DNA of 64,000 nt from Pirellulaceae bacterium (lineage in GTDB: Bacteria > Planctomycetota > Planctomycetia > Pirellulales > Pirellulaceae). The position numbers were made by a program, and so were the translations under genes. The notes under the pieces are model-generated. The model worked only from the letters and a program-made list of their open reading frames with translations, had not been told where the DNA came from and did not search any database. The DNA is taken from NCBI GenBank assembly GCA_026004795.1, contig BPJV01000001.1, forward strand, positions 528,446 through 592,445, in the 5' to 3' direction. Positions 1 to 64,000 of the stretch are shown here, piece by piece; the stretch's first letter is position 1; each line of letters starts with the position of its first letter.

Positions 1-1
1 C

Positions 2-271
2 GTGCGCGAGCTGGTCGACTGGGGGGCCGGACCGCGAGCGGGCCAGTTTCTGATCAACGGCGCCAAAGCCATCGCGGCCATGGATGGCCGGTTCAGCATC
101 GGCATCGACGATGTCCGCAAGATTGCCGTACCTGTCCTCCGACATCGTGTCAGTACCAATTTCCAAGCCCAGGCCGAAGGGATGAACAGCGAGGCGATCA
201 TTCGTCGTCTGGTGAAGGAGATCCCCGAGCCGGAAATACCCAAACTGGATAAAGGGGCGGCCAAGCGATGA
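2..271 (+). CDS. MoxR-family AAA+ ATPase, C-terminal lid (5' truncated by window edge)
   Basis: WGAGPRAGQFL...AKAIAAMDGR...DDVRKIAVPVLRHR is the typical MoxR C-terminal lid; followed by a DUF58 gene. Confidence 0.85.
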   Translation: MRELVDWGAGPRAGQFLINGAKAIAAMDGRFSIGIDDVRKIAVPVLRHRVSTNFQAQAEGMNSEAIIRRLVKEIPEPEIPKLDKGAAKR

Positions 272-452
272 GGCATCACATCTCCGTGAGACAACGTGTC
301 GTCATCGTCGGTGACCATGGCCCCCAGCCGACGCAGCAACCGCGGGGCGGCAGCACCGATCAGCCGACGGTTACGGCCCTCGGTGAGCAGGCGACGCCAT
401 CGCGGGTGAATTGCGCGGTCCACCCCGAAACTCTTAACAGAGCGAATCCCTC

Positions 453-1349
453 GTGGCAGCCGTTGAACAATACCTGAAACCGGAACTAGCCGCTCAGATC
501 AAGCGCTTGGACTTGCGCGCGCAGATGATCGTGCGCGGTTTTCTGCAGGGCCTCCACACCAGCCCCTTTCATGGTTTCAGCGTCGAATTCAGTGAACATC
601 GACGTTACGCGCCGGGAGACGATCCCAAGTTGATCGATTGGATCGCCTATGCCAAGACGGGCCGGTACTACATTAAGAAGTTCGAATCGGAAACCAACAT
701 TACCGGCTATCTGGCCATCGACCTGAGCCGTTCCATGGGCTACACCTACCGCCAGAAGCTCACCAAGCTCGATTATGCCATCTGTGTGGCGGCGGCCCTC
801 GCCTATTTGATGATTCAGCAACAGGACCCCGTTGGCCTGGTGACCTTCGATACGAAGCTGGGCGCCAGCCTGCCTCCGCGCAGTCGCCGCAGCCAGTTGC
901 CGGCCATCCTCAGCCAACTGACACGCATGAAAGCGACCGGACAAACCGACCTTGCCGGCTCGTTGACTCAGTTGGCGGCCATGCTCAAGCATCGTAGTCT
1001 GGTCATGCTTTTTAGCGACTTGTTGACCGAGGAAGAACCTATGCTGCAGGCGATTCGTCGCCTCCGCCATGGTGGCCACGATATCATCGTGTTCCACATC
1101 CTGGATGAGGCCGAAGTCACCTTTCCTTTTCAAGGGGCCGTGCAATTGCGCGATCCGGAGACGGGGGAGAGCCAAGCCGTGTCGGCTGCCGATGCGGCCG
1201 CAGACTACCGACAGACCGTGCGCGCGTACCGAAAGCGGCTGAACAAAGCGTTTCAGGAAGCGGCCATCGATTATGTGGCGTTGGACACCAGCATGCCTTA
1301 CGATAAGGCCCTGATGGAATACCTCTTACGGCGCCGGGATCGGTTCTGA
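453..1349 (+). CDS. DUF58 (vWA-like) protein, MoxR partner
   Basis: GLHTSPFHGFSVEFSEHRRYAPGDD...IDW motif, DLSRSM MIDAS-like motif, FSDLL; GTG start. Confidence 0.9.
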   Translation: MAAVEQYLKPELAAQIKRLDLRAQMIVRGFLQGLHTSPFHGFSVEFSEHRRYAPGDDPKLIDWIAYAKTGRYYIKKFESETNITGYLAIDLSRSMGYTYRQKLTKLDYAICVAAALAYLMIQQQDPVGLVTFDTKLGASLPPRSRRSQLPAILSQLTRMKATGQTDLAGSLTQLAAMLKHRSLVMLFSDLLTEEEPMLQAIRRLRHGGHDIIVFHILDEAEVTFPFQGAVQLRDPETGESQAVSAADAAADYRQTVRAYRKRLNKAFQEAAIDYVALDTSMPYDKALMEYLLRRRDRF

Positions 1350-1405
1350 GGCGGCGTTCGCGGCGATGTAGCCACGTTGGTCCCTGGGCAGTCCCCGCGT
1401 ATACC

Positions 1406-2536
1406 TTATCCGCGGGCCACGCGAAACGGCGTCAGCTCGATTCGGCATGGTTTCCCCTCGATCGCGTCGGCGAGCAACTCCGCCGTGGCACAACTCAGGT
1501 GCAACCCACTGCGAAAGTGCCCCGCTGCGACGTAGGCGCCGTCGGCGCCGGGAACCGGACCGATGTAAGGAAAGCCATCGAATGAGCCGGGACGCAGGCC
1601 CGCCCAAGAACGTTCCAGCTCGGCATGCCGTAATTGTGGAACCAGCGATTCGGCCCATTGCCGTAGCTGCGCGATGGCTTCCGTCGTCGTTTCACAGTGG
1701 TAGCCAACTTCTTCTTCGATGCTTCCCGCCAATAGATAACCGTCGTCACGCGGTACCAAATAACGATGCCCCACATTGACCACGCGCGATAACAATGGCT
1801 GGGGACAGCGATAAAGCAGCATTTGACCGCGGATGGGCATGAGGCCATTTTCGAACCCCAAATCCAACAGGAATTGCCGTGCCCACGCGCCGGCGCACAC
1901 ACAGGCAACCTCGGTTGGCAGCTGTTCACCGTCACGAGTAATCACGGCGTGCACCCTTCCCGCCCGGACATCGAGACGGTGGACGGCGCGGCCAGGCAGC
2001 AATCGCACGCCGCGCTGTTGGCAGGCAAGGGACAGCGCCTTGAGATGGCGCGGATTGCGCAACTGCGACTCGTCTGGGTGCAGCCAAGCTTTCCCCACCA
2101 TTTGCTCCGCCGCCGCCGCCAAGGCCGGCTCCGCCTCGACCAGCTCCCGCGCCCCGAGTGCTTCATGCCGGATCCCCAACTCGTGCCACCAGTATTGGTT
2201 GCCGGCCAACGTGGCCGCTTCGGCCTTGGTCATCGCCAGATGGATGCCGCCGCAGTGGCGGTATCCCGTATCGATGCCCGTCTCGCGTCGCAATTGTTCG
2301 GCCCATACCGGATGCAGGTGATGGGAACGGGCCTTCAGACGTTCATAAGGATCCGCCACTGGTCGCGTAGCCGCTGCGGGCAGGATTCCTGCTCCCGCCC
2401 AACTGGCCCCCTTACCGATCTCCCCTTCATCCAGAACCGTGACCTCCATGCCTCGGCGCACCAACTCCCAGGCGATCGACAAACCGATTACACCACCGCC
2501 AATCACATGAACACGCTGCTTTTTCGGATGCATCAT
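1406..2536 (-). CDS. thiO: Glycine oxidase / FAD-dependent D-amino acid oxidase family
   Basis: VIGGGVIG dinucleotide-binding motif, ASWAGAGIL, WAGLRP, GHFRSG; start set at MMHPKK rather than the ORF-track 2794. Confidence 0.75.
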   Translation of the reverse strand: MMHPKKQRVHVIGGGVIGLSIAWELVRRGMEVTVLDEGEIGKGASWAGAGILPAAATRPVADPYERLKARSHHLHPVWAEQLRRETGIDTGYRHCGGIHLAMTKAEAATLAGNQYWWHELGIRHEALGARELVEAEPALAAAAEQMVGKAWLHPDESQLRNPRHLKALSLACQQRGVRLLPGRAVHRLDVRAGRVHAVITRDGEQLPTEVACVCAGAWARQFLLDLGFENGLMPIRGQMLLYRCPQPLLSRVVNVGHRYLVPRDDGYLLAGSIEEEVGYHCETTTEAIAQLRQWAESLVPQLRHAELERSWAGLRPGSFDGFPYIGPVPGADGAYVAAGHFRSGLHLSCATAELLADAIEGKPCRIELTPFRVARG

Positions 2537-2925
2537 CGGTGCGTGCGGCAGAAACCAGAAGGAAGTCGAGATATAATACGATAGAGTCCAGCAGCACCAC
2601 GAATGCTCGGCAAAATGGACCCTCCTGATCCAAACGATAGCGGAGGTGCGCGCCTTTACCAAGGTGGCCCCAGCCGGTGGTGGCGCTTGATCCACGCCTT
2701 GCCGATCGGAGTGTGCCCCGGTGAGGAGCCCCGTGAGCGAGCGAAGTTGATGCTTTTTGAACAAAAAGTGCCTTACGATGATTTTCCTGCCCATGACCGC
2801 GCGTTATCCTCAGGGGGGATCGCTTCGGTAAATCGATCGGTGCGTGGGAAGCACGGCGAGCAGTGCGATGGGCGGGAGGCACTGTTCTCTAGAGATAGCA
2901 TACCAATACGCCTGAATCGGGCGAC

Positions 2926-4494
2926 ATGACCATGCCGGCAGTTGCATCATCAAGCAAACTGATTGAGCTCGTGGAGAAAAGCCAGTTGGCGGAACCGGCA
3001 GCGCTGGAACGAGCCCTGGAGGCGATTCGGGCGGCTCACGGTGGCGATCTCCCCGAAGATCCTCAACTGCTCGCCGAACAATTGCAAGCGCACAAGGTCA
3101 TCACGAGCTGGCAAGCCGATAAGCTTCTCCAAGGCAAGTACAAGGGATTCTTCCTCGGCAAACACAAGCTCCTTGGCCATCTCGGCAGTGGCGGGATGAG
3201 CAGCGTCTATCTGGCCGAGCATACGAGGATGCATGACCTGCGGGCGATCAAGGTGCTCCCCAAGAGCCGGCTCAACAAGTCATCCTACCTGGCGCGCTTC
3301 CAACAGGAAGCCAAAGCGATTGCCGCGCTGAATCACCCGAATATCGTCCGCGCTCACGATATCGACAACCAGGGAGACACCCATTACATCGTCATGGAGT
3401 ACGTCGACGGGGATGACCTGCAGACGATCGTCAAGAAGGAGGGGCCACTCCCCTACGACAAGGTGGCCGATTACATGGCTCAGGCGGCTCGTGGCCTGCA
3501 ACATGCCCATGACATGGGGTTGATCCATCGTGATATCAAGCCGGCCAATGTGCTCGTCAACTCGCGTGGCCAGGTCAAGCTCCTCGACTTGGGGCTGGCC
3601 TTGTTCACCGAGGACGTGGAAGCCTCGCTGACGATGGAGCATAACGACAAGGTATTGGGAACGGCCGACTACTTGGCTCCCGAACAAGCGCTCAACAGCC
3701 ACAAGATCGACCATCGCGCCGACATCTACGGTTTGGGATGCACCATGTATTTCTTGTTAACGGGCAAACCACCGTTCGCCGAAGGCACCATTGCGCAGCG
3801 AATCGCCAAGCACCAAAAAGAGATGCCGAAACCCATCCGCAAATTCCGTCCCGATGTGCCTGGTGAACTGGAAGGCATCTGTTGGAAGATGATGCAGAAG
3901 GATCCCAAGTTCCGCTATCCCACGGCCGCCAAGGTGGCGGAGGTACTCGAGGATTGGCTGCAGCGGTATCGTGAAGGCCAGGCGGATGCGGCTGCCGGGG
4001 CCAGTTCTGTCGACTTGGCGGTCGAAGCCGGCCGCGAACCGAAATCGGCCAACCTCACCGACACCGTTAGCAATCGCTTGCATGATACTTTGAGCGATCG
4101 CAGCGGCAGTGGTCTATCGCACCTCTCGGCTTCCAACAGCGGTGTGCTGGTGAAGGTAAAATCGGGCATTCACTCCGATATCGGAAGCACGATCGATCTG
4201 GAAGCGGAGATCGCTCGTCGTAGCGCTGCTCGGTCCTCGACCAGTGCGGCCGGAGGAGAAAGCGTGGCGGGCTCGGCCAGTGCGTCGGTCATCGAATTGG
4301 TCGCTCCCACCCGCACGGCGAAGATCGTTTGGATACTGGGGTTATTGTTCATGTTCGCGATCGCCATCGCCTTGGGAATGGCCATCGCACGGCTGGTTGA
4401 TCCGCCGGTCAGACAAGCAGGGATGAACGGGCCCACCACGGCAAGAACGAGTCCCCCTGAGTACGATGGCGCGGGGCAGTACGCTATTCGGTAA
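2926..4494 (+). CDS. Hanks-type Ser/Thr protein kinase with C-terminal TM helix
   Basis: LGSGGMSSV, AIK, HRDIKPAN, DLG, GTADYLAPE; Ser-rich linker; hydrophobic segment IVWILGLLFMFAIAIALGMAI. Confidence 0.95.
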   Translation: MTMPAVASSSKLIELVEKSQLAEPAALERALEAIRAAHGGDLPEDPQLLAEQLQAHKVITSWQADKLLQGKYKGFFLGKHKLLGHLGSGGMSSVYLAEHTRMHDLRAIKVLPKSRLNKSSYLARFQQEAKAIAALNHPNIVRAHDIDNQGDTHYIVMEYVDGDDLQTIVKKEGPLPYDKVADYMAQAARGLQHAHDMGLIHRDIKPANVLVNSRGQVKLLDLGLALFTEDVEASLTMEHNDKVLGTADYLAPEQALNSHKIDHRADIYGLGCTMYFLLTGKPPFAEGTIAQRIAKHQKEMPKPIRKFRPDVPGELEGICWKMMQKDPKFRYPTAAKVAEVLEDWLQRYREGQADAAAGASSVDLAVEAGREPKSANLTDTVSNRLHDTLSDRSGSGLSHLSASNSGVLVKVKSGIHSDIGSTIDLEAEIARRSAARSSTSAAGGESVAGSASASVIELVAPTRTAKIVWILGLLFMFAIAIALGMAIARLVDPPVRQAGMNGPTTARTSPPEYDGAGQYAIR

Positions 4495-4627
4495 GGCCCC
4501 GGGAAGGTTGGCGGAACATCTTTCCACCGGTCGTTTTCGCCAGGCGTCACTCGGGCCGCAAAGGTGGTGGTATGGCTAACAACGGTCTTGCTTGGTGAAT
4601 TTTGTTGTTCCACGCAAAGAGAGTTTC

Positions 4628-6526
4628 ATGATTGGAAAACTCGTTCGGTCATTATGGGCACCCGGCTTGGTCGCCTGGTTGCTAATCGGCAGTGCCCATG
4701 CGCAGGTCAACAATGAACAACGTGCCGCGTTGCGACGATTGATGGAACGCACGCGCGAGGCCGGTCAGCTGTATACCCAGGGGGATTTCGCTGCTTGTGC
4801 CGAACAGATCAACGAGATCAGTCGCCAGCTGTTGCAGCTATTGGAGAACAAAGACGAACGCCTGCTGCAGATGGCCAAACCCGTATACGACCGCCTGGCG
4901 CGCGCCCATGGCCTGCTCGACTTGGAAGGAGCAGCGGTGGAACCGTTACCAAGTTGGGAGGAATTGTCCGCGAAACCCGAGATGACCGCCGGGGAGACAC
5001 CGGTTCGCTTCTCCCAAGACGTGGCTCCGTGGTTGGTAGCCAAGTGCGGCAACTGTCACATCGATAACAGCCGCGGGCAGTTTTCCCTGGCCACGTTCCG
5101 CAACCTGGCGTTGGGAGCAGCAGGCAACCGTGTGATCATCCCCGGAGACGCGCGCGGCAGCCGCCTCGTCGAAGTGATCGAATCCGGGGACATGCCGCGT
5201 GGCGGAGGAAAGGTCACCGCCGCGGAATTGACTGCCTTGAAAAAGTGGATCGATGGCGGCGCGGTATTCGATGGCCCCAGTCCAGATGCGCCGCTGCGCA
5301 GCTACGCCCGCAGGATGACTGCCACGACCGAGGCGGCCACGACCGCACCAACGGTCCGCCGTACTACTGGCAAGGAAACGGTAAGCTTCGCTCGCGATGT
5401 CGCACCGATCCTGTTAGAAAACTGCAACGGCTGTCACATCGGTGGGCAGCAAGCCTCAGGAGGCTTGCGCATGGATACATTTACCCAGCTGCTCCGCGGG
5501 GGCGACAGCGGTCCCCTCATCGCCGGTAGCAACGCGAACGAGAGTTTGCTGATCAAGAAATTGCGCGGCCAGGCACCCGGTGCACGCATGCCGGCCGGCG
5601 GTCGCCCACCCCTGAGCGATGAGGAGATTGAATTGATCGCCACGTGGATCCGCGAAGGAGCCACGTTCGACGGCGTCTCTCCCGAAACAGGCATCGAAAT
5701 CGTGGTCAACCAGGCCTGGGCGGCAAACGCTACGCACGAAGAGCTGATGCAGCGGCGCAAAGAACGTGCGCTGGCGCGGTGGAGCAAAGCCGTCCCCAAC
5801 GAAGCTCCGCAGACGCATGAACTCGGTGAGGTCTTCGTCTTGGGCAACGCCCCGAGGGAACGACTGGAAGCGACAGCGCAGTTGGTGGAACAGGCCATCG
5901 AGGTGGTCAAACGTGATTTTCGCCTCGATCGACGGCAACCTTTGCTGCGCGGAGGTATGGTCGTCTTTCTGCTGCGCAGTCGGTACGACTACAGTGAGTT
6001 TGGCAAAATGACCGAAGGTCGAGAGTTGCCGCGGCATTGGACCGGTCACTGGTATGCTGACCCGCTCGACGTCTACATCGTTCTGTCCGGGGAAGATGTT
6101 GGCGAGGAAGAACAACGGCAAGCCCTGGTCCTGCAGAACGTGGCCGGCGCGTATCTCGGCGCGTTTCCCAAAGTTCCCTTTTGGTTTGCCGAAGGAGTGG
6201 CGAGAAACCTCGTCTTCCTGCACTACCGGCGCGACGACCCACGCGTACCGACCTGGCAGGAACAGATGCCTGCGGCTTTACAGAAGGTCACTTCACCGAA
6301 CCTCCTGCTGAACAATCAGTTGGATGAGGAGTCTGCCGGACTGGTCGGCATGTGGCTCACCAGCCAGATGCTCGACCGTAGCAATCGTCCACGGCTGGAT
6401 CGCCTGCTCCGCCTGATGGCCGAAGGAAAGGCCTTCGACGATGCATTCGGAGCCACCTTTGGGCCGCTCGGCCAGGTGATCGAGTCGGTGCTGGGCAAAC
6501 CGGCATCGCCGGGCGGTCAACGCTGA
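4628..6526 (+). CDS. Exported protein with two planctomycete-type cytochrome c domains and a C-terminal peptidase-like domain
   Basis: Signal peptide ending AHA; CGNCH and CNGCH heme motifs, each followed by a ...MP...W I..GA pattern; C-terminal PFWFAEGVA. Confidence 0.8.
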   Translation: MIGKLVRSLWAPGLVAWLLIGSAHAQVNNEQRAALRRLMERTREAGQLYTQGDFAACAEQINEISRQLLQLLENKDERLLQMAKPVYDRLARAHGLLDLEGAAVEPLPSWEELSAKPEMTAGETPVRFSQDVAPWLVAKCGNCHIDNSRGQFSLATFRNLALGAAGNRVIIPGDARGSRLVEVIESGDMPRGGGKVTAAELTALKKWIDGGAVFDGPSPDAPLRSYARRMTATTEAATTAPTVRRTTGKETVSFARDVAPILLENCNGCHIGGQQASGGLRMDTFTQLLRGGDSGPLIAGSNANESLLIKKLRGQAPGARMPAGGRPPLSDEEIELIATWIREGATFDGVSPETGIEIVVNQAWAANATHEELMQRRKERALARWSKAVPNEAPQTHELGEVFVLGNAPRERLEATAQLVEQAIEVVKRDFRLDRRQPLLRGGMVVFLLRSRYDYSEFGKMTEGRELPRHWTGHWYADPLDVYIVLSGEDVGEEEQRQALVLQNVAGAYLGAFPKVPFWFAEGVARNLVFLHYRRDDPRVPTWQEQMPAALQKVTSPNLLLNNQLDEESAGLVGMWLTSQMLDRSNRPRLDRLLRLMAEGKAFDDAFGATFGPLGQVIESVLGKPASPGGQR

Positions 6527-6678
6527 TGTCGGCCGGAGCAGTACGTAGCGGATAGAGCTTCGTCGTGGGGACAGGAACCCGTCCTACTGGCCGCCGGCAC
6601 GAGCCTCCCCGGTGTTTGCTGACCGGGGGCGGAGTGGCTGAAGATCGATGGGGGCCGCGGGGAGTCGCCGGTGCTGGC

Positions 6679-8385
6679 TCAAGGCACCTCGGCGGGCGCG
6701 GCTTCTCCGCGCGCAGCACGCAAATCGGCCTGGGCTTTGTAATAGATGGTCAAGGCATCGACGAGCTTCTCAGCCGCCTCGACGGCGTACTGTTCGCGGA
6801 GAGTAACTTTCAGTAAATCGGAGAGCCCCTCTTCGAAATTGCGTCGTTCTCGCGCCGCCAGTTCCTCGGCGCGGCGCACCGCATCGCGTGCCTGATAAAC
6901 CTGTTCCCGCGCAGTATCCACCCCAGCTCGCGCGGCTTGCACCTCCGTAACAATCTTGTCCGCGGCCAATTGCCGCTTTGCATCCAGTTGCGCCATCTTC
7001 CCTTGAATGGCACGCATCTTTCCCCGTGCCTTGCGCCGCTGAACGGGAACATCGACCAGCAGTGCCGTTTCCAGCTCGAAGTCGCCTTTGTCATTCTTGG
7101 GGCTGGTTGGTTCGCCGACATCTTGCGATGCGGTGACCACGGCGTCGATGGTGGGCCGCATTTCATTGGCGGCCAATGCATAGTCGACTCGCAGTTGACG
7201 CAACACCAGGTTCAACAACGTTAGTTCCGGACGCTGCTGCAAGGCGATGTCGACATCGCGGTTGCTCTCCGCGGGCGGCGACGGCGCCAACTCCGGAAAC
7301 TCGGGGACTTGATCCAGCGAGGGGACGACTGGATCGCCATTGGCATCACGATAGTACAACGATAGCTTGACGGCAGATTGCTGGAATTTTCGTCGTGCTT
7401 CCTCCACCTTGGCCCGTCGCTCCGCTACCAACCGCAGATTGTCGGTCAGTTCGGGAGGATCCAACAATCCCTCCTCCACTTGGCGTTGGATGCGTTCGGT
7501 ACGATCCTCAGCCAAGGCTAGAATTTGCTGCGCAATGTCCAATTTGGCACCTGCAGCCACCCAATCCCAGTAGGCATAGGTCGCCTCCTGAACGAAGGCG
7601 ATCAACTGCGCCCGGATATCTGGCTCGACGATCTGGCGATCCAAATTCGCCTTCCACAGGTCGGCGCGACGCTGATCGATATCGCGATCCTTAGCCAAAG
7701 GAACCGCCAAACCGGCTTTGAATTCTCCGCCACCGTTGGTTTGCCGCTCGAGATACCAGGGTTGGAAGGTCCCGCGACCGATGCGGTATCCGGCGAATAA
7801 GTCGCTGCCGGAGAACAACGGTTGCACCACTCCCACGCTCTGTCGAAAGTTTTCGTAAAATCCTACGGGATTGTTTTCGCTGGCAGCCTTCAGTTTCAGA
7901 TCGAATTGCCCCCACGCAGCCAATTGTTCGCCGGACGCGATGGAGCGCGCCTGCATGGCGGCTGCTACCAAAGGATAACTGGCGTACAGCGAGTCGATGA
8001 CCTCGTCAAGAGTGACCCCAGCGGAGCGACCGGCTTGGGGAGACGCGATTTCCTCAAGCGTACTCGAGTTGGCTGGATCCTCCGGGAGATCTTCCTCGGG
8101 CGGCTGGTCAGGGACGGCGACTGTGGCGGTGCGGATACGTGGCGTCTGCGGCGATGATGTTGCGGCTGTCAAGTCGATTGGCGACGCCAAACTCGTGTCA
8201 GCGACGGTCGGTGATGGCGACTCGTCGCCTGGCAGGCCGGTCAGAGAAGACGTCGATTCGGTCGCCCCTGTCGTGAAAGGGCGGCGCATCGAGCGAGCCG
8301 CCTGTGAGCCGGCGCAACCTGTGTCCAGCAAGACCGCTCCCAATAGCAACAGCCGGATTCGAGTGGTGCAAGCTTTGTTGACCAT
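6679..8385 (-). CDS. TolC-family outer-membrane efflux protein (probable lipoprotein)
   Basis: Helical OEP-like repeats (TLDEVIDS..., RPELT..., RNFEEGLSDLL); LLLLGAVLLDTGC lipobox-like leader; start uncertain (8385 or 8484). Confidence 0.8.
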   Translation of the reverse strand: MVNKACTTRIRLLLLGAVLLDTGCAGSQAARSMRRPFTTGATESTSSLTGLPGDESPSPTVADTSLASPIDLTAATSSPQTPRIRTATVAVPDQPPEEDLPEDPANSSTLEEIASPQAGRSAGVTLDEVIDSLYASYPLVAAAMQARSIASGEQLAAWGQFDLKLKAASENNPVGFYENFRQSVGVVQPLFSGSDLFAGYRIGRGTFQPWYLERQTNGGGEFKAGLAVPLAKDRDIDQRRADLWKANLDRQIVEPDIRAQLIAFVQEATYAYWDWVAAGAKLDIAQQILALAEDRTERIQRQVEEGLLDPPELTDNLRLVAERRAKVEEARRKFQQSAVKLSLYYRDANGDPVVPSLDQVPEFPELAPSPPAESNRDVDIALQQRPELTLLNLVLRQLRVDYALAANEMRPTIDAVVTASQDVGEPTSPKNDKGDFELETALLVDVPVQRRKARGKMRAIQGKMAQLDAKRQLAADKIVTEVQAARAGVDTAREQVYQARDAVRRAEELAARERRNFEEGLSDLLKVTLREQYAVEAAEKLVDALTIYYKAQADLRAARGEAAPAEVP

Positions 8386-8590
8386 GCTGGGGGTTGGCAA
8401 GCGGAGTACCGGGAAACGAGTCCATGCGCTTATCGGGCGTCTTGGGATCGGTGCACGCAAAAAAATCACCGACGGCGAGAACACGCTGTCGTCGCCTACG
8501 GAACGAAGTCCACATCGGACCGTACTGTTCCTGTTATCGTCATAACCGAACGGTTCCCGCCAGCCTTCCCCGACACTTTACTCCGCTCCT

Positions 8591-8604
8591 CCCCCCCCCC
8601 CCCC
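8591..8604. repeat. Poly-C (poly-G on minus strand) homopolymer, 14 nt
   Basis: Run of 14 C in the HlyD-TolC intergenic region. Confidence 0.85.
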
Positions 8605-8643
8605 ATCGGTGCCGCATCGGCCAGCGATCGAGGGGGCGCCCCG

Positions 8644-10158
8644 TCAACTGGCCTTGGGCAACTTGGGAACCTTGGTCTTGTCGCTGCCATCCGTTCCCTT
8701 CTGCCAATCGATGACCGGTGGGAAACCGTTAAGTTGCCGCCACACTTCGAACCACAAGGGGACACGATTCAGCAGCACCCAGCCATTGGCACGAACCCCT
8801 TGCCGTAGAAAACGTTCATCGGGCCATGGCCGATCCGATTCATCGGGACGAACGAGCACACGGAACTGCCCCATCCCGTTATCCACCGCATCGATGGACA
8901 CGACTTCGCCGCCGAATGTTCCCACCGCAACTGCTGGCCACCCAGAGAATTGCAAGGCCGGCCAGCCCTCGAACTGCAATCGCACATGCCGCCCCGGTTC
9001 GACCAACGGCGCATCGTTGCCGTCCAACCATAGTTGGACCGATCGATCGGTCGTTTTCGGGACTACGGTACATAGAGGATCTCCCTGCTTGAGCATCGCC
9101 GTCCGCAGATTGGGACGAATACTGACAATGTATCCATCGAACGGGGCCGTGATGAATTGGCTCTGCTGGCGAGCCAACTTGGCTTGCGATTCCAACAGTT
9201 CCTTGTTCGCCTTGTTGAGCTCTTGTTCCGCTTTGGCCACATCGCTTTCCGCCTTCGATACGTCGGCTCGCGCCTTGCGCAACATGGCTTCCGCGTAATC
9301 CACATCGGCCTGGGCCTTTTCAATCTTGGCCAGTCGGTCGCGCTGCTTACCCTGCAATTCGGCCACTGCCGCAGCGACATAAGCTTCGGCCTGACTGACC
9401 TTTGCTTGCGCTTCGTTGAGCTTGCGAGCCACCTCCTGATACTTTTGCAAAGAGATGTTTCCTTCTCGCTGCAGCGTCTGTACCCGCTGGAATTCTGCTT
9501 CCAATTGGGGCACGGCGGCCTGGTACTCGATCAATTGTTGTTGCTCGGCCGTGACCTTCTTTTCCGCCATCTCCACGTAGGCATCTTGTGCGGCGATCGT
9601 TTCCTGCTTGACCGTTTCGTACGCACGCACTTGGTCTTCATAGGAAGCGACAATCAACTTGGCTGCCTCCAAGGCGCGACGATTGGCGTCCAATTGCGCC
9701 TTAGCCGCGCGGACCGCCTGCTCGCTGTTGGCTACCTGCTGTTGCAAGCGCAACGTATACGCTTCGTCCAAATCGCGAATTTCGGCAATCAATTGTCCCT
9801 TGGTGACGAACGCGTTCTCATAGATCCCATCACCCCACCGCACCAAGCGGCCGTAGATCGGTGCTTGAATATCTTGTGGACGTTCGTTGGGCGCATAAGC
9901 CAAAACATTCCCGGTGCCACGTACCGACTGCTGCCAGGGAACGAAGGCCATTAAAACGGCCGTGATCACCAAGCCGATAAACAACACCCGCGCCACCTTC
10001 CGAACCAGACGCGATGAGCGGGCCAACCGTAACGATGGCATCACCGATTCGCTATAGGCGACGGGCACCAACATCGTACGGCGTGGCGTGCTCCGCTCCC
10101 CAGCAGGTTTTTCGATCGGACGATCTGCGGGTTTCTCGATCAGACGATTACCGGACAT
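8644..10158 (-). CDS. HlyD-family membrane fusion / periplasmic adaptor
   Basis: N-terminal TM, PWQQSVRGTG, lipoyl halves (IQAPIYG...ITAPFDG), long coiled coil, VRLQFEGWPA. Confidence 0.9.
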   Translation of the reverse strand: MSGNRLIEKPADRPIEKPAGERSTPRRTMLVPVAYSESVMPSLRLARSSRLVRKVARVLFIGLVITAVLMAFVPWQQSVRGTGNVLAYAPNERPQDIQAPIYGRLVRWGDGIYENAFVTKGQLIAEIRDLDEAYTLRLQQQVANSEQAVRAAKAQLDANRRALEAAKLIVASYEDQVRAYETVKQETIAAQDAYVEMAEKKVTAEQQQLIEYQAAVPQLEAEFQRVQTLQREGNISLQKYQEVARKLNEAQAKVSQAEAYVAAAVAELQGKQRDRLAKIEKAQADVDYAEAMLRKARADVSKAESDVAKAEQELNKANKELLESQAKLARQQSQFITAPFDGYIVSIRPNLRTAMLKQGDPLCTVVPKTTDRSVQLWLDGNDAPLVEPGRHVRLQFEGWPALQFSGWPAVAVGTFGGEVVSIDAVDNGMGQFRVLVRPDESDRPWPDERFLRQGVRANGWVLLNRVPLWFEVWRQLNGFPPVIDWQKGTDGSDKTKVPKLPKAS

Positions 10159-12307
10159 GGCTCGGCTCCTCGCTAAACGCACTTCGCCGTGGTTGGAACT
10201 CCAACAGGCTACTGCCTAGTTGAGCCAGGTGATGACGGCCAGTAACCATAATCAACGTCCATGGCTGCTCAGTTCCTACGAGCATCGTCGTCAACCGCTC
10301 TGCCTCCTCATCGGGAAGGCTGTCCAAAATCCCGTCGATCATCAGCAAGCGGGGACGTCCCGCTATAGCGCGGGCCACCATCAATTTTCGTGCTTGATTG
10401 GGTGTCAAGGGATAGCCAGTTTCTACCAACGGGGTCTCCAAACCTTGGGGAAGCCGCAAGACGGTCTCAAGCAATCCGGTCATGCGGAGCGCCTCGCGCA
10501 CATCGTTCGTGCTGACTTCGGGGCGCTCCAAATGGATGTTCTCGGCCAGCGTTCCCGGAAAAATCTCAATGTCACGTACCAAGACTACGGAGCGCCGCAA
10601 TGCGTCGGGCCTCAAGTCGCGCGGATTAACACCATTGATAACCACATGGCCAGAGGCAGGCTTGCGGCTCCCAAACAACAGATCCAAAAGAATACTCTTT
10701 CCGGAACCACTCGGTCCGACCAACATAACGCGCTCGCCGGACGCGATGCGCACGTCCAAGCCATCGAACACCGTGTTGTCTGCATTGTCCTGGTAACTTA
10801 GTTGTCCAATACTCACCTGCGCGGGCTGATCGACCGGGAATGTCAGCAACCCGTCCTCGGTTTCCAGATGCAAATCGAACAGTTGGCCAAGCTTATCGGC
10901 TGATGCCAAAACGTCGTAAAAGCTCTCCATATGCTTGCCGAATTTGGCCACCCCGCCGACGATCACCGTTACGATAAGCTCGGCAGCGACCAACTGCCCC
11001 AACGTCAGTTGCCCGGAAATCACCAACCATCCACCCAATCCAAGCAGGACCGTACTTGCCACCGCTTGGAGGGTCAGTGCGAAGACAATCTGTCGCATGA
11101 GAACACGAAAATGCGCTTTCCGACAACGCAAGTATTCGTAGATCAATCGGTCGGCTCGCTCCAACGCAAACTCCGCAGCATCAGCGTATCGAAATGCTAG
11201 CGGTGAGGCGATCAAGCTCTCCAACCACTCAGCCATTTGATACTTCTTCTTCGATTCTTCCAAACTGGTCGGCACGGCCCCCCGTCCGAGTACGAAGATG
11301 ATGACCAGAATCAAGACCAGTAAGGCAACGTCGAACCCCAACAACCAAGGATGGTAGAAGGCTAGAACCGCCATCCCGATAAACGTGGTGAGGACAAGCG
11401 AGATTCCATCCAAGAAAAATTGAGAAACAACTTTTTGAATCGTTACCACTTCGAAAAACCGATTCACCAATTCCCTTCCCGATCGCCCTTCCAATTCCTC
11501 CAAATCAACACGCGGCAACCGATACGCCAGGTCCGCCGCAATGCGAGCAAAAAGCCGGCGCTGGATAATCTCCACAACATAGGTCTGCAAGGCACGCAAT
11601 GCCGAGTTGAACGCCAGGAAAGCAAACAACATCAGGGCGAGAATGACGACCGGTTGTAACAACCGACCAAAAGCGACGGTGTTGACCAGCGTCTCCACCG
11701 CCATCGGAGTAGCCAAGCCCAGCAGCCCGCTGACCAAGGAAAAAATGGCGATGATCCATATGTCCCCCGCTTCAGGACGCATCAGCGCCAACAGGCGGTT
11801 CAATGGTGTCCGCTCGCGCAACGAAGGCTCATCGTCGTCATGCCCCAGCGTTGGCCCAATGACCAGACAGCGGGCCACCGAGTCGGAGCCATCCAGGCCC
11901 AGCAGGTGACGCAACCTTCCCGCGCGTACCCAACTGTAGGGCTGCCCCAACAACGGAGAAAGCAGGCGAAAACGCCGCCCTTTGGTCCCAATGATGGCTC
12001 GCCATTGCCGCTCCTCACCAACGCGAGTGAGGATGTATGCACCTTCTCGCGAGAGGGCCACGATCTGCTCGAACGTGCAATCGATAATCTTGCAGTTAAG
12101 CCCCAAACTGCGGCCGGCCTCAAGCAACCACCGCCACCACCGATCCTCGTCGCCAGGAGGCCACGCCCCAACCGCTTCGTCCAAGACGCGGCGTATGCGC
12201 GGCCGCTCTGGCATGCGGCCCGCATCGATGGCCAATTGCTCCATCAACCACGCGACCGACTCCAGATCGTTCTCGAGATGATTTTGTGTCCCAGTCTGCA
12301 ATGTCAT
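10148..12307 (-). CDS. HlyB-like ABC transporter (TMD+NBD) with degenerate NBD
   Basis: N-terminal extension, six-TM ABC membrane domain, Walker A GPSGSGKS; signature reads LTPNQ and Walker B LLMIDG. Confidence 0.85.
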   Translation of the reverse strand: MTLQTGTQNHLENDLESVAWLMEQLAIDAGRMPERPRIRRVLDEAVGAWPPGDEDRWWRWLLEAGRSLGLNCKIIDCTFEQIVALSREGAYILTRVGEERQWRAIIGTKGRRFRLLSPLLGQPYSWVRAGRLRHLLGLDGSDSVARCLVIGPTLGHDDDEPSLRERTPLNRLLALMRPEAGDIWIIAIFSLVSGLLGLATPMAVETLVNTVAFGRLLQPVVILALMLFAFLAFNSALRALQTYVVEIIQRRLFARIAADLAYRLPRVDLEELEGRSGRELVNRFFEVVTIQKVVSQFFLDGISLVLTTFIGMAVLAFYHPWLLGFDVALLVLILVIIFVLGRGAVPTSLEESKKKYQMAEWLESLIASPLAFRYADAAEFALERADRLIYEYLRCRKAHFRVLMRQIVFALTLQAVASTVLLGLGGWLVISGQLTLGQLVAAELIVTVIVGGVAKFGKHMESFYDVLASADKLGQLFDLHLETEDGLLTFPVDQPAQVSIGQLSYQDNADNTVFDGLDVRIASGERVMLVGPSGSGKSILLDLLFGSRKPASGHVVINGVNPRDLRPDALRRSVVLVRDIEIFPGTLAENIHLERPEVSTNDVREALRMTGLLETVLRLPQGLETPLVETGYPLTPNQARKLMVARAIAGRPRLLMIDGILDSLPDEEAERLTTMLVGTEQPWTLIMVTGRHHLAQLGSSLLEFQPRRSAFSEEPSHVR

Positions 12308-12766
12308 CAGGTTTGCAAGCTAAAAAACGGAACCTTCATGCGTTCGTGACGCTACGCCCCACTCTATCCATCGGTCGACTGACGATTCTCCACCATCTTA
12401 CTCGCCATCGATTTATGCCCAAGGTTTCTCCTCTACTTCCCCCGACATCGATCGGTTCGCTTGATGCTCGCTTTGGCCGTCCTCATAACCAAAGCCGCCC
12501 CCCGCCTGTTCGCCCAACATGAGCTTTTTTCAGACGGAAAACTCATGCCCCTCACCAACCCACCACGAAGACTCGCCCCCCGAAAGGACTGCCGACGGTC
12601 CAGATTATCAGTTTTTTTCGCTCCACCTTTTTCGTCCTGTTCGATCTTTAATTCGATTGCACCTTGCTCATCAGCCGATGCCACAATTGGCGGGACTGCC
12701 GGCAATTGACTCTGGAATGGTCAGTTGCTAACAACGCAAAAAGGACGATTCTGTAAGGGAACACAG

Positions 12767-14275
12767 ATGGCCACCGCTTCGCCAATGCACAAAAAGGCTA
12801 TGTTGCTAGCAGCACTCGCTGTTTCCCTGGGACGCGCAACGAGCCTCGAAGCGCAGCAACTTCACCATCACATGAGCGACAAGGCCGCCACGGCCCCCAG
12901 CGGGCACCCTCTCGTTGACCTCCATCATCCGGCCCAACAGGATGCCCAGCAGCAGAGGACAGAGGAAATCGGGCAGCGTTACCTGCCACCACCCGCTTTG
13001 CCTCCGCAAGCGGTACGCGTGGAACAGGCGCCAGTGGAAACTGGTCAGTCGCTCGATCTGCCCACTCTGTTGTCATTAGCCTGCCAGAACAATCCAACGC
13101 TCAGACAGGCGCGATTGCAGATCTCGGCGGAGTTGGCTAAAGCGCAGCAAGCGGGCCTGTATCCCAATCCGGTTCTCACCTACCTGGGCGAGCAGGTTTT
13201 TGTCGACGTGCCAGGCGATACCGACTCGCCCGGCGAGTTTCAGGGAGCGGAGGTATCACAGCGGATCGTCACGGCGAACAAGCTGCGCCTGAGCCGTGAG
13301 AAATATCTACGACGTGCACATGTTACTGAACACTTGGCAACAGCACAGCAATTCCGCGTTTGCAACGATGTGCGCATTCATTTTTACCGTGCATTAGCAG
13401 CACGGCAGCGAGTTGAGTTGCACAACGAATTGTTGAAGACGGCCGAGGATGCGGCGGTGACCGCACGAGAACTCTACAACTTAGGGCAGGCTGCACGTTT
13501 CGATGTGCACAAGGCTAACGTTCAGCTTCAAGAGGCTCGGCTGGCCTGGCAACGGGCGGAGCATGATTACCGGGCGCGGATGCGGGAATTATCGGCTTTG
13601 ATCGGGATCGATGTGTCCCAGGCGAACCTGGAAGGCGAACTGGCGGAAACCGACACGCCGTGGACGTTCGAGGAAGCGCGGCAACATCTGCTCAGCAGCA
13701 GCCCGCTGCTGTTGGCCGCCCGAGCGAAGCTCGATGCCGACCGGGCCACCATTCGCCGTGAAGAGGTTCAGTGGGTTCCTGATTTGATTATCGCCGGCGG
13801 TCCCGGTTACAACTTCGATGCAGGCGAAACGGTGGCGAACGCCAGTGTCAGTCTCGAGATCCCCTTGTTCGACCGCAACCAAGGCACGATTGCCCAGGCG
13901 CGCGCCGATTACCAGCGACAATTGAATGAGATACGGCGCATCGAGCTGCAACTGGAACGCATGCTGGCGGGCGTCTACCGCGACTATGCTCTCGCCTACG
14001 AGCACTCACTTGAATACCATCAAAAGATCGTGCCCGAAGCGGAGGCGATGTATCGGGAGTTGCTGCAAAGCTACAAAGCCAACCGCGCCGAGTGGCCCGA
14101 CGTGCTGGAGGCCCACCGGTACTATGTCCAGGCACGGGCCACCACGACCGACTTTGACGAACAGTTACGCCGCAGCGAGGTGATGATCCAAGGCTTCCTG
14201 TTGCACGACGGACTGATGCCTGCCGAAGGGGCCACTCCGGCCGGTCACATCGATGCGGTACCGAAACCTCGCTAA
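12767..14275 (+). CDS. TolC-family outer-membrane protein with His-rich N-terminus
   Basis: Signal peptide, QQLHHHM/GHPLVDLHHP, NNPTLRQA, GLYPNP, LEIPLFDRNQG motifs typical of metal-related OEPs. Confidence 0.85.
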   Translation: MATASPMHKKAMLLAALAVSLGRATSLEAQQLHHHMSDKAATAPSGHPLVDLHHPAQQDAQQQRTEEIGQRYLPPPALPPQAVRVEQAPVETGQSLDLPTLLSLACQNNPTLRQARLQISAELAKAQQAGLYPNPVLTYLGEQVFVDVPGDTDSPGEFQGAEVSQRIVTANKLRLSREKYLRRAHVTEHLATAQQFRVCNDVRIHFYRALAARQRVELHNELLKTAEDAAVTARELYNLGQAARFDVHKANVQLQEARLAWQRAEHDYRARMRELSALIGIDVSQANLEGELAETDTPWTFEEARQHLLSSSPLLLAARAKLDADRATIRREEVQWVPDLIIAGGPGYNFDAGETVANASVSLEIPLFDRNQGTIAQARADYQRQLNEIRRIELQLERMLAGVYRDYALAYEHSLEYHQKIVPEAEAMYRELLQSYKANRAEWPDVLEAHRYYVQARATTTDFDEQLRRSEVMIQGFLLHDGLMPAEGATPAGHIDAVPKPR

Positions 14276-14315
14276 CGAGTTTTCTACTCGGATGCATGCG
14301 CGTGGGCCGCCGGAA

Positions 14316-14331
14316 TGGCGTTTTCCCTGCA
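14316..14331 (+). promoter_or_regulatory. Weak candidate sigma-54 (-24/-12) promoter upstream of the multicopper oxidase
   Basis: TGGCGTTTTCCCTGCA: GG-N10-GC spacing, but only a partial match to TGGCAC-N5-TTGC. Confidence 0.25.
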
Positions 14332-14357
14332 TTGCTTGACATAACCTAACGATAAAC

Positions 14358-15923
14358 TTGAACGATGAGATCGTAACCATGCAGGACCACCAAGACGCCC
14401 CGAAGAATCGAATCGTCGATCGCCGGCGGTTCCTCGCCGCCTCCACGACCGTCGCCGCCACCGGATCGTCGCTCTTGGCAGCCCAACAAGTCGTCAGTCA
14501 AGACGCTCAAAACGAGGCCGCCAAGGATGGGCGCCAAGGCTCGCACCAGGAGACATCATCTTCCGACAAGCCACCTGCCGAAAGGCGAGAGCCGGCGATT
14601 CGCGACGAATATGATGGCTTTCACCGCTATCGTCCCAGTCGAGGGAATGACCCCGATTCGGATTTCTATCTCGGCAAATTGGTCCCCGGCTTCCGATCGG
14701 CCAGTGAAGGACCGGCACCTTTTATCGCCCCGGATCTGCCGAAACTACCTTGGAAGATGGTCCGCGGAGCCAAAGAATTTCATCTGGTACCGATGCCCGT
14801 CAAGCAGGAATTTCTGCCCGGGGTGAAGATGAACCTATATGGCTACAACGGCAGTTGTCCCGGTCCGACCATCGAAGTCAACCAAGGAGACCGGGTGCGC
14901 ATCGTCGTTACCAACGAATTGCCCGAGGAAACGTTCGTGCATTGGCATGGGTTCGAGCTACCTGTGCAATACGACGGGGCGGCAACGCTGACTCAGAATC
15001 CCATCCTACCTGGCAAATCAATGGTGTTCGAATTCGATATCCATGAATCGGGCACATTCTTTTATCACTCCCACGTCGCCATGCAGGAAGCATTCGGCCA
15101 GGTCGGATGGTTTATCGTTCACCCGAAGAAAGTGTTCGATCCGCCGGTCGATCGCGATTTCGGTTTGCTATTCCAAAACTTTTTCATCCCGCCGACACAG
15201 ACGATCTCCGACAGTTGGTCCATGGACTGGAACTGGCACGTGATCAACGGCAAAAGCGGTCCCTATACCACTCCGTTGGTAGTCAAACACGGTGAGCGGG
15301 TGCGCATCCGGCTGCTCGATTTCTCACCGATGCAGCATCATCCGATTCATCTCCACGGCCATACGTTTTGGGTCACCGGACACGAAGGCGCCCGCATACC
15401 GAAACAGGCCTGGATCCCACGCAACACCGAACTGATCGCGGTCGCCCAAGCTTCCGACTTCGAGTTCATCGCCAACAACCCCGGTGACTGGATCTTCCAT
15501 TGCCATATGGTGCATCACATGATGAACCATATGGTTAAGCATGTCGGACCGCGTATGCGCAACGAGGCGTCGGTCGATACGTTTCTGACGAATCTCCAGA
15601 ACCGCCCGAAAACCAACCTTACCAGCGCCGAAAACCTAACGGCGCCGGGATATCCACAGACCATGCAAGGCATGCACATGTCGGCCGAGTTCATGGAGAA
15701 GATATGGAGCCGACGTGAGGTCCAAGGCATGCGGGCCAACTATGCGATGGCGGTCAAAGGACTGATGACGGTGCTGCGAGTCTTACCCGAGGACCTCTAT
15801 CACCGCGTGATGGAGACCGACGAACCGATCGAGAAAGGAGAAATCTTTGCGGAAATCGTTCGCCGCTTCGGCAACCCCGCGCACTACGAACCGGCGCCGC
15901 ACATGCCGATGCACAACGAATAA
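14358..15923 (+). CDS. Tat-exported two-domain multicopper oxidase
   Basis: RRRFL twin-arginine signal; HWHG, YHSH, HPIHLHGH, HCHMVHHMMNHM copper motifs; start 14358 (TTG) or 14379 (ATG). Confidence 0.9.
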   Translation: MNDEIVTMQDHQDAPKNRIVDRRRFLAASTTVAATGSSLLAAQQVVSQDAQNEAAKDGRQGSHQETSSSDKPPAERREPAIRDEYDGFHRYRPSRGNDPDSDFYLGKLVPGFRSASEGPAPFIAPDLPKLPWKMVRGAKEFHLVPMPVKQEFLPGVKMNLYGYNGSCPGPTIEVNQGDRVRIVVTNELPEETFVHWHGFELPVQYDGAATLTQNPILPGKSMVFEFDIHESGTFFYHSHVAMQEAFGQVGWFIVHPKKVFDPPVDRDFGLLFQNFFIPPTQTISDSWSMDWNWHVINGKSGPYTTPLVVKHGERVRIRLLDFSPMQHHPIHLHGHTFWVTGHEGARIPKQAWIPRNTELIAVAQASDFEFIANNPGDWIFHCHMVHHMMNHMVKHVGPRMRNEASVDTFLTNLQNRPKTNLTSAENLTAPGYPQTMQGMHMSAEFMEKIWSRREVQGMRANYAMAVKGLMTVLRVLPEDLYHRVMETDEPIEKGEIFAEIVRRFGNPAHYEPAPHMPMHNE

Positions 15924-15977
15924 CCTTTCCGCAAGGGCAACTTGGCCCAGGTCCAATTGACTGCTAGACTTACCGCC

Positions 15978-17285
15978 ATGGACCGAACGGAAAACTACCG
16001 AAAAAACAGCCTGTCCTTACTTGATTCGGTCGCCATGGGAACCGGCGTGATGATCGGCGCGGGAATCTTTGCGCTGACCGGCCAAGTGGCTGAACAGGCC
16101 GGAGGATTATTTCCCCTGGCATTTTTTGCGGCGGCGGTTGTTGCGGCGTTCAGCGCCTATTCTTATGCAAAAATGGCCGAGCATTTTCCGTCGGCGGGTG
16201 GCATCGCCATGTTCCTGATGAAGGCGTATGGCAAGGGGACGATCACAGCCGGCATGGCCTTGTTGATGTATTTTTCAATGGCCATTAACGAGAGCCTCGT
16301 AGCTCGAACCTTCGGCACGTATACGTTGCAACTCTTTGACGGGAGTCAAAACCACCCGATTCTCGTTCCTTCCTTGGGCGTCGGACTGCTGATATTTGCC
16401 TTTGTGATCAACATCCTGGGCAACAAATACATCGGTGCCATGTCGCAGATCACGGCGATGGTGAAAATCATCGGCATCGCGGCGATCGCCTTGGCTGGAA
16501 TTTGGGCTTCGGGATTCTCGGTGCAGAACGTAGCGTCGCTGCGGGACGCCACACCTGGTGGATTCGTCGCCGGAGTGGCGTTGGCCCTACTTGCCTATAA
16601 GGGGTTCACTACCATCACCAATAGCGGCGATGAAATCGTGGATCCCAAAAAGAACATCGCTCGTTCGATCATCGTGTCGCTGCTGATCTGCACGGGCGTG
16701 TACATGCTGATTACCGTCGCTGTCGCGGGCAATCTCTCTATTGAAGAGATCGTAGCAGCGCGGGACTACGCGTTGGCTGAAGCCGCACGGCCCGCGTTCG
16801 GGTCGCTCGGAATCTGGCTAACGGTCATTCTGGCGATCGTGGCAACCGTCTCCGGATTGATTGCGAGTACCTTCGCCGTCTCGCGAATGCTGGCGATGCT
16901 GACTGAGATGGAACTCGTCCCACACAGCCATTTTGGAATGCCGGGCAGCATTCAGAAACACACGCTGGTGTATACCGTCGTCATCGCCATTGTCTTGACT
17001 GTGTTGCTCGACCTGTCGCGAATCGCATCGCTGGGGGCATTGTTCTATATCGTCATGGACATGGCCATTCACTGGGGAGTTTTCAAACACCTTCGCCGTG
17101 AAATACAAGCGCAAAGCTGGATTCTCGTCACAGCGCTCGTACTGGATGTCATCATCCTGGCCGCGTTGATCTGGATCAAAGCACAGACCGATCCGCTCGT
17201 ACTTTGGGTGGCTGCGATCGGGTTCGGCATCATCTTTGGGGGTGAACGCCTATTCCTCCATTACCATCCGCCGAAAACCGAATGA
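15978..17285 (+). CDS. APC-family amino acid permease
   Basis: GTGVMIGAGIF, FPSAGG, LAYKGF motifs; ~12 hydrophobic segments. Confidence 0.9.
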   Translation: MDRTENYRKNSLSLLDSVAMGTGVMIGAGIFALTGQVAEQAGGLFPLAFFAAAVVAAFSAYSYAKMAEHFPSAGGIAMFLMKAYGKGTITAGMALLMYFSMAINESLVARTFGTYTLQLFDGSQNHPILVPSLGVGLLIFAFVINILGNKYIGAMSQITAMVKIIGIAAIALAGIWASGFSVQNVASLRDATPGGFVAGVALALLAYKGFTTITNSGDEIVDPKKNIARSIIVSLLICTGVYMLITVAVAGNLSIEEIVAARDYALAEAARPAFGSLGIWLTVILAIVATVSGLIASTFAVSRMLAMLTEMELVPHSHFGMPGSIQKHTLVYTVVIAIVLTVLLDLSRIASLGALFYIVMDMAIHWGVFKHLRREIQAQSWILVTALVLDVIILAALIWIKAQTDPLVLWVAAIGFGIIFGGERLFLHYHPPKTE

Positions 17286-17400
17286 GGTCTTTCTGAACAG
17301 CGAAAGCGTCGGTGGACGGCGTCCGGTAGCTCCTCTGAACTACCCACTCGGCTCTTCGAGCATCATCTATCGGCATGAGGTTATGAAACTGGGCCACTCA

Positions 17401-18372
17401 CTACCCGTTCGGGCCGCGTGCAGTCGCTGTGTCGTCTCCATTGGTCTGGGGGGAGGGAGTATAGTCGGGCCCGACCAACATGGGCAGGAATTGATGGAGT
17501 GAACGGAAGACTACCGGTTGGTCGTCGATCGGTTCCCCATCGATCGAAAAACGCAGTTGGGGATCACTGGTGATCCGTAACTTGTGCACCTGTCGATACT
17601 CGACCTGGTCGCATTCGAGATACGTTTGAAGAATAAAATTGGCGGCCACGGATGCCAGATCGAACCCCGTTCCCTCCTTGATCAAGATGACATCCATCAG
17701 GCCGTCCTCTGGGTTGGCACGCGGTGCTAATGGAAGATGGCCGGCGTTGGTGCGTCCATTGGCGACAATGACATTCCAAACAGGAAGACGCAGGGGCGAT
17801 TCGTCATCGAACTGCACTTCCACTTGGTAGGCTTCCAGGTCCGCTAGAACGCCGATAGCACCCCTCAAATAGCATAATGGCCCCCAGGTTTGCTTGATCT
17901 CATCGGTCAGTGCCTCGGTAACTCGGTCGCTGTTGCCTCCGGCAGCTACATTGGCATAACAAGCTGGTTCGCCGGAAGTGGCAATCTCGATCAAATCAAG
18001 ATCCCGCGGCGTTCCGTTTCGCAAGACCTCATGGGCTTGTTGGAGGTCGTCGGGCAAGCCGAGGGTAAGGGCAAAATCGTTTGCCGTCCCAATCGGAAGA
18101 ACGCCCATGACGATCGGCGACTTTCTCGCTGGGAGCGCACCGCGGTAGAGACCATTGGCCACCGCATTGACTGTCCCATCACCACCAGCAGCCACGACCA
18201 CCTGGAAGTCATGACGTCGCGCCCTTTCCGCTAAGACACGAGCCTGACGATTCGACTCCGCCTCCACAATCTCGATGGTCGGAATCGCCTCCAACTGCTG
18301 TCGAACTTCCTGTGCCTCGTCGGTCGAAGCTTTACCGGCACATGGATTCCAAATGATGAGTGCACGAGTCAT
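17401..18372 (-). CDS. Diacylglycerol kinase-family lipid kinase (YegS/BmrU-like)
   Basis: IWNPCAG, AAGGDGTVN, LPIGTANDFA, SIDGE motifs. Confidence 0.9.
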   Translation of the reverse strand: MTRALIIWNPCAGKASTDEAQEVRQQLEAIPTIEIVEAESNRQARVLAERARRHDFQVVVAAGGDGTVNAVANGLYRGALPARKSPIVMGVLPIGTANDFALTLGLPDDLQQAHEVLRNGTPRDLDLIEIATSGEPACYANVAAGGNSDRVTEALTDEIKQTWGPLCYLRGAIGVLADLEAYQVEVQFDDESPLRLPVWNVIVANGRTNAGHLPLAPRANPEDGLMDVILIKEGTGFDLASVAANFILQTYLECDQVEYRQVHKLRITSDPQLRFSIDGEPIDDQPVVFRSLHQFLPMLVGPDYTPSPQTNGDDTATARGPNG

Positions 18373-18516
18373 AGCTCCATGCCTCGGCTTGTCTTCATAC
18401 GCTCTGCCTCCTCTAACAAACACGTCATCCTTCGCATCAATCGCCTCGCTGACTGGCCGCCAATGCATGGGACGCGCGACGCCCGGGCGATCGGCCGCAC
18501 GCCCCAACAGCGTGCC

Positions 18517-18906
18517 TCACTGCCCCCCTGGCGAATCGTCTTGCAATGCTTTACCCGCCGATTCTAGTGCGTTCCCCAACGTTTCCTTTGCGTTCTCAGC
18601 GGCGTCCTCAATCGATTCACCAGCCTCTTCCAGCCCTTCGCGAACTTGCTCAGTCGTTGTCTGCTCCTCGTCCGGCTTGGCTTCACGAGCAATTTCTTGT
18701 CTAGCTTCCGCTACTTCATCGGCAATCTCTTCCCCAGCCTCCCGTACTTCCCGAGCCACGTCCTCCGCGCGCTCCTCGGGAGTCTCCGGGCGTGTATCGC
18801 ACCCCACCAGGCTGAACGTCACCATGCCAACCAGGGAGGCGGCAATGACGTTGCCGACTACCATACGAAACTGGTTCATCCACGGTTTTTCTGTCCTACG
18901 CTTCAT
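18517..18906 (-). CDS. Small acidic lipoprotein with LEA/apolipoprotein-like helical repeats
   Basis: SLVG-C lipobox; E/A-rich ~11-mer repeats. Confidence 0.65.
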   Translation of the reverse strand: MKRRTEKPWMNQFRMVVGNVIAASLVGMVTFSLVGCDTRPETPEERAEDVAREVREAGEEIADEVAEARQEIAREAKPDEEQTTTEQVREGLEEAGESIEDAAENAKETLGNALESAGKALQDDSPGGQ

Positions 18907-19010
18907 CGGAAAACCTCCTCTCAGAGATGGAAAACTACGAATGTTTTTTTGCGAACCCGTTGAGCCGTCAGTGCCCGATCGTCGCCAGCTGTCTCCGCCA
19001 CTGGGACACG

Positions 19011-19026
19011 TGCAACTGCTGTGCCG
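19011..19026 (-). promoter_or_regulatory. Sigma-54 (-24/-12) promoter upstream of the lipoprotein gene
   Basis: Minus strand CGGCACAGCAGTTGCA matches GGCAC-N5-TTGC with exact GG-N10-GC spacing; intergenic. Confidence 0.7.
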
Positions 19027-19040
19027 CGAAAGCAACTAGG

Positions 19041-20000
19041 TCAACGAGCAATGGCCGGCTTGTTCGTTGTGCGGTCGGGAGCTGGAATACGCGTTTCCCC
19101 TGCTTCGCTTGAATCTCCCCCCTCGGATCGATCTTCCGCAGCAGCGTGGGCAGCAAGCTGTTCCGAGGCACTGGTAAGAAAGCGACTGACAATCACCGTA
19201 ACGTTGTCGCCCCCTGCCTTCCCTGTGGCGCGTTCGACAAGTCGTTCACCCATTTGGCGCGCGGTCGTATCGCGTCTGAGAACCGATCGAATCTCCTCGT
19301 CCGATAGTTGTCGGTACAGACCATCGGTACATAGCAATAGGATGTCTCCCGGTTCTAGCTGGTGTTCCGTGGTTTCAAGAGTAGCCTCATGGTCGCCTGG
19401 TGACTTTTCCTCCGCCCCTATCGGATAGGGCGTCTTGCCAGGCGACTCGACGTGATCGGTAGGGAAGGTGGAGGGTGAAAGCGCACTTGACCTAGGTGCC
19501 AGCAGGTGGCACAAACCGCCATCGCGAAACAGGTAGCTCCGGCACGTGCCTGCCCCGACCAAAAAGATGCGCGGCCAGAAAAGGTACGCAAGCAGGATGC
19601 TGGCCGGAGAAGACGGTGGGAAATCTGCATCGGTCTCCGCAATCTGCTCGACTCTCTCTTGCGAATCTTCCACAGCCGTGCGCAATTGGCGCTCCAGCGA
19701 TACATCGGTCGAAGTGAGGAAGAAGTAGCGTCGATTGGCGCTGAGCACGCTGGACACGAGGGCGTCGACAGCTTGCTGAGAAGCTCGCTGCGTTTTGCTC
19801 CCGTCGCCGCCATGACCATCGGCCACCACCAACAACTGCCCCATCGAGCTGCCATGCAATCGCGTCTGCGATTCCAGGCTCAAACTTGTCTGGTGTAGAC
19901 GCATAGATTTGTGCAAGTCGGCGACCAGGAACTGATCATCATTGACCGGACAATTCCGCCCGATGGCAGAGCATCCCCAACAATCCATTTTCAAGCGCAT
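19041..20000 (-). CDS. PP2C/PPM-family Ser/Thr phosphatase-like protein
   Basis: NDD, VVADGHGG, LLCTDGL, GGDNVTVI motifs; the GDSR motif is replaced by GTCR. Confidence 0.8.
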   Translation of the reverse strand: MRLKMDCWGCSAIGRNCPVNDDQFLVADLHKSMRLHQTSLSLESQTRLHGSSMGQLLVVADGHGGDGSKTQRASQQAVDALVSSVLSANRRYFFLTSTDVSLERQLRTAVEDSQERVEQIAETDADFPPSSPASILLAYLFWPRIFLVGAGTCRSYLFRDGGLCHLLAPRSSALSPSTFPTDHVESPGKTPYPIGAEEKSPGDHEATLETTEHQLEPGDILLLCTDGLYRQLSDEEIRSVLRRDTTARQMGERLVERATGKAGGDNVTVIVSRFLTSASEQLAAHAAAEDRSEGGDSSEAGETRIPAPDRTTNKPAIAR

Positions 20001-20103
20001 GGTGACCACCTCTCTGTATCCATGGCCATCGCGGCTACCGCGACGAAGATCACAAGGGAGCGACAGGAAAGCGGTGACCGTTGGTTGTTCGCCGGCCGGA
20101 GGC

Positions 20104-20385
20104 TCACGTCTTTACTCGACGACGGGTCAACAGCCCCAAGACCCCGGTAAAAAGGGCGGCACCGATGATGGACCACACCACGGGGAATGTGGTATCCCCC
20201 AATCGCAACGCGAAGACCTCGGGGAGGCCCATCAGCCGAGCTAACCAAGTGCCCAACAACGCTCCAATAAACCCGAGCACGATGGAGATCACACAACCAC
20301 CGCGAGAGAATCCGCTGAGGGCCTGCCCCAAGGCCCCGCAGATGCCGGCTACGAGCAGCAGCATGAAAAACTCGCCGATGGTCAC
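20104..20385 (-). CDS. GlsB/YeaQ/YmgE-family (transglycosylase-associated) stress membrane protein
   Basis: Three TM segments, SIVLGFIGALLG, SIIGA motifs; GAGGAGG RBS before the GTG. Confidence 0.85.
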   Translation of the reverse strand: MTIGEFFMLLLVAGICGALGQALSGFSRGGCVISIVLGFIGALLGTWLARLMGLPEVFALRLGDTTFPVVWSIIGAALFTGVLGLLTRRRVKT

Positions 20386-20444
20386 TGGTTCCTCCTCAAG
20401 TTAGAAATCCTGCGGCAGTGGCTGACGCTTGGGGCGGGGCGAAG

Positions 20445-20621
20445 CTACGGATGCGTCTTGGGGCCCACCGTGGCGATCACCCACACGGCATGAATGATGC
20501 CGGGAAGGTATCCCAATAGCGTGAGCAGAATATTCAGCCAGAACTGCATGCCGAAACCTACCTGAAGAAAGACTCCCAGCGGAGGCAGCAAGATCGCAAA
20601 AAGAATCCGAATGAAATCCAT
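20445..20621 (-). CDS. YqaE/Pmp3-family small membrane protein (58 aa; absent from the ORF track)
   Basis: Manual translation MDFIRILFAILLPPLGVFLQVGFGMQFWLNILLTLLGYLPGIIHAVWVIATVGPKTHP*; AGGAG RBS upstream. Confidence 0.9.
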   Translation of the reverse strand: MDFIRILFAILLPPLGVFLQVGFGMQFWLNILLTLLGYLPGIIHAVWVIATVGPKTHP

Positions 20622-20666
20622 CGTTTTTTCTCCTATTCAGGGAATCGAGTTAACGGTCCGCTGTGC

Positions 20667-21266
20667 CTATTCAGACTGCGAGAAAGAATGCCACAGCGAT
20701 TGGACCACGTGCAATTGACGTAACGCCAAATCGAGGTCTTGGTACTGCCGAAAGATCGATCGCCTCTCGGGGCATTCCTTCATTTGCGATAGGGCCGCCT
20801 CATATTTCGCCTTGACGTAGTTTTCATCGCGACGCATCCCTTGAAGTACGCCACCATCATCACGCACCTGACGCCATAAATTGCGAACGGCCACACCGAT
20901 CCCATCATGGCGCACCGGGGCGATGCCACCGTGATCCCTGGACGATGGCGGTGACATGCTGGCCCGATGCGATGGATCGATGACTTCCGTCGGATGCGAC
21001 TCTCCCGGCCACAGATGCAACTGCTCAGTGCCCTTTCGACATAGAGCCTGCAACTCTAGAGCATGGTGCATTCTCATGCGACCGACGAATTGCACATAGC
21101 GTGCCAAGCGATTCCAATGCACCTCCCCTCCGACACGTGTCAACTCGCGCCAGCTCTCCCAATTGACGTGGACCAATTCACGTACCACCCGAGCCGTATT
21201 CGAGTCGTCCGGGCCCTCGGCGTGGAATTGGTGTTGCTGAATCATGTGATCGTCTCGCACGGTCAT
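20667..21266 (-). CDS. Divergent PA2169/DUF2383-like ferritin-like four-helix protein
   Basis: Helix pattern ...LRNLWRQVR...VLQGMRRDENYVKAKYEAAL...IFRQYQDL resembles that family; AGGGAG RBS before ATG 21266. Confidence 0.5.
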   Translation of the reverse strand: MTVRDDHMIQQHQFHAEGPDDSNTARVVRELVHVNWESWRELTRVGGEVHWNRLARYVQFVGRMRMHHALELQALCRKGTEQLHLWPGESHPTEVIDPSHRASMSPPSSRDHGGIAPVRHDGIGVAVRNLWRQVRDDGGVLQGMRRDENYVKAKYEAALSQMKECPERRSIFRQYQDLDLALRQLHVVQSLWHSFSQSE

Positions 21267-21290
21267 CGGTGTCTCCCTGGAAAAACTCAT

Positions 21291-21306
21291 TGCACTTGCC
21301 GTGCCA
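21291..21306 (-). promoter_or_regulatory. Sigma-54 (-24/-12) promoter at the head of the PA2169-like/yqaE/glsB operon
   Basis: Minus strand TGGCACGGCAAGTGCA with GG-N10-GC spacing, 25 nt upstream of ATG 21266. Confidence 0.7.
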
Positions 21307-21623
21307 TGCGTTCGTAGATCGGTAATTCGCTGGGCAATAGCGAACCGGGAAGCGAACGTGGTCGAATTGCAAGCACACTGATCGTTGGACGATCACTCAC
21401 CTGGTGCTCGCTACCACCGCAAGGCGGATTGGTTCTCACCGCACACTGGACGCGCAGGCCGAGACCGCTTCGATGATTCACCAACGCCGCGGTCCGTTGG
21501 GAAGACTAGGCCCTCACCATCAGGGAGAAATCGTAGTTGGCTCCTTACCATTGCAGCTTTGGCCAAGTATCGTAATTAAGTCGGAACTGAAACGAATCTC
21601 CTGGACCAAGGGAAGATCCACGC

Positions 21624-24600
21624 ATGCATGCCGTTCCCGTCCCTCGACACTCCAACCGCACCACGCATTGGTTGGTCCGCCTATCCTACGTGGCGGCTGC
21701 TTTGCTCGCACTTGGGTTTCAGCTTGCATTGAACCTGGGAGTCATCGGCTCCATTCTTTATTTGCCGGTCGTATGGATCGCCTACCGCACCAGTCGCCCG
21801 AAAGACATCTACGCCGCCGCGGCGGTCGCATCGCTCATGGTGCTGCTCGACGCGTTCTTGAATCCACCGCAACTCTATATGTGGCGGCTGGTAGTCAACC
21901 GAACTCTGGGCCTGTCAGCCATCTGGATGACGGCGTACATGTTTGTTCAGATTCTCCGCTCGCACCAAGAGATCGTCGCGCGGGATCAATCGCGCAGCCG
22001 CATCGTCGAGCACGCCCTGGAGGGGGTGGTATCCACGACCGCCGATGGACGCATCCTGGACTGGAACAAGAAAGCCTCGGAAATCTTCGGGTGGTCGAAA
22101 GCAGAGGTATTGGGTAAGCGCATCATGGACGTGCTGGGATCCAGTGAAGACGACTCGGACCACCCAATACAACATCTTTACAATGCATTGCAACAAACCC
22201 CCGAGGGGACCAACATCCTAGAGTGCAAGAGTCGCCGCAAGAGTGGTGAGGAAATCCTGGTCGAGATCAGCATGGTCCCATTGACCATCAACAATACACT
22301 GCTCGTTACCGGTTTCGTCCGCGACATCACCGATCGCGATGAAATTGCTGCTTACCGCACCCTGATGGCGGCTTTGGTCGACTCCTCCTACGATGCGATC
22401 ATCGGCAAGGATTCCCAGGGGACGATTATCAGTTGGAATGCCGGGGCGGAGAGGATTTTTCAGTACACAGAAGAAGAAGCACTCGGCAAAACGGCAAAAC
22501 TGATTCTTCCTCCGGGATTGCATGAAGAGGAGGAGGAAATCCGTCATGCGTTGGCGAATCGGACCCGACTCGAGCAGTTCGAGACGGTGCGACGCCGCAA
22601 GGATGGCACGTTGCTGCCGGTGTCGATTACGGTGTCGCCCATCCTTGATGACCACGAGCGGTTGTTGGGGTGGTCGTTCATCGAACGTGACATGACCGAC
22701 CGGAAACGGGAACGGGAGGAGTTGCAACGTGCCAAGGAGGCTGCTGAACGCGCCGTGCAGGTGCGCTCGCAATTCTTGGCCAACGTCAGCCACGAATTGC
22801 GTACCCCCATGAATGCCATTATCGGCATGACCGATCTAGCCCTGGAAGAAGAGCTTTCTGAACCAGTACGAGACTACTTGGAAACGGCACGTTCGGCCGC
22901 CCACTCATTACTCAGGTTGCTGAATGACATTTTGGATTTCTCGAAGATAGAAGCGGGAAAGTTTTCCATTGAAGAAGCCCCGTTCAGTGTTCAAGAGGTC
23001 GTGGATGAGACGATCAAGGCGTTGGGGGGGCGTGCGCTGGCCAAGCAGCTCGAATTGATCTGCGAGGTCGATCACCACATTCCGGAAGAATTGATGGGCG
23101 ACGCCTCGCGATTGAGGCAGATCCTGATGAACCTGGTCGGGAACGCCATCAAATTCACCGACCGCGGTGAGGTCTTCGTAAAGGTCCGTTTGGCTCGTGC
23201 CTGGGCCCGAGGCGCCCGGTTGGAGTTTTCGGTCAGGGACACAGGGATCGGCATTCCACCCGATAAGCGCCGCTTGATTCTCCAGCCGTTTACGCAGATC
23301 CACGGCGACACCCATCGACCCCGCGAAGGTACCGGCCTGGGATTGGCAATCACCAGCGAGCTGATCCGTTTGATGGGAGGAAAGTTGACTGTCGACAGTG
23401 AGGTCGAGCGAGGAAGTTGTTTTTCGTTTCGGCTATCGTTCAACCGTCCTCGTCGAAAGTCGGCCAAGTCCAAGAAGCACTTTCCGCTGGCCCCCGTGGC
23501 TGGCCAGTTGACCTTGGTTCTAGACGATTCGCCGGGCATGCGTCAGGCCCTGGGCGAGATTCTCTACGGCTGGTCGATGAACCACTTCGCATGCGGGACG
23601 GTCGAGGAGGCGTTGCGCGCCCTACGGCAGGCGCAACACGGGGGAACTCCTTTTTCGCTGATCCTCTGTGATTTTTCTTTTCCTGGATTGGATTCAGCCA
23701 GCTTCTTGAAGTTGCTCGCCTCCGAATGCGATCTCGCCCCTCCAGTGATATTCATGGTGACCGGCAATTCTGCGACGGGGCAACTTGAGGACCTGTCCTA
23801 TCCCAGTCGTATCGTGTTCACGCCCAAACCAGTGACGCAGTCGGATTTGATGCATGCGATGCTGCGCGCGTTCGATCTTCGCCTTCCTGATCCCGAAGAA
23901 TCCACCGCGCACTTGAAGCGCGGCAGCAGGCTTCTCCCCACGTCCGCGGCGGGCGGATTGAAAGTGTTGCTTGCTGAAGACACGCCGGCCAATCAAAAGC
24001 TCGTCCGCACCGTTTTGGAAAAGCGAGGGCATCGAGTGCATGTGGCGCAAAATGGCGAGGAGGCGGTCGAATCGGCCCGACGCGAAGCGTTCGACCTGAT
24101 CCTGATGGATATCCAAATGCCGATCATGGATGGCATGCAAGCCACTGCCGCCATTCGACAGTGGGAAGAATCGCAACCCAGGTCAACACCAATCGTCGCG
24201 CTTACGGCTCATGCCATGCGCGGCGATCGCGAATTGTGCCTGCAGGCGGGCATGGATGCCTACCTTGCCAAACCGCTGGACGTCGGTGAACTCATTGAAT
24301 TGGTGGAAACCATCGCTCTGGACCCCAAGATGGAACACGACCTTCAACACACCCATGTCCCCTTGGTTGTGGGCGGAGCAAAGCCCAACACCGGCTCCTC
24401 CCACATCGCAACCCCATTACCTGGACCGGCTGCAGAGCACAGCATGTCCACGGCTCCGACCAACAGCCGGGCGGGCAGCAATGAAGGGGCAGGTGCGGCA
24501 CGCGCGGCAGACCAACCGACCGACATCGTGGACATGGAAGGGACGATGCAGCGATTGGGAGGCGACTTGGAACTGTTTCGCGAGTTCGTCCAGTATTTCC

Positions 24601-24869
24601 TCGAGGACTCTCCTCAACTGCTTCGCCAACTACGAACGGCGGGCCATAGCGCGGATGCCGCCACTATCGAACGAGCAGCGCACAGTTTGAAAGGAATGGC
24701 GAAGAATTTCGGAGCCACTCGCTGTGCAGAGATCGCGGCACGCATCGAGGCGGCAGGCCAGGCCGGCGATAGCACCGTAGCGGTCAAACAGGTAGAAGCC
24801 TTGGAACACGAAGTGGCGCGTCTGGCTACGGCGTTGCAGTCCCTGCGAATGCAGCTCAATAACGATTGA
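21624..24869 (+). CDS. Membrane PAS-PAS hybrid histidine kinase with two receiver domains and Hpt
   Basis: N-terminal TMs, two PAS domains, H-box NVSHELRTPMN, N/G boxes (NLVGNAIKFT, DTGIGI, GTGLGL), LILCD and LILMD receivers, Hpt AAHSLKG. Confidence 0.95.
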   Translation: MHAVPVPRHSNRTTHWLVRLSYVAAALLALGFQLALNLGVIGSILYLPVVWIAYRTSRPKDIYAAAAVASLMVLLDAFLNPPQLYMWRLVVNRTLGLSAIWMTAYMFVQILRSHQEIVARDQSRSRIVEHALEGVVSTTADGRILDWNKKASEIFGWSKAEVLGKRIMDVLGSSEDDSDHPIQHLYNALQQTPEGTNILECKSRRKSGEEILVEISMVPLTINNTLLVTGFVRDITDRDEIAAYRTLMAALVDSSYDAIIGKDSQGTIISWNAGAERIFQYTEEEALGKTAKLILPPGLHEEEEEIRHALANRTRLEQFETVRRRKDGTLLPVSITVSPILDDHERLLGWSFIERDMTDRKREREELQRAKEAAERAVQVRSQFLANVSHELRTPMNAIIGMTDLALEEELSEPVRDYLETARSAAHSLLRLLNDILDFSKIEAGKFSIEEAPFSVQEVVDETIKALGGRALAKQLELICEVDHHIPEELMGDASRLRQILMNLVGNAIKFTDRGEVFVKVRLARAWARGARLEFSVRDTGIGIPPDKRRLILQPFTQIHGDTHRPREGTGLGLAITSELIRLMGGKLTVDSEVERGSCFSFRLSFNRPRRKSAKSKKHFPLAPVAGQLTLVLDDSPGMRQALGEILYGWSMNHFACGTVEEALRALRQAQHGGTPFSLILCDFSFPGLDSASFLKLLASECDLAPPVIFMVTGNSATGQLEDLSYPSRIVFTPKPVTQSDLMHAMLRAFDLRLPDPEESTAHLKRGSRLLPTSAAGGLKVLLAEDTPANQKLVRTVLEKRGHRVHVAQNGEEAVESARREAFDLILMDIQMPIMDGMQATAAIRQWEESQPRSTPIVALTAHAMRGDRELCLQAGMDAYLAKPLDVGELIELVETIALDPKMEHDLQHTHVPLVVGGAKPNTGSSHIATPLPGPAAEHSMSTAPTNSRAGSNEGAGAARAADQPTDIVDMEGTMQRLGGDLELFREFVQYFLEDSPQLLRQLRTAGHSADAATIERAAHSLKGMAKNFGATRCAEIAARIEAAGQAGDSTVAVKQVEALEHEVARLATALQSLRMQLNND

Positions 24870-24977
24870 AGCCCGCGTGGCCTACTCGTATTCGTTGCAC
24901 GCCATGCCGTATCGGCTGTCGCGGCTTCGCCTTGCAGGCTTACCACCCCGTTCCGGCGGCACTCATGCTTCCGTCGC

Positions 24978-26439
24978 TTAGTCTTCCTCGTCCTCGGCAT
25001 CACGAACGACATTGTCGACGGCGATGCCGAGAGTTTTCATTTTATGCCGCAAACTGCCACGAGTGATTCCCAGTTCAGTTGCTGCCTTGGACTGGTTGCC
25101 GTGATGTTTGCGCAATATCCTGCTCAACAGGTACCGTTCCATCCACTCCAGGGTTTCCGCATAAATATCCTTCGAATTGGCCGCCTCGCGCCCATCGACA
25201 AAGGAGGCGATATCCGTTTCAGGATTGGGATGGTGTTCTGCTGTTGAGGAGGCCGGGGAACCGTGCGGCTGCCGGATCTTTTCCGGGAGACACTCAGGCA
25301 AAAGGATCGGACCGGTGGCCATGAGCATCGCCTTGCGCAAGGCTCCCTGAAGTTCGCGTATGTTGCCAGGCCACCGATAGGAGAGCAACAAGTCCATGGC
25401 CTCATCGGCAATGGCCGTCACCTGTTTCCCTAGTTCGCGGTTGAATCGCTGGAGGAAGTACTGGATGAGTAGACGAAGGTCGTCTCCGCGTTCGCGCAAT
25501 GGAGGCAAGAAGATTTCGAAGGTATTCAATCGATGGTAGAGATCCAGTCGAAATTCTCCATCGGCAATCATCTGCTCCAGATCGCGATTGGTAGCGGAGA
25601 TGATGCGCACATCGACCTCGATCGTCTCCCGCCCGCCAACCCGTTCGAACTTCTTCTCCTGCAGCACTCGTAACACCTTGCTTTGCGTCAGCGGCGACAT
25701 ATCTCCGACTTCATCTAGGAAGATAGTCCCGTCGTTGCATTGTTCGAACTTGCCGATATGCTGCCGATCGGCGCCGGTAAAGGCTCCTTTTTCATGACCG
25801 AATAATTCGCTCTCGAGCAGCGTGTCGGATAGCGCGGCGCAGTTGACCGCAAGGAAGCAATTGTCACTGCGATGGGAATGCTGGTAGATGGCGCGGGCGA
25901 CCAGTTCCTTCCCCGTTCCACTTTCCCCTCGAATCAGGACCGCCACGTCCTGTCCCGCTACTCGGCCAATCTGTTTATATACCTCAAGCATTTGCGGACT
26001 TCGGCCCACCAGGATATCCCCATCGGCAGGGAGTTCTTCCCCTTCCTGCAAGCGTACTGGAGCCAGCATCAGGCGCCGCGTGTGGAGCCCTCGTTCGACC
26101 AGATCCTGAATTTGCTCGACGCTCAACGGCTTGACGACGAACTCGTAGGCGCCCCGTTTCATCGCCTCGATCGCCAGCCCGCTGTCCTCGACTCCGGTAA
26201 TGAAGATGACCGGCAGCTTGATATCGAATTCGCGGATCTCATTGACCAGTTCGATGCCCCGCCCGTCAGGCAGCATGATGTCCAATAACAAGAGATCGGG
26301 GGACTCCGACTTCATCAACTCCATGCCTTCCGCGGCGCTGCCAGCGGTGAGGAGTTCCGACTGCGCTTCCCTTCCAACGCCCGCTGGACCAATCGCTAGT
26401 ACAGTGCGGTCATCGTCGATCACCAATACTTTTCGACAT
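24978..26439 (-). CDS. Sigma-54-dependent response regulator (REC-AAA+-HTH; NtrC/AtoC-like), with an apparent +1 frameshift at codon 3
   Basis: LLLLDIMLPD receiver, GESGTGKE, GAFTGA, FLDEVGD, WPGNIREL, Fis-type HTH; the SD-preceded ATG at 26439 is one base out of frame with the body (the ORF track starts at TTG 26426). Confidence 0.9.
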
Positions 26440-26532
26440 CCTGTGTGTCCTCACTCCTTCTCATGGGGCAATTTTTGGCGCAAGTGGTAGCATCCATAGG
26501 CGCAGCATCGATGGTTTTAGACGTTAATTCGC

Positions 26533-26548
26533 CGGCACATGATTTGCT
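26533..26548 (+). promoter_or_regulatory. Sigma-54 (-24/-12) promoter divergent from the activator gene
   Basis: CGGCACATGATTTGCT matches GGCAC-N5-TTGCW. Confidence 0.7.
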
Positions 26549-26751
26549 GAAACAGATTCTTGTTAACAACGGAAAGAGACACAACGGGACAAATCCTACT
26601 TACAGCGTTATGGTGATGCTCCGGTGACCGACAAGTTGGTCGATCAGCGGCCAACGGTGGCCCCTCGACGCGTTCATAACGCTGGACTCGGAACTATCAT
26701 ACCGCACTGGAGAGGGGGGCAGATCGTTAAAAGGCTGTATCCGACAACTTT

Positions 26752-26771
26752 TTCGTTCACATTCGTTCACA
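26752..26771. repeat. Perfect 10-bp tandem direct repeat (TTCGTTCACA x2)
   Basis: Read directly in the AT-richer intergenic region upstream of the stress operon. Confidence 0.8.
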
Positions 26772-26835
26772 GAACACTTTTTCCGGGTACGCTTCCTGTT
26801 ACGCGTTCGTGCAAACCTTCCATGCAAATCTCAAC

Positions 26836-26851
26836 TGGCGGGCAAACTGCG
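26836..26851 (+). promoter_or_regulatory. Second, weaker sigma-54-like site ~90 nt upstream of the general stress protein gene
   Basis: TGGCGGGCAAACTGCG, GG-N10-GC spacing. Confidence 0.35.
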
Positions 26852-26940
26852 GGGCGTGAAAGGGCACGGGACCCTGTGATTCACAGCGTGCTGTTTGTCC
26901 ATACATGCACATCCTTTATTGCAACGGAGATAATTGTTCC

Positions 26941-27447
26941 ATGACACGAAAAAATCACGCCGATCACTTAGAATCCGTTCGGCACCTTCGCCAGATCATC
27001 GAAAACGCACCGGTCGTCATGCTCACCACGGTCGACCCGTCGGGAATGCTTTTTTCGCGTCCGATGGTCAATATCAACCGGGAGTTCGATGGCGACTTCT
27101 GGCTATTCACCGAATTCGACGACCCCAAGGCCAACGAGATACGGGCGGATTCGCATGTCAATGTGAGCATTGCCGACATCGACCATGGGAGGTACGCCTC
27201 GTTGTCGGGAACAGCCAAGCTGGTCGAAGATCCCAAACGCGTGGAGTTGCTTTGGACGCCTGAATGTGCGGAATGGTTCCCTGACGGGCCCGAAAACAGT
27301 TCACTCGTATTGATTCATGTCGAAGTGGCAACCGCAGCGTATTGGGACCGCAAACAGGGGGTGATGGGAAAACTGGTGGGGCTGCTTCGCCGAGCCATCA
27401 CCGGAGATACCTCGGAAAGCATTCAACACGAGGTGGTCACCTGGTAA
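26941..27447 (+). CDS. General stress protein, pyridoxamine 5'-phosphate oxidase-like FMN split barrel
   Basis: VMLTT...SRPM, FWLFT, YASLSGTA, WFPDGPE motifs; its stop overlaps the next ATG (TAATG). Confidence 0.9.
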   Translation: MTRKNHADHLESVRHLRQIIENAPVVMLTTVDPSGMLFSRPMVNINREFDGDFWLFTEFDDPKANEIRADSHVNVSIADIDHGRYASLSGTAKLVEDPKRVELLWTPECAEWFPDGPENSSLVLIHVEVATAAYWDRKQGVMGKLVGLLRRAITGDTSESIQHEVVTW

Positions 27448-28805
27448 TGGCTCGATACTGCCCAGACAATCGCCGGTCCCTGCGTCCATGGTGTCAGGCA
27501 GTACGGTACATCCGCATGTCATGCTGTTGCCTGGCGGTGGGTGCCCTGCTGCTGAGTTCTCCAGAGGCTCTGGCTCAGGCTGCTCCTCAACTAACCGCAC
27601 AAGGGACTTCGTCGGCCACGACGGATTCTCAATCCGTTGAGAATGGTCCGCCCACCGTGGTAGCCACACCCAACATCACGGCCACACCACCGCAGGATTC
27701 CCCTCCCAGCGATTCTGAAATTTCCGCTGCCGTCGAGAAGATACTCGGTAAGACCGAGTGGTTTGATGAAGTGGAGGTGGAAGTTCACAACGGTGTGGTC
27801 TTCTTGAGGGGGCGTGCCGAAGATGAAACGTCCACAGAGTCGGCTGCTGAATTGGCCGCCTCGGCAGCCGGCGTCCGGGCCGTCGTCAATCGGATGGCCG
27901 TCGTCCGCAAGATCGATTGGTCGCGGACGTTGCCGATCATCATGAGCAGCGTGACCTCGCTATGGCGCGATTTTTTGGCTCACAGTCCGCTGCTTATCGC
28001 CGGCACCGTCGTATTACTGCTGACCGCGCTGGTCGCCAGGATCGCCGAAGCCATCTTCAACCGCATCGCCCAGCGAAGCCGGGTGCGGGCCAGCCTGCAG
28101 GATCTGGTTCGGCAGCTCATGTCGGTCGGGATCTGGATCGTCGGCTTGCTGGTGGCGGCGATCATCATCTTCCCTGGCTTGACTCCCGCCAAAGCACTCA
28201 CCGTACTGGGACTAGGGTCAGTAGCTATTGGCTTTGCCTTTAAAGACATCTTCGAAAACTTCTTCGCGGGCATTTTAATTCTGTGGAAATATCCCTTTGA
28301 TAAGGGAGACTTTATCGAATGCGAAGGACTGCTCGGCAAGATCGAAGGCATCGCCATTCGCACTACGATGATTCGCCAAGTGGACGGGCAATTGGCGGTC
28401 GTCCCCAACGCGTTTTTGTTCAAGAATCCGGTGGATGTCCTCACCAATCGTCCTACTCGCCGCACCACCATTCTTTGCGGTGTGGCCTACGACACCGATT
28501 TGAGCAACGCACGACGAGTGATCGAACAGGCGGTCGAGCAATGCACGACCGTTGACCGCCATCAACCGATCGAGATCTTTGCGCAACAATTCGCCGATTC
28601 GAGCATCAATTTTGAAATCACTTGGTGGACTCGTCCGACACCGCGAGAGATTCGTCAGTCGCGAGATGAAGTGGTGCGAGCGGTGAAACGAGCCCTGGAC
28701 GAGGCGGACATCGAAATCCCGTTTCCTCAGCGCACGTTGCGGTTTCCGGAGGCCTTGTCAGTGCTCGCCAGCCGTCCAGCGGATCGCGCCACGTCTTCCG
28801 AGTAA
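27447..28805 (+). CDS. BON-domain/MscS small mechanosensitive channel fusion (paralog 1)
   Basis: Periplasmic BON (VEVEVHNGVVFLRG...AVVNRM), three TMs, GFAFKDIFENF, VPN, IEIPFPQR. Confidence 0.9.
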   Translation: MARYCPDNRRSLRPWCQAVRYIRMSCCCLAVGALLLSSPEALAQAAPQLTAQGTSSATTDSQSVENGPPTVVATPNITATPPQDSPPSDSEISAAVEKILGKTEWFDEVEVEVHNGVVFLRGRAEDETSTESAAELAASAAGVRAVVNRMAVVRKIDWSRTLPIIMSSVTSLWRDFLAHSPLLIAGTVVLLLTALVARIAEAIFNRIAQRSRVRASLQDLVRQLMSVGIWIVGLLVAAIIIFPGLTPAKALTVLGLGSVAIGFAFKDIFENFFAGILILWKYPFDKGDFIECEGLLGKIEGIAIRTTMIRQVDGQLAVVPNAFLFKNPVDVLTNRPTRRTTILCGVAYDTDLSNARRVIEQAVEQCTTVDRHQPIEIFAQQFADSSINFEITWWTRPTPREIRQSRDEVVRAVKRALDEADIEIPFPQRTLRFPEALSVLASRPADRATSSE

Positions 28806-28874
28806 CGAGGCCGTTGGGCCGCAGCCGATGGGGCGATCCAGCCACACACGACATCGGCAGTTAGGCATGCCGTT

Positions 28875-30347
28875 GTGATTCGAAACGCTTTCACTGCCGA
28901 AGGAGCTACCGATTTGTTCCCATCAGTCCGCCCACTGCCGTGCCTGGCCCTGTTCCTCCTTCTAGGCATCGCCATTCCAGTGCCCGCCGCGATGCTGGGC
29001 CAAGACGAAGCCTCCCTCCCTCAAGATCCTCCGCCTGCAAGCGATGATGGCGATGAGGTCGTGGCCGAAGTGCCTGAGCAGGTGGCCGTTGAACCGACGG
29101 CTCGTGATGACCAGATCGCCGACCGCCTGACGCGGATCCTCGAGGCCACGGGTTGGTTTGAGCAGGTAGAAGTTACCGTCGATGAGGGAGTGGTCTTTCT
29201 GGACGGAGTTTCTCAAGAAGGGCACCACCGCGAGTGGGCCGGGCGCCTGGCATCGAACACGCAAGATGTGGTGGCCGTTGTCAATCGGTTGCGTCTGGGG
29301 CAACAACCACTGTGGGATTTCACGCCCGCGTGGAAGGAATTGTCGCAGTTGACCCGCGACTTGGTGCGTAGCCTGCCGCTGCTGGCCGTCGGCATGGTGG
29401 TATTGGCGTTCACCTGGATGGCGACCCGTTGGACGGCGGTGGGTACGCGAGGCTTCTTTCAACGCCGTGTGGGCAACTCGCTGCTCAGTAGCGTTCTGGC
29501 GCGAACCGTCGCGGTGGTCGTCTTTCTGCTTGGGTTATACCTCGTGCTTCGCATTTCCGGATTGACACGTTTGGCGATGACGGTCATCGGTGGCACGGGA
29601 GTTCTGGGACTGGTCGTCGGCTTCGCCTTTCGCGATATTGCCGAAAATTTCCTGGCCAGTGTGCTGATCAGCATGCAACAGCCTTTTGCCCGCGGAGACC
29701 TGATCGCCGTCGCCGATTACAAGGGATTCGTCCAACGCGTCAATACGCGTTCCACACTACTGATGACCTTGGAGGGAAACCACGTTCAGATTCCCAACGC
29801 CACGATCTACAAGGAAACCATCATCAATTATATGGCCAATCCGAAGACGAGATTCGATTTCGCTGTGGGAATTGGCTACGATGACCCGATCAACCAAGCG
29901 CAATCGATCGCTTTGTCCGTCGTCCGAGAACACCCAGCGGTCTTCGATGACCCCGAGCCGCTCGTCTTAGTAGAGAACCTTGGCGCCTCGACGGTGAACC
30001 TGCGCGTCTACTTTTGGGTGGACATTCACCGCTACGATGGCTTAAAGGTACGTTCAAGTGTGATACGATTGACCAAACTCGCCTATCAGCAGGCAGGGAT
30101 CAGCATGCCCGACGAGGCTCGCGAAGTGGTTTTTCCCGAAGGAGTTCCCGTGCGCATGGTGCCCGAGGAGGCACGCGCCGAAGTGGCCTCCACTCCCCCC
30201 ACCGAACTGCTGGCGTCCACCGTTGGGCCGGCCGAGCCGGTGGCCAGCGCGGCAGAAGGAGACCTGCAGAGCGATGCGGATACGATAAAGAGGCAAGCGG
30301 AACAATCTCGCACGCCGGAGGCGGGGCCAGACCTGCTGGAAGACTAA
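28875..30347 (+). CDS. BON-domain/MscS small mechanosensitive channel fusion (paralog 2)
   Basis: VEVTVDEGVVFLDG...AVVNRL, GFAFRDIAENF, QIPNA, GISMP. Confidence 0.9.
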   Translation: MIRNAFTAEGATDLFPSVRPLPCLALFLLLGIAIPVPAAMLGQDEASLPQDPPPASDDGDEVVAEVPEQVAVEPTARDDQIADRLTRILEATGWFEQVEVTVDEGVVFLDGVSQEGHHREWAGRLASNTQDVVAVVNRLRLGQQPLWDFTPAWKELSQLTRDLVRSLPLLAVGMVVLAFTWMATRWTAVGTRGFFQRRVGNSLLSSVLARTVAVVVFLLGLYLVLRISGLTRLAMTVIGGTGVLGLVVGFAFRDIAENFLASVLISMQQPFARGDLIAVADYKGFVQRVNTRSTLLMTLEGNHVQIPNATIYKETIINYMANPKTRFDFAVGIGYDDPINQAQSIALSVVREHPAVFDDPEPLVLVENLGASTVNLRVYFWVDIHRYDGLKVRSSVIRLTKLAYQQAGISMPDEAREVVFPEGVPVRMVPEEARAEVASTPPTELLASTVGPAEPVASAAEGDLQSDADTIKRQAEQSRTPEAGPDLLED

Positions 30348-30410
30348 CCCTCTCCCTTCGCCGCGCTGGCACCTCTACCCATCATCACCTACCGTCAACG
30401 GTGCATAGGC

Positions 30411-31763
30411 ATGAAGACCTACCTGATCAATCTGTGGGACGGTGTCCGGGGAAGCTACTGGTTCGTCCCGGCGTTGCTGGCTGTAGTGGCCTTGGTGTTG
30501 TCAATCGTGATGCCCTGGGTCGATCAAGGCTTTGCTGACGCTGGATTCGAGCTTCCCGCTTGGGCCGCCACGCGATCGGAGGCAGCACAAACCACACTGT
30601 CGGCAGCAGCCGGGGCGATGATCGGCGTGTCGGGAACCGTGTTTTCCATCACCATCGTTACCCTGTCGTTGACCAGCCAGCAGTTTGGTCCCCGCTTGCT
30701 CCGGCAATTCATGTACGACCTGCTTACCCAGATCACCCTGGGAGTCTTCCTGGCAACCGGTTTCTATTGTTTGCTGATCCTGCGCACCGTAGAAATCACG
30801 CACGACCCGACGCCACCACATTTCTCCATGCTCGTGGCGGCCATCATGGTGGTAACGAGCATGATGTTGTTGATCGCCTTTATTCATCATGTCTCGCAGA
30901 TGATTCAGGCGCCCCACGTGGTCGCTTCGGTGGCGAAGGATCTTGACGATGCCATTGATCGCCTTTTCCCTGAGCGCCTGGGGGAAGCAGGGGGAGAGAA
31001 GGAGGGATCCGCCCCCCCCGCCACCTGTGCGGAATCCTCGGTACTGCCACCAGCCCCTCACTTGAAAGTGCTCGCCCAGAAGGAAGGTTATGTTCAAGCG
31101 ATCGACGCTCATGGCATGATGGAGCTGGCCGAGGAAAGCAACGCCACATTGCGTCTGGCCATACGACCGGGGGATTTCTTGGTTTACCAGATCCTGTTGG
31201 CCGAGGTGTGGTTTCATGGCGAACCGGCGGACACCTCGTCCTTCTCCGAGCGGCTCAACGAAGCCGTGATCGTGGGAATTCGTCGCACCCCGCGTCAAGA
31301 CCTGGAGTGTGCCATCGACGAATTGGTGGAGGTGGCCGTCCGTTCCTTGTCGCCAGGAATCAATGATCCGTTTACAGCGATGAATTGTGTCGATCGCCTG
31401 GCTGCCGCCGTGGGGCGTATCGCTCAGCGCCAATTGCCCGCGCCTTACCGCTACGACCAAGACGGAATGCTGCGCGTCATCGTGCCGGAGGAGCGTTTTG
31501 CCGGCGTGCTGGATGCTGCGTTCAACCAGATCCGTCAGTATGGCCGGGATAGCGTGGCGGTGACGATCCGCATGCTCGAAGCCTTTGAGCGGATTTGTCC
31601 CCACCTGTTTCGACAGGAAGATGCGGAAGCCATGCTACAACATGCCCGGATGTTAGCGCGCCATGCCGACGAATTCCGGGAACAACATGACCGCGACGAC
31701 GTGCTGAGGCGCTACCAACGCGTGGAACACGCCGTGCAGCACCTCCTCGCCAGGGAACAATAG
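30411..31763 (+). CDS. DUF2254-family predicted membrane protein
   Basis: SYWFVP, VFSITIV.LS..SQQFGPRLL, RSLSPGINDPFTA motifs. Confidence 0.85.
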   Translation: MKTYLINLWDGVRGSYWFVPALLAVVALVLSIVMPWVDQGFADAGFELPAWAATRSEAAQTTLSAAAGAMIGVSGTVFSITIVTLSLTSQQFGPRLLRQFMYDLLTQITLGVFLATGFYCLLILRTVEITHDPTPPHFSMLVAAIMVVTSMMLLIAFIHHVSQMIQAPHVVASVAKDLDDAIDRLFPERLGEAGGEKEGSAPPATCAESSVLPPAPHLKVLAQKEGYVQAIDAHGMMELAEESNATLRLAIRPGDFLVYQILLAEVWFHGEPADTSSFSERLNEAVIVGIRRTPRQDLECAIDELVEVAVRSLSPGINDPFTAMNCVDRLAAAVGRIAQRQLPAPYRYDQDGMLRVIVPEERFAGVLDAAFNQIRQYGRDSVAVTIRMLEAFERICPHLFRQEDAEAMLQHARMLARHADEFREQHDRDDVLRRYQRVEHAVQHLLAREQ

Positions 31764-31853
31764 GATACGCGACCAAACTGGGGGTGGGCGATCCCTTGAC
31801 GACATCCACCGCCAGGGAAGGCCGACGGAGCTGCACGATGGCATCGACCGCTG

Positions 31854-32783
31854 CTATTTGGGAACCACCAGGACGGGATGTGGAGAGCGACGGATGTAAT
31901 CGTGCACCTCGGCTTGCGCATCGTGCTCCCCCTGTTCGAGCGCGAGGATCATGAGCACGGGGTGCGTCTGGGGATGCTCCGGCGTAACAGGCTGGTCGTC
32001 ATCGTCCTCATGACGCACCAGCAAGTCGTAGTCAACCCCCATCTCCTTCGCACTCTTTTGCAATCCGGCGTGCAGACGCGCATAGGCCTTCGCCAGAGCG
32101 CGTTCCACATCCTCGTAGCTGATCTCTTCCGCCGGATGCAAGGCTTGAACGATGGTGCGGAAGTTCTCATAAAACTGATGTTCGACAAGGAGCAGCAACT
32201 CCAGGCGCCCACCGTTTCGTACCAATCCCACGGCATACGCCGCCGCCTTCTCCGCGGCCTCGTTCTCTCCCGTCAACACGATCCGCACATGCGCCAAAGG
32301 ATCTCGTGTCCTAGCGTCCGGCTGCCGAATCGCCACGAAAGGGATCTTTAAGCGGGAGATCAGCACATCCACCACCGTTCCCGTACTGTCCTCACCAACA
32401 CTCTCGAAGTCTCTACCGAACGGGCAGGGAACGATGAGGAAATCGGCGTCCACCTCGTCAATAGCAGCCAAGATCCTTTCGAATGGCTCATCGCCTTTTG
32501 CTTCCTGAAGGACCGATGCCCCAAGCTGCTGCAACGCGGCACGTTGCTCATGGTTCGTAGCATCGCCGAGATTCAAGACGGAGAATTGGCAAGACCATTG
32601 TTCAGCAACTCGCTGCGCCATGGCCACAGTAGCAGCATCTTGGCTCGAGCCATCGAGAGCGATTAAGGCGCGTCGGCCGCGACACGGCCGTACAGAATTC
32701 ACCACGCCGACATCAGCACGACGAAAGAGATCGATGGAAGCAGCCAGGTCCTGGTCCACTTTTCGTTGCGTGGTATCGGTCAT
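31854..32783 (-). CDS. Tandem universal stress protein (USP)-like protein
   Basis: LIALDGS, ADFLIVP...G, and C-terminal RRSPHPVLVVP USP-type elements in two halves. Confidence 0.65.
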   Translation of the reverse strand: MTDTTQRKVDQDLAASIDLFRRADVGVVNSVRPCRGRRALIALDGSSQDAATVAMAQRVAEQWSCQFSVLNLGDATNHEQRAALQQLGASVLQEAKGDEPFERILAAIDEVDADFLIVPCPFGRDFESVGEDSTGTVVDVLISRLKIPFVAIRQPDARTRDPLAHVRIVLTGENEAAEKAAAYAVGLVRNGGRLELLLLVEHQFYENFRTIVQALHPAEEISYEDVERALAKAYARLHAGLQKSAKEMGVDYDLLVRHEDDDDQPVTPEHPQTHPVLMILALEQGEHDAQAEVHDYIRRSPHPVLVVPK

Positions 32784-32816
32784 GATCGTACTCGACTTGC
32801 TCGACTTGCGTGGGAT

Positions 32817-34223
32817 TCAGGGGAGCGGCGGTATCCAGCCCAAAAAACGAAATAACAGCAAGAATCCGATGGCACCGAGAATCTGCAATACCATGATGGT
32901 GCCGCCCAGACGTATGAATTCCCCCCATGATACCGTCTGATGCTCTTCCTTCTGCAAGGTGTACAACGCGATGACACAGGAAATCGAACCGATGGGCGTG
33001 CCGTTGCCACCCAGGTTGCATCCCAGAATAACGCTCCACCACATCGGTTCCACAGGAACGGCACTTCCCCCGATTTCGTTGACAATGGGAATGAGTGTGG
33101 CCGCCACTGGAATGTTATCCACAATCGCGGAGGCGACGCCAGAAAACGCAGTCAGCAAGGCAACCAAGGCAGGAGTACTCCCGCCTGAAAAATGAACTAC
33201 CTGTTCCGCCATCCAGCTCAACGCGCCCGTCGACTTCACACAACCGATGATCACAAACAATCCCACGAAAAACAGAATCACCGTCCAGTTGACCTTGGCA
33301 ATGGAGTCCTCGACCGATTTGCCAGCAAACAGCAGCGCCGCAGTACCACCGGCCAAAGCGACATAGTCCATGCCTACTCCCAACGGTTGTGCCAGAGCAA
33401 ACCCGACGACGGTGAGGACCAAAATGACCGCACTGCGTATCAAAATGCGACGATCGTCTACCATTGCCCACGGATCGAACTGTTCGATCCGCTGGCGTAA
33501 CAGCTGGCGAGCATCCTCCGCCTGCTGCCAGGGAAGCGAACGGCGAAAACAAAAGCGCAACAGGGCAATGGCAATAATCAGACTGATCAGTGCATACGGA
33601 GCGGAGACGATCAAGAAATGAGCGTAGGGAATCCCTGCCTGGGTGCCGATCATGATGTTCGGCAAGCCGCTAGCAAAGGTGACGATGGCTCCGCTGTTGG
33701 CACACACGGCTGCCGACAGCAAAAATGGTTTGGCAGGATAATCGAGCGCGCGACAAATAACGAGAATCAATGAGCTGAGGATCAGCATCGCCGGCACAAT
33801 CGTCAACACGGCCACAAAGGCAAACGTCAACGCACAAATGGCGAAATAAAGCGCCGAGGCGCGTCCCCCTGTAGCCCGCACGATTTGCATGCTCAGAAAA
33901 TGGAACAGACCGCTGCGACCGGTTACATCCACCAAAATACCGGTGCCAATGATGACCCCGAAAATGTTGAGATCGTGCGACAGGATCTCATGGATGTCCT
34001 CGTACGATGGGAGCACTCCCAGAGCCAACGCCGCTGCAGTAAGCAGGACGGCTCCGGTAAGCGCAGCGACCGTCTTATGAAACCGCTCGACCGCCACCCC
34101 GATGTAGGTGAGGATCATACCCAACAAGAAGATAAGCATGACCCAACCGGGAGCACGGCCACCACCTTCTTCCCCCGCCCCCAAGAGCAGGTCCCTAGGT
34201 TGCTCGAACAGCCAAAGCTCCAA
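32817..34223 (-). CDS. ArsB/NhaD (IT superfamily) permease
   Basis: ANSGAIVT...PNIMIG, SAIVDNIP, NLGGNGTPIGS motifs; GGAGG RBS before TTG 34223. Confidence 0.85.
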   Translation of the reverse strand: MELWLFEQPRDLLLGAGEEGGGRAPGWVMLIFLLGMILTYIGVAVERFHKTVAALTGAVLLTAAALALGVLPSYEDIHEILSHDLNIFGVIIGTGILVDVTGRSGLFHFLSMQIVRATGGRASALYFAICALTFAFVAVLTIVPAMLILSSLILVICRALDYPAKPFLLSAAVCANSGAIVTFASGLPNIMIGTQAGIPYAHFLIVSAPYALISLIIAIALLRFCFRRSLPWQQAEDARQLLRQRIEQFDPWAMVDDRRILIRSAVILVLTVVGFALAQPLGVGMDYVALAGGTAALLFAGKSVEDSIAKVNWTVILFFVGLFVIIGCVKSTGALSWMAEQVVHFSGGSTPALVALLTAFSGVASAIVDNIPVAATLIPIVNEIGGSAVPVEPMWWSVILGCNLGGNGTPIGSISCVIALYTLQKEEHQTVSWGEFIRLGGTIMVLQILGAIGFLLLFRFLGWIPPLP

Positions 34224-34391
34224 GGTGAACGCCTCCGCGTTGCGTGCCGTGATGTCGCATCAAGGTGCCGATGCATCGACTTGGCGTCAATCGTACCCCT
34301 CTTCTCTCTGGCCTACAACCGAAGTGTCCCCTCGCCTGACGCCTATTGGCTTCAGTCGTTCCTGGCAAGGCCCGCGCCGCGTCTGCTTGAC

Positions 34392-34688
34392 TCAGGCGGA
34401 AAAAACGCCCAACCCTATTTTTGGGGGGACAGGGGCGTCGAGAATCTGCATCAATTGCTCTCGTCGCCGTGCTCCCATTTTGCGGCGCCGACGATGCTCA
34501 GCGGGCGACCACGTCGCTTTGATGGCTGCCACTCGCGCCATGATCTCTTCATCCGTCAATAGGATGGGGGCATCCCATTGATCCACTCGCTCATTCCCCA
34601 ACGTTCCTTCCAGAATCTCTACCTGGCTCATCGGCTTACTCCTTACATCACCAGTGTAAAAATGGGCTCGCGATTGCTGGCGGTTCAA
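34392..34688 (-). CDS. Small hypothetical protein
   Basis: Stand-alone ORF with a helical, Arg-rich core (LTDEEIMARVAAIKATWSPAEHRRRR); start uncertain. Confidence 0.5.
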   Translation of the reverse strand: MNRQQSRAHFYTGDVRSKPMSQVEILEGTLGNERVDQWDAPILLTDEEIMARVAAIKATWSPAEHRRRRKMGARRREQLMQILDAPVPPKIGLGVFSA

Positions 34689-35326
34689 CGCGCCAAACAG
34701 TCGCTAGACAAGGAACGGCCGGTTCTCCGGTGTTCCAGGCAGCCTTCCTCACTGCCATACCCAGACCTAGATGCAAGTAGTGTGCCGAAATTTCCGATTA
34801 CAACGATTTTCGGGGGAATCATGATGAACATGGGCCGGAGTTTACTGGTGACCAATCCAGGGGATAGAAAAGACTACCTTGGGGCAACGACAGCGATTAT
34901 CACTTCTGCTGCCGGAGATCCAATCTCTTGTAACCGTTCATGGCTCGGTCGAAAGGGCGAGGCTGCTCCCCAGCCGGTTCCGCAGCCCACTCGTCCTGGG
35001 CGGCTCAACCGGAGCCGCGCCCTCCCACAATCGCAACCCGTTGGGTAAGACGGGAAGGGCTCCAGGCGCCGGTTGGCTAGCATGGCAGCGCGTGCGGCTT
35101 CCCATCTTGCCTGGCCTTCCCAGTCAACGCGAAAGGAACGATCGGTTGGGGCCGTGAAATCGCTGATTGTCGAGGGGGTTGGTTGACGATTCTGACTAAC
35201 ATTGCGTTGAGAGCTCTCCCATCATTGATCATTCTTTGATCGCTGAGGGATCTCTGCTGCCGAATCTTCAGCGGATTATCTATCCCATGCGCTATTGGGC
35301 AGGGGCCAGCAACAGGAGGAAGTTTC

Positions 35327-36229
35327 GTGCCACGAGTTTCGATTATCATTCCTTATTTGCACGACGATGCCCGGTTGGAAGCAACGCTGGTTAGTGTGCT
35401 CGAGAATCGTCCCTCCGATTGCGAAATATTGGTGGTGCATGATGGCAGTTACACGAATCCTTATCAGTTGGAGGATGAGGTCGTCTTAGTAGACACCGAC
35501 GCGGGTGCCACGGCAGTCGATCTGATCAATGCCGCCCTGCGCGCTTCCTGTGCCCCCTTCCTCCATACGCTGTGGCCCGGCATCGAGGTGTTCGATCATT
35601 GGCTGGAAGAAGCCTTGGAGGAATTGGAAGGGAGCGAGGCGGCGGCAGCGGCCTTGGGGCTGGAATTGGAAGGAGGTGGCGAGATCATCGGCGTGCACGG
35701 CAATCCGTATGCCTGCGCTGCTCCGTGGAGTTCTGTCCTGGTCAGTCTCGACTCCACGGCCCCGTTTGGACCGCTGCTGCACTGCGCCGTCTATCGCCGT
35801 CGGGTGTTGTTAGGGCTCGATGGTCTTCCGCAAACAAGCGTAATCGGGGCTTCATTGTTGACGGCAGCCGCGATCGACGCCCTCGGATTCGATACCATCG
35901 CCTGCGCGCCGGTGGGGCGAACCTCGAGCCATGTATTGGCCTGCCAGTCACCGGCAGACCTCACCGCCATTTCCCAAGCAGTGGTCGCCATCCACCAACA
36001 GCAGCCTACGTTCGCACAAGCGGCTCGATGGCTGCTCTCCGGTTTGTGTACCCGACGATGGACCGGGGCACTAGCCTGGCTGGCCGGTAGCCGCACGGCC
36101 CATGCTTTGCGTGAGGACTTTGAACGACGCATCGATGGGGCAGCGAAGAACCTGCAGGGAGCACCAACCATCTCCATCCCCTTGCCTTCGCCCCACCACG
36201 GGGAGGTACCGGCCCGCAGGGCGGCATGA
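35327..36229 (+). CDS. Glycosyltransferase family 2-like protein (divergent)
   Basis: RVSIIIP and EILVVHDGS N-terminal GT-A motifs; GGAGG RBS; no clear DxD. Confidence 0.7.
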   Translation: MPRVSIIIPYLHDDARLEATLVSVLENRPSDCEILVVHDGSYTNPYQLEDEVVLVDTDAGATAVDLINAALRASCAPFLHTLWPGIEVFDHWLEEALEELEGSEAAAAALGLELEGGGEIIGVHGNPYACAAPWSSVLVSLDSTAPFGPLLHCAVYRRRVLLGLDGLPQTSVIGASLLTAAAIDALGFDTIACAPVGRTSSHVLACQSPADLTAISQAVVAIHQQQPTFAQAARWLLSGLCTRRWTGALAWLAGSRTAHALREDFERRIDGAAKNLQGAPTISIPLPSPHHGEVPARRAA

Positions 36230-36350
36230 CCTGACCACTGGCTCTTGCACCGCAAGTCGCGGCTATTGTTGGCGTCGGCCAAGCCGTTCCCCCACGGCGC
36301 TGCACGCAGTTGTGAATTCCGTCGAGGTACGCCTCGGTCGTTGTCGGGCG

Positions 36351-36632
36351 CTACGCCAAAGCCCGAACGATCTGGGAATAACTCCACCACAGCACCGCTG
36401 CAGTACCCCCGATCAGCAACAGAGTGTACAAGACCACGATCACCGACCAGACGATTTTTTCCGTTCGTGAAAAACGAGGACTCATCCACAGCAAAGGCAA
36501 CCCTAGGCAACCGGTAACTCCGAACAGGAGGGCGAAGATCGTCCCCCGCTTCTCTAACAACTGCTCGCGCAGGCTAGGCAGTGGTTTCGAGGGGGCAGTT
36601 TCGTCCGGTGGTGATTGAGGTGCACTCGTCAT
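36351..36632 (-). CDS. Small two-TM membrane protein
   Basis: Two hydrophobic segments flanking LWMSPRFSRTEK; 9 nt downstream of the YyaL-like gene. Confidence 0.7.
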   Translation of the reverse strand: MTSAPQSPPDETAPSKPLPSLREQLLEKRGTIFALLFGVTGCLGLPLLWMSPRFSRTEKIVWSVIVVLYTLLLIGGTAAVLWWSYSQIVRALA

Positions 36633-36641
36633 AGCTTCTTC

Positions 36642-38711
36642 CTATTCTCGCATAGGTTGTGGAGCAAGTGAACGGATCGCAGCCGCAATCTGGTCGCCGC
36701 ATACAGGCTGTTGGCAGGTGAACCGGGAACATACGTACAGGCGAGGTTCATCGTCGAGTGCTCGTCCGGCGAGCAGTGGTAGGCGATCGGCCAGGCTGGA
36801 AGCTTGTTCGGCAGTGGCGACCAAACAGAGAGTCGTCGGGAGCATGGCCGCGAGTAATTGCGTCGCAAGGCTTTCTCCCCTTTCCTCGGGAGGATTGACC
36901 AGTACGACTTCCCGGGGGGGCGCCAAGGCAACGTTGAGCGTGCTCAGCGAGTAGGCGGTGGCTTGCGGATGATTCGCCATCGCATGACCTGCGGCCTGTA
37001 GCGCGCGGTGAGCCGCATCCTCATAGCGCGTGTCACCTAAGAGCCTCCCCAGCCCTAACAAGCCTCGTGCCGCGCTGGCGTTGGAACTGGGAACACTGCT
37101 ATCGAGCAGGTCCATGTGGCGCACGATCAATTGCTCACTGTTGCTTCCGGTGAAATAGAATCCTCCCGCGGGCGCTGAGAACTGGTCGAGCATCGTGTCG
37201 GCCAACTGCACGGCCCAATCCAGGTACGCGGCGGAGGGATCGACTTGCACTACCTCGATGATGGCCTCGAGCAAGTAGGCATAATCCTCGAGAAAACCGA
37301 CAGCCGCAGGTTGGCCGTCGCGCCAGGCATGCCACAATTGCCCATGCTCGTCGACCAAGGCTTGACGCAGGAAGGCGAGCGCCTCGTGAGCTGCTCTGCG
37401 ATAGCCAGGATTCGCCGTGGCTCGATAGGCGTGCATCAGGCCACGGATCATCAACGCATTCCAGCTGGTCAGCACCTTTTCGTCGCGCCCGGGGCGGACC
37501 CGCTGTGACCGCTGTTGAAACAACAGCTGACGAGCTTCACGCAGCTGGCCGTCGAGGGTCTCGACATCCCCACCTAGGCGCTCTGCCAGGGCGCCCAGCG
37601 GCAGGGGCAGATGCAGAATACTTTTTCCCTCGAAGTTACCCGCCTCGGTTACTCCATACGCTTCGCAAAACAGGCCGCCGAGCTCCCGCCCCAAGACTTG
37701 CAAAATCTCTTCACGGGTCCAAACATAGAACTTGCCCTCCACACCTTCACTATCGGCGTCCTCGCTAGAGAAGAAACCACCCTCGGGATGACGCAAATCC
37801 CGCAGCACGTATTCGATGGTGCGGTCGAGAATGTCCTTCAGCCACGGCTCCTTCCACAGACGGTAGGCATCGGCATACACCACCGCCAACAGAGCATTGT
37901 CGTAGAGCATCTTTTCGAAGTGCGGCACCAGCCAACGCTCATCGACACTGTAACGTGCGAAACCGCCGCCGAGGTGGTCGAAAATACCACCCCGCGCCAT
38001 GTGCTCCAGCGTATGCACGATCGCTTGCCGCCGCGACGGATCGGGATGTTCCGCATCCAACTCGATCCACAACGACAAATCCAGGGCATGGGGGAACTTG
38101 GGCGCGCCGCCGAATCCTCCGTGCCGCGCATCGTAATGTTCTAAAAGCCAACGGTCGGCAGCGGCGATCCATGCGGCGGAAAGCTCTTCAGGTTGGCCAG
38201 CCATGTTGCGGACCGCTTCCTGCAAGTAGCCGCTCATCTGGACCCCTTGCTGCTCGACCTGCGCCCGTTTGTTGCGCCAGGCATCCGCGACTGCCAACAG
38301 GACTTCCTTGAACCCCGGGCGGCCCCAACGGCTTTCCGGAGGCCAATAGGTACCGGCAAAAAATGGCCGTCCTTCCGGAGTAAGAAAAACGCTCATCGGC
38401 CATCCTCCACTGCCAGTCATCATTTGGACGGCTTGCATGTAGATATGGTCGATGTCGGGGCGTTCCTCGCGGTCGACCTTGATCGACACGAAATGTTCGT
38501 TGAGCACCGCCGCAATTTCTGGGTTCTCAAAGCTCTCTCGCTCCATCACGTGACACCAGTGACAGGAGGAATAACCTACGGACAAGAAGATAGGCTTGTC
38601 CTCCTCCCGTGCCTTGGTCAACGCCTCTTCGCCCCAGGGATACCAATCGACGGGGTTGTCTTGGTGCTGCAATAAATAAGGACTAGTGGCATCGGCCAAT
38701 CGATTGGGCAT
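36642..38711 (-). CDS. YyaL/SSP411-family thioredoxin-domain protein
   Basis: [52 protein letters not shown]. Confidence 0.95.
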
Positions 38712-38919
38712 GGTGCATGCATCTTTCGCAAACGGTGGAACACAGAATTCCTGGTCGGCAGCGCCGCTCGGGGGCAAGACGGAGCTACAATCAAGGCGAA
38801 GCTACCATGACCATAGCCGCGTTGGCACGGTGCGCCCGTATTCGTTGGCGGGTCGACCGGAGGGAATGGTTTCGTAGTCTCATCGTAGCTTTCCCACGAG
38901 AACTCTCAAGGAACCAGCC

Positions 38920-40366
38920 ATGCGATGCCTCTATTTTGCACTGCTTTCCGTACTGGGACTGCTCTGCAGCTTTCCCCTGTCGACGCAGGCCGATCCACCA
39001 ATCGCCCTTCATCCAGAGAACTCTCACTACTTCTTATGGCGCGATCGTCCCTACGGTGCTGATAACGTCAGGGGAACACTATGGCGCGGTATTGAACCTT
39101 GACTTCGATTATGGGACGTACCTGGAGGAGCTCCAGCGGCACGGGCTGAATCACACGCGGACGTTTTCCGGTGCCTACCGCGAAGTTCCATCCTCGTTCG
39201 GAATCACGGACAATCCGTTGGCCCCTAAACCGATGCGGTATGCCTGCCCGTGGGCGCGCAGTGACGAACCGGGCTACTACGATGGTGGCAACAAGTTCGA
39301 CCTGACGAAGTGGGATCCCCACTTCTTCCGCCGCCTGCACGACTTCCTCCGCCAGGCACAAGAGCGAGGCGTGGTTGTCGAGCTGAATCTGTTCTGCCCG
39401 TTTTACAAAGAGGAGCTTTGGGAAGCGTGCCCCATGAATGCCCGCAATAACGTCAACGGTGTCGGCGACTGTCCCCGGACCGAAGTGTACACGCTGAAAC
39501 ACCCCTCACTGCTGGAGGTCCAAACAGCTTTGGTGGAAAAACTGGTCACCGAACTTCGCGACTATGACAACCTCTATTACGAGGTCTGCAACGAGCCCTA
39601 TTTCGGAGGTGTTACGGTGGAATGGCAGCACCACATCGTGGACACCATCGTCGATGTAGAAACACGTCTCGGGGTCCGGCATCTGATTTCGATGAACATC
39701 GCCAACGGTCGTGCTAAGGTCGAAGCTCCTCATCCCGAGGTATCGATCTTCAATTTCCACTACTGCGTCCCTCCCGATGTGGTGGCCATGAACTACGACT
39801 TGAACCGACCAATCGGTGAGAATGAAACGGGTTTCCGTGGTCGCGCCGATGTCCTGTACCGCACCGAAGCATGGGATTTCATGCTAGCCGGCGGCGCGCT
39901 GTTCAACAATTTGGACTATTCGTTCACGCCAGCCCATCCGGACGGAAGCTTGCGCCAGTACGATTCCCCCGGCGGAGGTAGCGTCGAGTTGCGTCAGCAA
40001 CTGGGGGTTCTCAAGCGGTTCCTCGAATCGTTCGACTTCCTCAAGATGCGCCCCGATTCCACCGTGGTGCACTCCACTTCCCCCAAACTTACTTCCTACG
40101 CCCTGTCCCAACCGGGTGTTGCCTATGCAATCTACCTGCATGTACCGCTGCCCCACAAACCAGAGCGGGTGGAAGACCACCTGCAAGCCAATAGGAAGGT
40201 AACGGTGAAGCTCGATTTGCCTGCCGGAGACTATCGCCTCCAATGGATCGATCCCGTGACGGGCAGGACGCGGCAAGAGGAGAAACTTCAACATCCAGGT
40301 GGTCCGCGGGAGTTGCCATCGCCTCCGATCGACAATGACGTGGCCATAGCGATCCGACGGCTATAG
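38920..40366 (+). CDS. Secreted GH5-like TIM-barrel glycoside hydrolase with C-terminal beta domain; apparent +1 frameshift at ~39050
   Basis: Signal peptide and IALHPENSHYFLWRDRP in ORF 38920..39102 join TVLITSGEHYG in ORF 38717..40366 if one C is removed; CNEP and GENETG candidate catalytic Glu motifs. Confidence 0.65.
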
Positions 40367-40665
40367 TCTCCTTTCGCCCGCTCTACTTGCGCCGCAATCT
40401 CTCCCTTCCCTGGGGGCCGAACCAGGGAGCATTCCTGCCCCTGGCGACAGCCATCGAGATCCTGTCCACGTCGTGACGGCTGCGGGACCGGCCCGCCCGT
40501 CAGCGGACTGCCTCTCCGCCTCCGGGAACTTCCAGATGCACTGGAGGTGGCATGGTGCTAGCCTCCACACGGGGCGCTTTCGCCAACCTACATGGCTCAT
40601 GCTCCATCCGCACGACGATCATCAGCAGCCACCGCAACCGGCCGCGCCGGCGAGCCCCCCAGGCA

Positions 40666-41874
40666 TTAAGCTTGATTCGAACCCCGCTGGAGAACTGGTG
40701 AGCTATCGGCAAGCCATCTCAGGAGCCATGCGCAGGGAACGAGCATCAGCGCCGCCAGCACGTGCCGCATTACTTCCGCAATCGAGGTCGGCAGGATCTC
40801 CCCATGAAAAAGAGGCCGCCAGAAAGCCCGAAAAATCAGCAGAGCAACGCCCACCCAGACGGTTAGATCAAAGAGTTGAAACCTCTCCGCAAACGCGCGT
40901 AACATCACCGCACCGGCAAGGGCAATGGCCATTAGGATCCATCCGTACGCGGTGGCAGACTGCCAACCGATGAGCGTACCCACCGCGGTCATGGCTCCGA
41001 AAAACTGCCGCGCACCGCACGTCGATGGCCGTTCGTCCACCAGCCGGCGATCGAAGCCAGGATAAAGCACGGGAGCCAGGAGCCGGGCAATGACCAGCGT
41101 CGCAGCAGCTCCTGCTACCTGCGTGATCAGCGCATCGATGCGACCGTCGGCAGTAGCTCCCACTTTCGCCGCTCGCCAAGGAACAATCACCGACGGCGGC
41201 CATGCCAGGGTGGCTACCAACCACGGGGCGGTGCAATAGACATAAAGTTTCAACGGCACACGCTGCTTCTGAACAGCTATCAGCGCGGCGGCGATCAATC
41301 CACTGAGCAAGACCAAATAGGTAATGACGCGGAGGACGAGTGACAGCGACAACTGCACCTGCATCAATGTTGCCGCCGCAGCGATACTCCCACTGGGAAG
41401 ATTGGCTCCCCCGCTTAACACCTCACTGACATAGACCACAAAAAAGGCAACAGCAACAAACGCTTCCACCAGAGGATATTGCGGGGAGATCGGCAGGCGG
41501 CAGGTGCGGCACCGGCCGCGGAGTTTCAGCCAGCCGAAAATGGGCAGGTTATCCAGCGAATCGACGGGGGTCGCGCAATAGGGACAGCGAGAATTCCCAC
41601 CCACGCCCCGCCCACGTGGCACCCGATAAGCGACTACGTTCAGGAAACTTCCAATCGTGGCACCGACGACGAAGAACCAGAACCCCACCACGGAATCCAG
41701 GCTAGCCGACAGCATGGCCAACCCCCAGTCAATTCCATAGACTCGACTGCCCACTCCATGGATCGCGCGATACGTTTGGATGGAGAAAAAGAATCCAAAC
41801 CCCAACGTCACGAGGAATGTCCACCAGCGAAGGGGCCAGTTCGGACGACGGCGTCTACGGCGCATCTGAGGCAT
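40666..41874 (-). CDS. Prepilin peptidase A24-like protein (Cys-rich N domain intact, peptidase Asp motifs apparently lost)
   Basis: GSFLNVVAYRVP, CPYC, CRTC, YPLVE; IAVQ in place of IDxx; no GxGD. Confidence 0.75.
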   Translation of the reverse strand: MPQMRRRRRRPNWPLRWWTFLVTLGFGFFFSIQTYRAIHGVGSRVYGIDWGLAMLSASLDSVVGFWFFVVGATIGSFLNVVAYRVPRGRGVGGNSRCPYCATPVDSLDNLPIFGWLKLRGRCRTCRLPISPQYPLVEAFVAVAFFVVYVSEVLSGGANLPSGSIAAAATLMQVQLSLSLVLRVITYLVLLSGLIAAALIAVQKQRVPLKLYVYCTAPWLVATLAWPPSVIVPWRAAKVGATADGRIDALITQVAGAAATLVIARLLAPVLYPGFDRRLVDERPSTCGARQFFGAMTAVGTLIGWQSATAYGWILMAIALAGAVMLRAFAERFQLFDLTVWVGVALLIFRAFWRPLFHGEILPTSIAEVMRHVLAALMLVPCAWLLRWLADSSPVLQRGSNQA

Positions 41875-42007
41875 GATGGGACCCTATCGTGCCACAACGG
41901 TTACGGAAAACCGTCGATCGACCACTTCTCCGCTTGCCGCATCACCGCTTGCGCCGTGACCAATGGTCCCCCACGTATGCATCAGCAGCCCCTTGGTAAG
42001 ACCAGCG

Positions 42008-43666
42008 TCATGTCGCCTGTTGACCAGTGGTGATACGAGACGCCTGCGCAGCATCATGACGGCGTTTTCGGCGCTCGATCGCCGCTTCCACAAAATCCCG
42101 AAACAGTGGCTGGGCCTTGGTCGGTTTCGATTTGAACTCCGGGTGAAACTGCACCGCTACGAACCATGGATGGTCCGGCAGCTCAACGATCTCCACCAGA
42201 CCACCATCCGGACTGGTGCCAGAAAACACCATTCCGTGGGCTTCGAATTGCTGACGAAACACATTGTTAAACTCGTAGCGGTGGCGATGACGTTCATCAA
42301 TCGCCTCCGTGCCGTAAGCGCGATGCGCACGTGAGCCGGGAAGCAACCGCGCTGGTTGGCTACCCAAGCGCATCGTGCCACCCAGGTGAGTAATCTCCCG
42401 TTGTTCATCCAAGAGGCAGATCACCGGATGCGGCGTATCCTTGTCGAACTCAGTCGAATGAGCGTCTTTCAGTCCGATGACGTGGCGAGCAAACTCGATC
42501 ACGGCGCATTGCATTCCCAAGCAGATGCCGAACAACGGGATGCCTTTCTCGCGCGCGAAACGAATGGCTTGCACCTTGCCTTCGATTCCCCGTTCCCCAA
42601 ACCCTCCGGGAATCAAAATGCCATCATGACCGCTGAGCAGGCACTCGGGGCCCTCCGCTTCGATATCACTACTTTGAATACGGCTGATACGAATCTGTGC
42701 TCGATGATGGATTCCCGCATGGTCGAGCGCTTCATAGATCGATTTGTAAGCATCTTTGTGTTCTGCATACTTACCCACCACGGCGATGCTGATTTCATGC
42801 TGTGGATTCCGCAGCCGATGCAGTATATCGTTCAACGGCTCCAGGTCGGGAGCCTGCGAGGGAAGATGGAGGCGGTCGCAAATCTGTTCATCCAACCCAT
42901 TGGCTACCAGGCTCAACGGCACTTCATATATGGAAAAATCCTTGTCCCGTTCTTCAATCACCGCCTCGGGGCGTAGATTACAGAACAGGGCAATCTTATC
43001 CCGCTCTTCTCGAGACATCGGTTGCTCGGTACGGCAGATCAGGATATCCGGCTGGATGCCGATCTGCCGCAACTGGCCGACGGAGTGTTGCGTCGGCTTC
43101 GTTTTCAATTCACCCGCCGACTTCAAGTATGGAAGCAACGTGAGATGGATGTAGAGGCAATTCTCTCGGCCCACCGAAATCGGGAACTGTCGAATGGCCT
43201 CCAGGAAGGGGAGGCTTTCGATGTCACCGACCGTCCCGCCGATCTCGGTGATCACCACATCGACTCCCGAATCGGCCACCTTGCGAATGACGCTCTTGAT
43301 CTCGTCGGTTATATGAGGAATCACCTGCACCGTCTTGCCCAGAAACGCTCCCTTGCGTTCTTTTTCGATGACCTGCAAGTAAATCTGGCCCGTAGTGTAG
43401 TTCGAATCACGCGTTAGTGGACCGTTGGTAAACCGTTCGTAGTGCCCCAAGTCGAGGTCCGTCTCGCTGCCATCGTCGAGAACGTATACCTCTCCATGCT
43501 GGTAGGGACTCATCGTTCCCGGGTCGACGTTGATGTAGGGGTCCAGCTTTTGCATCCGCACCGTCAATCCACGAGCTTCCAGCAGCATGCCGATCGACGC
43601 ACTCGTCAAACCTTTGCCGATAGAGCTGACCACGCCTCCGGTGACAAAAATGTACTTGGTCATCAT
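42008..43666 (-). CDS. pyrG: CTP synthase
   Basis: [41 protein letters not shown]. Confidence 0.99.
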
Positions 43667-43871
43667 TGGTTTCCGTAGAATGAATTGCTCGCTGCGCCGC
43701 CCTTTCCCCTATTGTCTCCATCCCTTGCAAGGTGGTCCCGAGCGGCCGACTCGATCATAGCCCGACCGCTGGGGATTGACCAGGGCCGCACCATGGGCAG
43801 CAAGGCTGCTTCATGATCGCAGGTGCATGCTCCAGGAGCCCCGACGCGTGGAGATTCCACTTCCGGCAAAA

Positions 43872-43905
43872 CAAAAAACCGGCTGAGGCATGCACCTCAG
43901 CCGGT
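43872..43905 (-). terminator. Rho-independent terminator downstream of the beta-propeller gene
   Basis: 11-bp stem ACCGGCTGAGG/CCTCAGCCGGT, 6-nt loop, followed on the minus strand by TTTTTGTTTT. Confidence 0.8.
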
Positions 43906-43975
43906 CTTTCCTGCTCAGCCATCAGGGGGTGTGCGAATCTCGGTCGTCCGGTGAAAAAACTCCCCGAAAAAACGC

Positions 43976-45196
43976 CTACAGGCCTGCATCCCGATCGATC
44001 TTGATCAACATTCCTTTGCTGTTGCCGTCTTCGCCCAGCTCACCAATGGCGGTCACGTAGAGCGCCCCGTCGGCGTCGAAGACCATCGCCGTCGGCTTGT
44101 CCAAGGACAGCAGCTTCTTGGTACGCATCCCCGTCTCGCTCTCCGTGTCCTTCAGAACCTGGAACAGCCCCCCCTGGCTGGGATCGGCCCAGGCGTAATC
44201 CAGGACATACATCTGCCCCCGCTTGCTGTAGGCAACCGCACAGATATCGTGCAGCCCCGATTTCAGGTTCAACAACATGTTGCCGCTGTGGGCGTCGTAG
44301 AAGGTAATTAGACTGTCGCCGGGGATATTGATTTCGCCCATCTGACCGACGACCAGATAACCTTGAGGGCTGATCGTCACTCCAACCGGAGCATCGACCT
44401 CGGTAGCTTCCTTGGTGGCCAACCAACGTTCGTAGCCGGTTACTTTGTTTCCATCCAAGGTAGCCCGTGCTACCCATCCTTTGGTGTCATCACCATTGGA
44501 TGTTACAAAGATCGCTTCGCCATTGCTTGCCAAGGCATAGAAATTCCCCTCGCCCTTGATTTCATCTGTGGCAGCCAGTGAAAACGACGCCACCATCGCC
44601 TCCGCCTTGATCGGCTTGCCATCAGCGGGCAGCTCATAGACGCGCAGCAATTCCTCCCCGTCGGGCAGTCCGCCACCGCCGACCACCAGGGTGTTCTTGT
44701 CCAGGAAGAGCAAGCCGAGTGGGCCGATATTGACCATCGGGCCCTTTCCGTACACATCGCCAGGGAAATCAGTGATCACCGGTTCGACTTTTCCGTCGAC
44801 CACTTTCACCACGCGATGGTTGCCGGAGTCGGAGATGAAGAGAATTCCCGTCTCGGGTTGAATGGCGATGCCACATGGGTTGTTCAAATCTTCCACAACC
44901 ACCTTCGCGGTCACGCCGGGTAGCGCGTCGTGACCTAGGGCGGGCTTGGCGTTGGCATCCTCTGCCGCATCAGCTGCTTCTTCGCTGGCCGCTTCCTCTT
45001 TCTTTTCGGGAGCCGCCTCCGAGGGCTTTGCCTCCTCTTGGGGCTGCTTGGCCTCTTCTTGTGCGGGCTGCTCCTCAGCAGGCTGCGCGGCCGCCTGCTC
45101 GTTCTTCGGTTCTTCCTTCTGCTCTTCTTGCGCCCTGCTCGTACCGAGCGTCAGGACGGTCAAAATCATTGCTAGTCCAAGATGCCAACGTTTCAC
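43976..45196 (-). CDS. Exported NHL/SGL-like beta-propeller protein with acidic low-complexity linker
   Basis: Signal peptide, E/A/Q/P-rich stretch, repeated P.GIA/P.G.T/PTAM...D.DG.LYV blades. Confidence 0.65.
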   Translation of the reverse strand: MKRWHLGLAMILTVLTLGTSRAQEEQKEEPKNEQAAAQPAEEQPAQEEAKQPQEEAKPSEAAPEKKEEAASEEAADAAEDANAKPALGHDALPGVTAKVVVEDLNNPCGIAIQPETGILFISDSGNHRVVKVVDGKVEPVITDFPGDVYGKGPMVNIGPLGLLFLDKNTLVVGGGGLPDGEELLRVYELPADGKPIKAEAMVASFSLAATDEIKGEGNFYALASNGEAIFVTSNGDDTKGWVARATLDGNKVTGYERWLATKEATEVDAPVGVTISPQGYLVVGQMGEINIPGDSLITFYDAHSGNMLLNLKSGLHDICAVAYSKRGQMYVLDYAWADPSQGGLFQVLKDTESETGMRTKKLLSLDKPTAMVFDADGALYVTAIGELGEDGNSKGMLIKIDRDAGL

Positions 45197-45284
45197 AGCA
45201 ACACTCCTTTTCTATCGTAGGGTCCACAACTTACTCGTTCATTCGCATCCATAAGAGATGGCTGGGCGTGCCACCCGTCCCTTC

Positions 45285-46298
45285 CTATTGTGGCAACTCT
45301 GGTGGCTCGATGTCAGGGTACTGCTCGCTGCTTAACCCTTCTTTCAAAAAGATCACCAAATCGGCCTTTTCCTCCGCGGTAAGATTCAGTTGGAAAATCT
45401 CCTCATCAAGCCACGGATTGGGGGTCCCCCCCTTGTTGTAGTATTCGATTACGTCTTCCAGCGTTGGCAAAGAGCCATCATGCATGTAGGGAGCCGTCCG
45501 GGCGATTTCCCGCAGGCTGGGAGTTTTGAACGCCCCGCGGTCTCCTTTCAAGCCGCTAATCGCCTCCCGGCCAACGTCCGGATCCTCCTTGTCCATCCCC
45601 ACTCCCAAATTGTGGAACGCATTGTCGGTAAAGTTGAATCCGCTATGACAAGCCGAGCAGTTGGCCTTGCCAAAAAAGAGCTTCATGCCTCGCACCGCCC
45701 GTTCCGAAAGCGCATCGGTATCCCCAGCTTTGTAACGATCATAAGGTGCATCACCAGAGAGGACCGTTCGTTCAAACGAAGCGATCGCTTTGGCTAGATT
45801 GACTTCATTGACCGGTTCACCAAACACTTCTTGAAACTGGCGGGCATACCCCTCAATGGCCGCGATTTTCTTGACCGCTTCGTCGATCGGCAGGGCCATT
45901 TCAATCGGATTGGCAATCGGCCCCAAGGCTTGTTCCTCCAGAGAACTGGCGCGACCGTCCCAGAACTGGAAGCGGTGATAGGCAGCATTGATGATCGAGG
46001 GCGCACTGCGGGCACCTCGCTGCCCACCCACCCCTGCGGCAGTCGCCTCGCCGTTGGACCATCCAAGCTTGGGATCGTGGCAACTGGCGCAAGAAATCGA
46101 ATTGTCGACGGAAAGGCGAGGGTCGAAGTACAACTGCTTGCCCAACGCTACCTTCGCGGCGGTCAAAGGGTTCTCTCCAGGCACGGGCAAAGGTCTCAAT
46201 CCGGGCGGAACCTCGACCACTTTCTCCTGACCCTGAACTGCCCCTGAACCGACGGCCAGAACCAGCAATAACGACCCGATTCGTCTCCAGGTTCGCAT
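45285..46298 (-). CDS. Di-heme cytochrome c peroxidase (CCP/MauG family)
   Basis: LGKQLYFDPRLS, CASCH, QFWDGRA, CSACH, FKTPSLR, PYMHDG. Confidence 0.95.
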   Translation of the reverse strand: MRTWRRIGSLLLVLAVGSGAVQGQEKVVEVPPGLRPLPVPGENPLTAAKVALGKQLYFDPRLSVDNSISCASCHDPKLGWSNGEATAAGVGGQRGARSAPSIINAAYHRFQFWDGRASSLEEQALGPIANPIEMALPIDEAVKKIAAIEGYARQFQEVFGEPVNEVNLAKAIASFERTVLSGDAPYDRYKAGDTDALSERAVRGMKLFFGKANCSACHSGFNFTDNAFHNLGVGMDKEDPDVGREAISGLKGDRGAFKTPSLREIARTAPYMHDGSLPTLEDVIEYYNKGGTPNPWLDEEIFQLNLTAEEKADLVIFLKEGLSSEQYPDIEPPELPQ

Positions 46299-46683
46299 GG
46301 CAACTTCTCTCTCCACTATTGATTCGATGCGAATGAATGTTCAGCCGCTTGTCCAAACCGGTCATTTGATGTCCCACCCCATCCTGCGCCCCCTGCCGTA
46401 CTCGACAAGCGGGCACGGCAGCAGGCAAGCGACGTCCGAAGCGGCGGGAGAACGGTTATCGGAGGAAGGCAAGGAACGGCAGCAAGCGTGAGCATGGTTT
46501 GCGAGCGGCGGGAAGCCCCAAGGGAAGCCTCAGGGCGAGGTTAACGTCTATTGTGATGCGTCCCCGGGTTGTTTACAAGGCACCGTATCTCGTTACCTCC
46601 ACCTGTCGAATCATCCTGCAACTACCGCCAGCCATGCCCTCCCGGCGTTGGGGCAATTGCTGCTCTAAGGGGAGGGAACACCC

Positions 46684-47535
46684 CTACAATCGCTTGGGGC
46701 GTCCGCTGTCAATCACTTCATAATCCACGTCGATCACATCAGGATCCTCGGTCGGATCCGCGTACTGGCTGTCCCAGTCGTAGTAGGATCCCTGTTTGGG
46801 CCATACATGGTAATACCACATCGGTGCACGACGCATGGCGGCGGCCTGCTGCGCCCGCGCGATCTCGCGCATACGGACGTTAAGCAACTCGGCCGTACCG
46901 GCAAAGAAAACAAATGCAGCGATCAGTAGCAAGATGAAATGGCCGTAGATCAAACCCATTAGAAAAAAGATCAGGGCCATCCACCGTCCGACACGCGCGG
47001 CGATTTGAGTGGCGCGCAATTGCCCCATCCGCATGGCCAAGAAAGCTCTCAACACGCGTCCACCATCCATCGGGAAGGCAGGTAGGAGATTGAAGACCAC
47101 CAACACGATGTTCGCCGCAATTACTTGTTCGAGGAAATCGGTTCCCGCGCCCAACCCGGGCGCCGCTCGCCCCACCGCGGCGCCCAGCATCCAGGGGATC
47201 AACAGCACACCGGCGATCACGACGTTCACTGCGGGACCTGCCACGGCGATGACCAACTCATGCAACGGATTCTCCGGCAGACGGCGCAGGCGAGCCACTC
47301 CTCCGATCGGTAACAACGTGATGTCCGCCGTCGGAATGCCAAACATGGCCGCCGCGGCGGCGTGGCCGAATTCATGCAGCACGACACACACGAAAATCGC
47401 CAGAATGAAGGCGACGGCATAGAGCGCGGCCCCCAAGCCACTGCTGGTGACCGCGGAGAAAAAGTACACGGCGATCAACAACCAGAAACTCCAGTGGATA
47501 TAAACCGGTATGCCGCCGAAGGTGCCTACCCGCAT
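46684..47535 (-). CDS. Site-2 protease (M50) family metalloprotease
   Basis: HEFGH, PIGG, AGPAVN, FNLLPAFPMDGGR; start set at MRVGTF. Confidence 0.95.
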   Translation of the reverse strand: MRVGTFGGIPVYIHWSFWLLIAVYFFSAVTSSGLGAALYAVAFILAIFVCVVLHEFGHAAAAAMFGIPTADITLLPIGGVARLRRLPENPLHELVIAVAGPAVNVVIAGVLLIPWMLGAAVGRAAPGLGAGTDFLEQVIAANIVLVVFNLLPAFPMDGGRVLRAFLAMRMGQLRATQIAARVGRWMALIFFLMGLIYGHFILLLIAAFVFFAGTAELLNVRMREIARAQQAAAMRRAPMWYYHVWPKQGSYYDWDSQYADPTEDPDVIDVDYEVIDSGRPKRL

Positions 47536-47611
47536 CTTATTCAGGCCTTTCTTGCTAAGGGCGCTACCACTTTCACGCCATATCACGCCGATGAGATTTC
47601 CATAGTGAACA

Positions 47612-49966
47612 TCAATTCGTCCCGGTGGGGGGAGAGCATTGGGGATCGGCCTCGTCCGCTTCCTCGACGATGACAAGATTCCCCAGCACCTCGACCACGC
47701 GTACCGGCGTCCCTTCCTTGATCAACCTCCCCGAACCGACCACGGAAACGATATCGTCGCCGAATTGGGCCTTGCCGGAGGGATTCAACCGCGTAATCGT
47801 CAGGCCAATCTGCCCCAACAAATGATCACGCACTCCGGGTTTCTCGGCCATAGGGTCATCAGGCCCCGCCTGAGGCTGCAAGACCATCCATCGCAACAAG
47901 GGCAATTGCTCCATGTGTTTTTGCATGAACAACAGTCCTACCATGCCCCCGAGCGCCAAGCAGGCCACCCAAAACAGATTGACTGCCACTTCATGCAATT
48001 GCTCCGACGTGGTGGGCCAGATGAAGGTTTGGCTGGCCAAGACAATGGACACGAACACCATGACGAGCCCGCCGATACCGAAGATACCAAAGCCGGGGAC
48101 GACGAAAATCTCGATCGCCAAGGCGATCAGACCACCGAGGAACAGAAGGACTTCCAGCATCTCCACGTTCCCCTGCAGCGCTTCCAACCAAAAGAAGCCG
48201 ACGAAGCAGAGTGCGGCCAGGAACCCTGCGGCTCCCAATCCCGGATTGCCCAACTCCGCCATCAGTGCGAAAAAACCGATCGTCAACAGCAACCTGGGCA
48301 ACCAACCTTGGGATAGGATCGCTTGAATCGTGGCATCCAGCCACGGCATGCTCATCTCCGGCGGTGGGGCCTCCAGCCCGAACGCACTAAGGGCCAATTC
48401 GGGACGGTCTTCAATGCCGTCGATCAACCCGTATCGTTTGGCCACCACCGCATCGATGTGCCCGCCGCTCGCTATCGTTTGCCGCGGAATCCATTTGCCA
48501 GCATCAGGCTGCTGCTGTACCTGCCAATCGGCGAAAATCGCTCGGCGACCAGTATCTTGATGAACATACTCTTGCACCAACACATCGGGGTCAACGAGCA
48601 CTGACAACAAGGGCAGCGGCCGCCCGGTGCGGGTCGCCAGCTCATCGAGGCTGCGCTGCCACGACTCGTTCAGCAGCTGCCCACGATCCTGAGGATCGGC
48701 AGAAAAATCGCACCCCTCGACCATGATGCATTGTCGGCAGGATGCCGGTATCAAGCACACCGGACCGGTCAACGGCTCTCGCACCACCGCCAAGGTATAT
48801 GCCATTTCCGGGTCAAGTTCCGCCAAGTAACCGGCCAGTCGACGTCCATCGGAAAGCTTGATCGTTGCCTGATCGATCCAGAGCACGAATAGGTTGATGT
48901 CCTTCTGTTCTCGATGCTGCTCCATGGCCCGTAGCAACTGGTTCACTCGCGAGGTGGTAAGCTCCCCAACGATCGTAACACCCACCGCACGCCATGGGCC
49001 GGGAGGGCCTGCAACCGTTCGCCACGGGGAATCGATGCCCAACGCGGTAGCCAATTGTGGCAGATCATCGACCGTCCCATCGATCCATCGCCGGCTGCGC
49101 ATCTGAGCACCGGAGAAGGCGGCTAGAGCGCCCCCTGTCCACACCGCCTCATGCCGAATCACCAGGCCATCGTTGCGTAACGCTTCCAGCTTCTCGTCAC
49201 GGACCGTCGCCGTAGAACCATCGGCCAGTTCGACCCAGTGAACTTGCTGCCGAGGATCCAACATGGCCAGCGCCACCGCCTCCGGCAGGGTCCGTCGCCG
49301 CTGGACGATATCACGATAGGCGGCTTCGATCGTCCCGTCGGCGGGTTCATCGATCGCCGCGCGGCCGATCTCCGCTGCCGGGGCGGCATAGATGGCTTCA
49401 CATGCCAGGACTGCCAGAACCGCATGCCCTTCGACGGACTGGGGGACAAAAGCCACCGGTCGAACCCGCGCCGTGATGGGGCTCGTCAAAAACCGCGCCA
49501 AGGCCAGCGCTCGTTCGAATTGGGTTCCCCGCGTGGAGCTGGCCTCTTCCATCGGCGCCCCGCTGAGCGTCGCCAGCGGTTCCGGTACGAACTTGAGCAC
49601 GACGACCGGACGCGGCCCGCGGTCGTCACTGGCCAGCGAGTCGGCAATCTGCTCGATGTGGCGCCGCACGACGCTGTCCCGCGTTCCCACCAACGGCAGG
49701 GGGACCTCTACTACGTAACCTGTTCGCTGAGAAGCCGCCTCGACTTCGAGTTCTTCCTGCCCACGAGCTGCTGTGGCACCACCAACCCAAACGGCCAGCA
49801 TCCACCCCCCAACGATGATCAGTCCATGGGACCAGCAGCGAACACGAAACCGAGGTACGCCCCTCTCCCCACCGGTCGCGACACCGGCCCACGCCATAGC
49901 GCCGCCCCTTGTCGGGCAAGTCTGCGAGAGAAAGCGATGAGGGTGCACCATCTGCAGCGTATCCAT
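47612..49966 (-). CDS. Long NfeD-family protein (tandem ClpP/crotonase-like domains, TM domain, C-terminal OB fold)
   Basis: IEIFVVPGFGIFGIGG TM motif, G.T.T.LNPSGKA C-terminal NfeD motif; start uncertain. Confidence 0.85.
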   Translation of the reverse strand: MDTLQMVHPHRFLSQTCPTRGGAMAWAGVATGGERGVPRFRVRCWSHGLIIVGGWMLAVWVGGATAARGQEELEVEAASQRTGYVVEVPLPLVGTRDSVVRRHIEQIADSLASDDRGPRPVVVLKFVPEPLATLSGAPMEEASSTRGTQFERALALARFLTSPITARVRPVAFVPQSVEGHAVLAVLACEAIYAAPAAEIGRAAIDEPADGTIEAAYRDIVQRRRTLPEAVALAMLDPRQQVHWVELADGSTATVRDEKLEALRNDGLVIRHEAVWTGGALAAFSGAQMRSRRWIDGTVDDLPQLATALGIDSPWRTVAGPPGPWRAVGVTIVGELTTSRVNQLLRAMEQHREQKDINLFVLWIDQATIKLSDGRRLAGYLAELDPEMAYTLAVVREPLTGPVCLIPASCRQCIMVEGCDFSADPQDRGQLLNESWQRSLDELATRTGRPLPLLSVLVDPDVLVQEYVHQDTGRRAIFADWQVQQQPDAGKWIPRQTIASGGHIDAVVAKRYGLIDGIEDRPELALSAFGLEAPPPEMSMPWLDATIQAILSQGWLPRLLLTIGFFALMAELGNPGLGAAGFLAALCFVGFFWLEALQGNVEMLEVLLFLGGLIALAIEIFVVPGFGIFGIGGLVMVFVSIVLASQTFIWPTTSEQLHEVAVNLFWVACLALGGMVGLLFMQKHMEQLPLLRWMVLQPQAGPDDPMAEKPGVRDHLLGQIGLTITRLNPSGKAQFGDDIVSVVGSGRLIKEGTPVRVVEVLGNLVIVEEADEADPQCSPPTGTN

Positions 49967-50132
49967 GGTTGGCCTGAACCGGTCGAAGCAAATCCAGAAG
50001 CGGGCGCTGAGGAACGGATCCAAGGTGGTTGGAAAATCTGGTCGTCCGATCACGCCGTGCCTCTGCCTACAGCGTACCGATTAATAGGCTGAATTGTAGT
50101 CATCATGAGGCGTCGCGGCACCGATTCACCGG

Positions 50133-52553
50133 CTAAGCCCCCGTGGGGCTCCCCTCCGAAGCCTCGGGAGCGGATCCCTGGGTTGCTTGTTCGATCCATC
50201 GCTGCAGCGCCGCAAAATACGCGTCGCAGCGGTGCCACATGCTGCCAGGTATCTCCACCACAGCAGTTTCCGGAACGCTCGACGTCATCACGTTGCCTCC
50301 CACCAGACGGTAGGTGCTCCACACATATCCGGCCACCTCCTGGACCTCCGGAGGTTGATCGTCACCGCACTCCCACTCCAGCTCGACGATCGGCGGGGCA
50401 CTGGCGAAAAGGAGCAAACGCTTGTTCGTGCCAATCAACCACCGCTTCTTGGTCGTCTTCGCCTCGCTCGACCGGCCATCAAGGAGCGATCCCTGCAGCG
50501 TCACGTTGGCGTAGGCGAAGACCGGCACTTCATCCTCGGCCAGATGCAATCGGAGGACACTTAACACGTCCACCGGAGGATAGTCCGCAAGCGCCTCGGC
50601 CCATCGTGTGGCCGCGAACCACCGGCTGAGGGACGAATGCATCAGCGTTTGCAACTTCTCATCGCTCAAGCGAAAGAAGGTAGCTGACTCTTGCACCAGA
50701 TCGTCACCCAATAACGTGTAAGGACGCAAGGTAACATCCCAATCGATGAGGGTGGTGACGAACGCTTCGACCAACGGATCCTCCGCGGCCAGATCGGGGA
50801 GCTCAAAAGTCACTGGCGCGTCATCCTCCAGCTCGGCAAGCATTCTCTCCCGATCGGCAGGCGGAAGACTGGCGGTCATCCGGCTGTGGGCGATCAGCTC
50901 CAACGCGTCGCGATCCGAACGCTGCTTGGCGACGATCAAGAAAGCATACAGCGCACGCACTATCACTTGCCACTTTTCTGCCAGCGTCGGGGACACCGAG
51001 GGACGGATGCTGGTATCCGGAGCGGACGCCGTCGCCGACGGTTGCCTCGGGGATGCCCGGCCAGAGCGGGAAGGACGCCCTGCACCCCCCCTCAACTGCA
51101 ACCGCACTCCTAACCGCTGCTCCGCATCGCGCCGCCAGGCCTCGAGGCGGTCGTGCCCGCGTCCGTGGACGTGCTCCAGGAAGAATTGTTCCAACCGCTG
51201 AGCGATACGCTGTCGCTCTGGACGCGTCAACAGGTAGGATGCCGAGCGCAATCCGGCGGGACGCTGATGCAGTGCCAAGCAGCGCAGCAAATAAATGCGA
51301 TCGTATTCATTGCGCAGCTGCAGATGCGTCAACTCCTGCAACGCCGGGCGCAAAACCTCGCGGGACAATGGAAAGGATGCCACCATTTCTACCAGTTCGC
51401 TGCCATACACCCAGTTGGCATCACGGTAGCGAAAATCGCCACCGTAGATCCCAGCGATTTCATAACCCACCACGCGCACAAGGTTCAACACGAACTCGAC
51501 CGCATGCCGGTCAACGTAGTTGCTGGTCAATTTGGCCAGGCCACGCGACCCTGCCTCGGTCGCCAACCACCAGGTGGCCAACACGATCGGATTACCGCCG
51601 GCGATCCATCGTCCGGCCATCCACACGTAACTACCGTAATTCATATACGGCTGGACGTGCCGATACGTGCCATAGGCCTTGGTGACCTTGCGCACGTACG
51701 TGTATATCGATTGGATGTTGTATTGTTGCACGCGAAAGGGAAGCGTCTCCATCAGGACCAGCAGGTGGAGGCAGATCCGCGACCCGGCGCGCAGCAATTG
51801 CTCCAGGCTCGTCTCCAGCAGGGGATTCTGCGAGTGGGGCTGGTAGACACGCGCCACCGCCAAAATGACCTCCGACAGCTCTCCCCATAACCTGTCCCAC
51901 GAGAACTTCCCGTCCACAGTAAATCGATTGCGACGAATCGACTCGTACAGCCGGCCGGCCTCTTGCTCGAGCAACTCCATGACCAACCGATCCTTTTCCG
52001 CCAAGTCGCGTAGCCGACCGGCGTCGGCACTCGCCTCTGCGCAAGCCACCACCTCCTGCCCATCCTTGCCACTCGCGGCGGTGATCGATGCGGCCTGCAA
52101 GTCGATCGGTTGAGGAAACTCCCGCCCTTCGTGGAACAGCAGCAGTTGCTCGGCCAACTGGCGTCGACGCTTTTCAATGCGTTGCTCTTCTTCCTGCAAT
52201 TGGGAAACCAGCTCTTGTCGCGTCGCTTCCCATTCCTGCTGCCGCCGGCGGAACTGTCGCTCCTGCTCGGCCAGCCGGCTTCGGTGCCGCTGCATCTCCC
52301 GCTGCTGTTGAGCAATCAATTGCTCTCCGAATGAAACGCGGTAGCGAAAGGCAGTAGCGGCCACCGCAGCCATTACAGCGGCAATCCCCATAACCGCCGC
52401 ACTAAGGCGATGGTGCGGCCACGCCCAGAAGGCTGCCATGACTCCCGCCGCCGCAGCTACCCACACGCACGCGGTGGCAAATTTCGCGCGACGCATGGTC
52501 ACTTCGGGAACTTCTTCTGCATTCATCGCTGCGCACCTTCGGGGCGATGGCAA
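50133..52553 (-). CDS. Large hypothetical protein (N-terminal TM hairpin plus coiled coil)
   Basis: 806-aa ORF with no competing long ORF; two N-terminal TMs, then a Q/R/E coiled coil; start may be 52496. Confidence 0.8.
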   Translation of the reverse strand: MPSPRRCAAMNAEEVPEVTMRRAKFATACVWVAAAAGVMAAFWAWPHHRLSAAVMGIAAVMAAVAATAFRYRVSFGEQLIAQQQREMQRHRSRLAEQERQFRRRQQEWEATRQELVSQLQEEEQRIEKRRRQLAEQLLLFHEGREFPQPIDLQAASITAASGKDGQEVVACAEASADAGRLRDLAEKDRLVMELLEQEAGRLYESIRRNRFTVDGKFSWDRLWGELSEVILAVARVYQPHSQNPLLETSLEQLLRAGSRICLHLLVLMETLPFRVQQYNIQSIYTYVRKVTKAYGTYRHVQPYMNYGSYVWMAGRWIAGGNPIVLATWWLATEAGSRGLAKLTSNYVDRHAVEFVLNLVRVVGYEIAGIYGGDFRYRDANWVYGSELVEMVASFPLSREVLRPALQELTHLQLRNEYDRIYLLRCLALHQRPAGLRSASYLLTRPERQRIAQRLEQFFLEHVHGRGHDRLEAWRRDAEQRLGVRLQLRGGAGRPSRSGRASPRQPSATASAPDTSIRPSVSPTLAEKWQVIVRALYAFLIVAKQRSDRDALELIAHSRMTASLPPADRERMLAELEDDAPVTFELPDLAAEDPLVEAFVTTLIDWDVTLRPYTLLGDDLVQESATFFRLSDEKLQTLMHSSLSRWFAATRWAEALADYPPVDVLSVLRLHLAEDEVPVFAYANVTLQGSLLDGRSSEAKTTKKRWLIGTNKRLLLFASAPPIVELEWECGDDQPPEVQEVAGYVWSTYRLVGGNVMTSSVPETAVVEIPGSMWHRCDAYFAALQRWIEQATQGSAPEASEGSPTGA

Positions 52554-52728
52554 TTGGGTGCCGCGTTACCAGCCATTCCCGCGTAAAACCAACATCCCCC
52601 GGCGGTTGCCCCACGCCCCAGAGTGCTTCGCAAGGAAGGTCGCTGCAACTGGCCTGGCGTGCCACAGCCTGGACGATGGGGCTCTAACGCGGAGTGCTGA
52701 CGCTCCTCCCTCTTGTTCAATCTCTTGT

Positions 52729-53736
52729 TCACTCCAGCGTGGGAGGCCGCAACAACTCGGCGATGCGCGGCTCATTCATATTCTCTTGCGTAGCCAGATA
52801 CTCCCCAGTGGAGATAAATGGGGGCGCCTCTTTCCCGCCGATCGCCTCGACCAACGTCTTCACGGACAGGTATCCCATCTGAACTGGATCCTGGAGAACA
52901 ATGCCTGCGCAGGAGCCATCTTTTAACCCTTCGATCAAAGCATCACTGGGGTCGAAGGCAATGAATTCTACCTTGCCGTTAAGCCCCGCATTGCGAAGCG
53001 CCTCCAGCGTTCCGTTGGCGTTCGGCTCGCACACGGCAAAAATGCCGTCCAAATCCTGGCCATACAATTGCAACAGTTGAGTGACCTTCTCTTTGGATGC
53101 CGTCGCATTGTCGCCACCGCGCTGATCGGCCGATACCACCTTGATATTCGGGTACTTCTTGATGCCGTCGAGAAATCCTTGCTCCCGCTGCTCGGTGCTC
53201 TCGCTGCCGGCCAGATAACGCAGCAAGATCACATTCCCTTCCTCTCCAATGGCTTTGGCCAGAGCATCGGCGGCCAACTGTCCCCCCCGGTAATTGTCCG
53301 TTGCCACATAGCTGACGATCTGCGGGCCGGGGGCCAGGCCACTATCAAAAATCACTACGGGAATCCCTTCATCGATCGCTTCCGATACGGCATCGACCAG
53401 CCCTCCTTTCTGATTCGGTGCCAACGCAATCCCATCAACCCCCAAGGTGATCATGCTCTTGACGACCTCGATCTGACTGCCCGTGTCGCTCTCGACGACA
53501 GGTCCCCGCCATATGATCTCGACGTTTCCCAGTTCGTCCGCCGCCTGCTGTGCCCCGTAGTGGACCGATTTCCAGAATTCGTGGCTGGTCCCCTTCGGAA
53601 TGACGGCGATGCGTAACTTCTGTTCCTTTCCGCCGCCACCAGCCCCTGCCTCCATGCCTTGTTCCGAATCCGATCGACAACCGCCGGTCAACAAGGTAAG
53701 CACGGCGATGCCTACGAACAATGCTCTGCGATCCAT
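52729..53736 (-). CDS. Sugar ABC transporter substrate-binding lipoprotein (RbsB/LacI-type PBP)
   Basis: LTGGC lipobox, IAVIPKGTSHEFW, DGIALAP, VATDNYRGG, VLQDPVQMGY; start set at MDRRALF. Confidence 0.9.
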   Translation of the reverse strand: MDRRALFVGIAVLTLLTGGCRSDSEQGMEAGAGGGGKEQKLRIAVIPKGTSHEFWKSVHYGAQQAADELGNVEIIWRGPVVESDTGSQIEVVKSMITLGVDGIALAPNQKGGLVDAVSEAIDEGIPVVIFDSGLAPGPQIVSYVATDNYRGGQLAADALAKAIGEEGNVILLRYLAGSESTEQREQGFLDGIKKYPNIKVVSADQRGGDNATASKEKVTQLLQLYGQDLDGIFAVCEPNANGTLEALRNAGLNGKVEFIAFDPSDALIEGLKDGSCAGIVLQDPVQMGYLSVKTLVEAIGGKEAPPFISTGEYLATQENMNEPRIAELLRPPTLE

Positions 53737-54034
53737 TGGATGCTCCACTAGCTTTCCAGGTTTCCCACGTGATGCGGTCCATGGCAAATGCCACGGTGCG
53801 CCAGAAATCACTTCATTGTACCACGCATGCCCCGGGCATTTGAGACCGTTGTGCGGACGACACGGCACGGCGGCGCGGCGAATGGAAGGGGACGCCGCCG
53901 GTGCGCAAGCTCTTCGAAGGAACTCAGCATCGTTCGCTGACGACAAGCTGTGGCCAGGCCACATGTTCCGCTCCGAGGCGCTATCGGCTGGGCGCGCATT
54001 GGCCAGCCATCCACCGCGCCCGCGGTGCTGCCCG

Positions 54035-56107
54035 TCAGCCGGTTGGCAAGAAGAGGCATCCGGCGTAGCCAACCACCTGCCCCCGCTGTCCGGTAACGTC
54101 GGCGCTGGTGGCATAACCGATCTCCACCACCTGGAACGACTCCTCCAAGTCATGGAGTGTCTGCATGACGAGGGCAGCGGGTACGACCCCACACATGCTG
54201 ATCTCATGCTGCTGACACACCTCGATCAAGTGCTGCGGATCTCCGGTAGCCAGGGCGTCCAGCGCCAGGCGATCGCGCCGTCGATTTTCGGCATCAGGTG
54301 CATAGTGGTTCATATCGCTGGAGATGACCAACAACGGTCGCGGGTGAAGGTCCCGCAGCACCTCGGCCAACTCGGCGGCCGCCGCGCGGATGTCCGGCCA
54401 ACTCGCTCCGGCCAGTGCCAACCCCACCACCTTGCATTGCGGCCCTAGGAACTCGAGAAAGGGGAGCTGTACCTCGATACCATGTTCCTGGGCATGCGCT
54501 GCCGCATCCAATTGCAAAGGTGTCACCTTCGCTGCCAAGGTCTGCATTAGTTCGAAGTCGTTGTCAAAGGCTACCGCTTGGGAAAGGCTCCATTGCGTAC
54601 ACGGACACACGGCCCAATTGATGCCATGACGCGTATGTTTGGGCCCGATGATGACCAGGGTTCGTCCATCCAATCCATCGATTCGTCGCCACACGTCGGC
54701 GGCGATCTTGCCGCTGTACTTCAACCCGGCATGCGGCACCATGGCAGCCAACGGCTGCAGCCGATGGGGCGACGGCCCCTGGAGAAGTCGCTGTACCATC
54801 TCACGACGTGCGGCATCTTGGGCGGGATAGAACTTACCGGCTACCGCGGGCGGTCGCGTTCCTTGCCGAGCTACGGGGGTAGGGCCACTGACGCTGACCA
54901 CTCGCGGCATGGTCGATTGCACTTCCATCGTATGAACGGCCGCATCCCGCGAACCGATGGGCAGCCGTCGGTGCAATTCATCGAGCAGCTCACGGGCACT
55001 ACGCTGCGGATCAAAGGCGAACCCACAATGATTCGCATCGGCAATCATCACTGACCGATAGCCCGAATCGACGCCCTCCAGGTCCGCCTCCAGTCCGAAC
55101 CCGTGCATGCAGGGCTCGGTACCGATGGTCAATCCCACGCGCAGTTCTCCGACAAAACCCTGTCGCTGAAACATGACGGCCGTCTGTTGGCACATTTGAT
55201 AGAGAGTGGCCTGGAGGGGAATTCCCGGCCGAATGGACACTTGCACGGCATTGGCTTGTTGTGTCTCCTTATTCTCGGACGCCATCCATTGTAAACTCAG
55301 CACGAGCGCATGGACGGTCAGGTCGGGCAGGTGAGGAACAACGTAGCTCGGCGTGCCCCCGGTGGCCAGGGCAACGATGTTTTCGCCCGCCACCCGCGCG
55401 TACTCGGCGAGCTGCTCATCGGATAGGGGGGGATTTTTCCGCGACGGCAAGTCTTCGGGCAAGTAGTTCGCTACAGCGCCGTCGATCGAATAACCTTCGA
55501 AGACGAACAAATTCGTGTCGTCCCCCTCCCACGCACCAATCGGCAATCCCGCCTTTTCGCACACTGCCTCCAGAAACCGCTCGGCATTCCATCCTCGTTC
55601 CACCGCCACGCTGGGCAGGAGCAACCCCGTTTGCTTTCCGCGCTGAATGATCAAACCGTGCCGTCCCACCTCCACGGCTTCCATCCGCTGGTGGCCTTTC
55701 ACTCTAACGCGTCGCGCCGGCCCCAGCAGCGTGATGGAGATCGACAGGTATGGCAGTTCACCCAGCGCCACTGCCGCCATCCGTTTATCCTCCCGGACCG
55801 TCTTCCGCGCCGCCTCTGCCACCGCCTCCCCGAGCCGCATGGGCTGGCCCAGGACGCCGCAGCACCCGCGCAACAAGTCCCCGCGCTTCAACGTTACAAA
55901 CGCTCCCATCACCGTTTCCTTGGCCAACGGACCGAGCACTCCGTCGGGCGGATCCATTGGCCGACCGAGGACGGCGGCAGTGACCCACTGCGCCGCGGCC
56001 GCGACGAGCTCCCGACGCTGTGCCTCGGTGAGGGTGTGGAATTGCAGTACGGAGTCAGCGCGACCGGTAGTAGCCCCAGTGGAGCGCGTCGGCAACGAAT
56101 CAGCCAT
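54035..56107 (-). CDS. AMMECR1 (AmmeMemoRadiSam A)-Memo (B) fusion protein
   Basis: GAFVTLK...LRGCCG and GLLLPSVA AMMECR1 motifs; degenerate second AMMECR1-like unit; PAVAGKFYP, PHAG, EHGIEVQLPFL, SSDMNHY, ISMCG Memo motifs. Confidence 0.9.
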   Translation of the reverse strand: MADSLPTRSTGATTGRADSVLQFHTLTEAQRRELVAAAAQWVTAAVLGRPMDPPDGVLGPLAKETVMGAFVTLKRGDLLRGCCGVLGQPMRLGEAVAEAARKTVREDKRMAAVALGELPYLSISITLLGPARRVRVKGHQRMEAVEVGRHGLIIQRGKQTGLLLPSVAVERGWNAERFLEAVCEKAGLPIGAWEGDDTNLFVFEGYSIDGAVANYLPEDLPSRKNPPLSDEQLAEYARVAGENIVALATGGTPSYVVPHLPDLTVHALVLSLQWMASENKETQQANAVQVSIRPGIPLQATLYQMCQQTAVMFQRQGFVGELRVGLTIGTEPCMHGFGLEADLEGVDSGYRSVMIADANHCGFAFDPQRSARELLDELHRRLPIGSRDAAVHTMEVQSTMPRVVSVSGPTPVARQGTRPPAVAGKFYPAQDAARREMVQRLLQGPSPHRLQPLAAMVPHAGLKYSGKIAADVWRRIDGLDGRTLVIIGPKHTRHGINWAVCPCTQWSLSQAVAFDNDFELMQTLAAKVTPLQLDAAAHAQEHGIEVQLPFLEFLGPQCKVVGLALAGASWPDIRAAAAELAEVLRDLHPRPLLVISSDMNHYAPDAENRRRDRLALDALATGDPQHLIEVCQQHEISMCGVVPAALVMQTLHDLEESFQVVEIGYATSADVTGQRGQVVGYAGCLFLPTG

Positions 56108-56229
56108 GAAGATCCCCCAATCGGCATGAGAGGCAATGGACGTTCCGCCGAGCAGCAATCCAACTTGCCGGCGAGCACGAACAGACAGCCGCCGAGTTTC
56201 GCAGGAAACGACTGCCGGGGCAATCTCAG

Positions 56230-57600
56230 TCAGTGCTCCAGCGAACGCACGAATTCCTGGTCGGCCGCACTCAACCGCACAATCGGTACGGTGATCTGTT
56301 CGCCATTTTCCTTACGCAGTGCCACCGAAGCATCATCGACGCGCACCAAAGACGCCGTGACGCTGAATCGGCCGGTACTATCGCGCCATAGACGCGGCGC
56401 GGCAACGGTATTGGTTCCCTTCTTGGCAGCCTCCTTACTCCACTGCGCCGCGGATTTCTCCCGCAGTTCGGCCATCATCGCTTGGATCGATGCGGGAGAA
56501 TTGCTGCCCGCCAAATCGATGTCAGACATTTCAAAGGGAATCAATCGGGGTTGCCCGGTGATGGTCAGCACCGTAATGGTCAGTTTTTCAAAGTCGCGTA
56601 CATTGGGAAAGAACAACCGGATGGCCTGGACGTCCGTAGTGGCATTGATGCGCGCGGTTCGCGACGTCGCCAGCCCTTGGTCCCGCATGAGCACCCTAAG
56701 TCTAGTGGCGAATTGGGCTTTCAAGGTACGAGAGACGGAAAGCGCACCGTAGGCGGAGGCGGCCACGCGCTCACCAGTGGAAGTTTCGACGGCAGCCGTG
56801 AAATGCTGCATACCTCCCTCTTGCATCTGGCGCCGGAGATCTGTGGCATCTCGGCGAGCGGCTGATGCCTCTCGCCCCTGGCCATTCGAACCTCCCGGAG
56901 TAATCGTCGTGCCCAGTAGATCGATGCCCAACCCCTGCGGTTCCACTTGCACTTGCGTGACCGAAAAACCGCCGTAGCCGTCGCCGGCCAGCTCGCCACG
57001 CATCATTTCTTCCTTCGTGAAGTGGTACTCGCTGGTTTCTTGCGGTACTTCCACCAGAAATCCTTCCAGGCGGCTCAAGCGTGTGGTGTCGCGCGGAAGA
57101 CTGATTTCCAGTGGCCTCAGATCATAGTTCCAATCGTCGAGATGACATACTTCAGCAAGTGGAGTCTCCATGAAAGTTGGCCAGACGCTGAACTGTTCAC
57201 CTGATTCGGTGGACAGACGATACGCGGACGCGAAATAGAACGCTTTGTTCGGCAGGAGTCCGTTGAGATCGCGTACGACGAAACCAAGCAGCCATTCGTC
57301 CTTGAAACCGCGGGGGGATTCACTTTTCCACGTCGGGATCCCCTGGGGGGTCTGCATCGTTCTCTCCGCTTCCATGGCGAAGGGCAGGAACATGGGAGAG
57401 GTGGCGATTAACGGGCGGGAGGATTTCTCCGCCACGAACAATTCGATGCGATAGTCTCCAGCCTGGCTCGTCGCCAATGGACGCGGCGGCCCGCCGCTTT
57501 GACCTGCTGCAGAAAGTAACCCGAGGGATGTCGTACTGACGAGGAAAGTCAAGGTCGAGGTCCAGACCGAGATCGTGTGGCGAATTCGGGGCGTTACCAT
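56230..57600 (-). CDS. Exported hypothetical protein with C-terminal SHD1 domain
   Basis: Signal-like N-terminus; RLWRDSTGRFSVTA...VALRKENG..ITVPIVRLSAADQEFV. Confidence 0.75.
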   Translation of the reverse strand: MVTPRIRHTISVWTSTLTFLVSTTSLGLLSAAGQSGGPPRPLATSQAGDYRIELFVAEKSSRPLIATSPMFLPFAMEAERTMQTPQGIPTWKSESPRGFKDEWLLGFVVRDLNGLLPNKAFYFASAYRLSTESGEQFSVWPTFMETPLAEVCHLDDWNYDLRPLEISLPRDTTRLSRLEGFLVEVPQETSEYHFTKEEMMRGELAGDGYGGFSVTQVQVEPQGLGIDLLGTTITPGGSNGQGREASAARRDATDLRRQMQEGGMQHFTAAVETSTGERVAASAYGALSVSRTLKAQFATRLRVLMRDQGLATSRTARINATTDVQAIRLFFPNVRDFEKLTITVLTITGQPRLIPFEMSDIDLAGSNSPASIQAMMAELREKSAAQWSKEAAKKGTNTVAAPRLWRDSTGRFSVTASLVRVDDASVALRKENGEQITVPIVRLSAADQEFVRSLEH

Positions 57601-57703
57601 ATTCCTTTACTCCCACAAGACAACCATTGCCTACTCAACTCCGCGACGGTTGCCGAGCGACGGCGCCGTCAATCCGTAACCAGAAAAGAAAAGACGCCGT
57701 CTA

Positions 57704-60700
57704 TTATAGAGAAACTTCTCCTTGGCGCTGCCGTGGTTCGAACCAACGGTAAACTGCGGGGAGCACCAGCAGGGTGAGAATCGTGCTGGTAATCAATCCG
57801 CCGATGACGACGGTAGCCAATGGGCGTTGAACTTCAGCCCCCGAGCTTGTCGAGATGGCCATGGGCAGGAAGCCCAAAGCCCCGCAAGAAGCGGTCATCA
57901 ACACGGGACGCAGGCGGTCCATGGCTCCTTGGACGACACTCTCTCGCTGCCCCGTGCCCGAGTGGCGCAGGTGCCGAACGTGCTCGATGAGCACCACTCC
58001 GTTCATCACCGCAATCCCGAACAGGGCAATAAATCCGACACCGGCGGAGATCGATAAGGGCATGCCGCGCGACCAGAGTGCTAGAATGCCTCCGGTGGCG
58101 GCGATGGGAACGTTGAGGTAGATCAACAAGGCGAGTCGCGCCGAGTTGAAGGTCATATACAGCAGGGAGAAGATGAGGAGTAGGGCTACCGGCACAGCAA
58201 CTGCCAACCTCTGCGCCGCTTGCTGAAGGTTTTCAAACTGGCCCCCCCAGCGAAGCAAATAACCGGGCGGCAATTCGACCTCAGCCTCGACGGCCTGCTG
58301 CGCCTCAGCCACGAAACTCCCCAGATCCCGACCGCGCACATTGCATTCGATCATCAACCGCCGGCGGATGGCATCGCGGTTGATGGCCACCGGTCCGTCC
58401 TCCAAACGGATGTCGGCCAATTGCGACAAGGGGATCTGTCGCCCGTGCGGATCGGCCACGCGGAGGTCCTTGATCTGCTCCGTACTTTCCCGCCAGTGCG
58501 GTGCCAGACGGACCTGCAGGGGAAAACGTCGCTGCCCTTCGAAGACCTGCCCCACCACGACTCCTCCCACCGTAGCCAAGGTATCCAACACGTCGCGAGT
58601 ACGGATACCATAGCGAGCCAATGCATCGCGTCGGACGCTCACCCGCAGGTAGGGCAGGCCAGCGACCTTCTCCGCTTGCACGTCGGCCGCACCGGGCACC
58701 TGTTGTAGTACGCGAACGATCTGGTCCCCTTTTTCCTTGAGCACCTCCATGTCATCGCCGTATAGACTGATCCCGATATCGGCCCGCACCCCGGCGACCA
58801 ACTCCTGCACCCGCAGTTCGATCGGCTGGGTAAAGCTGTACGCATTGCCGGGCACTTTTTCCGAGAGAGCGTCCTTCATCCGCTCGATCAGCTCTTCTTT
58901 GCTGCCCACCGTCCAACCACCTTTCGGACGCAACCGCACGATAATGTCGGTCTGGTAGACGCCCATCGGATCGTTGGCGATTTCGGGGCGCCCCGTTTTC
59001 GAGACCACCGACTCCACCTCGGGAAACTCGAGTAGGCAGCGCTCGATGGCCTGAGTCATTTCGATGGAAGTTTCCAGTGCAACACTTGGTAAGCGCGTCG
59101 CTTGAATGGCGATATCCCCTTCGTCGAGCTTAGGGACAAACTCGATTCCCATGCCGGATGCCAGCCACAAGCTGCCTGCGAAAACGATCATGGCGCTGAC
59201 GAAGAGCACGACCGGAAACTGCATGGCCCGCTGCAGCAGCGGAGCGTACCAGCGCTTCAACGCCTGCACCAACCGCGTTTCCCGCTCCTGAACGTGGCGG
59301 GCCAGGAACAGAGAGGCCATGACCGGCATGATGGTCACGGCGATCAACAAGGCAGCGGTCAGTGCCGACATGAAGGTAAACGCCATCGGACGAAACATTT
59401 TCCCTTCCACCCCAGTCAAGCTGAGGATGGGAACGAAGACGATGATGACGATCGTCCCAGCGAACAAAATGGGCTTGCCCACCTCCTTCGCCGACTCGCG
59501 AAATACCGCCAAGGGAACCCGCGCCGCATCATGCCGCCGACGATACTGCCCAGCGCGGCGCACGCAGTTCTCCACCATGACCACCGCCCCATCGACGATG
59601 ACGCCGAAGTCGATCGCCCCGAGACTCATCAAATTGGCGGAAACTCCCATGGAACGCATAGCAATGAGCGTGCACATGGCCGACAGCGGAATGGCGGCCG
59701 CGACGATCAATCCCGCGCGCACATCTCCCAACAGCAAGAAGAGCATGACGATGACCAGCACAATCCCCAAGCCGATGTTCTCGGCTACCGTGTGGATCGT
59801 GCGCTCGACCAACTCCGTCCGATCGTAGAATGTATCGATAACCACCCCCGGAGGCAGCGTCTTGCGGATCTCCGCCATGCGCTCTTTCACGTCATGAACG
59901 ACACGGCGCGAGTTCTCGCCCATCAGCATCATCACCATGCCAATGACCGCCTCGCGGTTCCCATCGCGCGTCACCGCCCCCTGCCGTAGCATGGGTGCAA
60001 AGTCCACGTTCGCCACGTCCCGCACGCGAATAGGAGTACCATCCACGCTTTTCAAGACGATCGAACGAATGTCGTCGAGCGACGTGATCAATCCCTCGCC
60101 CCGGATAAGTCGCTGCTCGGCATTGTGGACGATGTAACCGCCACCAGAATTCCCGTTATCCTCCTGCAGTGCACGGAATACTTCGTTGAGGGCGATCCCG
60201 TAACTTTGCAATTTCAACGGATCGACCTGAACCTCATACGTCTTCCATTCCCCACCGAACGTGTTGACTTCGATGACGCCGGGAACACTACGCAACTGGA
60301 ATGCGATTTGCCAATCGAGGATCGTGCGCAGATCACTCAACGAGTACTCGTAGCCCTCTTCGGCACGGACCTCGAACTGATAAATCTCACTCATCCCCGT
60401 GGCGATCGGCCCCAGCTCGGGAGTTCCCATGCCGGGCGGGATCTCTTCTCGCGCTTGCTGCAATCGCTCGTTGACCAGGTTGCGAGCCCAATAGATATCG
60501 GTCCCTTCAGTGAAAACAACCGTGACGGCGGACAGCCCCACACGGCTGATCGACCGAATCTCCTCCACGCGCGGAAGGCCGCTCATGGCGCTTTCGATAG
60601 GAAAGGTAATGAACTGCTCCACCTCCACCGGTCCCAAGGCAGGCGAATTGGTGAGGATCTGCACCTGCACGTTCGTCAGATCCGGTACGGCATCCAAGGG

Positions 60701-60802
60701 GATTCCCGAGGCAGCCATCACGCCGCCGACGAGAATCAACCCGGCGACCAACAGCACCAAAAACCGGTTATCCAGTGACCAATCGATGAGACGCACTAGC
60801 AT
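57704..60802 (-). CDS. czcA: CusA/CzcA-family heavy-metal efflux RND permease
   Basis: LDAVPDLTNVQVQI, LGAIDFGVIVDGAVVMVEN, LDEGD, GIAVMNGVV, RLRPVLMTA, QRPLATVVIGG. Confidence 0.93.
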   Translation of the reverse strand: MLVRLIDWSLDNRFLVLLVAGLILVGGVMAASGIPLDAVPDLTNVQVQILTNSPALGPVEVEQFITFPIESAMSGLPRVEEIRSISRVGLSAVTVVFTEGTDIYWARNLVNERLQQAREEIPPGMGTPELGPIATGMSEIYQFEVRAEEGYEYSLSDLRTILDWQIAFQLRSVPGVIEVNTFGGEWKTYEVQVDPLKLQSYGIALNEVFRALQEDNGNSGGGYIVHNAEQRLIRGEGLITSLDDIRSIVLKSVDGTPIRVRDVANVDFAPMLRQGAVTRDGNREAVIGMVMMLMGENSRRVVHDVKERMAEIRKTLPPGVVIDTFYDRTELVERTIHTVAENIGLGIVLVIVMLFLLLGDVRAGLIVAAAIPLSAMCTLIAMRSMGVSANLMSLGAIDFGVIVDGAVVMVENCVRRAGQYRRRHDAARVPLAVFRESAKEVGKPILFAGTIVIIVFVPILSLTGVEGKMFRPMAFTFMSALTAALLIAVTIMPVMASLFLARHVQERETRLVQALKRWYAPLLQRAMQFPVVLFVSAMIVFAGSLWLASGMGIEFVPKLDEGDIAIQATRLPSVALETSIEMTQAIERCLLEFPEVESVVSKTGRPEIANDPMGVYQTDIIVRLRPKGGWTVGSKEELIERMKDALSEKVPGNAYSFTQPIELRVQELVAGVRADIGISLYGDDMEVLKEKGDQIVRVLQQVPGAADVQAEKVAGLPYLRVSVRRDALARYGIRTRDVLDTLATVGGVVVGQVFEGQRRFPLQVRLAPHWRESTEQIKDLRVADPHGRQIPLSQLADIRLEDGPVAINRDAIRRRLMIECNVRGRDLGSFVAEAQQAVEAEVELPPGYLLRWGGQFENLQQAAQRLAVAVPVALLLIFSLLYMTFNSARLALLIYLNVPIAATGGILALWSRGMPLSISAGVGFIALFGIAVMNGVVLIEHVRHLRHSGTGQRESVVQGAMDRLRPVLMTASCGALGFLPMAISTSSGAEVQRPLATVVIGGLITSTILTLLVLPAVYRWFEPRQRQGEVSL

Positions 60803-60810
60803 GGGATCGG

Positions 60811-62301
60811 TTACTCCTCAAGCAAACTGGAGAGCATCAACGACTTGAGGACGAACGCGCCACGGGTGACGACTAGCTCTCCCTCCTTCAGACCGGCAGC
60901 AATGGCCGCGAGCGTCCGCGTGCTTTCCGCAACCTGAACGTCGCGTCGCTGATACTTTCCCGGCTCGAGCTGAACGAAGACGAACGTCTGGTTGTCATGT
61001 CGCTGGATGGCGCTGGTGGGGACCACCAACGCCGACCGTGCCTTCAGATCGGGCAAGCGAACGGTGACGAACATTCCGGGTTTGAGCAATCCCTCGTGAT
61101 TGTCGGCCCTGGCACGCAAACCTACGCTGCGCGTGGCATCATCGACCACGTCGCCGGTGTAAAAAACCGTGCCCACGAAGGTCCTCTCCGACCACGCATT
61201 GCTGAACACTTCGATCTGGGCGCCATCCAAGTTGTGTAGCAGTGGGATGTGCTCCTCGAAAATATCCGCAATGATCCACACCTGCGTCAGATCGGCGATG
61301 GCGAAGAGCAGCTTGTCCGGCCGTACCTGCTCGCGGAGGACGATATCTTTGGTGATCACCGTGCCATCGAACGGAGCACGGATGGGGTAGTCCGAGATGG
61401 CTTCCCCTAAGGCCTCCGGATCCACATCGGAGATCTGTGCTTCATCGACTCCCAGGATACGCAGGCTGGTCTCCGCCACCGCTACCCGTGTCTCTGCTTC
61501 CTGCAGTCGCTGGGACGCCTCGAGCTCTTGCAATTCCAATTCATGAGACGTCTCTTCCAACACGGCTTGAAACGCCGCCTGATCGGCATTGCGGTTGGTG
61601 ATGGCCGCCAGAATCGTTTTTTCCGCTACCGCTCCGGTATCCCGAATCGCTTGCAAACGCTGTACATCGGCTTCCGACTTCAGGTAGGCCGCGTAGGCGG
61701 ATAGCAACTGAGCGCGGTACTGGCCCATGCGCCGATCTCTGAAACGCCGCTCCACTTCCGCAAGCGACATCCCTTGCTTGAGCGCCTCCAACAATTCGAG
61801 CGTGTTGCGCGTGATTTCCACCGACCGCTCCAACTTGAGCTTTGCCAGGTTGCGCTGCAGGCGCGCTTGATAGAGGTCGAGTTTCGCTTGCCCCACTTCG
61901 CGGCTGTGAATCAGCGCTAACAGCTGCCCGGACTCGACGTCGTCGCCCAATTGCACGTCGACCGAATCAACCAACCCAGAGACCATGGGGTAGACGTGCG
62001 CCAGTCGATCCTCATTGATCGCGACGCGACCGGTCACCTCGATTGCTTCACCGAAGGGTTGGACCCGGCACGCCATCACGTCGATTCCCGCCGAGGCGAT
62101 CTGCTGCGCATCAAGTTGGATGACGGCAGCACCTTCCTCCTGCGGCTCTACAGCGTCCTCCGCCGCCAGTAGGTTCCGGTGACCGCCAGTCGCTGCCAGT
62201 CCCAGCAGGCAGACGAGCAATGCGAACTTCACGCCGCTGAACCGACCGAGACGGCCAGATTGATGCCGCCAGGGGACAACTATCGAGGGTGACACTCTCA
62301 T
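60811..62301 (-). CDS. CzcB/CusB-like RND periplasmic adaptor subunit
   Basis: TGRVAINEDRLAHV, IRAPFDGTV, IADLTQVWI, LKPGMFV, VPTSAIQ; start uncertain. Confidence 0.9.
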   Translation of the reverse strand: MRVSPSIVVPWRHQSGRLGRFSGVKFALLVCLLGLAATGGHRNLLAAEDAVEPQEEGAAVIQLDAQQIASAGIDVMACRVQPFGEAIEVTGRVAINEDRLAHVYPMVSGLVDSVDVQLGDDVESGQLLALIHSREVGQAKLDLYQARLQRNLAKLKLERSVEITRNTLELLEALKQGMSLAEVERRFRDRRMGQYRAQLLSAYAAYLKSEADVQRLQAIRDTGAVAEKTILAAITNRNADQAAFQAVLEETSHELELQELEASQRLQEAETRVAVAETSLRILGVDEAQISDVDPEALGEAISDYPIRAPFDGTVITKDIVLREQVRPDKLLFAIADLTQVWIIADIFEEHIPLLHNLDGAQIEVFSNAWSERTFVGTVFYTGDVVDDATRSVGLRARADNHEGLLKPGMFVTVRLPDLKARSALVVPTSAIQRHDNQTFVFVQLEPGKYQRRDVQVAESTRTLAAIAAGLKEGELVVTRGAFVLKSLMLSSLLEE

Positions 62302-62486
62302 GGGTGATGAACTCCTAACAAGAAGCAGCTTGGCATGCCAGCAGAGGGCATCGTGAGTTCGCTGAAAACGAACCGCTCGATCCGCATGCACGCACGAAGA
62401 GTTCGTGACGTCCAACAACAACTTGCAGCGGTCCGCGAAGAAGGCGACGACCGCCCGTCAGAGGGTTACGCGACGCGCAGAGGAGT

Positions 62487-62960
62487 TCAACACTGCAAGC
62501 TACAAAGAGCGACGCACAACAACCGACCGGTTGCGTCGCCCAAGTGCGGGAAGAGAGGGCCAGCGACGGTTGGCGATCGATGCTCAGGCAACCTGCCGGA
62601 CCCGACAGTGCACCATGAGGCATCGAGGACTAAGACGCCCTCCGGTGCCAGCCGATCAGGCTGCACGCCCACGCCCCCTTCCAGAACGGGCATGGCTCCC
62701 ACCACCCAGACTCCAGCCGAGCCAGGGATAGGACATGTGGTGGGGAATTCCCAATGGAAATGCACTCCATCGGCTTCATCCGCGTCGCCGCGGTGACACA
62801 GGTCGACGTGCTGCGCCAGCCACACGGCATTGCCGGGATCATCCGTCAAGCTCGCATGACTGTGCGCCACCGGATGCGGCCCCAGCGCAAACACCGCCAT
62901 CAAGGTGACGATGCTATGTGCTAGCTCGTTCGAGAACCTCACCCGCTCACGCGATAACAT
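62487..62960 (-). CDS. Small His-rich exported hypothetical protein leading the metal efflux operon
   Basis: Hydrophobic leader, then HPVAHSH, HVDLCH, HFHW; co-oriented upstream of czcBA. Confidence 0.55.
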   Translation of the reverse strand: MLSRERVRFSNELAHSIVTLMAVFALGPHPVAHSHASLTDDPGNAVWLAQHVDLCHRGDADEADGVHFHWEFPTTCPIPGSAGVWVVGAMPVLEGGVGVQPDRLAPEGVLVLDASWCTVGSGRLPEHRSPTVAGPLFPHLGDATGRLLCVALCSLQC

Positions 62961-63250
62961 CAGTTGCTCAATTCGTAGCTCGATGCAAAGAAATGACCTG
63001 CGGCAGCCGCGGTGGGATGGAACCTGGAACGGTGATGGAATCTGGAACGCAATTCAAGTATCGCTCGCCGCGTGAATCATCTCACGTCCCGACGTCCCGC
63101 GAATCCGGCTGTCCATCGTGAGTCTAATCAAGCCAGATACCGGAAGCAAGTCCGGCCTACCCTTCGCCCTGCACGCCTTCCACACCCCATCGGCCGTGAC
63201 GCGGCGGTCGCTAATCGCGGTCCATGCAGGGTCTTAGGCGTTGACCGAAG

Positions 63251-64000
63251 TCATTCGTCAACCTGAGCGCGAGCGGGCAGCAGCTCGTTGATCTCCTCGA
63301 TGAGCGCCGTGCGAAACTGCAATCGCGATACGGGCATATCGTCGGCCATACGCTGCTCCAAATCATGGACAACTTCCAACGCGGCGTAGGGCGCCGCCCA
63401 CACGACGGCTCCAATGACCGGATTGGAATCGGTAAAAAGGCGCTTGCCGAAGTACATCCAGTGCCAGTCGTCGAGCACGTTCTTGATGAGCTGGAGACTG
63501 ACCTCGGGTGATGTCACGGCCAATAGTCGGGCCGTGTAGGCCAGATTCGCCAGCGTATGATAAGAGTCGTAGGTCACCGGCGACGTCTCTAGGGCCGTGA
63601 AGACCAGTTGCTCGATCTCGCCGACCCGCAGGTCATCAAATCCTACTAGCGATTCGAGAACGCGTGTGTTGGGAGCCTGCATGTAATGGCCATCGGAAAC
63701 CGTGATCTTCCGCCATGCATCGCAGATCCGTTCGAAACTGCGCAGCCGCTCCGGACCTGCTTCCTGATGACGCGCGATGGCGATCAGTAAACGCAGTTTC
63801 GATGGGGAAGGTTCCGTTTGATTCGCCAACCACTCGAGCCAATCCGTCAAGGAACGATCGCGGCACAGCCATGGAAAGTTGGAATCGCACAGCTCCTCAA
63901 CTCCGTCCTCCCAATCGACCCCATATTGCTTGGCTAGGCGATCGGCCTCGTCGCGATTCGCTAACGACAGCCAGACCGCGGCGCCCGACTGCCAGTGGTC
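63251..64000 (-). CDS. Hypothetical protein, 5' truncated by window edge
   Basis: The frame of ORF 63251..63850 stays open for 50 more codons to position 64000 (DHWQSGAAVWLSLANRDEAD...). Confidence 0.7.
   Translation of the reverse strand, partial: DHWQSGAAVWLSLANRDEADRLAKQYGVDWEDGVEELCDSNFPWLCRDRSLTDWLEWLANQTEPSPSKLRLLIAIARHQEAGPERLRSFERICDAWRKITVSDGHYMQAPNTRVLESLVGFDDLRVGEIEQLVFTALETSPVTYDSYHTLANLAYTARLLAVTSPEVSLQLIKNVLDDWHWMYFGKRLFTDSNPVIGAVVWAAPYAALEVVHDLEQRMADDMPVSRLQFRTALIEEINELLPARAQVDE

Follow-up and report, generated by a model that had tools for sequence, protein, structure and literature searches.

The sigma-54 regulon of the Planctomycetia was predicted in silico by Carrera-Reyna et al. 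2025 (PMC12316311), who cite Studholme & Dixon 2004 on Pirellula sp. strain 1. In the parts of that paper considered here, promoters are predicted before MscS (COG0668), UspA (COG0589), CsrA (COG1551) and NtrC-family genes, and also before the GroEL/GroES/DnaK/DnaJ/IbpA chaperone genes. The link of sigma-54 to MscS, USP, CsrA and chaperones in this class is already published in silico, and the same target classes are seen in the genome studied here. The same parts of the paper assign to the stress targets no activator, binding motif or conserved locus, mention neither CsbD nor five COGs of small general-stress families, and name the planctomycete activators "ZraR" by homology.

In other bacteria such genes answer to other factors. 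The yqaE (Pmp3), yjbJ (CsbD) and ytjA (DUF1328) genes are tightly sigma-S-dependent in Salmonella (PMC5437024), and csbD and mscS are under EcfG in Sphingopyxis (PMC7083833). In Rhodopirellula baltica, stress induces a "general stress cluster" that includes PPOX, and MscS genes as well (PMC2754498). The regulon described below shares with those of RpoS, SigB and EcfG–PhyR the Pmp3/YqaE, CsbD/YjbJ, DUF1328/YtjA and MscS outputs (PMC5437024, PMC7083833). However, RpoS of the Enterobacteria, SigB of the Firmicutes and EcfG/PhyR of the Alphaproteobacteria rely on a factor of the sigma-70 family together with partner switching or proteolysis, whereas our locus appears to use sigma-54 and an ATP-dependent enhancer-binding response regulator. 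The outputs of the RpoS, SigB and EcfG regulons also include GlsB/YeaQ, DUF892/YciE, BON/OsmY and the PPOX-like GSP26.

The Vibrio LuxN/LuxQ–LuxU–LuxO pathway has the same order of components, from a hybrid kinase via Hpt to an NtrC-type activator and sigma-54 promoters, and a sigma-54 promoter with a long non-coding stretch runs divergently from the activator gene, as from luxO. Unlike in Vibrio, Hpt is fused to the kinase and the predicted targets are protein-coding stress operons, not Qrr sRNAs; the activator scores 325.6 bits with the LuxO profile of NCBIfam, far under the cut-off of 800. Enterobacterial NtrB/NtrC at glnAp2 resembles the locus in the REC–AAA+–Fis-type-HTH activator and in the tandem 17-bp palindromic enhancer some 100 nt ahead of a GG-N10-GC promoter. 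The 6-N5-6 geometry of the enteric NtrC site is identical to that of our palindrome, but the half-site is TGGTCG here and TGCACC in NtrC. Unlike NtrB, the kinase is a hybrid with Hpt, and the targets, unlike those of NtrC, PspF, ZraSR and RtcR, have no link to nitrogen, zinc, phage shock or RNA repair.

The block analysed, about 17 kb (positions 17401–34223 of the window, the whole 64,000-nt stretch of DNA), comes from a Pirellulaceae genome of 5.59 Mb with 59% G+C. We regard it as the likely home locus of a conserved sigma-54/NtrC-type two-component stress-protection regulon in the Pirellulaceae. Families were assigned by Pfam and NCBIfam profile searches of the called genes. The features are as follows, with rank counted among 2749 listed matches of the sigma-54 PWM.

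17401..18507, minus strand: YegS/DAGK-type lipid kinase (DAGK_cat 2.8e-28, YegS_C 2.3e-18; TIGR00147 134.8 bits, over the cut-off)
18517..18906, minus strand: E/A/R-rich lipoprotein ("LEA-like"), LVGC lipobox in the translation
19011..19026, minus strand: sigma-54 match CGGCACAGCAGTTGCA, PWM score 14.3, rank 128
19041..20009, minus strand: PP2C-type Ser/Thr phosphatase (PP2C_2 1.2e-9, SpoIIE 1.6e-7)
20104..20385, minus strand: GlsB/YeaQ/YmgE (Transgly_assoc) small membrane protein (PF04226 26.9 bits, over the cut-off)
20445..20621, minus strand: Pmp3/YqaE proteolipid (PF01679 1.5e-23)
20667..21266, minus strand: divergent PA2169/DUF2383-like four-helix protein, first in the left operon
21091..21106, minus strand: intragenic sigma-54 match TGGCACGCTATGTGCA, PWM score 16.9, rank 22
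21291..21306, minus strand: predicted sigma-54 promoter TGGCACGGCAAGTGCA, PWM score 15.9, rank 44
21358..21396, no strand: tandem palindromes (predicted UAS) GTGGTCGAATTGCAAGCAC and CTGATCGTTGGACGATCAC, scores 12.8 and 15.4 (control 99th percentile 12.8)
21624..24869, plus strand: membrane-anchored hybrid histidine kinase, TM-PAS-PAS-HisKA-HATPase-REC-REC-Hpt (Pfam)
24978..26426, minus strand: NtrC-type sigma-54 activator, REC-Sigma54_activat (AAA+)-HTH_8 (Sigma54_activat 6e-73, HTH_8 1.5e-10)
26533..26548, plus strand: predicted sigma-54 promoter CGGCACATGATTTGCT, PWM score 15.1, rank 78
26636..26654, no strand: palindrome TTGGTCGATCAGCGGCCAA (predicted activator site), score 16.3
26941..27447, plus strand: PPOX-like "general stress protein 26"-type protein (Pyrid_ox_like 2e-38)
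27342..28805 (longest ORF), plus strand: BON-MscS channel 1 (MS_channel_2nd 5.8e-17, BON 5.5e-12)
28875..30347, plus strand: BON-MscS channel 2 (MS_channel_2nd 5.4e-16, BON 4.3e-9)
30411..31763, plus strand: DUF2254 membrane protein (PF10011 3e-120)
31854..32783, minus strand: weak USP-like protein (PF00582 26.4 bits against a 24-bit cut-off, partial)
32817..34223, minus strand: CitMHS/ArsB-superfamily (ion-transporter) permease (CitMHS 1e-57)
34392..34631, minus strand: 79-aa ORF (orf79), AAGGAG Shine-Dalgarno before ATG 34631
34772..34787, minus strand: sigma-54 match CGGCACACTACTTGCA, PWM score 15.0, rank 85

The gene families named in the initial annotation are present, although two calls are weak. 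The lipoprotein matches no Pfam family over the cut-off, "LEA-like" being merely descriptive, and the PA2169-like protein has no Pfam match but aligns end to end with the DUF2383/PA2169 proteins of relatives at 16–20% identity, with a 34-aa insert. The orf79 product matches nothing in Pfam or NCBIfam. The hybrid kinase with Hpt is borne out by its Pfam domains and by the H-box SHELRTP, LILMDIQMP in the second receiver and HSLKG in Hpt, and GAFTGA of the activator is indeed intact, together with GESGTGKE and LLLLDIMLP; all catalytic and phospho-acceptor motifs of the pair are present. The best NCBIfam match of the activator is ntrC (437 bits), all equivalog cut-offs being higher. Its ancestral ATG is off frame by one base and a TTG remains in frame, which counts against the regulon reading.

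As initially noted, no sigma-70-family, anti-sigma or STAS domain occurs among the called genes of the block, and three −24/−12 matches, at 19011, 21291 and 26533, are intergenic and oriented as the genes downstream. The PWM adds two more, at 34772 and, inside a gene, at 21091. Both this matrix and that of the palindrome were built for the present analysis. Genome-wide, the 13 top matches, scoring at least 18, are 11 promoter-positioned, two other intergenic and no intragenic. The block is the densest 16-kb sigma-54 cluster of the 5.59-Mb genome, with five sites scoring at least 14 against a lambda of 0.43. By position only, the promoter-positioned excess over the intragenic-density expectation is 71% of the observed count at scores 14–15 and 85% at 15–16. 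The matches are thus credible statistically and, as detailed below, comparatively.

The 21291 promoter is 24 nt ahead of ATG 21266, which has the Shine-Dalgarno GGGAGA; the 21091 match is in frame within the PA2169-like ORF, whose N-terminus aligns to homologs. The 19011 match, between the PP2C and lipoprotein genes, is a candidate internal promoter. The 26533 promoter, divergent from the activator gene and about 390 nt ahead of the PPOX-like start, is the only sigma-54-like site in 26420–26700, and the leader after it has no Rfam match and no unusual folding. The 34772 match is upstream of orf79, the permease and the USP-like gene, the last in this minus-strand operon.

A 17-bp palindrome, TGRTYG-N5-CRAYCA, is new here and is the predicted activator-binding site, as suggested by its position, conservation and co-location with the activator gene; a candidate target of the DNA-binding domain is TGATCGTTGGACGATCA. 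In loci with activator orthologs the palindrome precedes sigma-54 sites by 70–250 nt. Before any promoter positions were used, the exact pattern TGGT-N9-ACCA was found enriched at the N9 spacing only, with 18 matches against 4–9 at other spacings. In the window's genome, four of 11 exact copies are 50–250 nt upstream of a sigma-54 site. With the matrix, built partly from sites counted afterwards, 20 of 28 strong copies in the activator loci of 11 relatives are 30–300 nt upstream of a sigma-54 site (1.7 expected), and the palindrome at p≤0.01 accompanies 11 of the 270 sigma-54 sites of the window's genome (2.7 expected). On the other hand, over the whole genomes of 40 relatives its counts are no different from those of the reversed control pattern, which counts against the regulon reading. 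The tandem copies at 21358..21396 are 20 nt apart, a spacing common to the window, L005 and L008 (L-numbers denote activator-ortholog loci of relatives, which are Pirellulaceae MAGs), and 53–73 nt upstream of the 21291 promoter. The copy at 26636..26654 is 88 nt downstream of the 26533 promoter, in the leader; relatives differ here, which also counts against our reading. Copies adjoin activator orthologs in further genomes (G035, G039, G029).

Activator orthologs (52–70% identity) with the conserved recognition helix ITRGSLR[HN]K have kinase, Pmp3, PP2C, DUF2254, PPOX and MscS orthologs no more than 10 kb away, and in eight relatives the kinase ortholog (37–48%) adjoins the activator gene. Motif conservation is seen in sigma-54 sites immediately upstream of orthologous genes and in the shared upstream palindrome; conservation of the gene set holds for the core genes, but not for the lipid kinase, GlsB, USP and permease. 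Pmp3 is the most conserved target: its orthologs (60–69%) in six relatives all have a sigma-54 site immediately upstream. PP2C (33–36% in L005–L007) and DUF2254 (37–40% in L003, L005–L007 and L012) are conserved members. The PPOX-like ortholog in L003 is preceded by a sigma-54 site and palindrome, and L005 and L016 each have an ortholog of channel 2 (48%), that of L005 behind a sigma-54 site and tandem palindromes. By Pfam tally, palindrome-plus-promoter targets in relatives include Pmp3 (5), DUF2383 (4), activator (4), kinase (3), BON (3), PP2C (3), DUF2254 (2), MscS (2) and DUF1328 (2). Counted against the regulon reading, the window's kinase and activator genes have no sigma-54 sites upstream, whereas those of relatives are predicted to be autoregulated.

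Since gene set, promoters and palindrome recur in related genomes, the sigma-54 wiring of the block is probably real. As the domains suggest, the membrane-anchored PAS-PAS kinase would sense a signal, and phosphate would pass from the H-box His to Asp of the second receiver, to His of Hpt and to Asp of the activator receiver. The activator would occupy the palindromes, and its AAA+ ring, bearing GAFTGA, would hydrolyse ATP to open sigma-54 holoenzyme complexes at the −24/−12 promoters. This would drive a left unit (PA2169-like, Pmp3, GlsB, PP2C), with the internal promoter serving the lipoprotein and lipid kinase, and a right plus-strand unit (PPOX-like, two BON-MscS channels, DUF2254); orf79, permease and USP form a less secure unit. 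Outside the window, predicted units are csrA, a CsbD-HolinX-DUF2383-PerM-MscL run (contig C9) and a lipoprotein paralog, all three on other contigs and preceded by palindrome-linked sigma-54 sites, and probably DUF1328-PP2C. The proposed RpoN wiring is supported by the presence of rpoN, but the module is not self-contained, as rpoN is about 380 kb distant and palindrome-linked sites occur on other contigs. Osmotic, desiccation or general stress as the output is suggested by how the same families are known to be controlled in other phyla.

It is very improbable that the matches arose by chance in a genome of 59% G+C, with sigma-70-type promoters driving the genes. While each site is just 16 nt, three start with C in place of the usual T, and 64 intragenic sites score 14–16 genome-wide, the cluster statistic, the positional enrichment, the motif kept in front of orthologs whose proteins are about 60% identical and the strong association with an independent palindrome argue for promoters; moreover, the block has no more sigma-70-like matches than expected from shuffling. 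A rather unlikely alternative accepts the promoters but not a single regulon for the block: the local activator would serve only the PA2169-like and PPOX/MscS operons, and 19011 and 34772 would be left to others among the 12 strong sigma-54 activator genes found along with rpoN. No palindrome scoring at least 7.5 is within 300 nt of 19011 and none is within 300 nt of 34772 (the nearest, a weak one of 8.4, is about 450 nt upstream), both counted against a single regulon, and the genes behind these sites are not kept at the loci of relatives. Moreover, the high-scoring sigma-54 sites of groES, groEL, dnaK, dnaJ and hsp20 lack this palindrome, hence other activators serve stress genes too. However, the lipoprotein paralog (C9:193230-193724) has a sigma-54 site (C9:193680) and palindrome in front, in L014 a lipoprotein gene of similar type lies divergently to the activator ortholog, beside a palindrome, enhancers can work across kilobases, and chance clustering of five sites round one activator gene is unlikely.

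We consider it possible, if doubtful, that the regulon is real but specific to envelope, osmotic or ion homeostasis, general stress being left to an RpoD-like paralog or ECF sigma. The targets are mostly membrane proteins (Pmp3, GlsB, two BON-MscS, DUF2254, permease, lipoprotein), and the C9 unit contains MscL and PerM. The genome has five RpoD-like paralogs, so sigma-54 need not be the sole stress sigma, and no match in the genome passes the RpoS, RpoH or SigB/F/G cut-offs. On the other hand, cytoplasmic general-stress families (CsbD, DUF2383, PPOX-like, CsrA, USP) are among the targets, and chaperone, DUF892 and USP genes lie behind the top-scoring sigma-54 sites of the whole genome; sigma-54 thus has a broad link to stress here.

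The lipid kinase, the final gene of the left operon and not found at relatives' loci, is a lineage-specific accessory. The lipoprotein probably starts at ATG 18906, and the true start of channel 1 is probably near the PPOX stop.

The block at 17401-34223 was scanned with the Pfam and NCBIfam models, which confirmed the gene list proposed for it in the initial annotation:

17401-18507, minus strand, YegS/DAGK lipid kinase
18517-18906, minus strand, lipoprotein rich in E, A and R
19041-20009, minus strand, PP2C phosphatase
20104-20385, minus strand, Transgly_assoc (GlsB/YeaQ)
20445-20621, minus strand, Pmp3
20667-21266, minus strand, PA2169-like protein, 199 aa
21624-24869, plus strand, hybrid kinase, 1081 aa
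24978-26426, minus strand, REC-AAA+-HTH_8 activator
26941-27447, plus strand, Pyrid_ox_like (PPOX-like) protein
27342-30347, plus strand, two BON-MscS channels
30411-31763, plus strand, DUF2254
31854-32783, minus strand, USP, weak
32817-34223, minus strand, CitMHS permease

Two of the initial assignments are qualified by the scans. The lipoprotein gene is present and has an LVGC lipobox, but it belongs to no family, and "LEA-like" is a descriptive label; the PA2169-like protein has no Pfam match, but aligns over its full length with the DUF2383/PA2169 proteins of relatives. Pmp3, Transgly_assoc, PPOX-like, BON-MscS and USP are typical general-stress output families, and the linked loci add CsbD, DUF1328, DUF892, DUF2383 and MscL.

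The kinase is a PAS-PAS hybrid kinase with Hpt, as initially described: a TM region at its N-terminus is followed by two PAS domains, HisKA, HATPase, two receivers and Hpt (Pfam). Its translation contains the motifs SHELRTP (HisKA H-box), LILMDIQMP (receiver Asp) and HSLKG (Hpt His), so that the domains and the phospho-acceptor motifs of a phosphorelay are found in one protein. The description of the activator as a REC-AAA+ protein with an intact GAFTGA holds as well: the alignment shows EKGAFTGA, GESGTGKE and IFLDEVGD, for the GAFTGA loop and Walker A/B, in the AAA+ domain (PF00158, 6e-73), and DDD, LLLLDIMLP (with the receiver Asp) and VVKP in the N-terminal receiver (Response_reg, 6.2e-22). 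At the C-terminus there is a Fis-type HTH (HTH_8, 1.5e-10), whose recognition helix ITRGSLR[HN]K is kept across orthologs. The score against the NCBIfam equivalog of NtrC (NR-I), TIGR01818, is 437.4 bits, below the cut-off of 558.6, and by its sequence the protein is predicted to be NtrC-like in working, not the nitrogen regulator. Phosphotransfer from the kinase and its Hpt domain to the adjacent activator may be proposed from their adjacency, kept in 8 of 13 relatives' loci.

The start codon of the activator is uncertain. Its orthologs begin with M-P/S-x-[IV]-L-[AV]-I-D-D-D preceded by a good Shine-Dalgarno sequence. In the window (26426-26455, minus strand), the ancestral ATG at 26438 is followed by AAAA and not AAA, and the frame opened by it is one base off and stops after nine codons, while the in-frame TTG at 26426 yields MVIDDD. 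The additional A is either a homopolymer error of the assembly or a genuine shift.

The genome (5.59 Mb, 17 contigs) encodes RpoN (Sigma54_DBD, 210 bits, C1:932954-933427, in an open frame of 511 aa) and 12 strong Sigma54_activat genes. It was scanned with a 16-position sigma-54 matrix whose frequencies are our own approximation of the published consensus, the scores being therefore relative. The three -24/-12 matches reported initially were found exactly at their positions, and two further ones were added:

19011, minus strand, sigma-54 site, score 14.3
21291, minus strand, sigma-54 site, score 15.9
26533, plus strand, sigma-54 site, score 15.1
34772-34787, minus strand, sigma-54 site, score 15.0, new; followed by a 79-aa ORF and by the permease and USP genes
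21091-21106, minus strand, sigma-54 site (TGGCACGCTATGTGCA), score 16.9, new; within the PA2169-like ORF

In all five, exactly 10 nt separate the GG from the GC doublet, in a TGGCAC-N5-TTGCW-like context. Nowhere else in the genome are sites with scores of at least 14 clustered as densely as these five in 16 kb (0.43 expected). Among the 13 genome matches scoring at least 18, 11 are promoter-positioned, the other two also lie between genes, and there is no intragenic one, hence the matrix finds real promoters in this organism. At lower scores, the promoter-positioned excess over the expectation from the intragenic density, given the gene calls of a crude codon-usage caller, comprises 71% of the observed matches at 14–15 and 85% at 15–16. 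The search of the window yielded no further sites before the genes for the kinase, the activator, Pmp3, GlsB, PP2C, the second MscS channel, DUF2254 and USP. The match at 21091, the highest-scoring one in the window, is in frame and lies 470 nt upstream of Pmp3. In relatives, Pmp3 is preceded by a sigma-54 promoter of its own, which is missing from the window. The match at 21091 may serve as an internal promoter, or it may be inert within the gene.

Pirellulaceae and related MAGs were scanned, guided by the protein, and gave activator orthologs (52–70% identity), which were taken with 10-kb flanks. Since even the best ortholog has only 70% protein identity, promoters were compared at the level of motifs rather than by DNA alignment. 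In these loci, TGGT-N9-ACCA is over-represented at the spacing of 9 only, with 18 matches against 4–9 at other spacings. The first guess by eye, TGGT-N7-ACCA, was not enriched, and exact 5-mer palindromes upstream of the sites were uninformative, as divergent promoter pairs sharing one common region dominate. The copies resolve to TTGGTYG-N5-CRACCAA, and the 6-N5-6 geometry is that of the enteric NtrC sites. Using our own matrix for the 17-bp palindrome TGRTYG-N5-CRAYCA as well as our own sigma-54 matrix, we observed 20 of 28 strong copies 30–300 nt upstream of a sigma-54 site in 11 relatives' loci, whereas 1.7 would be expected from the area. The distance to the promoter is often 80–150 nt, and tandem copies 20 nt apart sometimes occur (loci L005 and L008). 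In three further genomes, exact copies adjoin orthologs of the activator. When the exact palindrome was counted over the whole genomes of 40 relatives, the numbers did not differ from those of a reversed-pattern control; hence they cannot be used for a presence/absence correlation, and only co-location with activator orthologs is informative. In the genome studied here, 4 of 11 exact copies are situated 50–250 nt upstream of a sigma-54 site, and the palindrome is found at p<=0.01 for 11 of 270 sites (2.7 expected).

In the window, two adjacent palindromes, 21358-21376 and 21378-21396, the latter a perfect TGATCG-N5-CGATCA, lie 53–73 nt upstream of the promoter at 21291. Another one, 26636-26654 (TTGGTCGATCAGCGGCCAA), is 88 nt downstream of the promoter at 26533, within the leader of about 390 nt (26549-26940, plus strand) that precedes the PPOX-like start. 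No palindrome was found near 19011 or 34772. We consider the palindrome a candidate upstream activator sequence for the cognate activator. As for the leader itself, its folding is not unusual compared to shuffled sequences (z = -0.62), and the Rfam search of the block gave nothing over the threshold. A 106-aa ORF (26624-26944) has no family and was passed over by the codon-usage caller; hence it was treated as non-coding.

The core of the gene set recurs in the relatives. Among the 13 loci, the hybrid-kinase ortholog is present in eight, Pmp3 in six (60–69% identity), DUF2254 in five and PP2C in three, with PPOX or MscS in others; on the other hand, the peripheral genes (the lipid kinase, GlsB, USP, permease, orf79 and lipoprotein genes) had no tblastn match there. 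Sigma-54 sites are conserved at the motif level, standing directly upstream of Pmp3, DUF2383, DUF1328, PPOX, MscS, CsbD, Hsp20, USP and CsrA genes. The Pfam tally of ORFs behind palindrome-promoter pairs (Pmp3 5, DUF2383 4, activator 4, kinase 3 with Hpt 5, BON 3, PP2C 3, DUF2254 2, MscS 2, DUF1328 2) coincides with the core genes of the window. In several relatives, such pairs precede the DUF2383 gene together with the activator and, separately, the kinase, which implies positive autoregulation; in contrast, the kinase and the activator of the window have no sigma-54 site. In a Mariniblastus MAG (L005:15950-18865), a 971-aa Ser/Thr protein kinase follows a palindrome (score 22.3) and a sigma-54 site. 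As the regulon also has a conserved PP2C, this hints at a layer of Ser/Thr phosphorylation in the response.

The module had been described as self-contained. This is not the case, since palindrome-linked sigma-54 targets unlinked to the window are present on contigs C5 and C9:

C5:11249, csrA
C9:199245, run of CsbD, unknown, Holin-X, DUF2383, PerM and MscL genes
C9:193680, paralog of the window's lipoprotein
C5:17811, small Rho_N protein, followed by a glycoside hydrolase

DUF1328-PP2C is probably a further one. These genes lie in two sigma-54 islands, C5:11000-26500 (csrA, the Rho_N small protein with the glycoside hydrolase, DUF1328, PP2C, DUF892 and an unannotated 332-aa ORF) and C9:193000-199500 (CsbD, Holin-X, DUF2383, PerM, MscL and the lipoprotein), and several of the island sites carry the palindrome. 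No activator gene was found on C5. Three csrA paralogs each follow a sigma-54 match (C5:11423 and the regions of C4:516233 and C10:88883), and a perfect palindrome is situated 170 nt upstream of the C5 copy, likewise for csrA of the relatives' locus L016.

The best sigma-54 sites of the genome precede groES (two), groEL, hsp20 (two), dnaK and dnaJ (C4:227757, C1:830041, C7:150747, C9:47424, C5:281823, C1:251828, C5:182864), as well as DUF892 and USP genes, and these sites lack the palindrome. This suggests that sigma-54 is broadly a stress sigma factor with several activators. By their upstream sequences, the heat-shock chaperones appear to depend on sigma-54 through another activator, and that of the window would handle the subset of small membrane proteins, channels and "general stress" proteins.

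The Pfam scan revealed no sigma-70-family, anti-sigma or STAS domain in the block, in agreement with the initial annotation, and thus no dedicated alternative factor of the sigma-70 family; the block appears to be controlled by sigma-54 instead. The RpoS, RpoH and SigB/F/G models had no match over the cut-off in the genome, although these models are lineage-specific and do not imply the absence of a stress sigma factor. Moreover, there are five RpoD-like paralogs, so another stress sigma factor is possible besides sigma-54. The stress role of the regulon is suggested by analogy: yqaE, yjbJ and ytjA are controlled by sigma-S in Salmonella (PMC5437024), csbD and mscS by EcfG in Sphingopyxis (PMC7083833), and MscS as well as a cluster that contains PPOX are stress-induced in Rhodopirellula baltica (PMC2754498).

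In the proposed scheme, a stress signal would be the input of a His-Asp-His-Asp relay from the kinase to the activator, which would occupy the palindrome and open sigma-54 complexes in an ATP-dependent manner at three putative transcription units in the window. More generally, it is possible, though we hold it somewhat doubtful, that in the Pirellulales sigma-54, with this one conserved kinase/activator pair and the TGGTCG-N5-CGACCA enhancer, acts as master regulator of general stress. This would be a counterpart of RpoS, SigB and EcfG acting by the ATP-driven enhancer mechanism, with CsrA as a post-transcriptional arm, feedback by the regulon PP2C, and separate sigma-54 activators for heat-shock chaperones.

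The general stress responses known from bacteria, those of RpoS, SigB and EcfG, all rely on factors of the sigma-70 family. We regard the system described here as probably an NtrC-type sigma-54 two-component regulon that has taken over genes which in other phyla are under these factors. If so, it would add a fourth solution that differs in mechanism, with zero basal leak and with firing gated by ATP under kinase control, and would account for the sigma-54 boxes at the chaperone, MscS, USP and CsrA genes of the Planctomycetia. An in-silico survey of 2025 lists MscS, UspA, CsrA, NtrC-type genes and chaperones as enriched behind sigma-54 promoters in this class and refers to a previous csrA prediction in Pirellula sp. 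strain 1; the passages and terms searched in it give no activator, binding site or conserved locus for these stress targets, and no mention of CsbD or of the COG numbers tried for small general-stress families (PMC12316311). A literature search found no experimental paper. Our analysis adds to the published in-silico surveys the specific activator/kinase pair, the candidate 17-bp site, the conserved core targets and the unlinked targets.

Sigma-54 sites were also noted elsewhere in the genome. Four of them are found within 6.5 kb at C7:150311-156773, where they surround groES and a gene paralogous to the lipid kinase of the window (C7:155711-156571, 31% identity). Finally, C12:1074 and C10:7234 share an identical site together with the downstream gene of a 299-aa membrane protein, which points to a repeat or else to contig ends that were duplicated in the assembly.
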